Shown here piece by piece: positions 1-64,000 of a stretch of 64,000 nucleotides of DNA. How positions within the stretch are numbered: position 1 is the stretch's first letter; each line of letters opens with the position of its first letter. The stretch spans positions 26,446-90,445 of IMG/VR virus record IMGVR_UViG_3300035422_000096. One strand, given 5' to 3'. Source of the DNA: a virus (taxonomy: Duplodnaviria > Caudoviricetes). The position numbers were made by a program, and so were the translations under genes. Under the pieces are notes generated by a model. The model had not been told where the DNA came from, searched no databases, and worked only from the letters and a program-made list of their open reading frames with translations.

Positions 1-43
1 TTAATGGTGTCGTTGCCGCATTATCAAGGTAAATATTTTTCAT
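1..43 (-). CDS. iscS: Cysteine desulfurase (IscS/NifS family), N-terminus only, runs off the window
   Basis: Reverse complement reads MKNIYLDNAATTPL, the YLDNAAT(T/S)P N-terminal signature; ATG overlaps the upstream stop (ATGA at 40-43). Not in the ORF track. Confidence 0.75.
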   Translation of the reverse strand, partial: MKNIYLDNAATTPL

Positions 44-1320
44 GCAAGAGTCTCCTTATAAATACTGTTATAATATTCTAATTTTGCTTTCTTGGTTTTG
101 AATTTTCGTTCAAATTCTTTATCATAAATACAAATTCCTAAAATAGAACCTTTTTGTAAATATGACTGTATTGTTGTTCTTGCCATGTGAAATACTTTAC
201 CAATATTTGTTGTAGATAATTCTGGGTGGTTATTTTTGTATTCACAAATAGTTGAAATAAAACTTTTTGATGTAAATTTATCACATTCCTGCCAATTTAT
301 TTCATGAGGATTTTTATGTAATAATTCTAATAAACCACTATTGATGATAGAATTTTTTATATATGTTAATTCGGATTTCTTACAATCAATTATAATATAA
401 TTATCTATACCATTTTGTTTTGCTAATTTTTCTTTTAAAATATCATTTTCCTTACAATAGCCATAAAATTCATTGGTATTTTTGTCAAAATAATGTTGTC
501 TTCCATGAACTTCAATAATTGCATTTGTATTTGTCAAATAAAAATCATATTTATACTTTTTACACCAATTAAACGTAGCACAAGACAACTGGGTTATAAA
601 GTCAATTCCTAATGAATTTAATAGAGCATATATGAATTTTTCTCCATATGAAATCCCATCCCCACATTTTTTACAAGAAAAGCCGTAACTTGATAGTTTG
701 TCTGTTGAATATAATTGTTCATTCCGACAATTAGGACATACCATTAAAAATTTTCTTTTGCTACAAGATGTTGCTTTATGTGTATCTTCAATATGCTTGA
801 AATAAGGAATAAATTCTGGATTACTCGTATATACATCGTTTATAAATGGAACAATAGTAGTTTTGGCACAACAAGAACAGCCAATCCCTTTTAATAAATG
901 TCCTTCATCAATTGACCCATCAGACCAATTACAGATGTTACAATGATAATTATAAAGTTTTCTTATAACACCATTTGAATCTGGAATCATTTTTCTCCTT
1001 GTTATTTTTATATTTCTATTATTGTCAATAAATTCTGTGCCAATTTGAACCTTAAAATCTTTATTTCTCAATCCGATCAATGTTCTTATATTATTTGATA
1101 AAATATAAGATGTTGGTATGATTTTATCTTCATTGTTATAATTTACACATACTGTTTGTTTATCTTTGTCATATTCTTTAATGGTAAAATATCCACTTAT
1201 TCCTTCACAATAAAAGTTACATTTACACCCATAAGCATTTTTCCAATCATTTACTAATTTTCCGCAAGTTCCAATTCCTTTGTATTTTGGAATTTCTCTT
1301 AAATCTATCCAATTTTCCAT
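40..1320 (-). CDS. Zinc-ribbon plus EDxHD/PD-(D/E)xK-type free-standing endonuclease
   Basis: Several CxxC pairs, SYGEK..YDFY..IIEVHGRQHY motif, C-terminal HTH-like segment; start moved to ATG 1320 behind AGGAG. Confidence 0.65.
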   Translation of the reverse strand: MENWIDLREIPKYKGIGTCGKLVNDWKNAYGCKCNFYCEGISGYFTIKEYDKDKQTVCVNYNNEDKIIPTSYILSNNIRTLIGLRNKDFKVQIGTEFIDNNRNIKITRRKMIPDSNGVIRKLYNYHCNICNWSDGSIDEGHLLKGIGCSCCAKTTIVPFINDVYTSNPEFIPYFKHIEDTHKATSCSKRKFLMVCPNCRNEQLYSTDKLSSYGFSCKKCGDGISYGEKFIYALLNSLGIDFITQLSCATFNWCKKYKYDFYLTNTNAIIEVHGRQHYFDKNTNEFYGYCKENDILKEKLAKQNGIDNYIIIDCKKSELTYIKNSIINSGLLELLHKNPHEINWQECDKFTSKSFISTICEYKNNHPELSTTNIGKVFHMARTTIQSYLQKGSILGICIYDKEFERKFKTKKAKLEYYNSIYKETLA

Positions 1321-1354
1321 TATAAAAAATCTCCTAATCACAATAAAAATAGTA

Positions 1355-1561
1355 TTAAATTAATTCTCGCTTGCACCATAAATCGTAAGCAGCTTTACTT
1401 TTTTCTCTATCAAATACAAAAACTAATGTATCTCGTGACCAAAATAAATCAACAAGTGGAATGTTATTCTTTACATAAAGCCCAGCTTGCCGAGTATTTA
1501 CAATTCTTACGGTGTCTTCAATCTCATATTCTTTATTAAATATTTCGCTATATTCTTTGAT
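1355..1561 (-). CDS. Small phage protein (DUF5659-like, 68 aa), apparent ATC start
   Basis: Open frame IKEYSEIFNKEYEIEDTVRIVN...VFVFDREKSKAAYDLWCKRELI behind AGGGGA; in-frame TAG upstream, no ATG/GTG/TTG near the RBS. Confidence 0.55.
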   Translation of the reverse strand: MKEYSEIFNKEYEIEDTVRIVNTRQAGLYVKNNIPLVDLFWSRDTLVFVFDREKSKAAYDLWCKRELI

Positions 1562-1581
1562 TTTCTATCATCCCCTAACGT

Positions 1582-1629
1582 AAAAAATAGGGTACACAGA
1601 TAACTAATGAATAGTGTCTGTATACCCTA
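1582..1629 (-). terminator. Intrinsic terminator-like hairpin
   Basis: TAGGGTA/TACCCTA stem with inner ACAGA stem, followed by a T-run on the minus strand. Confidence 0.55.
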
Positions 1630-1645
1630 CATACTTTTAAAATCA

Positions 1646-1993
1646 CTATTCACTAATTCTATTTTCTTCATTTTCTACTTCTGTATATTCTTTTCTTTTT
1701 CTTGAAGAGATTTTAACTTTTACTGATGTTTCCATAATTTCTTTTATAACAGATTTTATTTCTGGATTAAAACTTTCCAATCCTGTTAAATTACACTTCT
1801 GTAATTCTTCTTTTGCCAATTCTTTGCTCTTAGAAATCGTATAGCTGTGAATTGCTAAATAGATCTTATAGTGTTCAATACTGTCTACTATAGATCTCCA
1901 AGGTTTAAAAACTTTTTGATTTTGACAAGAATTGCATACATGATATCCTTGACCACAAATTTTGCAGTAGGCATTAATATTATTTTCAGCCAT
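1646..1993 (-). CDS. Hypothetical protein with N-terminal Cys cluster
   Basis: CKICG..VCNSC; RBS GAGGTG; co-oriented with the tail module. Confidence 0.7.
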   Translation of the reverse strand: MAENNINAYCKICGQGYHVCNSCQNQKVFKPWRSIVDSIEHYKIYLAIHSYTISKSKELAKEELQKCNLTGLESFNPEIKSVIKEIMETSVKVKISSRKRKEYTEVENEENRISE

Positions 1994-2043
1994 AATTCAC
2001 CTCGTATAATAGGCAGTTATATTTCAAACTGCCTATAAATTGC

Positions 2044-2841
2044 TTAATCTTCGCTAACGATGATGTCAAATAATACACCTTCATCATCACAGTAATCACG
2101 CTGTAAGATATAAGAAGCTGCATGTTTACCATCTGGACTAAGGTTAATTTCTGTACTAGAAGGGTCGATCTGCGCTCTAGGACATCTAATAATACCTGCA
2201 TACACTACATTGGTATTGCAAATTTCGTGAAAAATAGCATGAATAAGTAGTGTCTTAACTTTAGGTGTATTATCAGTTCTCTTTGTAACCTGAGCAGCTT
2301 TGGTAGTTTCTCTTTCATAATTAACAAACACTCTACCAGTTACACCTTCTGGAAGTGTAATTTTCTTATTCTCTGCATCAAGTGTAAATTTGCCATCACC
2401 TGCTGTAGCAGAAACCTCGTATGTATCACCAAAAGTATTATTTGCGTTAATAACTTTTACATATTTAACCTCTGCACCAGCAGTACCAATGGGAACATAT
2501 TTCAAAGTTACTGTATGGTCAGAACCGATAGCAATAGTTTCAGATACTGGCATAATAATCTTTTTATCATCAGAAGCCAAAACCTTTTCAGAACCATACT
2601 GTGATGCAGCAAGGTCAAGAGAGAAGAAAGAATTGCTAAAATCAAAATTTCCCTTCTGTGCCTTATAGAATGTTGCAACTGTACTTCCCATAGCATCAGT
2701 TACTTCCTGAGATTCCGCACTTGTCTTCAAACTAGGATTCTCGATCTGAGTATATCTACCGATTAATTCCAATGTGGCAGGATCATACTCTTCAACAGAC
2801 CTAATTTTTTCAAGTACAAGTTCATTAGGGTTAAAACTCAT
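2044..2841 (-). CDS. Major tail (tube) protein, putative
   Basis: Start MSFNPNEL at 2841 behind AAGGAGG; size, composition and position after the head-tail genes. Confidence 0.6.
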   Translation of the reverse strand: MSFNPNELVLEKIRSVEEYDPATLELIGRYTQIENPSLKTSAESQEVTDAMGSTVATFYKAQKGNFDFSNSFFSLDLAASQYGSEKVLASDDKKIIMPVSETIAIGSDHTVTLKYVPIGTAGAEVKYVKVINANNTFGDTYEVSATAGDGKFTLDAENKKITLPEGVTGRVFVNYERETTKAAQVTKRTDNTPKVKTLLIHAIFHEICNTNVVYAGIIRCPRAQIDPSSTEINLSPDGKHAASYILQRDYCDDEGVLFDIIVSED

Positions 2842-2875
2842 AATTTTTCCTCCTTTTAGGCATAAAAAAAGAACT

Positions 2876-3622
2876 CTATTTGAGTTCTCCAAGCCAATCT
2901 AATTGTTTTTCATCTATTTCTTTTAAATTGATTCCAAAACCAGAATATCCAGATTGTAAAAGTAGCTCTGCGTTTTTAATTTTAGATATTCGCTTTACGG
3001 AATCCATAAAAGCATTTATTTTCATATCCCATACTTGAGTATGATTATATTTGAAACCCTCACTATTAACCATTGATGAAATCAAATTGACTAATTGTGA
3101 ATGATGTTCTTTGTTTTTATTTCGTTCAAATTCTTCTCTTGCGTCTTCAATCAAGATCATTTTGGTTGTGTTATTTGCTGGCATTTTTTCATCTTTATAT
3201 ACACCATGTACTTGTCGCAAATAATCCATAATTAGATTATATGTGAATTCATCAATAATAACTGGTTCATCATTAATGGACTGGCACAACAAAATATCAC
3301 CATTATCACTTCTTTGCATTGTTTGGAATTTTGTAAAATCTAAATCTCCAAAGATAATAGAAGTTTTTTCTTTTGGAAAAAGCCTATACAATATATTGTA
3401 AAATAATTCATATGGAGTTATTTTTGTATAATCAATTCTAGGCTCCATATCCCATAACTGAACTTTCATTGTTTGTGGTGTTGCGGTTAAGTGATATATC
3501 ATTGAATAATATTCTTGTTCCCCATAATCACATATTTCAGAAAGAGAAGGCTGATGTATTTTGATATATTTAGAAACAATAAAATCTTCACCACGATATA
3601 TTTTCAATTCATCATTTAGCAA
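2876..3622 (-). CDS. Virion morphogenesis protein (tail assembly-associated, putative)
   Basis: TTG start at 3622 behind GAAGGTTGGTG; long ORF within the structural operon. Confidence 0.5.
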   Translation of the reverse strand: MLNDELKIYRGEDFIVSKYIKIHQPSLSEICDYGEQEYYSMIYHLTATPQTMKVQLWDMEPRIDYTKITPYELFYNILYRLFPKEKTSIIFGDLDFTKFQTMQRSDNGDILLCQSINDEPVIIDEFTYNLIMDYLRQVHGVYKDEKMPANNTTKMILIEDAREEFERNKNKEHHSQLVNLISSMVNSEGFKYNHTQVWDMKINAFMDSVKRISKIKNAELLLQSGYSGFGINLKEIDEKQLDWLGELK

Positions 3623-3626
3623 ACTA

Positions 3627-4112
3627 TCACCAACCTTCACATGCTGAAACATTGATGTCCATTGTCTCAAATACTAAATGTCGATACATAAACTCTTGAT
3701 TGTATGTCCCCTCTTTATTTAATGTACATTTTAATTGTCCAATACCACCGTATTGACTTGAACCATTAAACATATCTTCTAACAGCCCAGCTATATAGTC
3801 ACAACGATTATCCTTTGTGATTTTATAATCCATTTTCATGTGCTCATGATGAACATATACATAGAATTCTAATGTTGGTATTACAAAAGTTTTATTTCTT
3901 CCAGTTGCTCTTGTATGCACCATAACTGTCATATATGTTGAAACATTTGTAATAGTTTCAGGAATTTTATTATTGTCAAAAATATGTGTGTCTTTTAAAT
4001 CACCGCCGTTTTCACATCCCTTTGCATCAAAAGCGTAGAATATTGTATCGTCATGAGTGATTGCATCTATGACATGCCTTTTAATTTCTGAAATACTTGT
4101 ACCATTTGCCAT
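3627..4112 (-). CDS. Tail completion/terminator-like protein, putative
   Basis: 162 aa, sits between head-closure and tube genes; RBS GGAGGTG. Confidence 0.4.
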   Translation of the reverse strand: MANGTSISEIKRHVIDAITHDDTIFYAFDAKGCENGGDLKDTHIFDNNKIPETITNVSTYMTVMVHTRATGRNKTFVIPTLEFYVYVHHEHMKMDYKITKDNRCDYIAGLLEDMFNGSSQYGGIGQLKCTLNKEGTYNQEFMYRHLVFETMDINVSACEGW

Positions 4113-4127
4113 TTGCATTCACCTCCG

Positions 4128-5156
4128 TCATTCCACAATATTTACTTTTACTTCTGACAAGACAGATTCACCAATAACGATCTGTACAAAAAAAGAACCT
4201 CCAATAAGGTTCTCATCATTAACAGAAATAATTATTTTATTATCCGTAATACTTTGCTCAACATCAAAATCTGATTTTACATTCCATTGATAATCAACAT
4301 CTTTCCAATCAACAGCATTTCCATCTTTATCTGTAAAAGTTACAGTATATGAACGTCTGTATCCATTTTTCAAGTTTGTATTCCCAGAGATCACACACCT
4401 TAAATCTGTCGTTTCATCGGGTTCTGGTGGAGTGGGCGGAAGAGGAGAGGACGGATCTATATAATCACAGATTCGTAATTCTTGATTGTCTTTATTTGGA
4501 TTGAATTCTGTTTTATCAGCAATCAAGCTCAAAGTTCCTCCGTGATTTCCATGTAAAAACAGAACATCATCATTCCTTGTAATTTTAAATACCTTCTTTG
4601 GTATTTCAGATGTATCAACAAAAATCCTTTTTCCATCAATCGTTAAGCCATCAGCGTCATGTGGAATAAGAATTGTAAAGTTGTTAGAGGATAAGATTAT
4701 TGTACTATTTCCAGATTCCCCAATATCATATTTAGACGCAGAAGTGAAGTTAGCCCAACGTTCTATAATTGTGCCATCATCTTTTTGCCATTTTATTTTA
4801 TACTGACATTCTTTTAAAACTGCTTTTTCATATTCTCCATTGTTTCCAGGTCTTCCATCAATAAGCCAATATTCATCTTCAAAAAAAATATAATTTCCAC
4901 TATGTAAAGTGCCAATAGGTACTAAAATACATCTTTCCATAGACTTTAAGGATGAATCAGCCACATTGCCTTGTATAACTCCACGTAATTCTTTTGATTG
5001 ACTTAAATCGTGATTGAACAACAAAACAGTAGAAGCAATATCTGTCTCTAAAGATTCTGCGAAAGCATCTTCTTTATAATCCAGAAAACTTTGATTTTCA
5101 TATCCGCCTAACATATTTGGTTTTGTTTTATTTCCAATGAGATACCATTCTTTCAT
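4128..5156 (-). CDS. Head closure/connector protein with C-terminal Ig-like domain, putative
   Basis: Pro-rich linker PSSPLPPTPPEP followed by a beta-rich domain; position in head-tail module. Confidence 0.5.
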   Translation of the reverse strand: MKEWYLIGNKTKPNMLGGYENQSFLDYKEDAFAESLETDIASTVLLFNHDLSQSKELRGVIQGNVADSSLKSMERCILVPIGTLHSGNYIFFEDEYWLIDGRPGNNGEYEKAVLKECQYKIKWQKDDGTIIERWANFTSASKYDIGESGNSTIILSSNNFTILIPHDADGLTIDGKRIFVDTSEIPKKVFKITRNDDVLFLHGNHGGTLSLIADKTEFNPNKDNQELRICDYIDPSSPLPPTPPEPDETTDLRCVISGNTNLKNGYRRSYTVTFTDKDGNAVDWKDVDYQWNVKSDFDVEQSITDNKIIISVNDENLIGGSFFVQIVIGESVLSEVKVNIVE

Positions 5157-5166
5157 ATGATGCCTC

Positions 5167-5559
5167 CTACGTATAAGCGGTAGGCTTTTGATTTTCTACC
5201 ATTTCACTTGCGTTCCATGCTATATAATCAAGATGTGATTTCTCCGCTGTTTTAGTGCCATTGCTGCCATCAATGCTCAAATCTTTTCCTACAATAGAAA
5301 CACGCTTATTAACAAGTGATACTTGTCTTTCCTGATACATCTGTAACATAAATTGTGCCAATGTATCAATTACATATTGGTCAAGTTTAGAATCGAATTG
5401 TAATAGTTCATCATCAAAATTTAATTCGTCCAATTCAACAGAATATCTACCAACAGCTTTTTTTAACCACATTATTTCAAGTGATTCTGGCAATACCTGT
5501 TTGTCGGCAAAACTTGACTCAAAACTATTTATTACATCTTTTGCTTCTGTATTAGCCAT
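5167..5559 (-). CDS. Head-tail adaptor protein, putative
   Basis: 130 aa helical protein downstream of capsid genes; RBS GAGGTGG. Confidence 0.45.
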   Translation of the reverse strand: MANTEAKDVINSFESSFADKQVLPESLEIMWLKKAVGRYSVELDELNFDDELLQFDSKLDQYVIDTLAQFMLQMYQERQVSLVNKRVSIVGKDLSIDGSNGTKTAEKSHLDYIAWNASEMVENQKPTAYT

Positions 5560-5577
5560 AATCCACCTCACAATTGA

Positions 5578-6063
5578 TTAAATATCTGCAATTCTACGAC
5601 CACAATAATCTTCACAAAATGCGTTCTTAGAGTAATCATTCAATTTCAAATTCTTAATTGTATGTAACAAATAGAATTTCTCTGCTCTAGTTACAACACT
5701 CTTTTTGATATTGTCTTCAAATGATTTCTGTGTTTTCAAATCAAAGATTTTCTTAATAGTGTCCTGAGTAAGAAAATCCTGTTTCTTATTATCAACATCA
5801 AAACTCAATTCACTTCTTGTATAATCATCTTCAATATACCATGTAGCGTGACTACCAACACCATCTACACCAGTAATGAGAGTATTACCATTCTGTCCCT
5901 GTGCAATGATTTCCTCACGAGAAAGTAGAACTGTACCCAATGCAGGAATAGTTATATCGCCAACGCTTGTTTTTCTGGTAGAGCCGGTAGTCCAAGGAGC
6001 AATACTTCTTACAGTTACCTTTTTATCTAATCTGATTTCTTCATTATTTTTTTCTTCAGCCAT
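5578..6063 (-). CDS. Conserved hypothetical virion-module protein
   Basis: Start MAEEKNN at 6063 behind GGAGG. Confidence 0.65.
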   Translation of the reverse strand: MAEEKNNEEIRLDKKVTVRSIAPWTTGSTRKTSVGDITIPALGTVLLSREEIIAQGQNGNTLITGVDGVGSHATWYIEDDYTRSELSFDVDNKKQDFLTQDTIKKIFDLKTQKSFEDNIKKSVVTRAEKFYLLHTIKNLKLNDYSKNAFCEDYCGRRIADI

Positions 6064-6098
6064 TCTTTCCTCCATAACAACTAATTTATTTTTTGCAA

Positions 6099-6275
6099 CT
6101 ATTTGTTTTTGATTGTATTCCATAATTCAATAAGATTATCTAATCGTTCCGATTTATAGAAAGTCCAATATTTTACATGAGTTTTTTGATTTTCACCAAC
6201 TGCAATGTATTCTTCTTTCATAGAACGCAGAAATAAACTCATCCTTTTAGAATAACAATAGAAAATATCATTCAT
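6099..6275 (-). CDS. Small phage protein (DUF5659-like)
   Basis: FYCYSKRMSLFL...YWTFYKSERLDNLI pattern; preceded by a hairpin at ~6298-6325. Confidence 0.55.
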   Translation of the reverse strand: MNDIFYCYSKRMSLFLRSMKEEYIAVGENQKTHVKYWTFYKSERLDNLIELWNTIKNK

Positions 6276-6343
6276 TATAATCACCATTCAACTAAGATAG
6301 GGGATAGAATACATCCTATCCCCACAATAAAAAAGAATCCTAA

Positions 6344-7444
6344 TTACTCAGCAAGAGAATCAAGATTCTTATCATGTAGCATACCAATCATATACTCCCT
6401 GTTTGGAGCAACCAGTGCGCCAACTTCGAGATCATACCTTGTAAGTAACTGACCAGTAGTAACATCATTTCCACTAAAGGAAGTAAGACCGCCACGAGTC
6501 ACCGTAAATACAGGAGACTGACCACCCGTAGGCATTACAAAACCAAGTCCAACAGGTAACATAGTATCAAAGTTTGTGCCATCCTTATCAAGAGAAGTCA
6601 AATCATAAGGATTAGGAATCTCGGAAAGAGTAGCACCGTTGTAAACACCCATAAGCCCTGTATTATGAATCTCATCCATAATAGTTCTGGAAATACCGTT
6701 TACTGTAGGTGTAACACCTGTATATCCAGCAAAACCATTAAACTGAGAAATCAACGCATAATCGCCAGACACAGTAGGCTTACCAAAACGCCTTACGTTT
6801 GTGATAACACCATCAACACCAGTCTTTGTAAGACCTGCACCCTCAAAGAAGTATTTTACACCTTTTGCGTTCTTGATTGCATTGTAAATAGTTTCAACAA
6901 CGTATTTTGCTGCCTTATTTCTAATCTGCACACGAACCTGTTCCTGTAACTCATTCTCGTCACTCATATCGCCAAGAGCCGCTTTTCTATAATCTACTGC
7001 ATAACCGCCAGAAATAGTAGTAGTAGCAATAGGCATACGTTTCTTTCTGATAACAGGGAACTTCACGTCCTGACCAAGTGCCTGTTCATTTGCAGGAAGA
7101 TTAGCAAACTCAGGAACTTCAACTTCGCAAGACTCATTATATCCGATTGGTTTATAGTTACCATAAATTCCAAGTAGCTTGATTTCCTTTAAAAGCACTG
7201 GCTGCATTGCAAAACGTCTGATTTCGTTCAGCTCAGAAATAGCATTTAAATCACCAGAAGATGCTTTGAAATTCAGCTCCTTGATATATTTAGCAGCAAC
7301 GTCCGCCTTCTTACCATAAGGAGCTAAGTCCTTTCCCTCTGTCATAGCAGAGAAAATTTCAACAACAGCAGACTTGCCATTTACTTTACCACTGGCAAAG
7401 TTAGCGTCTTTTCTTTCATTATTCAATTCAATAACATAAGACAT
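6344..7444 (-). CDS. Major capsid protein
   Basis: 366 aa, strongly biased codon usage, follows protease/scaffold and decoration genes, terminator-like hairpin downstream. Confidence 0.75.
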   Translation of the reverse strand: MSYVIELNNERKDANFASGKVNGKSAVVEIFSAMTEGKDLAPYGKKADVAAKYIKELNFKASSGDLNAISELNEIRRFAMQPVLLKEIKLLGIYGNYKPIGYNESCEVEVPEFANLPANEQALGQDVKFPVIRKKRMPIATTTISGGYAVDYRKAALGDMSDENELQEQVRVQIRNKAAKYVVETIYNAIKNAKGVKYFFEGAGLTKTGVDGVITNVRRFGKPTVSGDYALISQFNGFAGYTGVTPTVNGISRTIMDEIHNTGLMGVYNGATLSEIPNPYDLTSLDKDGTNFDTMLPVGLGFVMPTGGQSPVFTVTRGGLTSFSGNDVTTGQLLTRYDLEVGALVAPNREYMIGMLHDKNLDSLAE

Positions 7445-7464
7445 AAATTATGTACCTCCTATTC

Positions 7465-7830
7465 TTACGCAGTTACTTTGACAACTGCACCAAGTTTATT
7501 TCCAATAATTTCAGTAATTGTGAAGCAACCTACAGTATCACCAACAGCAAAAGTATTTGGAAGTGGATAACCATATAATTCGAGTTCCCCAACAACCTTT
7601 GCAGGATCTAAAACACGAACACGGGAACCAGCAGGAATCTTATATTCGTCCATATACTCGTAATCACCAGTTTCAAGCTGCATAATAACCTTTTTACCAG
7701 AGTCACTAGCAGTAAATTTACCATTTGCTACGTCCCCGAAAGCTCCGTTCATAACTTCCTTATCTACAACAGCATCCTCGAATGGATAAGCACCTCTTTC
7801 GATTTGACCAATCGTATGAAATTTAACCAT
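7465..7830 (-). CDS. Head decoration/cement protein, putative
   Basis: 121 aa between scaffold and capsid genes; RBS GGAGG. Confidence 0.45.
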   Translation of the reverse strand: MVKFHTIGQIERGAYPFEDAVVDKEVMNGAFGDVANGKFTASDSGKKVIMQLETGDYEYMDEYKIPAGSRVRVLDPAKVVGELELYGYPLPNTFAVGDTVGCFTITEIIGNKLGAVVKVTA

Positions 7831-7852
7831 TAATTTTTCCTCCTAAATTTGA

Positions 7853-9046
7853 TTAAAAAATATTGACATCCTCTTCCTCATTGTCCTGTGTTTCAGAACA
7901 CATTTCAGAAAAAATGTCAATTACTTCATTGTCCTTATTTTCTTTTGCAGAATTCTGTTCTGCCACCTTTGCTTCAGCGTCAGCTTTTTTAGAAGCCTGT
8001 CCAATGCCTGCATAAATCTTGTCAACAATAGCATCAATATTTCCTTCTAACGGCTTTTCGTTAAAGGAATTGATTTCTGACTCAGCATATTTCTTTTCCT
8101 CATCACTAAAACCTTCAATAGCAGTATTAAGTTCTCCAATTCTTGCTTTAGCCTTTAGCGTGCCAAGTTCTTTTTCTAATGCGTCTCTTTCTGCCCAATA
8201 AGTTTCATGTTCCTTTTTGAGATCATCAAGAGCTTTCTGTACCTGTTCAACTGTTGCGTTCAATTCAACAATTTTTTCTTCTTTTTCTGCAATAACAGAA
8301 TCCTTCTCACTGATTGTAGAATTTAACTCTGTAATTTTTGCAAGCAGTTCTTCGTTTTTACTATTTGTTTCAGAAATAGTAGACTGGATTAATTCTTTCA
8401 ATTCCTTTTCATCCAAAGTTTTGTCCTCCTTATTTTCTTGTTTTTGTGCGACTTCAAGTACAATGGCGTTATCATCTGCTGGGGAAACCGATAAAATAGA
8501 AGTGCCAGAGAAAACAAATTCTTTTGGTGTACGGAATTCGTCTTTAGGTTCTGATTCTTCATATACAATTTTGTTATCATTGGTTTCTAACCCCATAATT
8601 TCTATAGAACTATCAACATTTCCTAATGCTTTGTTTTGTCTTACCCATTTAACAAAATTAGGGTAGCGTTGGTTATATAAAAATCCATTTGCAACTAAAG
8701 CTCTAATATCATTTCCATTCACATTTACATCTTCAATAGTGGCACTTTCAAAGCAACCAACAGTTTCAGAATTTTCAAATAGAGGTTCACGGACTCCATC
8801 ATTATCAATTTCCTCACCAGTCAAACCATGATCAAGAGGAGTTGACTTTGTTTCATCACAAAAGGAAGCACAGATAGGCATAAGTTTTACACTATCTATT
8901 GCATTAAGTACATATTCTTCCTTCCAATGAAGACCATTCTTATTTGTTTCTTTTTCATCTTCGTGAATCTTTAATAGAGCAATTTTGATAGGGACACGTC
9001 CACCTTTAGAAGCCTGTTTAGAAATTTCGAGGATTTTTCCTAACAT
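7853..9046 (-). CDS. Prohead protease/scaffold protein
   Basis: N-terminal domain with HG and SSIE motifs, long acidic coiled-coil C-terminus; between portal and capsid. Confidence 0.65.
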   Translation of the reverse strand: MLGKILEISKQASKGGRVPIKIALLKIHEDEKETNKNGLHWKEEYVLNAIDSVKLMPICASFCDETKSTPLDHGLTGEEIDNDGVREPLFENSETVGCFESATIEDVNVNGNDIRALVANGFLYNQRYPNFVKWVRQNKALGNVDSSIEIMGLETNDNKIVYEESEPKDEFRTPKEFVFSGTSILSVSPADDNAIVLEVAQKQENKEDKTLDEKELKELIQSTISETNSKNEELLAKITELNSTISEKDSVIAEKEEKIVELNATVEQVQKALDDLKKEHETYWAERDALEKELGTLKAKARIGELNTAIEGFSDEEKKYAESEINSFNEKPLEGNIDAIVDKIYAGIGQASKKADAEAKVAEQNSAKENKDNEVIDIFSEMCSETQDNEEEDVNIF

Positions 9047-9121
9047 AAATCATCCTCCTTAAAAATTTGTATAATAAAAGAAGCCTATAAATATAAGCAT
9101 CTAATTATTATTTGAATTATT

Positions 9122-10759
9122 CTATTTATCACTGTGGCTCGGTATTGCATTGCCATTATTGGATTGAGATTTTAATGTATTTTCAGATGGATTGTCTGCT
9201 TTGGGTCTGCCGCCTTCGTCTCCAGTATCATTATTAGATGTCCATGCTGTTTGATGTGGTAAATATTTTTCGTATATACCGTCTTCAATTTCAGAATCCA
9301 TCACACTCATATAAACATCAGGATCAACTCCCGTACTGGCAATTAGAAATGTCATGGAACCAGATGCAGAAGTGTATAAATCTTTCATCATGCCGAAAAA
9401 TTCTTTTCTATTTACGAAAGAAGTGGGGAAGTAGTAAATATCTACTTTATTTTTTGATTCATTTATAATATTCTTGTTGATTACATGAACCAATTCATTT
9501 TTCCATTCACAAGCCCATGTATAAAGTTGTGCTGTTATCATTTCAAGGTTCTGTTGACCTCCGGCAAACGTACCAGTAGACATCGCACCAATCAATGAAG
9601 CACAGATACCTAAATCAACAGCAATATCATTATTCATATCAGGTTCATTTTTGCTATCGAAAATATCAGTAGAAATATCTATTGAATCCAATTTTGTTCC
9701 AGCCGCCAATGACATAAAACTTACGCCACCACGACTGTTTTTATGTAAAACTGCACCCTTGACAGCATTGTGCTGATCTTCCTGTTGTTTCTTAGTCAAT
9801 GTGGAACCAGTACCTTGCTTATTCTCAGGAAACACCTCATAAATAACACGGTTGTTCAATTCATCAAGAACATTTCTCTTAGTATCAATAAAGTAATCCT
9901 TATACAATACATCTGAAAGAGCGGCTATAATAAGACTTCTCCCCCAAGCCTCAACATTTTTACACTTGATTTTTCTGCACATTGTCCTATTAGGATTAAG
10001 AACTAACCAGTCACCCGATGTATCAGACTTCTTTTTCTGATTATATCCATCAACAATCTCTTTTGGATATTTCCTTAATTTTCTGTTTAAATCTTCACCA
10101 GTGAAATCATCAAAATATCTCAAATTAAATGCCAATACAAAACGTCCATTTTTCTTACCAACAATTTTTGTATATTGCCAAGGCAGAGTAATAATAGAAG
10201 CGTTTAAACCAAAGTCATTGATTTCTATAATGTTTTCTACATCATAATCTGTCATGAACTTTCTGCGATCCACAGACTTTTCCGTAGTTTCAAAATAGTA
10301 AAAAGCTATTCCGTCCAACATTTCTGTAAATAATGCATCACGAATAAAAGCCTTATCATCAATGGTGTCTAATGTAGACTTCATTAAATCCTTGTTTACT
10401 TTTGACTTTTGGGTTTTGCTTTTACAAGTGATGATTCTATCAAGAGTTAGAAGTGCAGTCATATAGTCTATAGAATTACTGACGATACCATTTTTACCAT
10501 ATACAAACTCAGATAATCGAATTGCTGTTTCGTGATTTCCAATAGGATTTCTCAAAACAGAATCAATTTCTTCTTTTGTGAAGTAATCATAAACTCCGCA
10601 ATTAAAAATTGATTCAAATAGATGATGATAAGAATATGAGTTAAACTCATAATCAATAGAATTGTCTTGCAGAGTGATATTATTTGTTTCTACTACGGGT
10701 GGAGTAGTAGTCCTATTTTTAGGAGGGCGACCCCTCTTGCGTTTTACTTCTTCAGGCAT
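9122..10759 (-). CDS. Portal protein
   Basis: 545 aa directly after TerL; C-terminal GGRPK motif typical of portals. Confidence 0.75.
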   Translation of the reverse strand: MPEEVKRKRGRPPKNRTTTPPVVETNNITLQDNSIDYEFNSYSYHHLFESIFNCGVYDYFTKEEIDSVLRNPIGNHETAIRLSEFVYGKNGIVSNSIDYMTALLTLDRIITCKSKTQKSKVNKDLMKSTLDTIDDKAFIRDALFTEMLDGIAFYYFETTEKSVDRRKFMTDYDVENIIEINDFGLNASIITLPWQYTKIVGKKNGRFVLAFNLRYFDDFTGEDLNRKLRKYPKEIVDGYNQKKKSDTSGDWLVLNPNRTMCRKIKCKNVEAWGRSLIIAALSDVLYKDYFIDTKRNVLDELNNRVIYEVFPENKQGTGSTLTKKQQEDQHNAVKGAVLHKNSRGGVSFMSLAAGTKLDSIDISTDIFDSKNEPDMNNDIAVDLGICASLIGAMSTGTFAGGQQNLEMITAQLYTWACEWKNELVHVINKNIINESKNKVDIYYFPTSFVNRKEFFGMMKDLYTSASGSMTFLIASTGVDPDVYMSVMDSEIEDGIYEKYLPHQTAWTSNNDTGDEGGRPKADNPSENTLKSQSNNGNAIPSHSDK

Positions 10760-10775
10760 GTGTCGCCTCCTTTCG

Positions 10776-12593
10776 TTAATTTATCAGTGGTTCAAAATCA
10801 TAGTCACTGTTATCTGAAATCAAGTCTTGTTCTAGCAAACTTATAAAATAGTTCCCATATGCAAGGCTTACATATCTATCTTTAGTATTGCTTCCAGTTT
10901 CATATAAAGTAATTACACCAGTTTGCTCATTTCTTGTATATTCCAAAGACATCATTTCATTAACCAACGCCTGTGTCTCTAAATAAGGGCGTTCATAAAA
11001 TGACATTACATCACTATCAGGTGATACTAAATATTCAGGAACATTTGATTCCAATATGTCTTTTGCTTCATCAAAGTTTACAAGCAAATCTATCATTTGA
11101 GAATCAAGAATATTTCGTAAAGATATAGCAATATCATTATTCAATTTCTGGCTTGCATTTATTGCAAATACATTTTCTACGGCACCAGAAACATTTACTC
11201 TTTTTGCAATATCATCATCATTCATACAACGCCAAGCAGGATATTCACAATCTCTATCTTCATCATAGAGAACTTTTGCAAGCCTATCATATGTCAAAAT
11301 ACCACCATTACGAGTATCTAACACCACATAGTCTGCTTCAAAATCGTAATATAACTGTTTAATTCTAATCGCTTGTTTGTCAACATCACTACCTGGATTA
11401 GCTTCTATATAAGATGGGATTCTTCTATATCCGCTTTTAATTTCGATAGTTTTACCATCAATGTTACTTGATTCGTAAGTAATGCTTTCAGGTAATGCAC
11501 GAATACATGTAAAACATGAATTATCATTTTTGTTAGAGCGTTCAATAAATGCCATATCACAAGCAACAATGCGAATTTCTCCATTTTGCTTTGGAATACT
11601 ATATGGATTTTTCTTTTTGCTTCTTACATCTTCATACCTTCTTGGATAAAATGCCTTTTTATTAGTTTGATTTTTAGTCAATAACCCATATGTAAAATAT
11701 GCATTTGCACCTTCACGGAGCATTTCATTTTCATATTCCTCTCGCCATGTAATAGGATCAGTTGTTCTCTTAGCTTCAATTAGTTGCGCCCGTGTTTTTA
11801 TTGCATGTTTTAAGGCAATTGAGTAATCAGTGGCGAGCATACAAGAGGTATTATCTTTATATTTACTACTAATAGTGTCTTTTAATAATTTACCCATCCA
11901 ATGAGAAGTAGGAGCCGCAGAACTGATATAAATATTTACAGCTTCTTCTAGGAATTCATCATTTTCACGATATTTAACGCCATATTGTTCACACTTTTCA
12001 TTTGTTCTGAATTGTGCAGGTCTTGCCATTTGAAACGGTTTTAAGACTTTATCAACAATATACTTGTCAATTCGCTTAAATTCTTCAAAAATTAAAACTG
12101 TACTACGATATCCTAAAGCCCCTTCGCCAGCAACAACAACTACAATAGAACTGCCATTATGGAAAGTCACCTCAATATCATTTGCGTTTGTTGTTATTTT
12201 TTTGATTTCACGTCTTAGATTTTCCGATTTTGGCATCAATTCTTTTTGTATTTTTTCTTTTACAATAAGTGATGCCTGTTTTTTGGAGCCGCTGGCAACC
12301 ACGACTTTAGTATTTGGATATAAAATTGCTTTTGCACAAGAAAATATGGCAATAACAAATGACTTTGCGCTTGCACGACCTGCAATAATTACAACACTTA
12401 TATAAATATTCAAAAGATAGAGCCATATTATTTGATACCAATGTAAGGGGATTCCGAGATAGTGTTCTACGAAAACTGGAATGTTTCTACGATAGAATGT
12501 TATCCAATCAATTATTCTTTCATAATTTGTTTTGCTAGATAACCATGAATGAGGTGGGAAATTTTTGAATACATTTTTCTGGTAATTGTCCAA
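10776..12593 (-). CDS. terL: Terminase large subunit
   Basis: Walker A-like GRASAKS, Walker B LIFEEF, YISSA coupling motif, nuclease acidic motifs VACDMA, VVLDTRNGG, KDRYVSLAY. Confidence 0.9.
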   Translation of the reverse strand: MDNYQKNVFKNFPPHSWLSSKTNYERIIDWITFYRRNIPVFVEHYLGIPLHWYQIIWLYLLNIYISVVIIAGRASAKSFVIAIFSCAKAILYPNTKVVVASGSKKQASLIVKEKIQKELMPKSENLRREIKKITTNANDIEVTFHNGSSIVVVVAGEGALGYRSTVLIFEEFKRIDKYIVDKVLKPFQMARPAQFRTNEKCEQYGVKYRENDEFLEEAVNIYISSAAPTSHWMGKLLKDTISSKYKDNTSCMLATDYSIALKHAIKTRAQLIEAKRTTDPITWREEYENEMLREGANAYFTYGLLTKNQTNKKAFYPRRYEDVRSKKKNPYSIPKQNGEIRIVACDMAFIERSNKNDNSCFTCIRALPESITYESSNIDGKTIEIKSGYRRIPSYIEANPGSDVDKQAIRIKQLYYDFEADYVVLDTRNGGILTYDRLAKVLYDEDRDCEYPAWRCMNDDDIAKRVNVSGAVENVFAINASQKLNNDIAISLRNILDSQMIDLLVNFDEAKDILESNVPEYLVSPDSDVMSFYERPYLETQALVNEMMSLEYTRNEQTGVITLYETGSNTKDRYVSLAYGNYFISLLEQDLISDNSDYDFEPLIN

Positions 12594-12595
12594 TG

Positions 12596-13555
12596 TTAAT
12601 CACCATCCTCATTAATCCAGTATTCTTTTTCTTTTTCCTTTTCTCCGAATATAAGATTTCTAAGAGGTCTGAACATAAACCTTTCAATATATTCAACAAT
12701 CCCAAAGAAATCATGATACTTCTTTTTATCTTGATAAAATTCCGCTGGACAATATTTTTCAATATCCATTATCCATTTTCCAAAAGAGTCATTGCTTGTA
12801 TCAGCATTTTCTACTTTTAATTCAGCAGCCTCAAACATTGCTTTATAAGAATTGGAGAGCGTACCTATATCTTTTCCTGCCTGAATATTGACTTGCATCT
12901 GATATTCAAGCAGACAAAGATTTTTCATCATTTTTTGCTTCTTAACATCTGGCTTTTCAGTACATAGTTTTAAAAGTTCATCATAATATCCTTGTAAAGT
13001 GGGATAAACTTTTGGTTCATATCCAGATCCCCAAAATTTAATCATTTTAGGAGTTAATTTATATTGATCAATATCTTCAATATCATCTAAATTTTCTATT
13101 GGCTTATCTGTTTCCTCAAACCTCTCTTTGAGTGTATCTAACCAAGACAATCCGATCCACGGTTTAATTTGCACTTTGCTTGAATATGTATGAATCCGGC
13201 TCCTATGTTCACTGATTTTTCTGCTTGCTGCCAAAGGAGATTCATTAAAATACAATCCATACATCATACAAATAAATTCAATAGCTTTTTCCTCAGAACC
13301 TTCAAAAAATGAAACCATTTCAGGATAAAATTTATCAGTACATTTTCTACAAACAGGGTAGTAGCCATAATGCTTAAATAGAGGAAAATTAGTTGGTGTA
13401 AAATTGGATTGCAGCTTAGTATATTCGTTACCGCAACACCAACATTTATAGGATTCTTTTTTAGGAGTTGTATCAACAGATACATTTTTCTTGGTATTTA
13501 TTTTAGTGGACGCACTTACAGCTTTCTGCGTCTGTTCTAATTTGGTTCTTGCCAT
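12596..13555 (-). CDS. Terminase small subunit-like protein with Zn finger, putative
   Basis: CWCC..CRKC, immediately upstream of terL; start MARTKL at 13555. Confidence 0.5.
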   Translation of the reverse strand: MARTKLEQTQKAVSASTKINTKKNVSVDTTPKKESYKCWCCGNEYTKLQSNFTPTNFPLFKHYGYYPVCRKCTDKFYPEMVSFFEGSEEKAIEFICMMYGLYFNESPLAASRKISEHRSRIHTYSSKVQIKPWIGLSWLDTLKERFEETDKPIENLDDIEDIDQYKLTPKMIKFWGSGYEPKVYPTLQGYYDELLKLCTEKPDVKKQKMMKNLCLLEYQMQVNIQAGKDIGTLSNSYKAMFEAAELKVENADTSNDSFGKWIMDIEKYCPAEFYQDKKKYHDFFGIVEYIERFMFRPLRNLIFGEKEKEKEYWINEDGD

Positions 13556-13624
13556 AAACACCATCCTTTCATTTTCAAAATTATTTATTCAATTAAAAAA
13601 GACAGCCTTGATGACTGTCTGAAA

Positions 13625-13692
13625 ACACATAGAAAGAGTCGGACTTTCATTTTCGAGTGAGATCGAATGTCTTGCCGTTAGACGATATGAGT
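13625..13692 (-). pseudogene. Degenerate tRNA (Glu-CTC-like)
   Basis: Cloverleaf ACTCATA/TATGTGT, D arm GTCT-AACGGCA-AGAC, anticodon stem TTCGA/TCGAA with only a 6-nt loop TCTCAC, T arm GAAAG-TCCGACT-CTTTC. Confidence 0.6.
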
Positions 13693-13738
13693 GAAATAAA
13701 ATAGAGCCGATTATATTCGGCTCAAAAAATTATCATAA

Positions 13739-14851
13739 TTAATCATTTTTTTTTGTTTCATGTATGGTATTTCGCCCATTTATATATTGAAACGTAAATT
13801 CCTCTGTTTTTGTACTAATTTTATTATATTTTGGAGATATTGATAATTTTCGCAATATACTAATTCCCTGTGCTTTTGTGTCAGAAGATACATTAATAGA
13901 TCTGATTTTTGTTTCATCAAAAATATGATAACCTACAGGTTCATTAAATTTGTTCGCAGAATTAGTACACTCTGACAAAAAAGTTTTTAATTCACCAGAG
14001 GTATTTTCAATTAGTGTTCTTACTTCAGTGTAAGATTCGTCTGACAACACAATTTCTGAATCATTTAATTTTAATTGTCCTCTAACAAAATCAAAGTCAA
14101 AACTTGTACTATCGTTTACATCTAATTTTGTATCTGAAATTAAAGCCCTTTGCATAATTGGTAGACGATTTGAACCACTAGATGTTGAAATCACAGTAGC
14201 AACTCTACAAACTAATTTTTGATTAAATAAAAATGTGTGTTTAAAATATAAACTGCATATTTCTCCAATATCTTTATTAACTAACACACAATAACAAGCT
14301 CCCATTGTTAATGAAATAATTAATTCTCCATAGTATTCTTTATATATAAAATTGTCATTGATATCTTTTTTCCCTGTTGATATACACATTTTTGCTTTGC
14401 AAAAATTATGATATTCTGAATCCTCGAATATAATAGTTCCTTCTAATAATGACGATTCTGATGATATTGTAGAATACAGATATAGAAAAAAAGGTTCTTC
14501 TGTTATATAACCCTTAAAGGCATGGTGAGTAGTATTTCTAATTAAAATTTGGTCATCAATATACCTTTTGTTTAATAATCCTGCATCAATTTGGTGCAAA
14601 TTATCGGTAATGATTTCTTGATCGAAAGACAGTAAAACTTCTGGGTCAATTTTCAAAGAATTACATATTCTAAAAATATGCTGTAAGGTTAATTTTGTTT
14701 CTCCACTCATTATTTTAGAAAGAGTAGATTGATTAATATTACTTTCTCTGGATAATTCTAATTGTTTAATTTCGTTTTTATCCATATATTCCTTTATTCG
14801 TTTCAATACAATATTGCAATATTCCAATTCTGACATATTTGCATAATTCAT
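13739..14851 (-). CDS. XRE-family HTH protein with large C-terminal domain
   Basis: QLELSRESNINQSTLSKIMSGETKLTL helix-turn-helix; very AT-rich island. Confidence 0.7.
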   Translation of the reverse strand: MNYANMSELEYCNIVLKRIKEYMDKNEIKQLELSRESNINQSTLSKIMSGETKLTLQHIFRICNSLKIDPEVLLSFDQEIITDNLHQIDAGLLNKRYIDDQILIRNTTHHAFKGYITEEPFFLYLYSTISSESSLLEGTIIFEDSEYHNFCKAKMCISTGKKDINDNFIYKEYYGELIISLTMGACYCVLVNKDIGEICSLYFKHTFLFNQKLVCRVATVISTSSGSNRLPIMQRALISDTKLDVNDSTSFDFDFVRGQLKLNDSEIVLSDESYTEVRTLIENTSGELKTFLSECTNSANKFNEPVGYHIFDETKIRSINVSSDTKAQGISILRKLSISPKYNKISTKTEEFTFQYINGRNTIHETKKND

Positions 14852-15039
14852 ATAATTACCCTTTTCAAATTTTCTTTTTATTATTATATACCATATAAAA
14901 GAAAAAGTAAATATCAAAAATATTCTAAAATAGAATAACTTAAAATTAAAAATTAAAAATTAGAAAGAATATGAAATGCTATACAAAATTCTTGTTAAAC
15001 AAATATTTTTCTAAAACATAAATATATTATATAAAGTGG

Positions 15040-15068
15040 TTGCAAAACAGAAGGATATGCTGTATAAT
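15040..15068 (+). promoter_or_regulatory. Sigma-A-type promoter
   Basis: TTGCAA-17 nt-TATAAT upstream of 15129. Confidence 0.65.
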
Positions 15069-15128
15069 GCAATATATGGAAGAAAAACTAGATTTAACAA
15101 ATACATACATTATAAGGGGAGATAGGTT

Positions 15129-15581
15129 ATGAATATATTGTTTCAAATTTACATACCTGGTATCATTGCTTCATTAATTGCTGCATTTATTATATGGTTT
15201 ATAAAATACATAATCACAAGAATACAGGAAAGGTCAGATTTTAATGGTGCATGGAAAATTCTTATATATGATAGCAATAATCAACTAATGAAAGAATATG
15301 TCACTGAAATTAAGCATAATAAGAAAACACATTGGATTTATGGTAGGGCTAAAAGAAAATTTCCTCAGAATGATACTTCTAAAAAATGGAAAGTATTAGG
15401 ATTATTATTTGGTAAAGATATAATATGTTTAGTATGGTCAACGCAAAGCTTTGTAAGTTTAAATTGTAGTTACCTTCATCAAACAAAAAACGAAGGATAT
15501 GAATACGAAGGTTTATGTTTGAAAAAAACTAATGATAAAATAGAAAAGTATAAAACTACATTATCAAAAATAGAATTATGA
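15129..15581 (+). CDS. Membrane protein: one TM helix plus beta-rich domain (Cap15/SMODS-associated beta-barrel-like, tentative)
   Basis: Hydrophobic N-terminus IPGIIASLIAAFIIWFI then DFNGAWK; own promoter; opposite strand to neighbours. Confidence 0.55.
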   Translation: MNILFQIYIPGIIASLIAAFIIWFIKYIITRIQERSDFNGAWKILIYDSNNQLMKEYVTEIKHNKKTHWIYGRAKRKFPQNDTSKKWKVLGLLFGKDIICLVWSTQSFVSLNCSYLHQTKNEGYEYEGLCLKKTNDKIEKYKTTLSKIEL

Positions 15582-15652
15582 TATCAAATAAATCAATTCA
15601 TTTAAGTCAAGAGAGGGTAGTGGTTATACAACCACTACCCATTACATTGAAA

Positions 15653-16297
15653 TCAATAATCTTTAAACCCAATAACAATATAGTTTTCTTCCAATACCTT
15701 AATTTCGCATTTATCAAATCCTGAACCTTCATCTATAAAAATAATTTTTCCGTCAAATTTATTTGAACTCATCCAACCTTTTTTATATTGAACATACTCA
15801 TTTGTAATGCCTAATTTTTCATCATTATTTTTAATGCCTTGAATTGAATTTATATTCTTATAAACAACAATTCCATCATAGTTATGACATAATTTTGAAA
15901 GTGCATATGATTTTCCGGAATCTCTATGCAAATATCCATTAGAAGACAAAAAACTTTGCCCAGATGTAATGGCATCTTCAAACATAAAATACCATCTATT
16001 TTTGTCAATATCAGAAGATGTTGAGATATTCCACACCTTATGATTCTTAATATCTCCACAATGATTTTGTTCCCAAACAGCAACCTGTTTTTTACCATCT
16101 GTTTTATTTTCAGAATATTCTAAATGCCAGTCATATTCTTTAATAAGTGAGAGAGTATCTTTCAAAAGCCTAAGACAATCAATAGAACCTTTGATATTAT
16201 TATCCTCTTGCAGTTTATGAAATTTCTGCTGTAATGACATAGTATCTTCTGTGAGTGTTTTGACGGTTTCATTAAAAATATTTTCTGTTTTATTCAT
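15653..16297 (-). CDS. Hypothetical protein with C-terminal P-loop-like motifs
   Basis: RDSGKS and IIFIDE; RBS GGAGG. Confidence 0.55.
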   Translation of the reverse strand: MNKTENIFNETVKTLTEDTMSLQQKFHKLQEDNNIKGSIDCLRLLKDTLSLIKEYDWHLEYSENKTDGKKQVAVWEQNHCGDIKNHKVWNISTSSDIDKNRWYFMFEDAITSGQSFLSSNGYLHRDSGKSYALSKLCHNYDGIVVYKNINSIQGIKNNDEKLGITNEYVQYKKGWMSSNKFDGKIIFIDEGSGFDKCEIKVLEENYIVIGFKDY

Positions 16298-16470
16298 GCA
16301 TTTCCTCCAGTGGTAAGACACAACCTATTAAATATTTATGTACTTTTGTACATAAGAAAAGACTTATGAGATTTGATCATCATAAGTCCTAAAATATATT
16401 AAAAGTAATATGAATCATTATTTTAGAAATAAGCAGTCCTTTAAACTTATATATGTCTATTCGTTATAAA

Positions 16471-17679
16471 TCATCCACTAGGATTTAATGGATTTATAAT
16501 AACAGGCGTAGGATTCACCTCTACCCCATATCCTGTATAGGCATTTGGGAATATCTTTCGCATAATTTGTAAACTTCCATTTACATCTGCATTTATTAGC
16601 ATATTTTGAGATTTAAATAATCCTCGTGTAATTCGTCTGGATTTATCGTAATTTTTCTTGATTGGATCTTCATTATCTAAATAACTTGTTCCAGAAGTGT
16701 AAGATTCATTTACTTCAATATAGTTTATACCGATATTTTCTGATTTATATTTTAGTTGTTCTCTAAACATATTAAATGGGATTTTCATAAAATATGTCAT
16801 ATGATTTGCTTGTTTCCAATATTTATTTCTTCCAACAATTATAGTGTCAATATTATTTTCCATACACCATTTTATAATATAAGCAGTAGATTTATGGATG
16901 TAATCTTTAACCCTAAAATGTCTTTTGTCATTAAGTGATTCAATTTTATGGCTCCACGTTCTACCATTTCTACTTTGTAAATCATTCATAGTCTTGTGAT
17001 ATTTTTTAAGATATTGGTTATTGATAGATTTTAAAATTTTACCATTTATAATAAATGGTGAGATACCAATATTATTAGATACAGTAGCCAAGTTGTCTAC
17101 TCCGAGATCAATTGAAATAATTCTTGATGAATTCTGATTTAAATCATCCAATTCAATCTCATATACAATTTCCATACTGTAATATGTTTTATGATATACA
17201 AAACGCACTTGAATCAATCTACCAAGACATTTAGATTTCCATTCATAATCATTTAGTAGTCGATTTCTTATATAAACAGCATTATTGTCATATAAATATA
17301 AAACTTGATTATTTGGAAACATCCAAGGAATCCTTACATCATTATCTAATATTGATGGCAATTGAGGCTTGCCTCTATATTTGTATGGATATTTCTCATA
17401 GTCCTGAACCAATCTAAAATATGATTTCCAATTTTTATCCAATAATCTCATCACACAGTTTGCAGGTTGACTAAAACAATTTTTATATGAAGTGTATGTT
17501 TTAAACATATAATTCATATCTTTGTATTTTATATATTCGCCTGTATTTTTATAATGCTCCAATAAAACGGAATTTGCTTCGTTATATAAAATTCTTGTAT
17601 TAATACACATTTCATCAATTACTTTAAATTTAGGATGTGATTTTTTGATTATTATTTGTTCAATTCTTTGTACTTTCAA
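16471..17679 (-). CDS. tnpB: TnpB-family RNA-guided nuclease (IS200/IS605 OrfB-like), solo, rearranged RuvC
   Basis: RuvC-I ISIDLGVDNL, RuvC-II position IIVG, alternative Glu in VNESYTS, RuvC-III INADVNG; no TnpA nearby. Confidence 0.85.
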   Translation of the reverse strand: MKVQRIEQIIIKKSHPKFKVIDEMCINTRILYNEANSVLLEHYKNTGEYIKYKDMNYMFKTYTSYKNCFSQPANCVMRLLDKNWKSYFRLVQDYEKYPYKYRGKPQLPSILDNDVRIPWMFPNNQVLYLYDNNAVYIRNRLLNDYEWKSKCLGRLIQVRFVYHKTYYSMEIVYEIELDDLNQNSSRIISIDLGVDNLATVSNNIGISPFIINGKILKSINNQYLKKYHKTMNDLQSRNGRTWSHKIESLNDKRHFRVKDYIHKSTAYIIKWCMENNIDTIIVGRNKYWKQANHMTYFMKIPFNMFREQLKYKSENIGINYIEVNESYTSGTSYLDNEDPIKKNYDKSRRITRGLFKSQNMLINADVNGSLQIMRKIFPNAYTGYGVEVNPTPVIINPLNPSG

Positions 17680-17782
17680 TAATTCTCCTTAAACAGAAAA
17701 AAGAGTCTGGTAAAATTACCAAACTCTTAATTTATATTTGTGATTTAAAAGGCAATAGAATGCTTATTCTATATATCCAATA

Positions 17783-19801
17783 TTATCCAATCTTCATGAA
17801 ATAAGTAGGTTCAGCTTTAATACAAGTCAATACAGCATTTCCAGTTTCATTTAGAAATCCATCATGTAAGTCTGGAACGGCAAAAGTGGAAACGCCATCC
17901 CCTCCAAAGTGGTTAGATGAACCAAACTGTGCTTCAAAATGCTCTGCTAAATATGGATATTCATCAATTTCGTATATAGATCCATCACAAATCAAATGAT
18001 GTACAGGAGCATTTACCCCCATATAATTAATTAAATTCCCTACTGGAGTATCCTCCAAAGAGTTTTCCTTTTCTGAATATCCCAAAGGGTCTATTATTAT
18101 TGGTCGTCCAATCTCTTTTACTGATAAAGAAGCTTGGTTTATACGTATTATTGTATTGCTGTTATTATCTATAGATTTAATCCATATTGTATCATTGGCT
18201 TCTGGTGTGTAAATACATGAAATAGAACATGGATTATTCCAAGTATCTGGATAATTGCCCGCTAATAAAACAAGCGAACTAGAAACCCTATTGTTTTTCT
18301 TGTCGCTAAATACTGCAATGGACAAATCTGAAACTATACTTGTTTTTGCATAAATATGAAGAACAATTTCATAAGTTTTTCCAGCCTTCAATGGAATTTT
18401 TTCATTTATCATTTGTATATTGCCATCAAACAATGTATTAAACGGAATCTTTTGCCCATAGGAAATGTTACAATCAATGCAAGGGGAAAAAGAGTTATTG
18501 ATAATATATTCTCCATATTCTAATTCTGTATTGACAAATTTTTCGTAACGTTTGATAGAAGAAAGCTGTTCCTCAATAGAAACAATTTTTTCGCTTTCAG
18601 AATTTACATATAACCCATCCTCTTTTTTCGTAACAGCATTGTTTTCTTCTACACTTATGGAAATATTATTGTCAATATATTTTTCCTGTTCTAATTTTTC
18701 AATTACTTTATTTGTAACTTCATTAATGTCAATATTGTTGCTTTGTTGACTATTTCCTTTATCAAAATAATTATTATACTTTATACAATATGAAACTGCC
18801 GTATTAGTTGGTCGTGTCATATATGCGGTTTCTGCTTTAGCGACAGAAAAATTACTAGCAGGAGAATATAAATTAATGGTAGCTGATGTTTGTATATTCC
18901 CATCTTTATTTTGTGGCATAAAATCTTCTGGATTTGTAGTTTGATTGTTGTAATAAGAAGCAAGGTACTTGTTATTTGAATCAATTCCAGAAAAAGGTAT
19001 TTGTGTAGGATTCTGATGTACACCAACTGCTGCACCTCTACCTGTATTTCTAGTAGCTGTACCACTACCACGTAAGAATTCACCTCTTAAATCAGGTACA
19101 GCAAATGTTGTAACTCCATCTCCGCCAAAAAAGTTCATAGAATCAAATTGCTTTAAGAAGTGTTTGGCGAGTTCTGGATAAGAATCAATATCATAAACAG
19201 TACCATCACAAATCAGATAATTATTTGGACAATCTTTCCCCATATAAGATATAATTGTACCTATTGGTATATTAGAAAAATTTCTACTATCTTCTAATTG
19301 TTCATTATTTTCTAGTTTGAAGAGACGTGATTCTATATCTGCAAACCAATTTTTTAAAGGTGGTTCTATATCTAAAAAATCTAAGGAATTTTCAACCTTA
19401 ATAGTAAATGGGATGGTTTTTAATGCGTAATTTTGTTCTGCTTCTGTTCCTAAAAAAACGATAGCAGCAGTAACAGTTCCGCTTTTATATGTAACTGAAT
19501 CAGATAATATCCATGAAAATCTTAAAAAATCATTGTTATATTGAGTATTCACTGAATCTTCTGTAAATGTGCCTATTTCGTTCTTAACTATAAATTTAAT
19601 ATTTTTAGTAAGTAAATCTACATTGTCATAATATCTCTTTATTTCAAATGTAATAATATTTGAATATGTATCACCACATACAATTTTACCGATGTTTTTT
19701 ATTTCTGGTACTTTTTCTGTGATTTTAACAATCTGGTGTTCATCAACCATAGAAGATTTTATGATATGACCTTCTAAGTCTACAAATGTTCTATTATCCA
19801 T
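17783..19801 (-). CDS. Tail fibre/baseplate-type protein: BppU-like N-terminus and two tail-collar domains
   Basis: PIGTIISYMG..YLICDG..FAVPDLRGEFLRG and a second PVGNLINYMG..LICDG..FAVPDL. Confidence 0.75.
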   Translation of the reverse strand: MDNRTFVDLEGHIIKSSMVDEHQIVKITEKVPEIKNIGKIVCGDTYSNIITFEIKRYYDNVDLLTKNIKFIVKNEIGTFTEDSVNTQYNNDFLRFSWILSDSVTYKSGTVTAAIVFLGTEAEQNYALKTIPFTIKVENSLDFLDIEPPLKNWFADIESRLFKLENNEQLEDSRNFSNIPIGTIISYMGKDCPNNYLICDGTVYDIDSYPELAKHFLKQFDSMNFFGGDGVTTFAVPDLRGEFLRGSGTATRNTGRGAAVGVHQNPTQIPFSGIDSNNKYLASYYNNQTTNPEDFMPQNKDGNIQTSATINLYSPASNFSVAKAETAYMTRPTNTAVSYCIKYNNYFDKGNSQQSNNIDINEVTNKVIEKLEQEKYIDNNISISVEENNAVTKKEDGLYVNSESEKIVSIEEQLSSIKRYEKFVNTELEYGEYIINNSFSPCIDCNISYGQKIPFNTLFDGNIQMINEKIPLKAGKTYEIVLHIYAKTSIVSDLSIAVFSDKKNNRVSSSLVLLAGNYPDTWNNPCSISCIYTPEANDTIWIKSIDNNSNTIIRINQASLSVKEIGRPIIIDPLGYSEKENSLEDTPVGNLINYMGVNAPVHHLICDGSIYEIDEYPYLAEHFEAQFGSSNHFGGDGVSTFAVPDLHDGFLNETGNAVLTCIKAEPTYFMKIG

Positions 19802-19873
19802 TTTGTAACCTCCTTCTTGTATTTTCGATTTATTTAGCAAACCGACCTAACATAGAAGTCGGTAAATATATAA

Positions 19874-19960
19874 CGGGAAGAGTAGGATTTGAACCTACGG
19901 TACATTTCTGTACACCAATTTAGCAAACTGGCACAATAAACCGAACTCTGACATCTTCCC
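19874..19960 (-). tRNA. tRNA-Ser(GCT)
   Basis: GGGAAGA/TCTTCCC acceptor, loop TT-GCT-AA, long variable arm, GGTTCAAATCC T arm; CCA not encoded. Confidence 0.9.
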
Positions 19961-20004
19961 AAGAGAATAGGAGAGTAGTGATTAACTCTCCATAATATAG
20001 ACAA

Positions 20005-20115
20005 TTATTCATTTGAATCAGAATCAAAAATCATATCTAAATTATAATCTTCAATGACAACAGGAATAATCTGCTTTCTATTATATGTATCAAGAAGGCT
20101 AATGTGATGTAGAAT
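20005..20115 (-). pseudogene. Start-less fragment resembling the C-terminus of ORF 22004..22309
   Basis: LLDTYNRKQIIPVVIEDYNLDMIFD versus LLKTYNLSQLKFVDVKEYGVDLLWD. Confidence 0.35.
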
Positions 20116-20117
20116 AT

Positions 20118-21776
20118 TTAAGATACTTCGTTTAATTTTATATAATCCTCATAATACATCCATTTTAGTCTTTCGCCTGTTATTGGGTGTTTTCCAGAAG
20201 TCTTACTTTCACCCCTACAACAAGCAGATAAAGATGATTTACTAACACCACACCATTTTGAAGCTGAAGATGTATCAAATACTTCTAAGGTATTTAGACA
20301 TATTAGTTGCTTAGATAATTTTGTCCATCTTTTATTGAGCCGTTGAATAATATAACAATCAATATCTATTTTATTTTTAATCAATTTGTTATAATCTTCT
20401 TTATACATCCATATTAAGTAATTACCAAATTCATCTATACCGCCTGTCATATAATTATTCTTACAACAACCACAAATTAGATTTATATTTATACCCGTTA
20501 ATTTAGAAGCATCAGAAATTGAACTATAAAGTTTTTTATTATTTAAACATACAACTTCTTTTTCAATAGTGGAATATCTTTCTTCAACCGGGTTATAATC
20601 ACATAATCCAATTTGAGAACCAAATTTCAAATAGTTATATATGGTAAATCTATTTATTTTAGTTATTTTTGAAATTTCTGGTAATATCTTTGTCTTATGC
20701 ATGTAAACATCACATACTTCTTTAATTTTACTTGAACATGCATTTTTATTTATTTTATAACTGTTTAAACTATCAAAATCCATCATCTCTGATAACTTGC
20801 TGTTTTTTAAAGAATTTAATATATAGGTGTATTCACTACGACAACAATTTATTCTAATTATTTCACATCCATTTTCTGAAGCAAGTTTATCTTTTAATCT
20901 GTCAATTTCTTGTCGCTGTTCTAATGTATATTCATAATCCCTATTTGTTTTTTTATAATGAAATCCACCATCCATCTCTATAATATATTTTTTATTATTA
21001 TGTACAAAATAAAAATCATATTCTGGATGATAGGGATTATTATTGTAATAAAAAAATTGATTTTCAAAAGAAAAATGATATGTATATGGAATGTTGAAAT
21101 GTGTTAGTATGGCATTCATTAGTTTCTCTGGGTAACTGAATCCATCATTACAAAAAGGACAGTATACAATATTATAAGTACTTACATTATAAATACTTTT
21201 CCCATGAACAACAGAACCACAACATTGACACAACCAAGATGTTTTATGTTTTGACGAAGGCCAATACTTATAACCTTCATTTTTATCATATAGCATCTGT
21301 GCGATGTCGGGACGCTTACTCCATAAATCATTGACACCTACCATTAATATACGGTTACAACAGACAGGACATTTGGAATTATTTTTTAACATTATTTCTG
21401 TGATTTCATAACAGTAATTATCTTTTACACATTTTACTTTATATCTTTTTTCATATGTGCCATTCTTTTTAGGACTTTTAATTTGCTCTAATATAATTCT
21501 TTCATTTATAATATCACCAACACAATATCGAAAACCATAATGTGTGGTATCAATTATTTTTCCAATTTGCCCATTCAATAATGCACCTTTTGTTAAAACA
21601 TATTTTTTATCATTATATTCAACTTTAATATAATTTTTATTTATAGTTTCTAAATATGTTAATGTATAAATGATATTATCATATTTAACTCGAAAATTTA
21701 CATTTATTGATTTCTGCCAATCTATCCTATTATATTTTAAAACAAAGTCTTCTTTAAATAATTTCTTTTGAATCAT
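20118..21776 (-). CDS. Zinc-ribbon EDxHD-type endonuclease with C-terminal NUMOD1-like repeats
   Basis: CxxC pairs, SYPEK..YDFY..IIEMDGGFHY, two VxCLN..SASK repeats. Confidence 0.7.
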   Translation of the reverse strand: MIQKKLFKEDFVLKYNRIDWQKSINVNFRVKYDNIIYTLTYLETINKNYIKVEYNDKKYVLTKGALLNGQIGKIIDTTHYGFRYCVGDIINERIILEQIKSPKKNGTYEKRYKVKCVKDNYCYEITEIMLKNNSKCPVCCNRILMVGVNDLWSKRPDIAQMLYDKNEGYKYWPSSKHKTSWLCQCCGSVVHGKSIYNVSTYNIVYCPFCNDGFSYPEKLMNAILTHFNIPYTYHFSFENQFFYYNNNPYHPEYDFYFVHNNKKYIIEMDGGFHYKKTNRDYEYTLEQRQEIDRLKDKLASENGCEIIRINCCRSEYTYILNSLKNSKLSEMMDFDSLNSYKINKNACSSKIKEVCDVYMHKTKILPEISKITKINRFTIYNYLKFGSQIGLCDYNPVEERYSTIEKEVVCLNNKKLYSSISDASKLTGININLICGCCKNNYMTGGIDEFGNYLIWMYKEDYNKLIKNKIDIDCYIIQRLNKRWTKLSKQLICLNTLEVFDTSSASKWCGVSKSSLSACCRGESKTSGKHPITGERLKWMYYEDYIKLNEVS

Positions 21777-21806
21777 TTTTCGCTACTCCTTAATTCATTT
21801 ACTTAT

Positions 21807-21986
21807 TTATTCTCTGTTTGAATAATAATCAACTAATAATTCAAACAGTCTTTTTTCCTTTTTGAATTTCCAAGTTGTTATTCCATTAATATCAGTTTTT
21901 GCAAATAGAAAAGAGATGCCATTATCAATCAGATAAAACATCTCTTTTCTATCTTGAGTGCCGTATTCTCTATCAATTTTTTTCAA
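21807..21986 (-). CDS. Small phage protein (59 aa, DUF5659-like)
   Basis: TTG start behind AAGGAG: MKKIDREYGTQDRKEMFYLIDNGISFLFAKTDINGITTWKFKKEKRLFELLVDYYSNRE; not in the ORF track. Confidence 0.65.
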   Translation of the reverse strand: MKKIDREYGTQDRKEMFYLIDNGISFLFAKTDINGITTWKFKKEKRLFELLVDYYSNRE

Positions 21987-22003
21987 AATACAATATTACT
22001 CCT

Positions 22004-22309
22004 TTATTCGATTTTATCCAAATCCCAAAGTAAATCTACACCATACTCCTTTACATCCACAAACTTTAATTGAGATAAGTTATATGTTTTTAAAAGTTCA
22101 ACACATTTTTTCTCATATTCAACTGGGTCAGACTCCTCAAAAATTACACTTGAATATGTACCAAGTCCAATTTCTGTATAAACATTTTTAATTTCATGAG
22201 TATCTGGGTCTTCAACTTCTTCGGTTCTTGTTTCAGTATCTTCTTTTTTTATCTTTAAAAAATTCCATTTTTGTTTATCCTTTTCATCTTGAATTAACAC
22301 ACTTAACAT
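22004..22309 (-). CDS. Hypothetical protein
   Basis: RBS GAGGAG, 101 aa. Confidence 0.7.
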   Translation of the reverse strand: MLSVLIQDEKDKQKWNFLKIKKEDTETRTEEVEDPDTHEIKNVYTEIGLGTYSSVIFEESDPVEYEKKCVELLKTYNLSQLKFVDVKEYGVDLLWDLDKIE

Positions 22310-22325
22310 ATATCATACATCTCCT

Positions 22326-22775
22326 CTAAATTACAGTTTCAACAGTGCCTTCAATATTAGCAGCATTTTGTTTTCTTGCCTCGTCTACAAGTTCTTGGAT
22401 TTTTGATTCGACTTTATCCACCCAGATAAGAGCTTTTGCTTTACTTAAAATTTCTATATTTGGAATAGCGGTTGTTAATTCTTTAATAGACATTTTATTA
22501 CTGTCTAATTCCAGAACAAGATTAAGATTTTCATCAACAACAAAAGATTTATCTACAAGTTTAAGTGTTACTGTTTCTCCATCAGGATCGTCATCGGATA
22601 CAATTTCTGGCATACTATTTGTTACTTTAATATTTGCAGAAAAATCAATATCACCATATTTAAGTGTCTTAGTGTAATCATGCAATGCTTCTTTTGTCTC
22701 ATCGGCAATTTCTACACATACAATGCTTGCTGTTATCACATCATGTTCAGTATCAATACTCCTTGCTAATTTCAT
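22326..22775 (-). CDS. Hypothetical acidic protein
   Basis: RBS AAGGAG, 149 aa. Confidence 0.7.
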   Translation of the reverse strand: MKLARSIDTEHDVITASIVCVEIADETKEALHDYTKTLKYGDIDFSANIKVTNSMPEIVSDDDPDGETVTLKLVDKSFVVDENLNLVLELDSNKMSIKELTTAIPNIEILSKAKALIWVDKVESKIQELVDEARKQNAANIEGTVETVI

Positions 22776-22788
22776 ATTTTTCTCCTTT

Positions 22789-23058
22789 TTATTTTAATGA
22801 ATTATGTAATTTGTTAAGACCAATAATAAAGTTTCTTAGAGTTTCTTTATTAATTGCACATTGTAATTGTGGGATATCTGCTAGGACTGTATCACGGACT
22901 ACTAAATTCATTACATTTAATTTTTCATCTACCATCATTTCGGCTTTTGTTTGATCGCCAAGCAGTATCTCTATGGATTGGACAGTTTGTCCAGAATCTT
23001 TGGTTATCATACGTACTTGGCCTGGCTCTAACTGAAAATTATCCAAATTTAGCTGCAT
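22789..23058 (-). CDS. Hypothetical protein
   Basis: RBS GGTAGGTG, 89 aa. Confidence 0.7.
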   Translation of the reverse strand: MQLNLDNFQLEPGQVRMITKDSGQTVQSIEILLGDQTKAEMMVDEKLNVMNLVVRDTVLADIPQLQCAINKETLRNFIIGLNKLHNSLK

Positions 23059-23099
23059 TAATTCACCTACCTTCTTTATATATTTCCAATTTTATACAG

Positions 23100-23181
23100 T
23101 GGGTAAGAGAGGACTCGAACCTCTGGTGTTTCTTTGTGGGGCATTTACAGTACCTTGCATTCGCCACTATGCTACTTACCC
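23100..23181 (-). tRNA. tRNA-Tyr(GTA)
   Basis: GGGTAAG/CTTACCC acceptor, loop CT-GTA-AA, long variable region, GGTTCGAGTCC T arm; A27-C43 mismatch. Confidence 0.85.
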
Positions 23182-23355
23182 ATGAAAAATAGGAGAGTAT
23201 AGAAAACTCTCCTGATATGTTCTGTCTTTTCAGAATGTCGGATCAGAACATCAATCATTCGATATAAAAATTATCATTAACGCAGATGTCACGAACCTCT
23301 CAACACTTTCCTTGGCAGTTGTCAGCCTATTATAGTTTTGATTGTTACTATTTAA

Positions 23356-23384
23356 TTGACAATATATGGGATATTTTGTAGAAT
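23356..23384 (+). promoter_or_regulatory. Toxin mRNA promoter
   Basis: TTGACA-17 nt-TAGAAT. Confidence 0.75.
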
Positions 23385-23514
23385 AATAAGTGCAAGCAGC
23401 GTCCAACGTTTCATTTTGGCTAGATGGACGGTTAGGCGGTTGAGTCACGTCGGAACAGCGATGTTCTGTTTATCGGATAGATACCCTTGCTAAGAAAGGA
23501 GGGTGATAGAAGAA

Positions 23515-23634
23515 GTGACAATTTGTGAACTAATTGTAATACCGTTAGTTATTGGCATTGTAAGCGGAGTAGTATCAGCTTACATAGTCAAGTTCCTTGA
23601 TAAAAGGCACAAAAATAACCGCCATGAGAAGTAA
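23515..23634 (+). CDS. Fst-family type I toxin (39 aa)
   Basis: MTICELIVIPLVIGIVSGVVSAYIVKFLDKRHKNNRHEK: one TM helix with P-x-x-x-G and a charged tail; RBS AAGGAGGG; not in the ORF track. Confidence 0.8.
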   Translation: MTICELIVIPLVIGIVSGVVSAYIVKFLDKRHKNNRHEK

Positions 23635-23740
23635 AGCGGTTACTTTTGTGTTAATATTCATTTATTAGCCATAACCAACCAAATTACGGCTCAACCGTCT
23701 AACGGATGCTGTTTGTTTTATTTATAGAGTCTTTTCTATA
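23600..23740 (-). ncRNA. Convergent antisense antitoxin RNA (RNAII-like)
   Basis: Leftward promoter TTGACA-17-TAAGAT at 23747-23775 and a 14/15-bp inverted repeat at 23608-23650 usable as a bidirectional terminator. Confidence 0.65.
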
Positions 23741-23876
23741 CTCATTATCTTAAATCAATTCCAGTATAATGTCAACTGGTTTATCGGTATATAATTCTTT
23801 ATAATGCCATGTATCTCTATATATTTTAATACATTGCAAATAGAATGTCCACTTGAAATTGTAGTTTCAAAGTGAT

Positions 23877-24899
23877 TTATACAAAAGCATCATCTGCATC
23901 TTCTTCATCTTCTCGCACAACATATATTTTTGTCGTTTCACTACTTTCATGTCCTAATAATTTTTGAGCTGTTTCTATAGATCTGTTTTGATAACATACA
24001 AGATTAGTTGCCCGTGAAGCTCTAAAAATATGTGGATTTATTCTACGTCCCATTATTTGAGTAAATAACCCTTGACACCATCCATTAAATGTGTCTTCTC
24101 CTACTTGGCGAACATCACCATTTGAGTGTTTTATTACAAACATATAAGGACAATCATCATCGCCACGTACTTCTAACCACTTGTCTAAGAATCTCTTTAC
24201 ATCTTCTCCGAATTGCAACTTACGAACTTTCCCTTGGCGACTACGTCCCTTACAACGAATATCATGTGTTTTATACGAAACGGATTCTACTTCGTGTTCA
24301 ATTCCTTCTTCATCAGTAATTGTAATCATCTTTCTCTTTGGTTCATAATTCACAACCTCTTTAAGAAGCTGCCTGGCTTCAGCCCTACGACAGCCTGTTG
24401 AATATGTAAACTTAACATATGCCAATTTTTCCCATTCTTCACGCTTTTCTAATTCTTCACAAAGATAATTAATTTCATCAGGAGTAAGAGGAATTTTTTC
24501 ATGAACTTTTCCTGTTAATGCTATCCTTTGCTCTGTTGTCACATAATTCCGGAATAAAGGATATTCTTCCTCATAAAATGACTCTATAAATTTATTAAAT
24601 GCACTAACAGACGATTTTTTAAATTTCATAGCAGAATCAGAAAGCCCACGATTATTTAACCAATTCAGATATCTAAGAAATTCTTTTTTCTTAATTTCTG
24701 TACAATTCTTATCTCTTAGATTCTCATGCACCCACCAAAAGTAAATTTTTAATGCGCTGGTATAACCAATCAAACTTTTTGGAGATAAATGAGTTTGATT
24801 ACTGAGGTAATCAGCGACCATATCTCTGTTAAATTTATTTACTTGCGACCACATTTCATCAGTTATTTCATCAGATCGTTTAGCGATTTCTTCACCCAA
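23877..24899 (-). CDS. Tyrosine recombinase (phage integrase family)
   Basis: Complete R-K-H-R-H-Y set: CRRAE, KGR, HIFR, LGH, TKIY; TTG start behind GAAAGGAAG. Confidence 0.9.
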   Translation of the reverse strand: MGEEIAKRSDEITDEMWSQVNKFNRDMVADYLSNQTHLSPKSLIGYTSALKIYFWWVHENLRDKNCTEIKKKEFLRYLNWLNNRGLSDSAMKFKKSSVSAFNKFIESFYEEEYPLFRNYVTTEQRIALTGKVHEKIPLTPDEINYLCEELEKREEWEKLAYVKFTYSTGCRRAEARQLLKEVVNYEPKRKMITITDEEGIEHEVESVSYKTHDIRCKGRSRQGKVRKLQFGEDVKRFLDKWLEVRGDDDCPYMFVIKHSNGDVRQVGEDTFNGWCQGLFTQIMGRRINPHIFRASRATNLVCYQNRSIETAQKLLGHESSETTKIYVVREDEEDADDAFV

Positions 24900-25103
24900 T
24901 AATCTCACTTCCTTTCATTACAAAATAATAAAAAAGACTTGCCACCTAGAGATAAGGAATATCCTTGTAATTCTCTTTATCTGTCTAACTGACAGACCAT
25001 AAATTATTTACATTACATATTTCTCCAAACAAATAAGGCTCACACTCATTTTTTTGAGTGCAAGCCTTTCAAAAGCTTTGCTCAAATATCAGATACTATA
25101 AAT

Positions 25104-25250
25104 TTAATTTTCCAACTTTTCCATCAACTCTCTCACAGTAATTTCCTCTCCAATAGATACACACTCATCTAAGCGATAGAAAAGTAGTTCTTTGAGGATT
25201 GTTAATTCATCGTCTATGAGGTCTACGGATTTTACAATTTCATTATACAA
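25104..25250 (-). CDS. Small acidic protein (48 aa)
   Basis: TTG start behind GGTGGTG: MYNEIVKSVDLIDDELTILKELLFYRLDECVSIGEEITVRELMEKLEN. Confidence 0.5.
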   Translation of the reverse strand: MYNEIVKSVDLIDDELTILKELLFYRLDECVSIGEEITVRELMEKLEN

Positions 25251-25270
25251 TAGTGTCACCACCGATCAGA

Positions 25271-25546
25271 TTAAGCTTTTATAGCATCCTTTAAAGCCTT
25301 GCCAGCCTTAAACTTGGGAGATTTAGAAGCCTGGATCTGAATGGATTCACCTGTTTGTGGGTTTCTGCCAGTTCTAGCAGCACGTTCTACAACCTCAAAA
25401 GTTCCGAAACCTGTAATGGAAACTTTATCTCCATCAACCAATGTATCAGCAATAATATTAGTAAAGGCATTCAGTGCCTTTTCAGCATCCTTTTTAGAAA
25501 TTTCAGCCTTTTCAGCCATACCTGTGATCAATTCTATTTTATTCAT
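25271..25546 (-). CDS. hup: HU histone-like DNA-binding protein
   Basis: MNKIELI..GFGTFEV..RAARTGRNPQTGE..PKFKAGKALKDA. Confidence 0.95.
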   Translation of the reverse strand: MNKIELITGMAEKAEISKKDAEKALNAFTNIIADTLVDGDKVSITGFGTFEVVERAARTGRNPQTGESIQIQASKSPKFKAGKALKDAIKA

Positions 25547-25839
25547 ATAATTTTTTATTCCTTTCAATTTTCAATCTTTTTTAAAAGTGAAATAGCGGCA
25601 CCAACAATTCCCTATCTCCGAGCCGTCTATTAATTTGGGTGTAGTACGACTAATGACCACCTCTGCCAGTTGGAATTAATGTGATATGATATAGTAGTGA
25701 CGCTATATCGTTTCGTCAAAACGGACTACTCAAAAGTAGAAGAGTAGTCCTGTTTTCCATAGTCACTTATGTGCATATAATATAAAAACTGTGTCACTCG
25801 TACACAGTCTACTTTGTCATGAAATTAGTATTCTATTTG

Positions 25840-27057
25840 TTAATCTAATGAAACAGGATAACAAGACTTTATCCCATCACGATCAATTACGCAAACCATT
25901 TGTGAAGGCTTTCCACTAAGTCTCTTAGAAATGGTATAATCATCAGTGGTTCCGCTAAAACTGCCACTTCTAATAATTTTTACGTTTGCAATATCATCAT
26001 ATGAACATCTATGTAAATGCCCATAAAAGATTCCTTTTGGTTTGAAATTAAGCATCATAACCAATTTAGATACGCCAGTCTCAGAATAACTATCCCAATC
26101 CCCATGTACTAAAAGATATTCATTTCCACGAATAACACAAGTAGCAATAGTAGAATCATAATTTTCACTATCAATAAAAACTACATTCTGTAAATGATTT
26201 AATTTTGCTTTCATATACCAAGGGATAAGATTATCCAATCGGTTTCCTCTAAGAACCTGATCCTTAAATGAAGTTCTTGAATGATTTCCAGCTACACCAT
26301 TTATATATACGCTTCTAAAATGTTTACTCAATTCATAAATAAATGCAGAAATTAATTCCGCACTCTTTTGGATTTGATCAGTGACATTTTCTCTATTTTC
26401 CAATTGCGTTGTAAAATGGATTTCGCCATTAAGAATATCACCTAATATACCAACATACGCATTTTCCGACTTGTGTATAGTTTGTATTTCAATTATTTTT
26501 GAGAAATACTGAGATAATCTATTAGCAGCAATGTCGGAATTATATTTTCCGAAATAATTATCTGTGTCAATTCCTAAATGAAAATCAGATAAACAGATAA
26601 ATAAATCATTGTCAGCAGATGCAATAAAATTATTCACTGGTGGAAGAGTGGTAGAACCATTCTTTTTGATTAGGCGTTCTAATTTGGATAAATCTTCTTC
26701 AATTCTTGCATTTTCACGTAATGTTTTATTTAGGGCTGTACGCTCATCAAAAAGTTTTTGCTTTTCCTTCCTTATATCTTGTTTCTGAATCTGTAACTCT
26801 TTAAAATAAGAATCTTCATCTTTACAAGTCTTAAAAGCGTTGGCATCTAAATATCTTTTTGCTTGCTGATAGGGCTTTCTATAAGCTGCCTCGCTCCTGT
26901 ACTCAGATTCGTCAGACCTAAATTCTGAATTTATAATTGCAGCTATTTCTTCCCATTTCATGTCAAGAGTACCAGCATCTTTAGCAGAACCAAGTCTAAA
27001 TATAAACTGTTCCTCATTTTCATTCTCTAATCTATGTAAGTCAATAATAGTAGTCAC
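25840..27057 (-). CDS. Calcineurin-like metallophosphoesterase (SPbeta YonJ-like position)
   Basis: LSDFHLG, GDILNG, AGNHSR, VHGD, YGHLH motifs. Confidence 0.8.
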   Translation of the reverse strand: MTTIIDLHRLENENEEQFIFRLGSAKDAGTLDMKWEEIAAIINSEFRSDESEYRSEAAYRKPYQQAKRYLDANAFKTCKDEDSYFKELQIQKQDIRKEKQKLFDERTALNKTLRENARIEEDLSKLERLIKKNGSTTLPPVNNFIASADNDLFICLSDFHLGIDTDNYFGKYNSDIAANRLSQYFSKIIEIQTIHKSENAYVGILGDILNGEIHFTTQLENRENVTDQIQKSAELISAFIYELSKHFRSVYINGVAGNHSRTSFKDQVLRGNRLDNLIPWYMKAKLNHLQNVVFIDSENYDSTIATCVIRGNEYLLVHGDWDSYSETGVSKLVMMLNFKPKGIFYGHLHRCSYDDIANVKIIRSGSFSGTTDDYTISKRLSGKPSQMVCVIDRDGIKSCYPVSLD

Positions 27058-27063
27058 CTACTT

Positions 27064-27276
27064 TCATTCTTCATCAAACATCGAACTAGAAATTGGAGCA
27101 GCTCCACCCAATTTAAGATCAATAGCCTGTCCAACATACTGTTTAAACATATTTACAATACTAATAGGAGCGTCAAATGCTTCCTCATTCACTAAAACTA
27201 ATTCGCCATTGATTTCCTCAACTCTTGCACCTACAATATTTTCAATTGTTTGATGTGTATTATCTAATTTTGCCAT
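27064..27276 (-). CDS. Small protein (YonK-like by size and position)
   Basis: 70 aa directly upstream of the phosphoesterase; RBS GAAAGG. Confidence 0.55.
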   Translation of the reverse strand: MAKLDNTHQTIENIVGARVEEINGELVLVNEEAFDAPISIVNMFKQYVGQAIDLKLGGAAPISSSMFDEE

Positions 27277-27397
27277 TTAAAATATTCCTTTCATATATTA
27301 ATTTTATATTTCTAAACTTTTATTTTTTCAAATTGTTTGGCTATTATCGGAGAGCCTTGCTACGGAGGACTGTTTGTACAAAACAGACAAAATGAAT

Positions 27398-27472
27398 TGC
27401 TGAAAGCACAGGAGTCGAACCTGTTATTTGATGGGTATGAGCCATCCGTGATAATCCGTTTCACTCGCCAGC
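27398..27472 (-). tRNA. tRNA-CAT (Met or Ile2) with irregular acceptor stem
   Basis: GATGG-CT-CAT-AC-CCATC anticodon arm, ACAGG-TTCGACT-CCTGT T arm; 3' acceptor strand is 9 nt (GCTTTCAGC) against GCTGGCG. Confidence 0.7.
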
Positions 27473-27474
27473 AA

Positions 27475-27547
27475 TGCGTCTATTGGGACTCGAACCAAAA
27501 ACCTATCGGTTAAAAGCCGATTACTCTACCAATTGAGTTATAGACAC
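27475..27547 (-). tRNA. tRNA-Lys(TTT)
   Basis: GTGTCTA/TAGACGC acceptor, ATCGG-CT-TTT-AA-CCGAT; one mismatch in the T stem. Confidence 0.9.
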
Positions 27548-27552
27548 AAAAA

Positions 27553-27969
27553 AGAACAAATGACGATACTGCAAGAATAGCAGCACCGCCACCTGTATAA
27601 GAGATGTACTCCTTATAAACGCCTCTGATTCAGGATAACTCTCGTATAATATTATAGGGGAGTTAGAATCAAAATCTACTTCCAGAGCATGTGAAGTCGT
27701 ACAGTCTCGCTTGGTGAACTTAACTGGTCTATATCACGTTTCACAAGTTTTTCATGTAACATCACACCAACTAAAATATAGTCACATGTTAGACGAAAAC
27801 AATTTGGGATAATCGAGAACCATCTAATCAATTTAAATGTCCTATAGACGATGTTTCAATGCTGGCAATAAATTAGTACCGATGTACTTTTGACAGGTAA
27901 TCTCAACCTAAATATTTCAAATTACAACCTTTGTTTGTTCAAACCACGTAGGATAAATCATTGTTCTGT
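27553..27969 (-). ncRNA. Large structured ncRNA (~415 nt), ROOL-like candidate
   Basis: ORF-free; ends pair (27958-27967 with 27553-27563); many internal helices; TATAAT at 27976-27981 (minus); abuts tRNA-Lys. Structure is seen, family name is inference. Confidence 0.6.
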
Positions 27970-28031
27970 TTTTATATTATAGCCCACAATTCCTAGAGGT
28001 TATTGTGGTACATTCCGAGGAAAGATAAATT

Positions 28032-28334
28032 TTATTGTTTATCGAAATATCCATTCAATTTTCTATTATAATATCTTGTAATTTTAGGCTTTGCCCAAAT
28101 TCTGGACTTACAAACTATATCATCATATGTATGAATTTCTTTTTCTGGAAGATAATTACATTCCAAACTTAATCCATCCATTAATTTAACAGTCATGTTT
28201 TCTGATGAGGTAGTAGAAGATAAATAGTCGAAAACAATTTTCTCTGCCGTTTTAAATATTTTTCGGACTGTCGCTATATCTATATCTTCTCTATTTGCTA
28301 TTTGTTTTACTAGATTTTCCTGTGTAACAATCAA
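28032..28334 (-). CDS. Divergent HU/IHF-like DNA-binding protein
   Basis: N-terminal TQENLVKQIANREDID..VRKIF helix pair and C-terminal AKPKITR strand. Confidence 0.55.
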   Translation of the reverse strand: MIVTQENLVKQIANREDIDIATVRKIFKTAEKIVFDYLSSTTSSENMTVKLMDGLSLECNYLPEKEIHTYDDIVCKSRIWAKPKITRYYNRKLNGYFDKQ

Positions 28335-28541
28335 ATAAGCATCATACCTCCAATCTGGTATCGAATTCGATTCGCGAGAATCATATCTTGCTTTGTAAAA
28401 AATAACATCGTATTTCCTCCATACTTAGTTATGTGTGATATGTTGCTTCTCTTATACACACATTTCATAGTCCACTATAAATGGGTTATTTATTTTAGAG
28501 TATTTTATTTAGACCATAAATAATGGACTATTTTTCAAGAT

Positions 28542-31280
28542 TCACATAAGTGGAATTTTATTATTTTTCTTTCTTTCTCTATCCCACTTTCTTCTATATT
28601 CCTTTTTGCATGAATCACATCTTGTAGATTTTGATTCAATAGGTAATTCAATCCATTCTCCACAATCAATACATTGAATAAATTTAGTTTTCTTTATTTC
28701 AATATTTTTCTCCAAACTATTTACTGCATATTGACCATAGCAGAACCAAAGTAATTGTTTATAACGCTTACCTTTTCCATATAAATATTCTAATAACATA
28801 TCTGTGATGGTTTCTTCTGAATATCCAAACCTAGCAAATTCATCTCGAATTTTGCAAGCAATATATCTAAGATTATCTATATATTCATCTTTCATATTGA
28901 TCATATAACGGTATTGTTTGTTTAACTCGTCATATAAATCCGAAACTTCTTTACTACAAATAATCTGAGGATTAGACATCATATACTTATAATTGATAGT
29001 ATCTAACTTCAAGCCACGAGTATTTATTGGCTTATTTGGAATCCTGTCATATATCTTATTTACAAAACTTTCATTACGCTTTTTTACCTGAGACTTTTCT
29101 TTATCTTTCGCATATTCAAAGAATGCTGGTAATTTACAGTTTGTATATTTAGCAATCTGTTCGTTTATTTCGTGAGGAAATTCTGGCTTATATAAAGTCT
29201 TGGCGTAATCAATCACAAAATTATTTTGACAGCATAATCTTTTTACACAATCAATCGCTTCTGATTTTTCAGCGTCAGTACCAAATGTAAACACCTCATT
29301 ATTCCATATCTTAGAAATATTATTACTATAAATGCCAATATTCCCACCTGTGAAAGCAGCATTAAGTCCAGCATAGATATTCTTATTATTAAGCTGAGTA
29401 GGTTCTGCCTTTCGCATATTATAATAAAGGGGAACAATGCCATTCATATTGCGTTCTGCAATTCTTACAAAATCTTGATCAGCTACAACGAGACTTTTAT
29501 CTCCATCAACATCATACATTAGTATTTTACTGATTAAATCATGTGTACTAGCATATATACCATCCGTAGTAAACCATTCTCGAATTAATTTAGATCTATC
29601 ACCATAAACCTCATTAGCAACATTAAATCTAATAGCATGTTCTTTATACAAATGAGGACTTCTCAAACAATCCAACTTTTCATATCGCTTAAATAACCAA
29701 CAAAATACTTCTTTGTCACTTAATAAGCCAGTAGGAGTGTCAATATGTCCAAACCAAAACTCACAAGCAGCGTAGAAGTCAGGAAGTAAAAATGTATATT
29801 TCCCATTTACCTCAAGTTTTCCACTACGATATTTTTTCAAGAGACTATTCTTTACTTCGCGGATCACATCTTTAGCATATGAATCATTGAGCAGAGCTGG
29901 ATACATTTTTACAGCCTTTTGAAAAGCAGTCATATTCGTATTGTATGGTGTAATTCCCAAAATATCCATCATAGTATCTTTAGACGAACAAACATTACTA
30001 ATGCGTTCAGATGATTTTTGAATTAGTAAATCAATCTCATCATCAGAAATATTTGTAAGCGTCTGAAGCATCTGGTAATTTATTTTAGCATTTTTAATTC
30101 TGTCTTCTTCAACATTACATTTACCAGCACTACAATGATATTTTTTAAATGAATCCTTATATTCGTCCCATGAGTCATAGAATTTTGCCATCTTAAATTG
30201 GGATTTTGTGAAGATAATCTGTATATCTTCTTTAATAACATCATGCTCCTGACCATAAATATCTATGATAATAGGAGAGTAGTCATTAACTTCTATAAAC
30301 TTCCTAAAATTAAACACACCTAATAAACCCTTAATCCAAGGCGCACGAAACATGAAATTTTTACTAGAAACTGATGGAAGGATCATGCCAGCTCCATCTG
30401 TATGAGGAATTGGCACATAATCCGTTTTTCTCGTAATCGAGTAATCCGTTTCATCCACAAAGTCGAAAATGCCATATACATCAGTTTCAAAATCATCCAC
30501 CACAATAGACTTGTCAATGTTAAATTCTTTCCACTCATCAGTAGCAGAATTAGTTAAAGCCATATAAGCTAAGTGTTTATTGACGTTATTTCCACCTTTT
30601 GAGTTAATTTTATCTATTGTAAGACCACACATAACAGTCTTTTCTATTTCATTCCATACAGATTCTTTAATGAATACCGCTTTCTTTTTTCGAATCTGTC
30701 CAGCAGAAGATGTAAAATATTTATATTTCTCGCCTTTATATGTAAACCCGTAAAAAGATATATCTTTAAATACGTCAAAATAATAAACCTGTACCACAAT
30801 CAAAACATCTGTTAATTCATCTTGCTTAATATCAATAGTACGACTAAGAGCAGAATCAAATACGGATATAATGTTTGTATCGTTCAAACTATCTTCTTTG
30901 ATGGTGCGAAGATGATCTTTCCCGTCTGTCAACTCATTCTGATTCATTTTGTTAGATAGAAGAGTAAGTAACTTTTTTTTTGATTCCTTCGCCTTTTCTC
31001 GTTTGTGCCTAATTAGTCTTGACCAATGTAAATATTCAGAAACAGTGTTATAAGAAGATTCAATGATGTCAACTTCTTCTGTCTTGTCATTTTTCAGATT
31101 CTTAATATCGTCTTCTGTATATCCAAACTGTTTTAATTGTCTTTCAATTTCTGGTAGATTATTTTGAACATAATTACGTTCTCTACGATATTTACAATTC
31201 ATATCATGTAAATATTTCTCGTGATTGCTGTAAAAATGTCCAGTATCTACAGAATACATATTATATTGTTTATCTAGCAA
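28542..31280 (-). CDS. yonO: Single-subunit RNA polymerase, YonO-like (RdRP-related double-psi fold)
   Basis: 912 aa; catalytic YDVDGD (DxDGD), LRSPHL, HTDGAG, FRAPWIKG motifs; C-terminal CxxC..CxxC. Confidence 0.85.
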   Translation of the reverse strand: MLDKQYNMYSVDTGHFYSNHEKYLHDMNCKYRRERNYVQNNLPEIERQLKQFGYTEDDIKNLKNDKTEEVDIIESSYNTVSEYLHWSRLIRHKREKAKESKKKLLTLLSNKMNQNELTDGKDHLRTIKEDSLNDTNIISVFDSALSRTIDIKQDELTDVLIVVQVYYFDVFKDISFYGFTYKGEKYKYFTSSAGQIRKKKAVFIKESVWNEIEKTVMCGLTIDKINSKGGNNVNKHLAYMALTNSATDEWKEFNIDKSIVVDDFETDVYGIFDFVDETDYSITRKTDYVPIPHTDGAGMILPSVSSKNFMFRAPWIKGLLGVFNFRKFIEVNDYSPIIIDIYGQEHDVIKEDIQIIFTKSQFKMAKFYDSWDEYKDSFKKYHCSAGKCNVEEDRIKNAKINYQMLQTLTNISDDEIDLLIQKSSERISNVCSSKDTMMDILGITPYNTNMTAFQKAVKMYPALLNDSYAKDVIREVKNSLLKKYRSGKLEVNGKYTFLLPDFYAACEFWFGHIDTPTGLLSDKEVFCWLFKRYEKLDCLRSPHLYKEHAIRFNVANEVYGDRSKLIREWFTTDGIYASTHDLISKILMYDVDGDKSLVVADQDFVRIAERNMNGIVPLYYNMRKAEPTQLNNKNIYAGLNAAFTGGNIGIYSNNISKIWNNEVFTFGTDAEKSEAIDCVKRLCCQNNFVIDYAKTLYKPEFPHEINEQIAKYTNCKLPAFFEYAKDKEKSQVKKRNESFVNKIYDRIPNKPINTRGLKLDTINYKYMMSNPQIICSKEVSDLYDELNKQYRYMINMKDEYIDNLRYIACKIRDEFARFGYSEETITDMLLEYLYGKGKRYKQLLWFCYGQYAVNSLEKNIEIKKTKFIQCIDCGEWIELPIESKSTRCDSCKKEYRRKWDRERKKNNKIPLM

Positions 31281-31292
31281 TTCGTACCTCCA

Positions 31293-32102
31293 TTAAATTC
31301 CATTACATTCCCAAAAATCTTCCATAGAATCATATCCATGTCCTACAATTGAATCACAAAACATTTCATATCCACAAAAAGAATCATCTGCATCACTGCG
31401 ACAACTATCATAGTTATCACAATCTGCACATATCGGAATTTGTTCAGGAGAGTATTCACTATCTTCGCAATTTTTATATTTACATTGTGCCCAATGTTTT
31501 ATAAAATCATCTTCGTCAGATATTTTTTCTTCTTCAATTCTTGTATCATATTTATCGAGACATTCTTCACATATACTATTTGAATAATCATCACCCCATA
31601 TAATACAATCATCACAAAAATACTCGTGACAATCATAACAAAATGGGATTTCATAACTATCATATAGTAAATCTTTGTCTTGCTGTTCATTTGTAATTAA
31701 TGGTGTTACATTTTCTCTATACTCATTTGAATCATTAAATGTATATCCAATTAATTTTCCACAACAGTGGCAATATAGAGGTTCCCTTTTAGTTATAATA
31801 GGATAAGATGACTGAAGCATTTCAAATACTTTTGACATGATCTTTCTGCTACCTTTAAAAATATTTGCATAATATCCATCGTTTAATACATAACAATTTT
31901 TGAAAAATTGTTGTGTATATATGAAATTAATACTAACAGACAAATTATTATGATTAATACATAATTCAATAAATTCATTTTCTTTAAAAATATTGATTTT
32001 ATAGTCTTTTATATTGAAATGCGCGAATAAATCTTCTTTCAATTTACAAATATCATTTTCATAAAGATAAAACATGATACTTTTATACTTGTATTTCTTC
32101 AT
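31293..32102 (-). CDS. Hypothetical protein with Cys-rich acidic C-terminus
   Basis: 269 aa, numerous CxxC; RBS GAAGGTG. Confidence 0.65.
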   Translation of the reverse strand: MKKYKYKSIMFYLYENDICKLKEDLFAHFNIKDYKINIFKENEFIELCINHNNLSVSINFIYTQQFFKNCYVLNDGYYANIFKGSRKIMSKVFEMLQSSYPIITKREPLYCHCCGKLIGYTFNDSNEYRENVTPLITNEQQDKDLLYDSYEIPFCYDCHEYFCDDCIIWGDDYSNSICEECLDKYDTRIEEEKISDEDDFIKHWAQCKYKNCEDSEYSPEQIPICADCDNYDSCRSDADDSFCGYEMFCDSIVGHGYDSMEDFWECNGI

Positions 32103-32137
32103 CTAAACACCTTCCTTTCATTGAACCAATGAAATTT

Positions 32138-32971
32138 CTATTCTAAGTCATTATCCTCGAAATTATTATTATCGAGCAATGACTGATATTTTTTTGCAAG
32201 CAGCTTTCGTCTTTCTTCATAATCATACATTTCCTGAAGACGGATCAAATCTGTATCAAACTTTTCCAACTCAGCGACCATCTGGAGTTCAAAGTTATTA
32301 AAATGGTTCCTTACAGGCTCATCTTTAGGCAGACAGTGTTTAAAACGATAGTCTGATGCACTCATGCCAATAATGATTTCGTTAAGTAAGTTAGCTTCTC
32401 CCATAAATACTCCCTGATCACCACGCTTTTTACACCAGTCTGGCATTGTAGGCATCAGTTCCTTTTTGGATAGGTTAATAATCTTGCGATAATTCTTGTA
32501 ATGTTCTAAAGTTTCCCATCTATCAATATTCCACAAGCGTCTTACTTTAAACGCTTTGTCAATAGCGATAAAATATTTACGGGAAATGCGCCCAATTTTA
32601 TTATTCTCTACCATAGACAATTCCTTTGCCACATCAAGAGTAAGAGAGTAGTCAGTAATATTATGACCACCTCTACCTTTGCTCGCCCGTTTTGGCGAGC
32701 AAAACTTATAATCCTCATTCTCGATAAATTCATATTTATTAATTCTACCTTTTATCCAATTTGTGAAATCTTTACCAACTTTCAATTCCTTATGTAATGT
32801 CCTCGCATCAATCCAGGAACCATCTTCTTGCTGTAACACAGGAAGCAACTTTTGATAATCTAATATAATTTTAACTTCAGACTCCTTCAAATCTCCATTT
32901 TTGACATATTGCTTCAATTCTTCTTCTTTGAAACTATTCTTTCTTAAATTATTATTGTTTTCGTTCATCAT
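32138..32971 (-). CDS. AntA/AntB-type antirepressor
   Basis: IDARTLHKELKVGKDFTNWIKGRINKYEFIENEDY..DYSLTLDVAKELSMVE. Confidence 0.85.
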   Translation of the reverse strand: MMNENNNNLRKNSFKEEELKQYVKNGDLKESEVKIILDYQKLLPVLQQEDGSWIDARTLHKELKVGKDFTNWIKGRINKYEFIENEDYKFCSPKRASKGRGGHNITDYSLTLDVAKELSMVENNKIGRISRKYFIAIDKAFKVRRLWNIDRWETLEHYKNYRKIINLSKKELMPTMPDWCKKRGDQGVFMGEANLLNEIIIGMSASDYRFKHCLPKDEPVRNHFNNFELQMVAELEKFDTDLIRLQEMYDYEERRKLLAKKYQSLLDNNNFEDNDLE

Positions 32972-32986
32972 TCTTTCCTTCCATTT

Positions 32987-33214
32987 TCAAGTTGTATTTT
33001 GCATAGTTTTAATCTTATAACCAAGCCATTCAAGTAAGTCCCTCATTCCATAAAAACATTCATAATGTCTATATTCACCATCTAAATTTTCAATATATTC
33101 TTCACCATCATAGATTCCATCACCACAAGCAGAACAATAATAACTCGCTTTTGGTGGAGTATAATTTGGACATCTATAGCTATGTCCGACGCTCCTTCCA
33201 CAAATCTCACACAA
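32987..33214 (-). CDS. Small Zn-binding hypothetical protein
   Basis: CEICG..HSYRCP..CSACG..HYEC. Confidence 0.65.
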   Translation of the reverse strand: MCEICGRSVGHSYRCPNYTPPKASYYCSACGDGIYDGEEYIENLDGEYRHYECFYGMRDLLEWLGYKIKTMQNTT

Positions 33215-33216
33215 TC

Positions 33217-33651
33217 TTATGCCACACCTCCAATATTATACTTCTCTATTTGTTCATGAACATAACCATCGTTAGTGGTATAGTAAATATCTCTGATTCC
33301 TAAGTCTTTAATAGCTGCCATACAGGAAGGGCATGGGCGAGATAATCCAAACGGTTGATCCTTCCTGATGCGATATATGTACAATTTTACTTTTGCAAAA
33401 TTAATATCTAAATTCTTAATAGAATTAATGCAATTAATCTCAGCATGTAACTTTGGTAACAAAGAATCTGAAGGCTTTCTATATCTATTATAAAATTTTT
33501 GAGTTGGATGGGTTTTATTGCAATTGCATCCGATGCCAATAATACTACCTTGATAAACAGCTATACACCCAATGTGGGTTTTATAATAATCAGATGTACT
33601 GGCAGTTTGCTTTGCCTTGTCAAAATATCTATAATCGTTTTTGGTTATCAT
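33217..33651 (-). CDS. Zn-dependent cytidine/dCMP deaminase-family protein
   Basis: HAE..PCPSC catalytic motifs. Confidence 0.85.
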   Translation of the reverse strand: MITKNDYRYFDKAKQTASTSDYYKTHIGCIAVYQGSIIGIGCNCNKTHPTQKFYNRYRKPSDSLLPKLHAEINCINSIKNLDINFAKVKLYIYRIRKDQPFGLSRPCPSCMAAIKDLGIRDIYYTTNDGYVHEQIEKYNIGGVA

Positions 33652-34038
33652 TTATCCTGCCAGTCTTTCCTGCTCAAATAACTCATTACCACGCTCAAAA
33701 CATGCTAATTCATATTCATAACGTTCTACAAAACGGTCAAAATATTTTTTGTCTGTTTCCATATCAGCAACATTAGCAGCCTGATATACAATTCTGCAAA
33801 TGTTTTCTATAATCGTATCTTTGGTTCCTGAAATGTATTGTGTATCTACTTTTTTAGAAGATAACCTCATCCGATCTTCAATATCAGTATTTCTCAACCA
33901 CATAGATAGCGAATATTTATCTTTCTTTTTATCAAAGTAATATGCACATTCTGCGACATAACCCTTATATCCCCAATTAGATAAATTGATTTCAACAGTC
34001 TGTCCTTTACATTTTGGCTTCATCATTTCTTTTAACAT
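33652..34038 (-). CDS. Hypothetical protein
   Basis: Start MLKEMMKPK behind GGAGG. Confidence 0.65.
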   Translation of the reverse strand: MLKEMMKPKCKGQTVEINLSNWGYKGYVAECAYYFDKKKDKYSLSMWLRNTDIEDRMRLSSKKVDTQYISGTKDTIIENICRIVYQAANVADMETDKKYFDRFVERYEYELACFERGNELFEQERLAG

Positions 34039-34175
34039 TTTTAAATATCCTCCATAATTTAAGTTGTACGTTAGAATTTTCAGGTTAATTATGTTCATTG
34101 ATATTTTTATCATTGAATTTGTTATAATTTTCTACGCTAATATACATCATTGAATTTCTGGCAAATAACGGTATC

Positions 34176-34535
34176 TCAGTTGTGTTTGCTTGCCTGATAT
34201 TTTCTCATACGTTCACCAGCAGCAATTTTCTGTTCTTCAGATAGTTCTCTTTTCTTTGCTCTAAAACTGATAAGAGTTTTATCTTCAACACGATATGTCT
34301 TACCTCTACCTGTATCAGCGGTGAGAGAGTACATATCTGGACTTGTCTTACATAATTTATCTAACTTTGTCATATATGTAGTATCTGAGGTATAGATTGT
34401 GGCATAATCTTCATCTCTCATAAAATTGATACATACTTCCTGTTCTGAAACGGATACTGAATTTGATAGTTTTGGCTCATCAATAGTTATTTCTTCATTT
34501 TCATCAATGTTTATGTATCCAGATTTACTTGCCAT
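34176..34535 (-). CDS. Hypothetical protein
   Basis: Start MASKSG; 119 aa. Confidence 0.65.
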   Translation of the reverse strand: MASKSGYINIDENEEITIDEPKLSNSVSVSEQEVCINFMRDEDYATIYTSDTTYMTKLDKLCKTSPDMYSLTADTGRGKTYRVEDKTLISFRAKKRELSEEQKIAAGERMRKYQASKHN

Positions 34536-34743
34536 AATTTTTATTCCTTTCAATACCTTCTCGATTTTTCTTCCAAAGTTTTTCTTCTCTTTGCTTATCT
34601 GTTTCTATACGACTTGCTATTTGAGATCCGTTCGTATTATCTTTTCCTCGATAATCTGTATTGAAATCGGAAGGGTAAATTAGTCCTCCAAATTTTGTGT
34701 GATCTACTTCATAAATTCCGTATCTGTTAGTTGTCTGTGTCAT
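34525..34743 (-). CDS. Hypothetical protein
   Basis: RBS AAAGGAG, 72 aa. Confidence 0.5.
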   Translation of the reverse strand: MTQTTNRYGIYEVDHTKFGGLIYPSDFNTDYRGKDNTNGSQIASRIETDKQREEKLWKKNREGIERNKNYGK

Positions 34744-34903
34744 TAGTTGCTGTAAGTTCTCCTTTTCTGTTTGATATAATTTTTGATATTACATTTGTTT
34801 TAGTTGTTGTCATAGTCTTTATTTCTCCTTTTTGGTGATAGAGTAGTAGTGGAGATGATGGATATTGATTCATGTTTACAATGCTTATTTCTATGTTGCA
34901 GAA

Positions 34904-35758
34904 TTAGTCTTGGTAAAATTTTTTACTTACATAATTTTGAGTTCTCAAGAATAAAATTCCATATTCCAATTCCTTCTCATAGTTATATTCTTCTTTTGTA
35001 CATTGAATTATTTGATTATTTCTCCATATATACCGATAAGGACAGATATAAATAATATCATCAGTGTGCCAATTATCATTGGAATCTTTATATCTTGGCA
35101 TCCTATGGGTTTTTATTAAACCAAGTTGTTCTAATACTTCTGTTGCTTTTGCAATCATTTTTCTATCACTACCTATAAAAGCAGCTATAGACTGAAACTG
35201 TGAATAAAATATTTCTGGTTTATTCTTTTTAGATTTTTCGGAATGTCCAGATGATTCATTCGTTCTGATCCAAGTAAATGCCTTTATATAAGATAACAGA
35301 AGAAATAATATACTTTTGTTAAGAGGTTTATATGGTGATTGATACTTATTTATTTCCTCTACTTCAAAATCATATAAAATACCAAAATTGTTTTTTGGAT
35401 TCATTTTTTCCATATTAATCAATGATGACTGAAAGGTATTCTGTATATATTTCTCTTTATCAAAGTCAATGATGTATCCATTTTCAAAGAACCAATCCAT
35501 GCAATCTCTAAACTTGGTAAAAATATTTTTTTCAGTACCCCTATGCCAGTTTGGTTTATACTTACACCACTGAATCATATAAATAGGAGAGTAGTGAACA
35601 ACGTTTTCCCATGTTTGGTTATAATTTAAATAGAGCAAAGCCGATAATCTGTGTTCTGGTAAAGTATTTGCCAAAATTACTTCTTTTGGAATCTTTACAA
35701 AACGATTTACTGTATCTGGTAATTCTAATGTAGCTGTTGGTGATTTATTATTCTCTAT
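34904..35758 (-). CDS. Putative DNA-binding/replication-initiator-like protein; apparent ATA start
   Basis: Frame stays open 28 codons upstream of the listed TTG to an ATA 10 nt behind GGAGG; HTH-like FQSIAAFIGSDRKMIAKATEVLEQLGLI. Confidence 0.55.
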   Translation of the reverse strand: MENNKSPTATLELPDTVNRFVKIPKEVILANTLPEHRLSALLYLNYNQTWENVVHYSPIYMIQWCKYKPNWHRGTEKNIFTKFRDCMDWFFENGYIIDFDKEKYIQNTFQSSLINMEKMNPKNNFGILYDFEVEEINKYQSPYKPLNKSILFLLLSYIKAFTWIRTNESSGHSEKSKKNKPEIFYSQFQSIAAFIGSDRKMIAKATEVLEQLGLIKTHRMPRYKDSNDNWHTDDIIYICPYRYIWRNNQIIQCTKEEYNYEKELEYGILFLRTQNYVSKKFYQD

Positions 35759-35777
35759 ATAAAAAACGCCTCCTTCC

Positions 35778-36629
35778 TTATACCCACTTAGTTTTTCTGT
35801 TTTTTACACGATCATATTCTGTTTGTAATATTTGTTTTCTCTCTTCGTATGAGTAAATTTCCTGAGAAATAATTAACTGTGCATCATATCGTTCTAATCT
35901 TTCTACATCATCTAATTGATCTTCAGAAAAATAATTTCGTATCTGTTCATTAGAAGATATATTATGTTCTTTACGATATTGAGTAGCCGACATTCCAAGT
36001 ATCACAGTATTTAATAATGAAAACTCAATAGAGTATAAATTGCCATTAGTAATCCATTCAGGAACACCATTAAGTAATTCTTCTCTTTTTGTGATCAATG
36101 CACCTCTTAATTCTTTGCAATTAATTAAGGTGTTCTTACGATTTTGATTCCAATTGGTACGATTTTTAAATGCTTTTTCTATAATAATGAAATATCTTCT
36201 AACCAAAGCTCCGATACTTGTACGCTCAACCATTGCTAACTGTTTTGCACAATCAAGAGTGAGAGAGTAGTCCAGTGTCTCTTTGGGCTGTAAACCGCTA
36301 TTTTTCACGGTTTCGTACTTTCTGGAAACCGTAAAATAATCAATCTCTTTTATCAACTGGTAAGAATTGATACGATTTTCAATCCAATCTGTAAATTTCC
36401 AACCATTATTTAATTGTTTATGTAAGTCTCTGGCATTAACCTTTGAGTCATTTCTATCAGACTGTAAAATGGGCAAAAGTGCCTGATATTCAAGGATTGT
36501 AGAGATTTCATCATCTGGCAATCCATATTGTTTTAATTCTTCCTTAGTAAATTTTCCATCTTTAAATGACTCACTTTCATATACTTTTTCTTTTCTTAGT
36601 TTTTTGGTATTTTTGTTTGTAATTCGCAT
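35778..36629 (-). CDS. AntA/AntB-type antirepressor (paralog of 32138..32971)
   Basis: VNARDLHKQL..FTDWIENRINSY..DYSLTLDCAKQLAMVE. Confidence 0.85.
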   Translation of the reverse strand: MRITNKNTKKLRKEKVYESESFKDGKFTKEELKQYGLPDDEISTILEYQALLPILQSDRNDSKVNARDLHKQLNNGWKFTDWIENRINSYQLIKEIDYFTVSRKYETVKNSGLQPKETLDYSLTLDCAKQLAMVERTSIGALVRRYFIIIEKAFKNRTNWNQNRKNTLINCKELRGALITKREELLNGVPEWITNGNLYSIEFSLLNTVILGMSATQYRKEHNISSNEQIRNYFSEDQLDDVERLERYDAQLIISQEIYSYEERKQILQTEYDRVKNRKTKWV

Positions 36630-36940
36630 AGTTTTCTTCCTTTCATTTTCTGTAATTTTTAAGGTATATCACATCAGAATGTGATATACTTGAGGGAAAA
36701 ATGGCAAAGTATATCACATTGTAGTGTGCAAAATCAGCCGTCTTTTTATAATAAGAGACTGTAATAATAAATAAAGACTACTATCGTAATGAATTATTCG
36801 TATACACTCATAATTCATTACTCTCTTAAAAACTTTTTGATTGTTGGTGGTTAGTGTTGTAATAGAGATGGTGTATATAATCTACTTCTCCAAATATTAT
36901 TTAACTTTTATTATTTTTTAAAATATATCTCATCTATAAT

Positions 36941-55310: not shown

Positions 55311-55532
55311 ATGGAGGACATAAGTATGAATGACAAATATGAAGTAATAAAAGAGTTTGAATGTCATGGAGAACAGATGGTGACTGTTAGGATCGGAAAC
55401 GCTGCTCATGTAATGAGTTTAGAAGAATGGCATAAAATTTATGGAAGAAGTCATCAGGATAAATGGAAAACTAAGGTTGATTGGAATAGATTTATACCAA
55501 GAAAACTATATAATCAAAGTAAAGTATCTTAA
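55311..55532 (+). CDS. Hypothetical protein
   Basis: 73 aa ORF, internal GGAGG RBS. Confidence 0.55.
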   Translation: MEDISMNDKYEVIKEFECHGEQMVTVRIGNAAHVMSLEEWHKIYGRSHQDKWKTKVDWNRFIPRKLYNQSKVS

Positions 55533-55567
55533 AATGATTAGTCCCTGATAGGATTGGAGGATATATT

Positions 55568-55786
55568 ATGACAGTTAGAGAGTTAAAGGATCAGTTAGAG
55601 ACGTTTGATGACGATATGGAAGTTGTCATTGGAATGCAACAGACATACGGAACAAATTTTGCTATGGAGATTGAAGATAATCTTGATGAATATAATGTTA
55701 CAGCTTTTGGTGGTGAAGATTGTAGGGCGGTTGTGATAACAGAAGGAAGTCAAATTGGTTCTGTTGATTATAGTGAAGATGAATAA
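55568..55786 (+). CDS. Small acidic hypothetical protein
   Basis: RBS GGAGG; MTVRELKDQLETFDDD. Confidence 0.7.
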   Translation: MTVRELKDQLETFDDDMEVVIGMQQTYGTNFAMEIEDNLDEYNVTAFGGEDCRAVVITEGSQIGSVDYSEDE

Positions 55787-55831
55787 AAAATAGGATGAAT
55801 GGATTATTTTATTGGAAAGTAGGAGGTATTT

Positions 55832-56716
55832 ATGTCAGATATTATTGATAAACTGCTTGATAAAATAGTAGATGTTACAGGAATTTTATATCCTTTTACT
55901 TCTACAATTAAAAATATAACTGATAATAAAAACGAGTTAAGAGATTTACACAGAGAACTCGATCGAGAGTATAAAAAGAATATACTAGAAGGTCGTGACT
56001 TAGATGATTTTCAACGGGCAGTTCTTATTTCAAGTATTAACCAGTCTACTAAAAAATTTTATAATCAAGTTAAAATACTTAATGTGGCATGTAATAATAT
56101 GAATGATTCTGCCGATCCTAATCTATTAGATGATGATTGGTTGTTTTATTTTATGAACAAGGCAGCGTTAATATCTGACGAGCAAATGAGAAATACATGG
56201 GGATCAATATTAGCAGAAGCTTGTGATGATCCTAAGATTTGTAGTAAAAGTTTAATAAACACATTGTCATTAATGAATAAAAATCATGCAGAAACATTTA
56301 AATGTATATGTAAGTTTAGGCTTGTTAATATGAATATACCAGCTGATGATAAAGATAGAATAAGCTATTATCCTGTTATATTCTTTGGCAAGAACGCTCA
56401 GGGATACGCAAATCATGGATTAACAAATAGAAGAATTTTGGAGTTAGAACATTTGGGTTTAATTGATCTTGATTCAAATAAAGAGTTTGTAGTTTATACA
56501 GATTTGTTAAAGTTACGAGATAGAAAAAATAGTGTTGAAATTATAGGAGATGGAAAAGTAGAAATCGGAAACATTACATTTACATATGATGGGTTTTTGT
56601 TGCAGAAAATTATTGAAAATTATTATGATAGTAAAATAATGGATTTTAATATTCAAGTATGGTGTCACAAGGGCTATCAAGTTTATAGGAATGGTAAGAA
56701 GCAGAATGGAGAATGA
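55832..56716 (+). CDS. DUF2806-like protein
   Basis: LDDDWLFYFMNKAALISDEQMRNTWGSILA..SKSLINTLSLM. Confidence 0.7.
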   Translation: MSDIIDKLLDKIVDVTGILYPFTSTIKNITDNKNELRDLHRELDREYKKNILEGRDLDDFQRAVLISSINQSTKKFYNQVKILNVACNNMNDSADPNLLDDDWLFYFMNKAALISDEQMRNTWGSILAEACDDPKICSKSLINTLSLMNKNHAETFKCICKFRLVNMNIPADDKDRISYYPVIFFGKNAQGYANHGLTNRRILELEHLGLIDLDSNKEFVVYTDLLKLRDRKNSVEIIGDGKVEIGNITFTYDGFLLQKIIENYYDSKIMDFNIQVWCHKGYQVYRNGKKQNGE

Positions 56717-56761
56717 AATAATAGTTTTAACCTATGATTAACATTAGATACGAGGAATTTT

Positions 56762-57739
56762 ATGGATACAGAAAAATACTCTGAAATAGAGATATTTCAC
56801 ATGGTTTTAAGTGGAGAATTAAAAAGATATCCAAATGGGTTTTGGGTTCCACCGTTTGGAATTACTTACGCTGTTAATATCTTAAAATATGTAATCGAAG
56901 ATATTTTAAAATGGAATGATAATGATATTATTGAAAAGTATGATATAAATTTGTTTAAGAAGTATAAATTATGTGGTTTATTGGCAAACATATTTAATAA
57001 CTCGCCATTTGAAGCCCTCAATGCAGTTTATCCAAATAGATTTCATGCATGGCAATTAAATAAAAAGCCTTTAAGATATTGGAAAGATGAAAAGAATGTT
57101 ATTGAAGTAGTAAAACATGTCTATGAAGATGAACTGGGAGTTGTAAATACAGAAGAAATATATGATATAAGGGATCATAAAGGTATTTTTGATAAATATG
57201 GAATAAGGGCAATTCCAAGAATACAAAATAAGTCAATACATGAAATAATTATTATGGCATATCCAGAATTATGTGAAAGTGGTTTTCATAAAAGAAGTAA
57301 TTCTTTTTATACTGTTGAAAATCAATTAGAAGTTTTAAAATCATGGATCGAAACAAATAATTATAAACATGATGATATTGTAAAAATGACAGAAGAATCA
57401 TTAAAAGACATTAAACTATATGCTACACTAGTTTACAAAAATAATATGGGAATTTATGATATTATAAATACAATTTATCCAGGAGAATTTAAACCGTGGG
57501 AATTTCCAAAAATTAAAAGAGGATTTTGGAAAGATGATAAAAATATTTGTGAAGCAGTAAAGTGGCTTATTGAAGAAAAACTAAACATTGATACTAAAGA
57601 TACAATTAGGATATCAAAAGAAGACTTTCGTAGAAATAGTTTAACAAGTTTGATTCAGTATGCTGAAATAAATCATATTGGACTTAAAACATTGATGAAA
57701 ATGGTATATAAGGATTCTAATGTGGTTTTCAAAATTTGA
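56762..57739 (+). CDS. DUF4046-like repeat protein
   Basis: EIFHMVLSGELKRYPNGFW; repeated YPxxFxxW..xxxYW units. Confidence 0.65.
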   Translation: MDTEKYSEIEIFHMVLSGELKRYPNGFWVPPFGITYAVNILKYVIEDILKWNDNDIIEKYDINLFKKYKLCGLLANIFNNSPFEALNAVYPNRFHAWQLNKKPLRYWKDEKNVIEVVKHVYEDELGVVNTEEIYDIRDHKGIFDKYGIRAIPRIQNKSIHEIIIMAYPELCESGFHKRSNSFYTVENQLEVLKSWIETNNYKHDDIVKMTEESLKDIKLYATLVYKNNMGIYDIINTIYPGEFKPWEFPKIKRGFWKDDKNICEAVKWLIEEKLNIDTKDTIRISKEDFRRNSLTSLIQYAEINHIGLKTLMKMVYKDSNVVFKI

Positions 57740-57856
57740 TTGTGTATAGGCATAGGTTTATATATTTAAGTGATAGGAATCGTGTAAAAGCGATTCTTTT
57801 TCTTTACAAAGTCTTTTGCTTGTGATAACATATTTGAAGAAAGGATGTGATAACAA

Positions 57857-58447
57857 ATGCCAAAAGATGATTACATTCGCTTTAGATGCTCTACTGATCT
57901 GAAAGAATTAGTAGGAAGACAGGCGGAAGAAAAGGGAATGAATATAACGGATTATATGGAATATCTGATCAGAAAGGATGGAAATAATATGATGTATGTG
58001 TATTATACTGAGGAATTAAATGGAGAAATTACAAAGAAAATTACTGATAATGGAAATGCTGTTAGAGTAGATCCAGATGAAGATATGTATTTATTGTCTA
58101 AGACCGACAAGATTTCCGTAGATGGAAAAGTGATAGATTGTAGTTATTCTCTTGAAGAATATATAAAGTTTTTTGATGGAGGAGATATTGTTAGATTAGC
58201 TGGTATAGAAATCACTAAAATAGAAACCATAGAAACTCTTTTGGACATGTTGTATGAATCGTGTGGAAACGATAAACATGAAACGTATGCTGAACGGATT
58301 TATAATTCCGATAATCCTCGGAATGAAATTAAGCAGATTATCAATGAATTTTTGATAATAAGAATGGATATGGTATTGTCTGATATTAAGTCAGAAGTAT
58401 GTCGGATAGAAAAACAGATTGAAGATGGGACATTAGAGTGGGAATAA
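57857..58447 (+). CDS. Protein with N-terminal ribbon-helix-helix
   Basis: YIRFRCSTDLKELVGRQAEEKGMNITDYMEYLIR. Confidence 0.65.
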   Translation: MPKDDYIRFRCSTDLKELVGRQAEEKGMNITDYMEYLIRKDGNNMMYVYYTEELNGEITKKITDNGNAVRVDPDEDMYLLSKTDKISVDGKVIDCSYSLEEYIKFFDGGDIVRLAGIEITKIETIETLLDMLYESCGNDKHETYAERIYNSDNPRNEIKQIINEFLIIRMDMVLSDIKSEVCRIEKQIEDGTLEWE

Positions 58448-58467
58448 TATTTTTTGAGGATATTTTT

Positions 58468-58935
58468 ATGCCAGAGCAGAAATTTAGCATCAAAGAAAAT
58501 CAGGAAATATGGGATGCCTATTATAATCGACATTTGCAAGAATGGGAGAAAGAAAATAAGGAAAAACTTGAAACTCAAAAGTGGACAGATGAAGAAAAAA
58601 TAGTACATGGTAAAAAGTTAATGTCTTATAGTATGTCACTGGACAAGATAACGCCATATAGTTATGCTTATATTAGGAAAAAGCAGAGCATACAACAATA
58701 TAAGCCAGTTATACTAAGATTTGAAAACTATATTAAAAAATCTTTTAATGATGTTTCTGCGGAAGATATGGAAAAATTTAGGAGAGTAGAGAAGAAAATA
58801 AATCATTTCAATGCATTTATGATTTATTGTGTAACTAATAAAATTATACAAAATAATAATAAAGATTTTTTGATTGGTTTATTACCAGAAATATATAGGA
58901 GTATTGGTAAAATAATTGCTGAATTAGGTGGATAA
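58468..58935 (+). CDS. Hypothetical protein
   Basis: Start MPEQKF behind GAGG. Confidence 0.6.
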   Translation: MPEQKFSIKENQEIWDAYYNRHLQEWEKENKEKLETQKWTDEEKIVHGKKLMSYSMSLDKITPYSYAYIRKKQSIQQYKPVILRFENYIKKSFNDVSAEDMEKFRRVEKKINHFNAFMIYCVTNKIIQNNNKDFLIGLLPEIYRSIGKIIAELGG

Positions 58936-58972
58936 AATCTAAGTTTCAAGAACATTATGGAGGAATGAAGGA

Positions 58973-59422
58973 TTGAAAAAATTTGCAGTAATGAGATTTG
59001 AATATCCAGGCGATGTTCACGAATTTTTACGTAAACATCAGGAATTAAGTTTATATGATATAGAATATAAAGAATTTTTAGTAGCAGAAACTGAAAAAAG
59101 CAATAAACCTAAATATAAGAAAAAAACTGTTGCTAGATTTGTTAGTGAGAATGATAGATTAATCATAACATCTTTTGACAGCTATATAAAGTTGAGTGAT
59201 AATGCAAAGAAAATCGTTAGTTGTGTTAAGATGCCTGATGAAGAACCAATTAAATTGCAGATTGGAAAATCATTTAATGGAATTACTGTTGACGAAGATT
59301 TGTATTATGAAGTCTTTCATTTTGCAACAGACAACGGATTAAAATATTGGAGACATGATGTGGAAGATGGTGAACAGATTGAAATTTGCATTAATCCAGA
59401 TAGTATTGTTAGATTAGAATAA
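58973..59422 (+). CDS. Hypothetical protein
   Basis: TTG start behind GGAGG. Confidence 0.7.
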   Translation: MKKFAVMRFEYPGDVHEFLRKHQELSLYDIEYKEFLVAETEKSNKPKYKKKTVARFVSENDRLIITSFDSYIKLSDNAKKIVSCVKMPDEEPIKLQIGKSFNGITVDEDLYYEVFHFATDNGLKYWRHDVEDGEQIEICINPDSIVRLE

Positions 59423-59461
59423 AACAATGAAATTAGATATTCAAGGAAGGGATGAGGATAA

Positions 59462-59806
59462 ATGGATAAAGAACAATTTATCAAATGGAGAGAAAATGGT
59501 GGAAGAATATATAAATATGTATATGAGGTCGAAGCAGGAAAAGAAGATTTAAGAAAAAGCGAATGTGAAGTAGACGCAGTTTATGAAGACGGGTTTAAAA
59601 CGTTCGGCTTTGGATATCATATCCCATTTGATTGCTTTGAAAAATGGAAAATGCAACATTGGAGTTCAAATTCATATGAATATTTTATCTTCTTGACTAA
59701 TGAACAGAACATAGATGATTATTTGGGAGAAATAAAAAAATGTATTGCTGAAGGACTTCAAAAAGAAATAAGGGATTTGCAAAAATCATTGGCATTAGTT
59801 GTATAA
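59462..59806 (+). CDS. Hypothetical protein
   Basis: RBS GAGG. Confidence 0.7.
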   Translation: MDKEQFIKWRENGGRIYKYVYEVEAGKEDLRKSECEVDAVYEDGFKTFGFGYHIPFDCFEKWKMQHWSSNSYEYFIFLTNEQNIDDYLGEIKKCIAEGLQKEIRDLQKSLALVV

Positions 59807-59918
59807 TCAGCACGACAATGTGATATTTAACTAAATACATTAAGGTAGTAAAGCATTTGGAGTTAAATCCAGATGCTTTTTATTATATAAAAAATTACAT
59901 ATTTTAGGAGGTTTTTGT

Positions 59919-60848
59919 ATGAGCGCAGTAGTAGCAATGAATGAGGAAACAAGGAGGATGGAACAATTTAATGACATAGTGGCAAATATCAAGCCACTTA
60001 TGACTGTTGGAAAAGGTAAGAATCAGAGAGCAATTACAGGGAGTGCAGTTGTTCCGTTGTCTTGTTGTTTTGTGGATTCAAGGTATCAGGGTATGAGAAC
60101 ACATAAGCATCTGAATCGGTTAAAGAATAAATGGGATGAACGAAAGTTGACACCTATTATCTTAGTACCACATCCAGAAGAATACAGATTTGCGGTTGTA
60201 GATGGTCAGGGGAGGTGTCTTGTGGCTCCTGATAAGGGTATGGATCGTCTCAATGCAATTATCCTTATGGACGCTCCTGAAGACTTAGATGAGCGATTAA
60301 AATTTGAAGCTGAATACTTCATAGGACAGGATTCAGAAGTGGAAAATGTGAAGCCACTTGAAAAGCATCTTTCAAGAGTAATTATTGGTGATAATGCTGC
60401 CGTTTCTTTGGATAAACTTTTAAACAAATATGGAATTAAATTTGTTGCAACAAAAGGAAACAGGGAAGAATCGGTTCTTGGAAGTTATACAGATACATAT
60501 TCAATTGTAAAAGTTCATGGTGAGAAGTGCCTGGACTTTATTTTTTCTATCATTGATAATGCTGGTTGGAACAAAGAGACAAACGGGTACGCAACTTTTG
60601 TTATGAGAGCGTTGAGAGAAGTATGGATTGCACATCCGAATGATAGGAAGGAAATACATAGATATTTGTCAAAGGAATTAAGACAGATTGATCCTGCTTT
60701 ATTCAGTGCAGAAGCAAAAGCAAAGTATCCGAAACGTGACCACAGAGTATCCTGTGTGCTTTATGTGGAGGATTTAGTGTGTGACGGACTCGGAATAGAG
60801 AAGAAGATATATGTAGAGAACGGAAAGAAAGTAAAAATTTCTAATTAA
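59919..60848 (+). CDS. ParB/sulfiredoxin-fold protein (DUF6551-like)
   Basis: VDSRYQ..WDERKLTPIILV..FAVVDGQGR. Confidence 0.65.
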   Translation: MSAVVAMNEETRRMEQFNDIVANIKPLMTVGKGKNQRAITGSAVVPLSCCFVDSRYQGMRTHKHLNRLKNKWDERKLTPIILVPHPEEYRFAVVDGQGRCLVAPDKGMDRLNAIILMDAPEDLDERLKFEAEYFIGQDSEVENVKPLEKHLSRVIIGDNAAVSLDKLLNKYGIKFVATKGNREESVLGSYTDTYSIVKVHGEKCLDFIFSIIDNAGWNKETNGYATFVMRALREVWIAHPNDRKEIHRYLSKELRQIDPALFSAEAKAKYPKRDHRVSCVLYVEDLVCDGLGIEKKIYVENGKKVKISN

Positions 60849-61909
60849 TGTTTGAGATGGAGGAAAATGTCATGAAAATTATCAAAGGTGCGGATCGTGG
60901 AAGAACAGAGTGGACAGCACGGAAACTTGTTGAATTTGTGGAAGATAGAACAGTGAATTTTAACATTGATATTCAAAGGGGTTATGTGTGGAAAGATAAT
61001 GACAAGAAATCTGCTTTGATTCGCTCTTTGATATTGGATAGACATGTTCCTCCATTGTATTTTAACAAGGTGGAAGATGTTTATGAGGGTGAAGACGGAA
61101 AGCAACGGACATTAACTATTATTAAATTCTTAAAGGATGAGTTTGAATTGAGCGGACTTGAGGAATTTACAGTAATAAATGATGAAGGGGAGACGGAAGA
61201 AATTGACATCAACGGGTACAAGTTTAGTGATTTGCCAGAATGTTTCCAGAATGCTATTAAGGAATATTCATTCACCATTTGTTATACGGACAATGCGGAT
61301 CAGGAAGAACAGGCGGATACATTCTATAATCTGAATAATGGTCAGGCATTAAACGCTGCTACGATGAACCGTGTAAAGGCGAAATCAAAGGAACAGATTA
61401 TCAATCTTGGGAAGCATAAATTATTTGAAGATGCTTTAAGTCAGACAGCTTTAGATGGACATGTAAATGAGGATATGGTGGCAAAGGCACATGCAATCTT
61501 AAATGACAGTGAAGTTTCTACGGATGCAAAATGGATTCGTCCATATATGAGGAAAGCAGATATTACGAAGGATGATGAGTTCCTGCTCAATGAAGTGTTT
61601 GAACGAATTTATAACATTCATTCTATGATAGAGGATAAGAAAATTGCAAAAAGAATTTATGCCAGGACACATATGATTAGTATTGTGCCGATTATTGCAG
61701 AGTCAATTAATGAAGGATATTCAGATAAGCAGATGATGGAATGGTTTGTAAACTTCTTTAGTGGAAAGAAATCTGCTACAACTTCTAAGGCGTATAATGA
61801 TGCTGCCGGACGTGGAACAGGAAAAAATTCTGCTGTTATGAAGAGGGTGGAGGAAATTAAAAAGGATTATGATAAATATTTTGGAAGTATGAAGACTTTA
61901 GCAAGTTGA
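60848..61909 (+). CDS. DUF262 (GmrS/ParB-like) domain protein
   Basis: IQRGYVW..LIRSLIL..VPPLYF..DGKQRTLTI; TAATG coupling. Confidence 0.8.
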   Translation: MFEMEENVMKIIKGADRGRTEWTARKLVEFVEDRTVNFNIDIQRGYVWKDNDKKSALIRSLILDRHVPPLYFNKVEDVYEGEDGKQRTLTIIKFLKDEFELSGLEEFTVINDEGETEEIDINGYKFSDLPECFQNAIKEYSFTICYTDNADQEEQADTFYNLNNGQALNAATMNRVKAKSKEQIINLGKHKLFEDALSQTALDGHVNEDMVAKAHAILNDSEVSTDAKWIRPYMRKADITKDDEFLLNEVFERIYNIHSMIEDKKIAKRIYARTHMISIVPIIAESINEGYSDKQMMEWFVNFFSGKKSATTSKAYNDAAGRGTGKNSAVMKRVEEIKKDYDKYFGSMKTLAS

Positions 61910-62008
61910 TTTGTATATATTCCATGCTGTATATGTGTTGGATCGTGCTCTATACTTCTTCACGAAAAAGAGAAGTAATTTATATAAAATGATTGGAGGA
62001 AAAATTTT

Positions 62009-62392
62009 ATGAGTAGAACAACGGCAGGAATCATGAGAATTAATCAGGAATTAGATAAGATTTCTGGTTTGGGTGGTATCGTGTCAGAAAAAATTGAAGA
62101 ACTTGAAAATCAAATTAGAACTATGGTGTCTGACATTTTGGAAAATCATTCAGAAGCAAGTATGTTTGATTACTATGGAGATGGTTCAAATGTGCTAAGT
62201 AGTAGTGTAAAATATGACGCTTCATTAAGGATAATGGAAATTAAAAAGGCTATTCGTAACGTGCAAAAAGATGGACTCAGAGTTGCATTGAATGATGGAA
62301 AATTATGTGTAGAAAATACAGTCAGGACGATGAATACCAATGACTATACAGAACCTTTTGGGTATGCAGAAATTGATTGCTTTGGTGATTAA
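62009..62392 (+). CDS. Hypothetical protein
   Basis: RBS GGAGG. Confidence 0.7.
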   Translation: MSRTTAGIMRINQELDKISGLGGIVSEKIEELENQIRTMVSDILENHSEASMFDYYGDGSNVLSSSVKYDASLRIMEIKKAIRNVQKDGLRVALNDGKLCVENTVRTMNTNDYTEPFGYAEIDCFGD

Positions 62393-62560
62393 AACGTCTT
62401 AAAATCATCGTTTGATTGGAGGTGCATTTATGGAAGAAAAGTATATGGATAAACTATATGAGTTATTGGAAAAAGCAGAAAAAGAAAAGGATCTCGAAGT
62501 AATAGCAGTATTAAGATGGGTGATTTTTAACTTGGAAAATAGATAAGGAGAGTATGAGTT

Positions 62561-62674
62561 ATGGGAAATAAAACAAAGCAAACAGGTAAGACAGAGGTAT
62601 ATCCGTTCTGGAATATGGAAGATATTAAGAACATGATGGACTATTTTAAGATGAAAGGTATGTGGCATTGGTAA
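62561..62674 (+). pseudogene. Truncated 37-aa ORF resembling the N-terminus of phage tyrosine-recombinase-like proteins
   Basis: MGNKTKQTGKTEVYPFWNMEDIKNMMDYFKMKGMWHW*, cut off where the HTH cassette promoter begins. Confidence 0.45.
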
Positions 62675-62739
62675 TTTTATCATTGAAAAATAATAAATTA
62701 TCACTTATAATATATGAAGTGGAAGGAAGGTGATATAGT

Positions 62740-62952
62740 TTGTCAATGAGCAAGAAAATAAAAATGCTCATGCTGGAAAGAGAAGTTACACAGATGCAAC
62801 TTGCAGAAAAATTAGGAACATCACAAAGCAACCTTGCAAATAAATTAAAACGTGATAATTTTTCTGAAAAAGAATTAATCCAGATAGCAGAAATATTAAA
62901 TGCAACTTTTGAAGGAAATTTTGTTTTAAATGATACTGGAAAAAGCATCTAA
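62740..62952 (+). CDS. XRE-type HTH protein
   Basis: TQMQLAEKLGTSQSNLANKLKRDNFS; own promoter TTGAAA-17-TATAAT at 62683-62711. Confidence 0.85.
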   Translation: MSMSKKIKMLMLEREVTQMQLAEKLGTSQSNLANKLKRDNFSEKELIQIAEILNATFEGNFVLNDTGKSI

Positions 62953-63032
62953 CGGAAAGTGTTGGGTGCTTTTCTTAGATTGCACAATATCATTATGCAA
63001 TGATAAATTATTAAAAATAGGTGATATTTCTA

Positions 63033-63061
63033 TTGATATTATCACTTAAAAGTGATAATAT
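63033..63061 (+). promoter_or_regulatory. Promoter with 11-bp perfect inverted repeat
   Basis: TTGATA-17-TAATAT; TATTATCACTT-AA-AAGTGATAATA. Confidence 0.75.
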
Positions 63062-63278
63062 ATACTTGTAAGGAATATTAGATGCCTTGCAGCAAGTCAA
63101 AAGTTGCTTAGAGTTCTTTTGATTATCTGGTTTATCGGATGGAAACATAAGGCACTTGTTGCGGAACGGTAGAGCAGATAAAAGAAAAGTAGAAATATAT
63201 AACGTGCAGATGATGCGTTACAAATCGCATAGGAAGGATATAGAGTATATATTTTAAAACGAAAGGTGGAGAAATAAG

Positions 63279-64000
63279 ATATTAAAAGAATGTAAAGGGA
63301 ACTACAAGATTTATGCACATATCAATAAAATAAATGGAAAAGTTTATATAGGTCAAACACAACAAAAACTGAAAGAACGATTTGGGTACAATGGATCATA
63401 TTACAAGCATTCAAGTCATTTTTGGAATGCAATACAAAAATATGGTTGGGATAATTTTAAACATATAACATTAATAAGCGGCTTATCGCTTGAATTAGCA
63501 AATATTATTGAAGAAGAACTGATTAGAAAATATAATACGATGAATAATAAAATTGGTTATAACATGATTGCAGGTGGTAACAATCGGAAAAGAAGACAAG
63601 AAATAACAGATAGAATTGCAGAGAAGAATAGACATCCTTCTCCAGAAACACTGCGGAAAATGTCAATTGCGTCTACTGGAAGAAAACATTCTCCAGATGT
63701 AATAGAAAAGATTAGAAAAAGCAATACAGGGAAGATACGAAGTAAAGAAGCAAGAAGAAAAATGAGTATTGCAAAACAAAATATGTCAGAAGAAACAAAA
63801 AAGAAAATAAGTGAAGCTGGTAAGGGTAGAAAGCCTTCGCAAAAGTGTATAGAATTAGCAAGAGAAAGGTTTAAAGGAAATAGATTTAGAGCAAAACGTA
63901 TTATACAATACGATTTAGATGGTAAATATATTAGAACTTGGGAATGTGCAATGGATGTAGAGAAGAAAATGGGAATTAATCATGGTAATATAGGAAAATG
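63279..64000 (+). CDS. GIY-YIG endonuclease with NUMOD3/NUMOD1 repeats, 3'-truncated by the window; apparent ATA start
   Basis: YKIYAHINKINGKVYIGQT..ERF..GYNMIAGG..HSPDVIEKIRK..MSEETKKKISEA; AAAGGTGGAG 7 nt before ATA; not in the ORF track. Confidence 0.85.
   Translation, partial: MLKECKGNYKIYAHINKINGKVYIGQTQQKLKERFGYNGSYYKHSSHFWNAIQKYGWDNFKHITLISGLSLELANIIEEELIRKYNTMNNKIGYNMIAGGNNRKRRQEITDRIAEKNRHPSPETLRKMSIASTGRKHSPDVIEKIRKSNTGKIRSKEARRKMSIAKQNMSEETKKKISEAGKGRKPSQKCIELARERFKGNRFRAKRIIQYDLDGKYIRTWECAMDVEKKMGINHGNIGK

Follow-up and report, generated by a model that had tools for sequence, protein, structure and literature searches.

Short conserved sequences between modules, proposed as sites of exchange, reportedly go back to the linkers of Botstein's 1980 modular theory of phage evolution, and in lambdoid phages such boundary sequences are said to have been described by Clark et al. 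in 2001. To our knowledge the evidence for linkers is sparse so far, and they have no common architecture. In the attC/IntI system of integrons, sites of 57-141 bp are recombined as folded single strands and carry no positional address. In Bacillus phage SPbeta, the repeated element SPBRE, a 15-bp motif at about ten promoters, is recognised by MrpR (YopR), a protein of the tyrosine-recombinase fold without the catalytic residues (PMC10516654).

Here we describe a dyad element that recurs in the window, by which we mean the whole 64,000-nucleotide stretch of DNA, from an SPbeta-like gut phage, that was analysed, and in its relatives. The element has the consensus W-TRAAW-N6-WTTYA-W (16-18 bp), lies with a stop codon upstream and the next ribosome-binding site downstream, and is confined, at about 45 copies per genome, to one arm of SPbeta-like phages, the long early/accessory arm that runs in a single direction. 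A published description of it was not found in the literature. The dyad sites are very probably joints at which cassettes are exchanged, and as such they resemble the proposed linkers, from which they differ in belonging to one family across the genome, with a single consensus and centres specific to position. The analogy with SPBRE and MrpR, which the original prediction had drawn, did not hold: ATACAAAAAYAAAAAATATA, which yorE and yosX have in common upstream, is SPBRE-like and unrelated to the dyad, and the recombinase of the window retains R, HxxR, H and Y in an alignment, the residues that MrpR is without.

The predicted sites, comprising eleven matches, three near-matches and a perfect copy at 23854-23869, all lie at the correct coordinates with the sequences described, and one strict copy, at 55796-55811, had been missed. 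The degenerate pattern shows no enrichment over the window as a whole, with 74 matches vs. 62.7 ± 9.2 after shuffling and 14 of 100 shuffles reaching 74. The enrichment expected at gene junctions was borne out for the sense strand of the plus arm, where 12 matches fall in 3.3 kb of junction sequence and the excess is specific to a gap of six (12 matches at N6, 0 to 5 at other gaps of 0-15 nt). Among junctions of 30-60 nt, 10 of 14 carry the motif in the plus arm vs. one of six in the minus (late) arm, and a Gibbs sampler recovered the same motif de novo with ribosome-binding sites masked. As a held-out test, the original pattern was applied unchanged to about 20 related phage records of 90-180 kb and to SPbeta. 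N6 matches numbered 20 in G1 (3-6 at other gaps), 49 in G2 (3-16) and 147 in 18 further loci (8-39). In four near-complete genomes the matches are restricted to the early arm and number 15-46 (15 in G8, 43-46 in each of the others), the SPbeta early arm has 84 where 33.6 ± 6.8 are expected, and late-arm junctions of the same genomes showed no enrichment. The motif logo is symmetric, and the flanking W positions, which lie outside the original pattern, are present in 80 and 78 of 81 copies. Pairing covariation between the arms was not found among the copies, about a third of which mispair at position 2/15; a hairpin is therefore unlikely. Neither promoter nor terminator character was found for the sites, which do not lie at promoters. 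The probable joints of the plus arm, with two genes or gene pairs among them, are as follows.

44135..44150, plus strand: joint, centre CAATTA; its first three bases are the upstream gene's stop codon; centre recurs in G4 (unrelated flanks) and G5
44624..44639, plus strand: joint at a stop codon, centre GGGATA, followed by a 160-nt promoter-bearing gap; no same-centre partner among the genomes examined
47448..47463, plus strand: joint immediately 5' of AGGAGG, centre TTGTAA; recurs in G4, L017 and L034 with unrelated flanks
50461..50476, plus strand: joint, centre GAATCG; recurs in G2 and L034; L001/G2 homology stops at 50477, with unrelated DNA downstream
51492..51507, plus strand: decayed joint, GGAAA replacing TRAAW, centre TAATGA; strict copies at G2:13157 and L020:3263
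51802: near-match, present in the sequence as described
53586..53601, plus strand: joint at a TAG stop, centre TCGGAA; recurs in G4 and L017 with unrelated flanks
53853..53868, plus strand: joint, centre CTCGTA; recurs in G2, G4 and G5, all flanking genes unrelated
54492..54507, plus strand: joint, centre TTCGCA; recurs in G1, G4, L020 and L021 with unrelated flanks
54933..54948, plus strand: decayed joint, right arm TTTTC, centre TGTACC; recurs at G2:17608, L020:7038 and L025:744; L003 homology begins at 54930
55796..55811, plus strand: joint, centre GGATTA, left border of the DUF2806 cassette; recurs in G1, G2, G4, G5 and G8; a module 99% identical with L003/G1 begins at 55792, and the left arm differs
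55832..56716, plus strand: DUF2806 gene, an example of a cassette flanked by two joints; 100% identical protein in G1, surrounding DNA otherwise unrelated
56714..56729, plus strand: joint, centre TAATAG, closing the DUF2806 cassette on the right; recurs in G5, G8 and L025; the L003-shared module stops at 56730, and the G1 centre here is TGATTG
58933..58948, plus strand: joint, centre TCTAAG; the 16-mer occurs in five loci, all five differing from one another in both the upstream and the downstream flank
59428..59443, plus strand: joint, centre TTAGAT; six loci, at least four upstream and at least three downstream contexts
59919..61909, plus strand: conserved gene pair within the array, a 309-aa protein with no assigned function and a DUF262/GmrSD_N protein; the search for relatives was anchored on this pair
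62400..62415, plus strand: joint, centre TCATCG; recurs in G4, G5 and L021 with unrelated flanks

The near-matches at 51492 and 54933 are genuine decayed copies; their centres recur in strict copies of other phages.

All copies have the arms in common; the six-base centre differs from copy to copy and is unique within each genome (49 of 49, 56 of 56 and 47 of 48). Centres shared between related genomes keep a perfectly collinear order: G2 and G4 share 23 (tau 1.0, p 8e-23), G4 and G5 share 19, and G0 and G4 share 8. Across clades the arms are conserved and the centres drift. What is new here is the role of the 6-bp centre as an address. The earlier argument that non-identical spacers speak against homology-dependent exchange thus fails, since spacers vary within a genome and are identical at same-rank sites between genomes.

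That the sites are cassette boundaries, as originally predicted, is supported by the homology between related phages, which starts and stops at them, and by the occurrence of the same site between unrelated genes. In 128 pairs of the same 16-mer between genomes, neither flanking gene is homologous in 100, and both are homologous in none. Such islands of identity with unrelated flanks are, per pair, 29-fold and 98-fold above 16-mers at ribosome-binding sites and stop codons, respectively, and beyond positions -1 to 18 identity is no higher than background. Breakpoints, too, are more frequent at the motif (0.39 per short junction with a site vs. 0.09 without). Intervals bounded by the same two centres contain no homologous gene in 12 of 22, 9 of 18 and 4 of 7 cases in three genome comparisons, and fully homologous intervals number one each in the first two and none in the third. 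Many same-centre intervals contain several genes, and homologues inside them are bimodal, about two-thirds being 80-100% identical and the remainder 32-61%.

At finer resolution, the stretches of contiguous identity that are shared have a median of just 13 nt. Linkage falls sharply at the border between left arm and centre, the right arm retains partial linkage with the centre (0.70 vs. 0.51), and in ten Bacillus phage records homology stops exactly at base 5 of one SPbeta site. Pairs sharing one flank have their breakpoint mostly at the outer edge of the dyad and not at the centre border, which, together with the partial linkage of the right arm, indicates that the crossover points are not all fixed.

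Sites, addresses, collinear scaffold and the replacement of genes between sites are observed directly in the genomes. How might the replacement come about? We hypothesize that related phages or prophages meeting in one cell would exchange cassettes bounded by two joints: a crossover between same-centre copies would exchange the DNA lying to one side of it, another crossover at the following shared centre would complete the replacement, and unlike centres within one genome would guard against deletions. A phage tyrosine recombinase may bind the arms and exchange strands across the 6-bp centre in a site-specific manner. The prime candidate and its site are encoded in the minus arm.

23854..23869, minus strand: perfect dyad, TGAAA-CTACAA-TTTCA on the gene strand, 7 nt past the recombinase stop
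23877..24908, minus strand: tyrosine recombinase of the YomM family, 343 aa; a SAM-like core-binding domain is followed up by a catalytic one in Pfam matches, and the PDB gives a XerC-like match

The original prediction was right about the presence of this dyad and wrong about its spacing, given as 8 nt. It is the sole late-arm copy with a conserved partner in other genomes: in G004, G005 and G006 a site with the centre CTCCAA follows the equivalent recombinase gene, 6-11 nt past its stop. The recombinases preceding this site belong to two types, 21-24% identical, and past the site the DNA is unrelated. Because a conserved site follows its stop in four genomes, a link of the dyad system to the recombinase at 23877-24908 is plausible from sequence comparison. 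This enzyme is 32% identical to SPbeta YomM (E 4e-52), 100% identical to its relative in G004 and 62-65% identical to those in G007, G010, G011 and G012. In G005, G006 and G009 a 317-aa type, only 21-24% identical, replaces the YomM type, and the arms are unchanged. Each of ten related records examined encodes two to four tyrosine recombinases, with catalytic residues retained in all 21 enzymes compared (20 from these records and that of the window); a recombinase encoded within the early arm of relatives would be the second candidate. SPbeta YomM has HxxK in place of HxxR, although SPbeta carries sites.

A 6-bp centre between dyad arms is the layout of tyrosine-recombinase sites, with 6 bp in Xer, 7 bp in lambda Int and an 8-bp spacer cut 6 bp apart in Cre. 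The site-specific step is supported by this likeness, by the sharp break at the left arm and the homology end in SPbeta, by the short median identity, by the intact recombinases and the conserved site past the YomM-type gene, and by searches of five genomes, which found no RecT, Erf, YqaJ, RecA, Rad52 or serine recombinase. Several observations stand against a tyrosine recombinase. The arms of the sites are conserved over just 5-6 bp each, where characterised enzymes contact 9-13 bp; in pairs with one flank in common, breakpoints mostly lie at the outer edge, with partial linkage of right arm and centre; SPbeta YomM has its HxxK, and the YomM type can be exchanged for the 317-aa type under constant arms; and a core Sak4-like/RecJ-like module and a likewise core Cro/C1-type HTH protein could account for binding and exchange with no need of a site-specific enzyme. 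Address-matched cassette exchange by the phage tyrosine recombinase is accordingly put forward as a whole only tentatively, and its catalytic step slightly more so. Site-specific tyrosine recombination is our first choice, with short-homology annealing at a regulator-bound dyad a close second.

In this second reading, which we consider possible and somewhat less probable, the joints are the same, the dyad is primarily bound by a dimeric regulator, and exchange is a by-product. The regulator could be the 75-aa Cro/C1-type HTH protein, whose gene is core in G1, G2, G4, G5, G8 and G10; the dyads would be an intercistronic operator or roadblock array silencing or tuning the 100-kb early arm, and the 13-18 bp islands would serve as short homologies for annealing by a Sak4-like/SSB/RecJ-like module, as at the PeSLs of T4-type phages. 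Half-site centres 11 bp apart without covariation fit an HTH dimer on duplex DNA, arms conserved across clades with drifting centres are expected from arm-only contact, and breakpoints are distributed over the entire dyad and its edges. A core block of SSB-like, weak AAA_24/25 and RecJ-like genes corresponds to SPbeta yorF-yorL, annotated Sak4-like and RecJ-like; Pfam AAA_24, however, is above threshold in G008 only, the genome with the fewest sites. The operator reading of the original prediction thus gains from the confinement to one transcription arm and the dimer-compatible spacing, and loses from the sites not being at promoters; known roadblock sites, the stoperators, are moreover asymmetric and oriented. 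For annealing, 13 nt is very short, similarly short ribosome-binding-site regions yield 29-fold fewer islands per pair, and the break at the left arm is sharp.

A phage endonuclease that cuts the interrupted palindrome, followed by repair against a co-resident relative that copies the neighbouring cassette in, is unlikely. Arms around N6 are also the layout of many type II endonucleases, the ends would carry the centre sequence, and the process would resemble intron-less homing or interrupted-site restriction enzymes. Its candidates, the DUF262 (ParB-like) protein and the 309-aa partner at 59919-61909, are core in all genomes and lie mid-array, with a DUF262/GmrSD_N match and a core RecJ-like exonuclease at hand. 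Their core status is partly by construction, however, as the pair was the search anchor; searches with the 309-aa protein revealed no nuclease domain, DUF262 proteins are more commonly defence or anti-defence factors, and break repair normally converts flanks of variable length and would not stop at the dyad.

Least consistent with the data are two further readings. Integron-like sites, of the attC type and folded as single strands for an IntI-like integrase that inserts and excises single cassettes, are very improbable: as in integrons, the sites follow the stops of small, mostly promoterless accessory genes in phages with tyrosine recombinases, but the analogy drawn in the original prediction fails on length (16-18 bp), on a missing folding signal (arms without covariation, a third mispaired), on the fixed, collinear order, on the absence of an attI/Pc arrangement and on the many multi-gene intervals. 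A by-product of stop context (TAA/TGA then A) and of U-rich sequence ahead of the ribosome-binding site, in a genome of high AT content, was rejected as barely credible, on gap-length specificity (no excess at N5 or N7) and centres conserved despite unrelated flanks, with late-arm junctions not enriched and 58 of 81 copies using no real stop, even though three of the four allowed forms of the first three letters are stop codons, 23 of 81 copies start at a real stop and window-wide enrichment is absent.

Address-matched exchange has its closest logical counterpart in heterospecific lox/FRT sites, where arms are identical, centres differ and only same-centre sites recombine, so that recombinase-mediated cassette exchange swaps DNA without deletion. 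That system is man-made, with two sites and 13-bp arms, whereas the dyad array, alike in its arms, centres and exchange logic, is natural, has about 45 sites per genome and would owe its catalysis to a candidate enzyme. The pdif/dif modules of Acinetobacter plasmids are similar in that many dyad copies with a 6-bp centre bound accessory modules moving between replicons; pdif sites are 28 bp long, with different 11-bp XerC and XerD arms, alternating orientation and host XerCD (PMC6449649, PMC13141974), whereas the dyad arms are about 6 bp and alike, in one orientation, with position-specific, collinear centres and an enzyme that is a candidate. PeSL (promoter-early stem-loop) cassettes of T4-type phages are likewise short conserved intergenic elements amid small accessory genes, where recombination shuffles modules between relatives (Arbiol et al. 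2010, PMC2839356; Comeau et al. 2014, PMC4122927). They are, however, interchangeable composites of about 50-60 bp with a strong promoter and a terminator hairpin (PMC2839356, PMC4122927), while the dyad sites have 16-18 bp, are neither promoter nor terminator, and each has its own centre fixing its rank in the genome. Finally, Cluster A mycobacteriophages with their stoperators and Cluster O with its 17-bp dyad repeats also carry tens of short sites in the narrow gaps between genes, close to stops and starts. A stoperator lacks symmetry and has an orientation; the Cluster O repeats have invariant 7-bp arms around a 3-bp centre, and their authors found that few, if any, coincide with insertions, deletions or rearrangements (PMC6550527, PMC4351075), whereas the dyad sites described here are themselves the points of rearrangement.

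The 90,445-bp viral contig whose final 64 kb make up the window is 58% complete according to CheckV, and its first 15,000 bp (G000, 1-15000), which precede the window, show low ORF coverage on alternating strands. The phage is low in GC, with a minus-strand late arm up to about 41.4 kb, beyond which some 50 small genes form an arm on the plus strand (gene calls are heuristic, from ORFs and a ribosome-binding-site score). SPbeta-like features are a 912-aa ORF matching the RdRP/YonO-type RNA polymerase family, a recombinase 32% identical to SPbeta YomM over its full length (E 4e-52) and, in relatives, the yorF-yorL replication block of SPbeta. Homologues of the 912-aa ORF were called in the related genomes G4, G5 and G10; G8 gave no match at 1e-4, and the late region is absent from G2. 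A megablast search against the GenBank phage set returned no close relatives. Relatives were collected by protein-anchored searches of IMG/VR; they are records of 90-180 kb, several of them proviruses, and MAG matches point to Lachnospiraceae as their hosts.

Features of the window (coordinates, strand, description)
16471-17679, minus: 402-aa ORF in the late region matching the PHROG transposase family phrog_506; a shorter copy, 60% identical, lies at 104.9 kb in G2
23877-24908, minus: YomM-family tyrosine recombinase
28542-31280, minus: 912-aa ORF, full-length match to Pfam RdRP and phrog_8308; YonO-type single-subunit RNA polymerase, as in SPbeta
32138-32971, 35778-36629 and 36941-37771, minus: three consecutive paralogous antirepressors, AntA/AntB or P22 Ant-like; the Ant-like family is core among relatives
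42649-43182, minus: MazF/PemK-like toxin family member at the start of the early arm, on the opposite strand; among the few genes common to 7/7 genomes compared
59919-61909, plus: 309-aa protein (no Pfam match) and DUF262/GmrSD_N protein, an invariant pair of every relative, midway along the variable array; in some relatives another DUF262 copy lies nearby

The original prediction described a 16-bp palindrome with a six-base gap, T(A/G)(A/G)A(A/T)-N6-(T/A)TT(C/G/T)A, at early-gene junctions. All of its site coordinates were correct on checking the sequence, and one strict copy, at 55796, had been overlooked. There is no window-wide excess of the degenerate pattern (74 matches vs 62.7 ± 9.2). 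Sense-strand junctions between called genes of the plus arm contain 12 matches in 3.3 kb, and a site is present in 10 of 14 junctions of 30-60 nt in this arm vs 1 of 6 in the late arm. When the arms were fixed and the gap was varied from 0 to 15 nt, N6 alone stood out, with 12 matches vs 0-5, and a Gibbs sampler run on the junctions with ribosome-binding sites masked recovered the same motif in the same register.

Because the pattern had been fitted on the window, it was then tested unchanged on other genomes, where N6 gave 20 matches vs 3-6 at other gaps in G1, 49 vs 3-16 in G2 and 147 vs 8-39 in 18 further loci. Of four near-complete genomes, G8 has 15 matches in its early arm and the other three have 43-46; the late arms are at background. 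The early arm of Bacillus phage SPbeta has 84 matches vs 33.6 ± 6.8 expected, no excess at N5 or N7, and about 30 palindromic copies of the dyad; the match count in the first 50 kb of SPbeta is not significant. No motif excess was seen in L004-L006 (loci from Lachnospiraceae and Mordavella MAGs, with a single gene in common) or in the loci L019, L023 and L028; the strict pattern passes over decayed copies. Stop codon and ribosome-binding-site composition as the cause is ruled out, since the excess is specific to one gap length and confined to one arm, and the centres are conserved.

A logo built from 81 sites gave the consensus W-T-R-A-A-W-(Y)-N4-(R)-W-T-T-Y-A-W, in which two features go beyond the predicted pattern, namely the flanking W, present in 80/81 and 78/81 sites, and an R/Y symmetry between positions 2 and 15. 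The conserved arms of about 6 bp each are mirror images, and all sites share one orientation relative to the genes. The site start is a real stop codon in 23/81 cases and lies 4-12 nt past the stop in 35/81, while the site end is mostly 11-25 nt ahead of a start codon, directly 5' of the Shine-Dalgarno sequence. This geometry is compatible with a symmetric protein dimer bound to duplex DNA. A hairpin, whether in RNA or in DNA of the attC or N4-promoter type, is unlikely because no symmetric positions covary (positions 2 and 15 are pairable in 54/81 sites vs 57 expected by permutation), and we ruled it out. A promoter or terminator was likewise rejected, since no strong candidate within 44000-63500 coincides with a site. 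At the gathering threshold, Rfam returned only the four tRNAs and no family matching the sites. By eye, small local inverted repeats reaching toward the ribosome-binding site overlap some joints (53586-53610 and 62400-62420; examples are CGGA...TCCG and AATCA...TGATT).

What, then, do the centres mark? The identical 16-mer, centre included, is found between unrelated genes in different genomes: T[GA]AAATTAGATATT[TC]A occurs at six loci in at least 4 upstream and at least 3 downstream contexts, and the TCCGGT class in 4 upstream and 6 downstream contexts. Across seven genomes, 128 cross-genome pairs agree in the whole centre and differ at no more than 2 positions; scored by protein homology, neither flanking gene is homologous in 100 of these, only the upstream one in 17, only the downstream one in 11, and both in none, counts that are not independent events, as many loci are related by descent. 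Control 16-mers placed over ribosome-binding sites or stop codons yield such islands 29-fold and 98-fold less often per pair, respectively, and outside positions -1 to 18 identity drops at once to background. A search of IMG/VR with one 16-mer address returned more than 100 matches, mostly by chance, in unrelated viruses. The centre is the address of each site.

The original prediction proposed checking whether gene-content breakpoints among relatives fall on the motif; they are commoner there, with 0.39 unique breakpoints per short junction with a site vs 0.09 without, or 8.9 vs 3.1 per kb, compared with 0.38 per kb in coding DNA. According to blastn, a 99% identical module common to the window and L003 (a related locus) spans 55792-56730; it is bounded in both phages by the copies at 55796 and 56714, and the DNA outside is unrelated. 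Homology with another related locus, L001, ends at 50477, the final base of the copy at 50461. We consider it very probable that the dyads act as joints at which cassettes are exchanged.

The sites span about 100 kb, and their order is fixed and collinear. Within a genome, almost every centre occurs only once (49/49, 56/56 and 47/48), an observation of little weight on its own because few chance duplicates are expected among about 50 six-mers. Shared centres keep their order without exception in the pairwise comparisons below. At the right end of the window the order is TCGGAA, CTCGTA, TTCGCA, GGATTA, TAATAG or TGATTG, TCTAAG, TTAGAT, the gene pair at 59919-61909, and TCATCG.

Order of centres shared between genome pairs (G0, the contig of the window; G1, G2, G4 and G5, related phages)
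G2-G4: 23 shared centres; Kendall tau 1.00; p 8e-23
G2-G5: 23 shared centres; Kendall tau 1.00; p 8e-23
G4-G5: 19 shared centres; Kendall tau 1.00
G2-G1: 15 shared centres; Kendall tau 1.00
G0-G4: 8 shared centres; Kendall tau 1.00; p 5e-5

Between the same two centres, genes differ in number, size and family. The interval from TAATAG to TCTAAG holds three genes (2.2 kb) in the window, one 89-aa gene in L018 and a different 101-aa gene in L026. In three whole-genome comparisons, 12/22, 9/18 and 4/7 same-centre intervals are without any homologous gene; the first two comparisons have one fully homologous interval each, the third has none. Homologues within such intervals are bimodal: identity is 80-100% in about two thirds of them and 32-61% in the others. 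Arms in the G10 clade are the same as elsewhere, but almost none of its centres occur in the other genomes, which indicates that arms are conserved over long distances and centres only within a clade.

To place the exchange within the site, linkage was analysed in 163 pairs with the same centre and with unrelated flanks on either side. In the left arm, the variable positions barely exceed background (0.68 vs 0.64), while those of the right arm keep some linkage to the centre (0.70 vs 0.51) and reach background by about position 22. Linkage drops sharply at position 5|6 and decays on the right side only by about position 18-22, and the median length of the contiguous identical run is 13 nt. Where a pair has one flank in common, the breakpoint mostly falls at the far edge of the dyad. 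At the SPbeta site between yoqG and yoqH, 10 Bacillus phage records (phi3T, SPbetaL4/6/7 and hybrids) are homologous exactly up to base 5 of the site, and the homology of Goe11, Goe13 and Goe14 starts 12 nt past the site. Together, the linkage and these breakpoints indicate one sharp point, at the border of left arm and centre, and a more diffuse one on the right.

Each of the 10 related records examined encodes 2-4 tyrosine recombinases, and those of the relatives and the window fall into three groups:
Group 1: integrase at the provirus end
Group 2: YomM-type, in the late region; 100% identical to the window recombinase in G004 and 62-65% in G007, G010, G011 and G012
Group 3: third type, inside the early arm of relatives; the contig of the window ends before that place

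In G005, G006 and G009 a 317-aa type occupies the YomM position instead. The residues R, HxxR, H/W and Y are kept in the window recombinase and in all 20 sequences of relatives aligned with it; SPbeta YomM has HxxK instead of HxxR. The window recombinase, at 23877, sits in the arm opposite to the site array. A dyad with the centre CT(A/C)CAA lies 6-11 nt past the stop of the YomM-position gene in the contig of the window and in G004, G005 and G006; the genes ahead of it are of two types, and the DNA beyond is unrelated. The intact R, HxxR, H and Y, together with this conserved site behind the gene, are circumstantial evidence that a cognate recombinase may act on the site. In SPbeta (L207:40225-40250), about 30 nt past the yomM stop, the sequence TGAATCTCCAG resembles the left arm and CTCCAA centre found behind the YomM-position recombinase of the gut phages, and is without the right arm.

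We rank site-specific tyrosine recombination first as the means of exchange; it seems to us quite possible, at somewhat less than an even chance, because an arm-centre-arm layout with a 6-bp centre is that of a tyrosine recombinase site, partner sites must agree in the centre, one of the borders is sharp and the shared identity is very short. A close second, only a little less likely in our view, is annealing-type recombination at a dyad bound by a regulator, in favour of which are the short arms, the spread of the breakpoints and the gene content of these phages. Among their core genes are one that is SSB-like, one for a weakly AAA_24/25-like ATPase and one for a RecJ-like exonuclease, in the order of SPbeta yorG (annotated Sak4-like) and yorK (RecJ-like). 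Families of RecT, Erf, YqaJ, RecA, Rad52 and serine recombinases were not found in the five genomes searched, where AAA_24 was above threshold in G008 alone, a negative result that leaves room for a weakly scoring Sak4-like ATPase. A Cro/C1-type HTH protein, conserved in G1, G2, G4, G5, G8 and G10, is a possible binder of the dyad:
L060:11913-12140 in G004 (outside the window), minus, against the early-arm direction: 75-aa Cro/C1-type HTH protein

The Sak4/RecJ-like core module, the core HTH protein and the HxxK of SPbeta YomM weaken the recombinase reading. A nuclease-initiated process is a minor option.

If tyrosine recombination is the mechanism, about 45 heterospecific sites would form a collinear scaffold along the whole phage genome, their arms alike and their 6-bp overlaps specific to the position, and a dedicated phage enzyme, of the YomM family or the early-arm type, would act on them. 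Accessory and counter-defence cassettes would be swapped between co-resident relatives at matching addresses, and the phage's own genome would never be deleted during swapping. That such a scaffold and dedicated recombinase in SPbeta-like phages form a natural counterpart of recombinase-mediated cassette exchange is a tentative proposal, possible rather than probable.

How mosaic phage genomes arise has long been a question. According to the modular theory, modules are joined by conserved linkers; few of these turned up in later work, which favoured random illegitimate joining followed by selection. In SPbeta-like phages of Lachnospiraceae and Bacillus, discrete linkers follow a single consensus, and their centres are specific to the position. 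No more than 27 gene families are common to G4, G5 and G10, three genomes of 160-180 kb, yet up to 23 linkers stand in perfect order between related genomes. The linkers offer a concrete, testable mechanism for the rapid turnover of accessory genes and, because SPbeta, phi3T and relatives show these sites and breakpoints too, one within reach of ordinary B. subtilis genetics. Should a dedicated recombinase be involved, heterospecific sites would be seen in a natural role that is new, and the system might serve as a tool for the ordered exchange of cassettes at many sites.

We found no description of these sites in the papers searched, and the words palindrome and mosaic are absent from a comparative paper on SPbeta and its relatives. 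The suggestion that they are integron-like boundaries does not hold, given the site size, the lack of a pairing signal above permutation and the fixed collinear order. Integron attC sites are 57-141 bp long and fold as a single strand, with R''/L'' paired to L'/R' boxes, in contrast to the 16-18 bp here; integron cassettes are inserted at attI beside intI and Pc in free order, whereas here the order is fixed and the recombinase lies in the other arm. The dyad is also not SPBRE (PMC10516654), a 15-bp element of different sequence found at promoters in about ten copies per genome; the SPBRE-like sequence common to the yorE and yosX upstream regions lies beside the dyad, not within it. Stoperators of Cluster A mycobacteriophages are asymmetric sites of 13-14 bp that follow the direction of transcription and bind the immunity repressor, unlike the dyad-symmetric arms here. 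The dyad repeats of Cluster O mycobacteriophages look alike, but few, if any, lie at rearrangements according to their authors (PMC6550527, PMC4351075 for both).

PeSL of T4-type phages (PMC2839356, PMC4122927) resemble our sites in that modules are gained, lost or replaced between relatives at the element; they are composites of a sigma-70 promoter and a terminator stem-loop without addresses, whereas here no strong promoter or terminator candidate coincides with a site, and junctions that carry one are 30-60 nt. MrpR has the recombinase fold with its catalytic residues lost, in contrast to the window protein and its 20 relatives. Xer/dif and pdif sites (PMC6449649, PMC13141974) share a 6-bp central region between inverted arms, matching our gap scan, which peaks only at 6 bp, and pdif also has modular cargo; such sites have two unlike 11-bp arms (XerC and XerD sides), alternate in orientation around modules and are recombined by the XerC/XerD of the host, compared with mirror arms of about 6 bp and one orientation here. 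As at Cre/Xer-like sites, where partners share the overlap, sites here that have different flanks in different genomes share identical centres, and centres differ within a genome.

Follow-up and report, generated by a model that had tools for sequence, protein, structure and literature searches.

The region studied here comes from an uncultured mouse-gut phage of ~155 kb. It occupies positions 27553-27981, on the minus strand, of a 64,000-nucleotide stretch of DNA (the window, meaning the whole stretch analyzed, to which all positions refer) inside a 90-kb IMG/VR viral contig with an estimated completeness of 58%. Near-identical DNA is present in many mouse-gut metagenomes. The region is non-coding and separates a gene for a 100-aa protein, upstream, from genes for tRNA-Lys and tRNA-Met, downstream; it is essentially free of open reading frames, the sole frame being one of 51 aa with a TTG start. 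A first-pass annotation had described it as one highly structured RNA of ~415 nt, ROOL-like or of an undescribed class, abutting the tRNAs and closed by a helix between its two ends. We find that the region is made up of several RNA modules in a row, preceding two tRNA genes, and is not a single 415-base RNA. The genes and modules are, from 5' to 3' along the minus strand:

28542-31280, minus strand: gene for a 912-aa YonO/RdRP-like polymerase (Pfam RdRP PF05183, 37 bits; phrog_8308, 823 bits)
28334-28032, minus strand: the 100-aa gene upstream of the non-coding RNA, matching none of the known families
27976-27981, minus strand: -10-like TATAAT, directly after a terminator-like hairpin of the 100-aa gene (read from sequence)
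27853-27968, minus strand: module B-short, partly degenerate (comparison with domain B of sister phages)
27839-27849, minus strand: small linker hairpin GUC-UAUAG-GAC, between B-short and domain A
27607-27795, minus strand: domain A, 189 nt, pseudoknotted (alignments A5, A6 and A9; covariance model R1)
27556-27596, minus strand: hp3, a 17-bp terminator-like hairpin with loop UAUUCUU (terminator scan; alignment A8)
27549-27555, minus strand: U-rich tail UCUUUUUU, joining hp3 to the start of tRNA-Lys (sequence; terminator scan)
27474-27548, minus strand: tRNA-Lys(UUU) (ARAGORN; Rfam tRNA, 61.9 bits)
27399-27473, minus strand: tRNA-Met(CAU) (ARAGORN; Rfam tRNA, 37.3 bits)

The 912-aa protein, encoded two genes upstream of the non-coding region, is a YonO-like single-subunit RNA polymerase. 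For the 100-aa protein, Pfam, PHROG and PDB gave no family support, and an HU-like identity was rejected for this reason. Past the two tRNA genes come a 70-aa reading frame and then a gene for an SbcD/Mre11-like exonuclease (405 aa, phrog_284); because this neighbor is an SbcD/Mre11-type exonuclease and no RNA-repair enzyme, an RNA-repair context was rejected as well. Among the dispersed tRNA genes of the window (Ser, Tyr, Lys/Met) there are also an HNH or intron-type endonuclease-like gene (20118-21776, minus strand; phrog_4538/559) and an integrase-like gene (23877-24908, minus strand; phrog_1).

We compared the region with known RNA families using covariance models. At gathering thresholds, Rfam 15 matches only the tRNAs in the region; with permissive filters, 27300-28200 yields only chance-level matches (E>0.1), with ROOL (RF03087; a 574-position model, gathering threshold 99.1 bits) and GOLLD (RF02032; a model of the conserved 3' domain, gathering threshold 150 bits) unmatched at E≤10. 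Both models are also unmatched in the whole window at E≤0.05. The same searches are positive in sister phages: a full ROOL scores 293.5 bits at L123:3344-3946, and GOLLD scores 196 bits at L042:4883-5340, 166.7 at L022:5134-5608, 113 at L007:5174-5609 and 101 at L009:5137-5566. The proposed ROOL-like membership is thus not borne out. Self-cleaving ribozymes, T-box, tmRNA, RNase P, 6S and the other Rfam families have no covariance-model match in the region, where ARAGORN likewise finds no tmRNA. Across the whole window, hammerhead gives zero matches at E≤0.05, and a twister-P1 ribozyme-like match (57.7 bits, E 2.3e-10, under the gathering score of 67.2) lies at 46392-46460 on the plus strand.

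ROOL is a phage-encoded structured non-coding RNA with pseudoknots that lies beside tRNA genes (PMC5737381; bioRxiv 10.1101/2024.12.08.627333), and RNAs of the ROOL/GOLLD kind form a homo-oligomeric RNA-only cage (10.1101/2024.12.08.627333). Both have been placed near tRNA islands and are perhaps co-transcribed with them (PMC5737381; 10.1101/2024.12.08.627333; PMC12990946). The region resembles ROOL in being a pseudoknotted, tRNA-adjacent phage RNA, and it resembles GOLLD, a phage or prophage RNA of tRNA arrays that sometimes has embedded or adjacent tRNAs, in being modular, with a variable 5' and a conserved 3' region. It differs from ROOL in that the conserved unit is 189 nt long, with five helices and one pseudoknot, while the 429-nt span consists of unrelated modules; domain A is also far smaller than GOLLD. 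The possibility that domain A is the 5' region of a GOLLD was rejected, because it occurs without the GOLLD 3' domain in the window and in many relatives.

Single-sequence folding is uninformative for this region: relative to shuffled sequences, the 429 nt gave z = -1.61 and domain A alone z = -1.47, neither better than chance. Folding alone therefore neither supports nor refutes a structured RNA, and the evidence must come from relatives. We collected 77 loci through the two flanking proteins. The widely conserved part among these loci is only a ~100-nt core (27798-27698), which is 84-86% identical where the flanking 100-aa protein is only 68% identical, so that the RNA is conserved more strongly than the neighboring protein gene. 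An alignment from the core to the next tRNA shows conservation extending from UUUCGUCUAAC up to the long hairpin just 5' of the tRNA. Pattern scans of IMG/VR, bacterial genomes and metagenomes, each filtered with a profile, enlarged the domain A family to ~96 distinct phage or metagenome loci with ~55 distinct sequences (IMG/VR and metagenome contigs, plus one Lachnospiraceae MAG contig). The window copy matches covariance model R1 over its full length (166.1 bits, E 3.5e-34), and in five records searched with the model each genome has a single copy. Frame-breaking indels of 1-2 nt and the lack of a conserved reading frame across the relatives speak against coding by domain A. Against GenBank phages, blastn with 11-base words matched only tRNAs, so that at this sensitivity the family is absent from cultured phages. 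The scan of 185,579 bacterial species genomes gave 120 pattern matches, one of them real: L284:2330-2570 (CAMWHY010000005.1, a Lachnospiraceae MAG), where domain A and the hairpin follow a homologue of the 100-aa gene and the tRNA after them is absent. This contig may be a lead to the host or a mis-binned phage contig.

Comparison of these relatives gives domain A the following elements:

27795-27791 with 27624-27620, minus strand: helix P1, CGUCU/AGGCG, closing domain A
27788-27781 with 27760-27753, minus strand: helix Pa, with invariant UAUA..UUAGUU..UGA in its loop
27744-27740 with 27695-27691, minus strand: helix Pb
27726-27724 with 27704-27702, minus strand: helix Pc
27670-27666 with 27631-27627, minus strand: helix Pe, a variable hairpin
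27689-27684 with 27612-27607, minus strand: pseudoknot PK, crossing P1

In the MAFFT alignment A5 (30 distinct sequences), 89% of the cells are paired and 20 pairs have changed on both sides; none of 500 shuffles was as good, and sliding the partners by 1-3 columns reduced pairing to 28-50%. The model-based alignment A6 (34 sequences) gave the same outcome, and 22 metagenome sequences that had played no part in deriving the fold were 91% paired, with 16 double-change pairs and slid controls at 27-51%. Across A5, A6 and A9, 89-91% of the cells are paired, 16-22 pairs carry two-sided changes, 0 of 500 shuffles match this and slid controls reach 27-51%; because the family is drawn mostly from phages that are close relatives, the independent compensatory events are fewer than these counts suggest. 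The comparison provides solid evidence that P1, Pa, Pb, Pc, Pe and PK are maintained through compensatory changes. Invariant unpaired bases include UUAGUU, AAAAACUU, CAAGC, GUAC and GGAAG. Two further pairings were discarded: an RNAalifold helix GUG/UAC (A6 columns 70-72/109-111), in which only 36-55% of the cells are paired, and a pseudoknot in which the Pa loop (UUAGUUG) would pair with CUAAC of Pe, which by eye fits the window group only.

These data bear directly on the reading that no RNA function exists here, the region being either DNA conserved as a hot spot of recombination or an intergenic jumble of promoter and terminator elements. Such a reading would accommodate the clear use of the locus for cassette exchange (see below) and the unremarkable single-sequence fold. 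However, compensatory changes hold six helices, the pseudoknot among them, an independent set of sequences repeats this result, and the conservation exceeds that of the neighboring protein gene; we regard this reading as already disfavored and extremely improbable. Domain A is a previously uncatalogued structured-RNA family of large gut and rumen phages: the suggestion of an undescribed class holds for these 189 nt, with strong covariation and no Rfam family match at E≤10. The element is more than a chance arrangement, but its extent and architecture differ from those first described. Among the helices proposed from the window alone, GATTC-TAACTC/GAGTTA-GAATC corresponds to Pe, with many double changes, and CTGC/GCAG to the top of the 17-bp 3' hairpin. 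Three others dissolve on comparison. In TAGTTGGT/ACCAGTTA, TTAGTT is invariant while its partner varies without compensation, and the partner's CAG instead forms a covarying pairing with CTG at 27704-27702. TTAGATG/CGTCTAA occurs only in the window and L097-like copies, and CGUCU pairs with AGGCG (P1) family-wide. AGTAC/GTACT is broken in L363 and absent from L414 and L007, and its CGG is part of a hairpin, CGG/CCG, that covaries.

The 3' hairpin is a module of its own. Of the 17 pairs of hp3, 7 are G-C; they enclose a 7-base loop and are followed by the tail TCTTTTTTGT, the stem and U tract predicted for an intrinsic terminator. It ends 7 nt 5' of tRNA-Lys, which has no promoter of its own. 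In alignment A8 (33 distinct sequences) the hairpin is 96% paired, with double changes in 8 pairs, and in the MAG contig its 5' strand is wholly different with complementarity retained. Domain A is followed by hp3 in 71 of 84 loci, and the hairpin is common to domain A, domain B and ROOL units among the relatives. In gut phages among these (L010:4529-4585, for example), domain A or B is separated from hp3 by a 'constant' linker of ~60 nt that contains a polypyrimidine block, CCUCUUCUUAU; this linker is nearly missing from the window's lineage.

The hairpin is also where the idea of one ornate, compact ROOL-class RNA of ~415 nt, closed by AGAACAATGA/TCATTTGTTCT, can be judged. The proposed closing helix, AGAACAA-TGA/TCA-T-TTGTTCT, can form only in the subgroup to which the window belongs, where a B-type 5' end is present: the window, L050, L103 and L363 all have complementary strands, the substitutions seen (A/G at 27961, T/C in the 3' strand) keep the pairing, and in the window B-short carries mutations in its local closing strand, leaving the 5' strand free. 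The 3' strand, however, lies inside hp3, which is 96% paired in the 33 sequences including phages without the 5' partner, and the same substitutions improve hp3 (G-U to G-C), so that they do not discriminate. Since the three substitutions fit both pairings, the closing helix is at best an alternative conformer. In addition, domain A stands alone behind its own promoter in most phages, and the ROOL and GOLLD models are unmatched. We consider a single closed RNA highly improbable; the 5' 120-170 nt are separate, and the 3' end is a hairpin common to ROOL and other units.

This 5' part (27968-27803) is poorly conserved. Close relatives of B-short occur only in L050/L051/L139/L190, which represent one phage lineage, and in metagenome contig L363; a further search for relatives of the window's 5' module returned the same lineage only. 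Its inner hairpin changes from GTAAT/ATTAC to GTGGT/ACTAC in L050, and the linker hairpin at 27849-27839 becomes GCC-UAUAG-GGC in L363 and L414, a covarying change seen in few sequences. B-short has a counterpart in a second motif, domain B, of 150-195 nt, which we found in 36 IMG/VR contigs (L009:4398-4595, L022:4398-4553 and 34 more) and of which 27853-27968 of the window is a remnant. Domain B has a covarying hairpin (A/C)GCA-GCCAUAAA-UGC(U/G) and a CGG-UACUAAU..-CCG hairpin, and has no Rfam match; it is a second uncatalogued conserved RNA motif of the sister phages. B-short and domain B have only their ends in common, the first 13-17 nt CAGAACAATGATT and the last ~35 nt CATCGGTACTAAT..ATTGCC..TGAA, with a different interior. 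Two consensus pairings of the motif are damaged in the window copy, in which the closing strand GTTCTG has become GCATTG and the hairpin CGG/CCG has become CGG/CCA.

The slot 3' of the 100-aa gene is filled in several ways. Most relatives have domain A in it. Domain B occupies it in phages whose flanks are near-identical to those of domain A carriers, with the same promoter and the same 3' module. A domain B-type element followed by domain A is found in the window and in L050, L103, L363, L007 and L414, and L123-type loci carry domain A, a promoter, a full ROOL, hp3 and a tRNA, so that hp3 is not directly behind domain A. GOLLD fills the slot in L042-type loci, whereas in L009, L022 and L007 it comes downstream, after one more tRNA; in L012, L041, L047 and L049 the slot holds a tRNA only. 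Domain A shares the context of ROOL and GOLLD, being phage-encoded and tRNA-adjacent, with a tRNA ≤300 nt away in 56 of 84 loci and the slot in common; nine anticodons occur among the tRNAs behind it while the RNA stays constant. The varied slot contents and the nine anticodons show that domain A, domain B, ROOL and GOLLD behave as swappable cassettes of a tRNA-linked non-coding locus. The first-pass description of a structured RNA abutting tRNAs fits well, with tRNA-Lys and tRNA-Met directly adjacent and ROOL or GOLLD in the slot of relatives. Sharing the slot is an interchange of position, not of function.

Six RNA libraries contain the stretch. Contigs from three low-depth mouse-gut RNA-seq libraries of different studies cover 27590-27818, 27807-27966, 27642-28004 and 27464-27918, while the polymerase gene (28520-29500) and 28015-28115 have no cover in RNA-library contigs, which is no proof of absence. 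One contig runs through hp3 into tRNA-Lys. In one library two contigs meet unmerged at 27807-27818, just 5' of domain A, and position 27807 has an adaptor junction. These data are weak evidence that the region is transcribed, with read-through of hp3 into the tRNA, as they consist of assembled contigs only and DNA carry-over is possible. The TATAAT said to place the start at the closing helix is present at 27981-27976 and is a candidate promoter of the unit formed by non-coding RNA and tRNAs; gut-phage relatives have TATATAAT/TTATAAT at the same place, 5-7 nt 5' of domain A. The start at the closing helix is not fixed in this way, because the contig ends at 27966 (X18), 28004 (X19) and 27918 do not coincide and no transcription start can be read from them.

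Taken together, we consider it probable, if by no means certain, that the stretch is the front of a phage ncRNA-tRNA unit and specifies a stable structured RNA allied to ROOL and GOLLD; this estimate applies to the nature of the element, and we hold the mode of action with much less confidence. Transcription probably starts at TATAAT 27981-27976, and the transcript would then comprise the decayed B-short, domain A, hp3 and its U tail, and continue into tRNA-Lys and tRNA-Met. A cut by RNase P at the 5' end of the tRNA would free a stable structured RNA, whose 3' end hp3 may protect, and the freed RNA would act in trans in the same role as the ROOL or GOLLD of the sister-phage slot. Comparable cases are known: the tRNA cluster of phage T4 yields the stable small RNAs species 1 and 2 (rnaC/rnaD), and RNase P makes 3' ends in cases such as MALAT1/mascRNA. 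As in these, a structured RNA co-transcribed with tRNAs could here be released by tRNA-processing enzymes; we know of no sequence or fold relation between domain A and species 1/2 or MALAT1/mascRNA.

The placement of terminator-like hp3, 7 nt before a promoterless tRNA, would also fit a regulated leader. According to such a model, domain A (or B) would be a cis-acting sensor (a riboswitch, or a protein- or tRNA-binding element) that sets passage through hp3 into the tRNAs. The order of elements is that of a leader: a pseudoknotted domain, a linker, a strong terminator-like hairpin with a U tract and a promoterless gene. Domain A and domain B alternate before an identical linker and hairpin, and the many invariant unpaired nucleotides are reminiscent of a binding pocket, all of which recalls riboswitches and T-boxes. 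The resemblance is nevertheless incomplete: no riboswitch or T-box family of Rfam matches, no conserved anti-terminator pairing was seen in the one segment pair compared, the gene that follows encodes a tRNA, and some copies of domain A lack the hairpin, as in the L123-type loci, where a promoter and ROOL come next. For that segment pair, taken from the 3' part of domain A and the 5' strand of hp3, duplex energies in 20 members of the family were no better than those of shuffles (z about -1.2 to +1.4). Moreover, the spacing between domain A and hp3 varies from ~10 to ~130 nt, the same hairpin is also preceded by ROOL, and an RNA contig bridges hp3 and the tRNA. We therefore judge a cis-acting leader or attenuator unlikely.

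Self-processing is a further alternative: acting as a ribozyme, or serving as the target of a dedicated nuclease, domain A would allow the precursor to be split into its modules (B-short, A, tRNA), as small ribozymes do elsewhere in the genome. Strongly conserved unpaired nucleotides, a pseudoknot and the twister-P1-like element (57.7 bits) in the same window are consistent with this, as is, though as a very weak signal, the unmerged contig junction upstream of domain A. Against it, domain A matches no Rfam ribozyme family at E≤10, its 189 nt exceed the size of most self-cleavers, and contigs of two other studies cross 27807-27818; we consider this very unlikely.

Domain A, domain B, ROOL and GOLLD may, in a tentative extension that we hold to be possible but rather doubtful, be interchangeable cassettes of one phage locus, each co-transcribed with the following tRNA and linked to it in function, perhaps as a carrier storing, shielding or timing the release of the tRNA. 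A related idea of 'inhibited storage' concerns the tRNA embedded in GOLLD (PMC12990946). If the extension is true, domain A would be a minimal and tractable model for the giant ornate RNAs.

Few bacterial or phage RNAs without an assigned function are as striking as ROOL and GOLLD, and domain A and domain B swap with both at one syntenic locus. What is new for the catalogues is the domain A family and the second motif, B; the kind to which they belong, structured phage RNAs of tRNA islands, is known. The slot variants provide a natural "allelic series" in which the traits common to these RNAs can be compared, and the 189-nt domain A is far easier to probe, mutate and solve than a cage of 600-800 nt. 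The results also show that an apparently large "ornate" gap beside phage tRNAs can consist of several independent modules in a row, and such modules should be taken apart before modelling.

A last observation concerns two contigs, L083:4195-4480 (minus strand) and L164, which lack the 5' end of domain A, comprising P1 and half of Pa. In its place stands the terminal part of a TnpB/IS605-OrfB-like gene whose tail is a zinc ribbon (CxxC..CxxC), so that domain A looks as if it had been truncated by an insertion.
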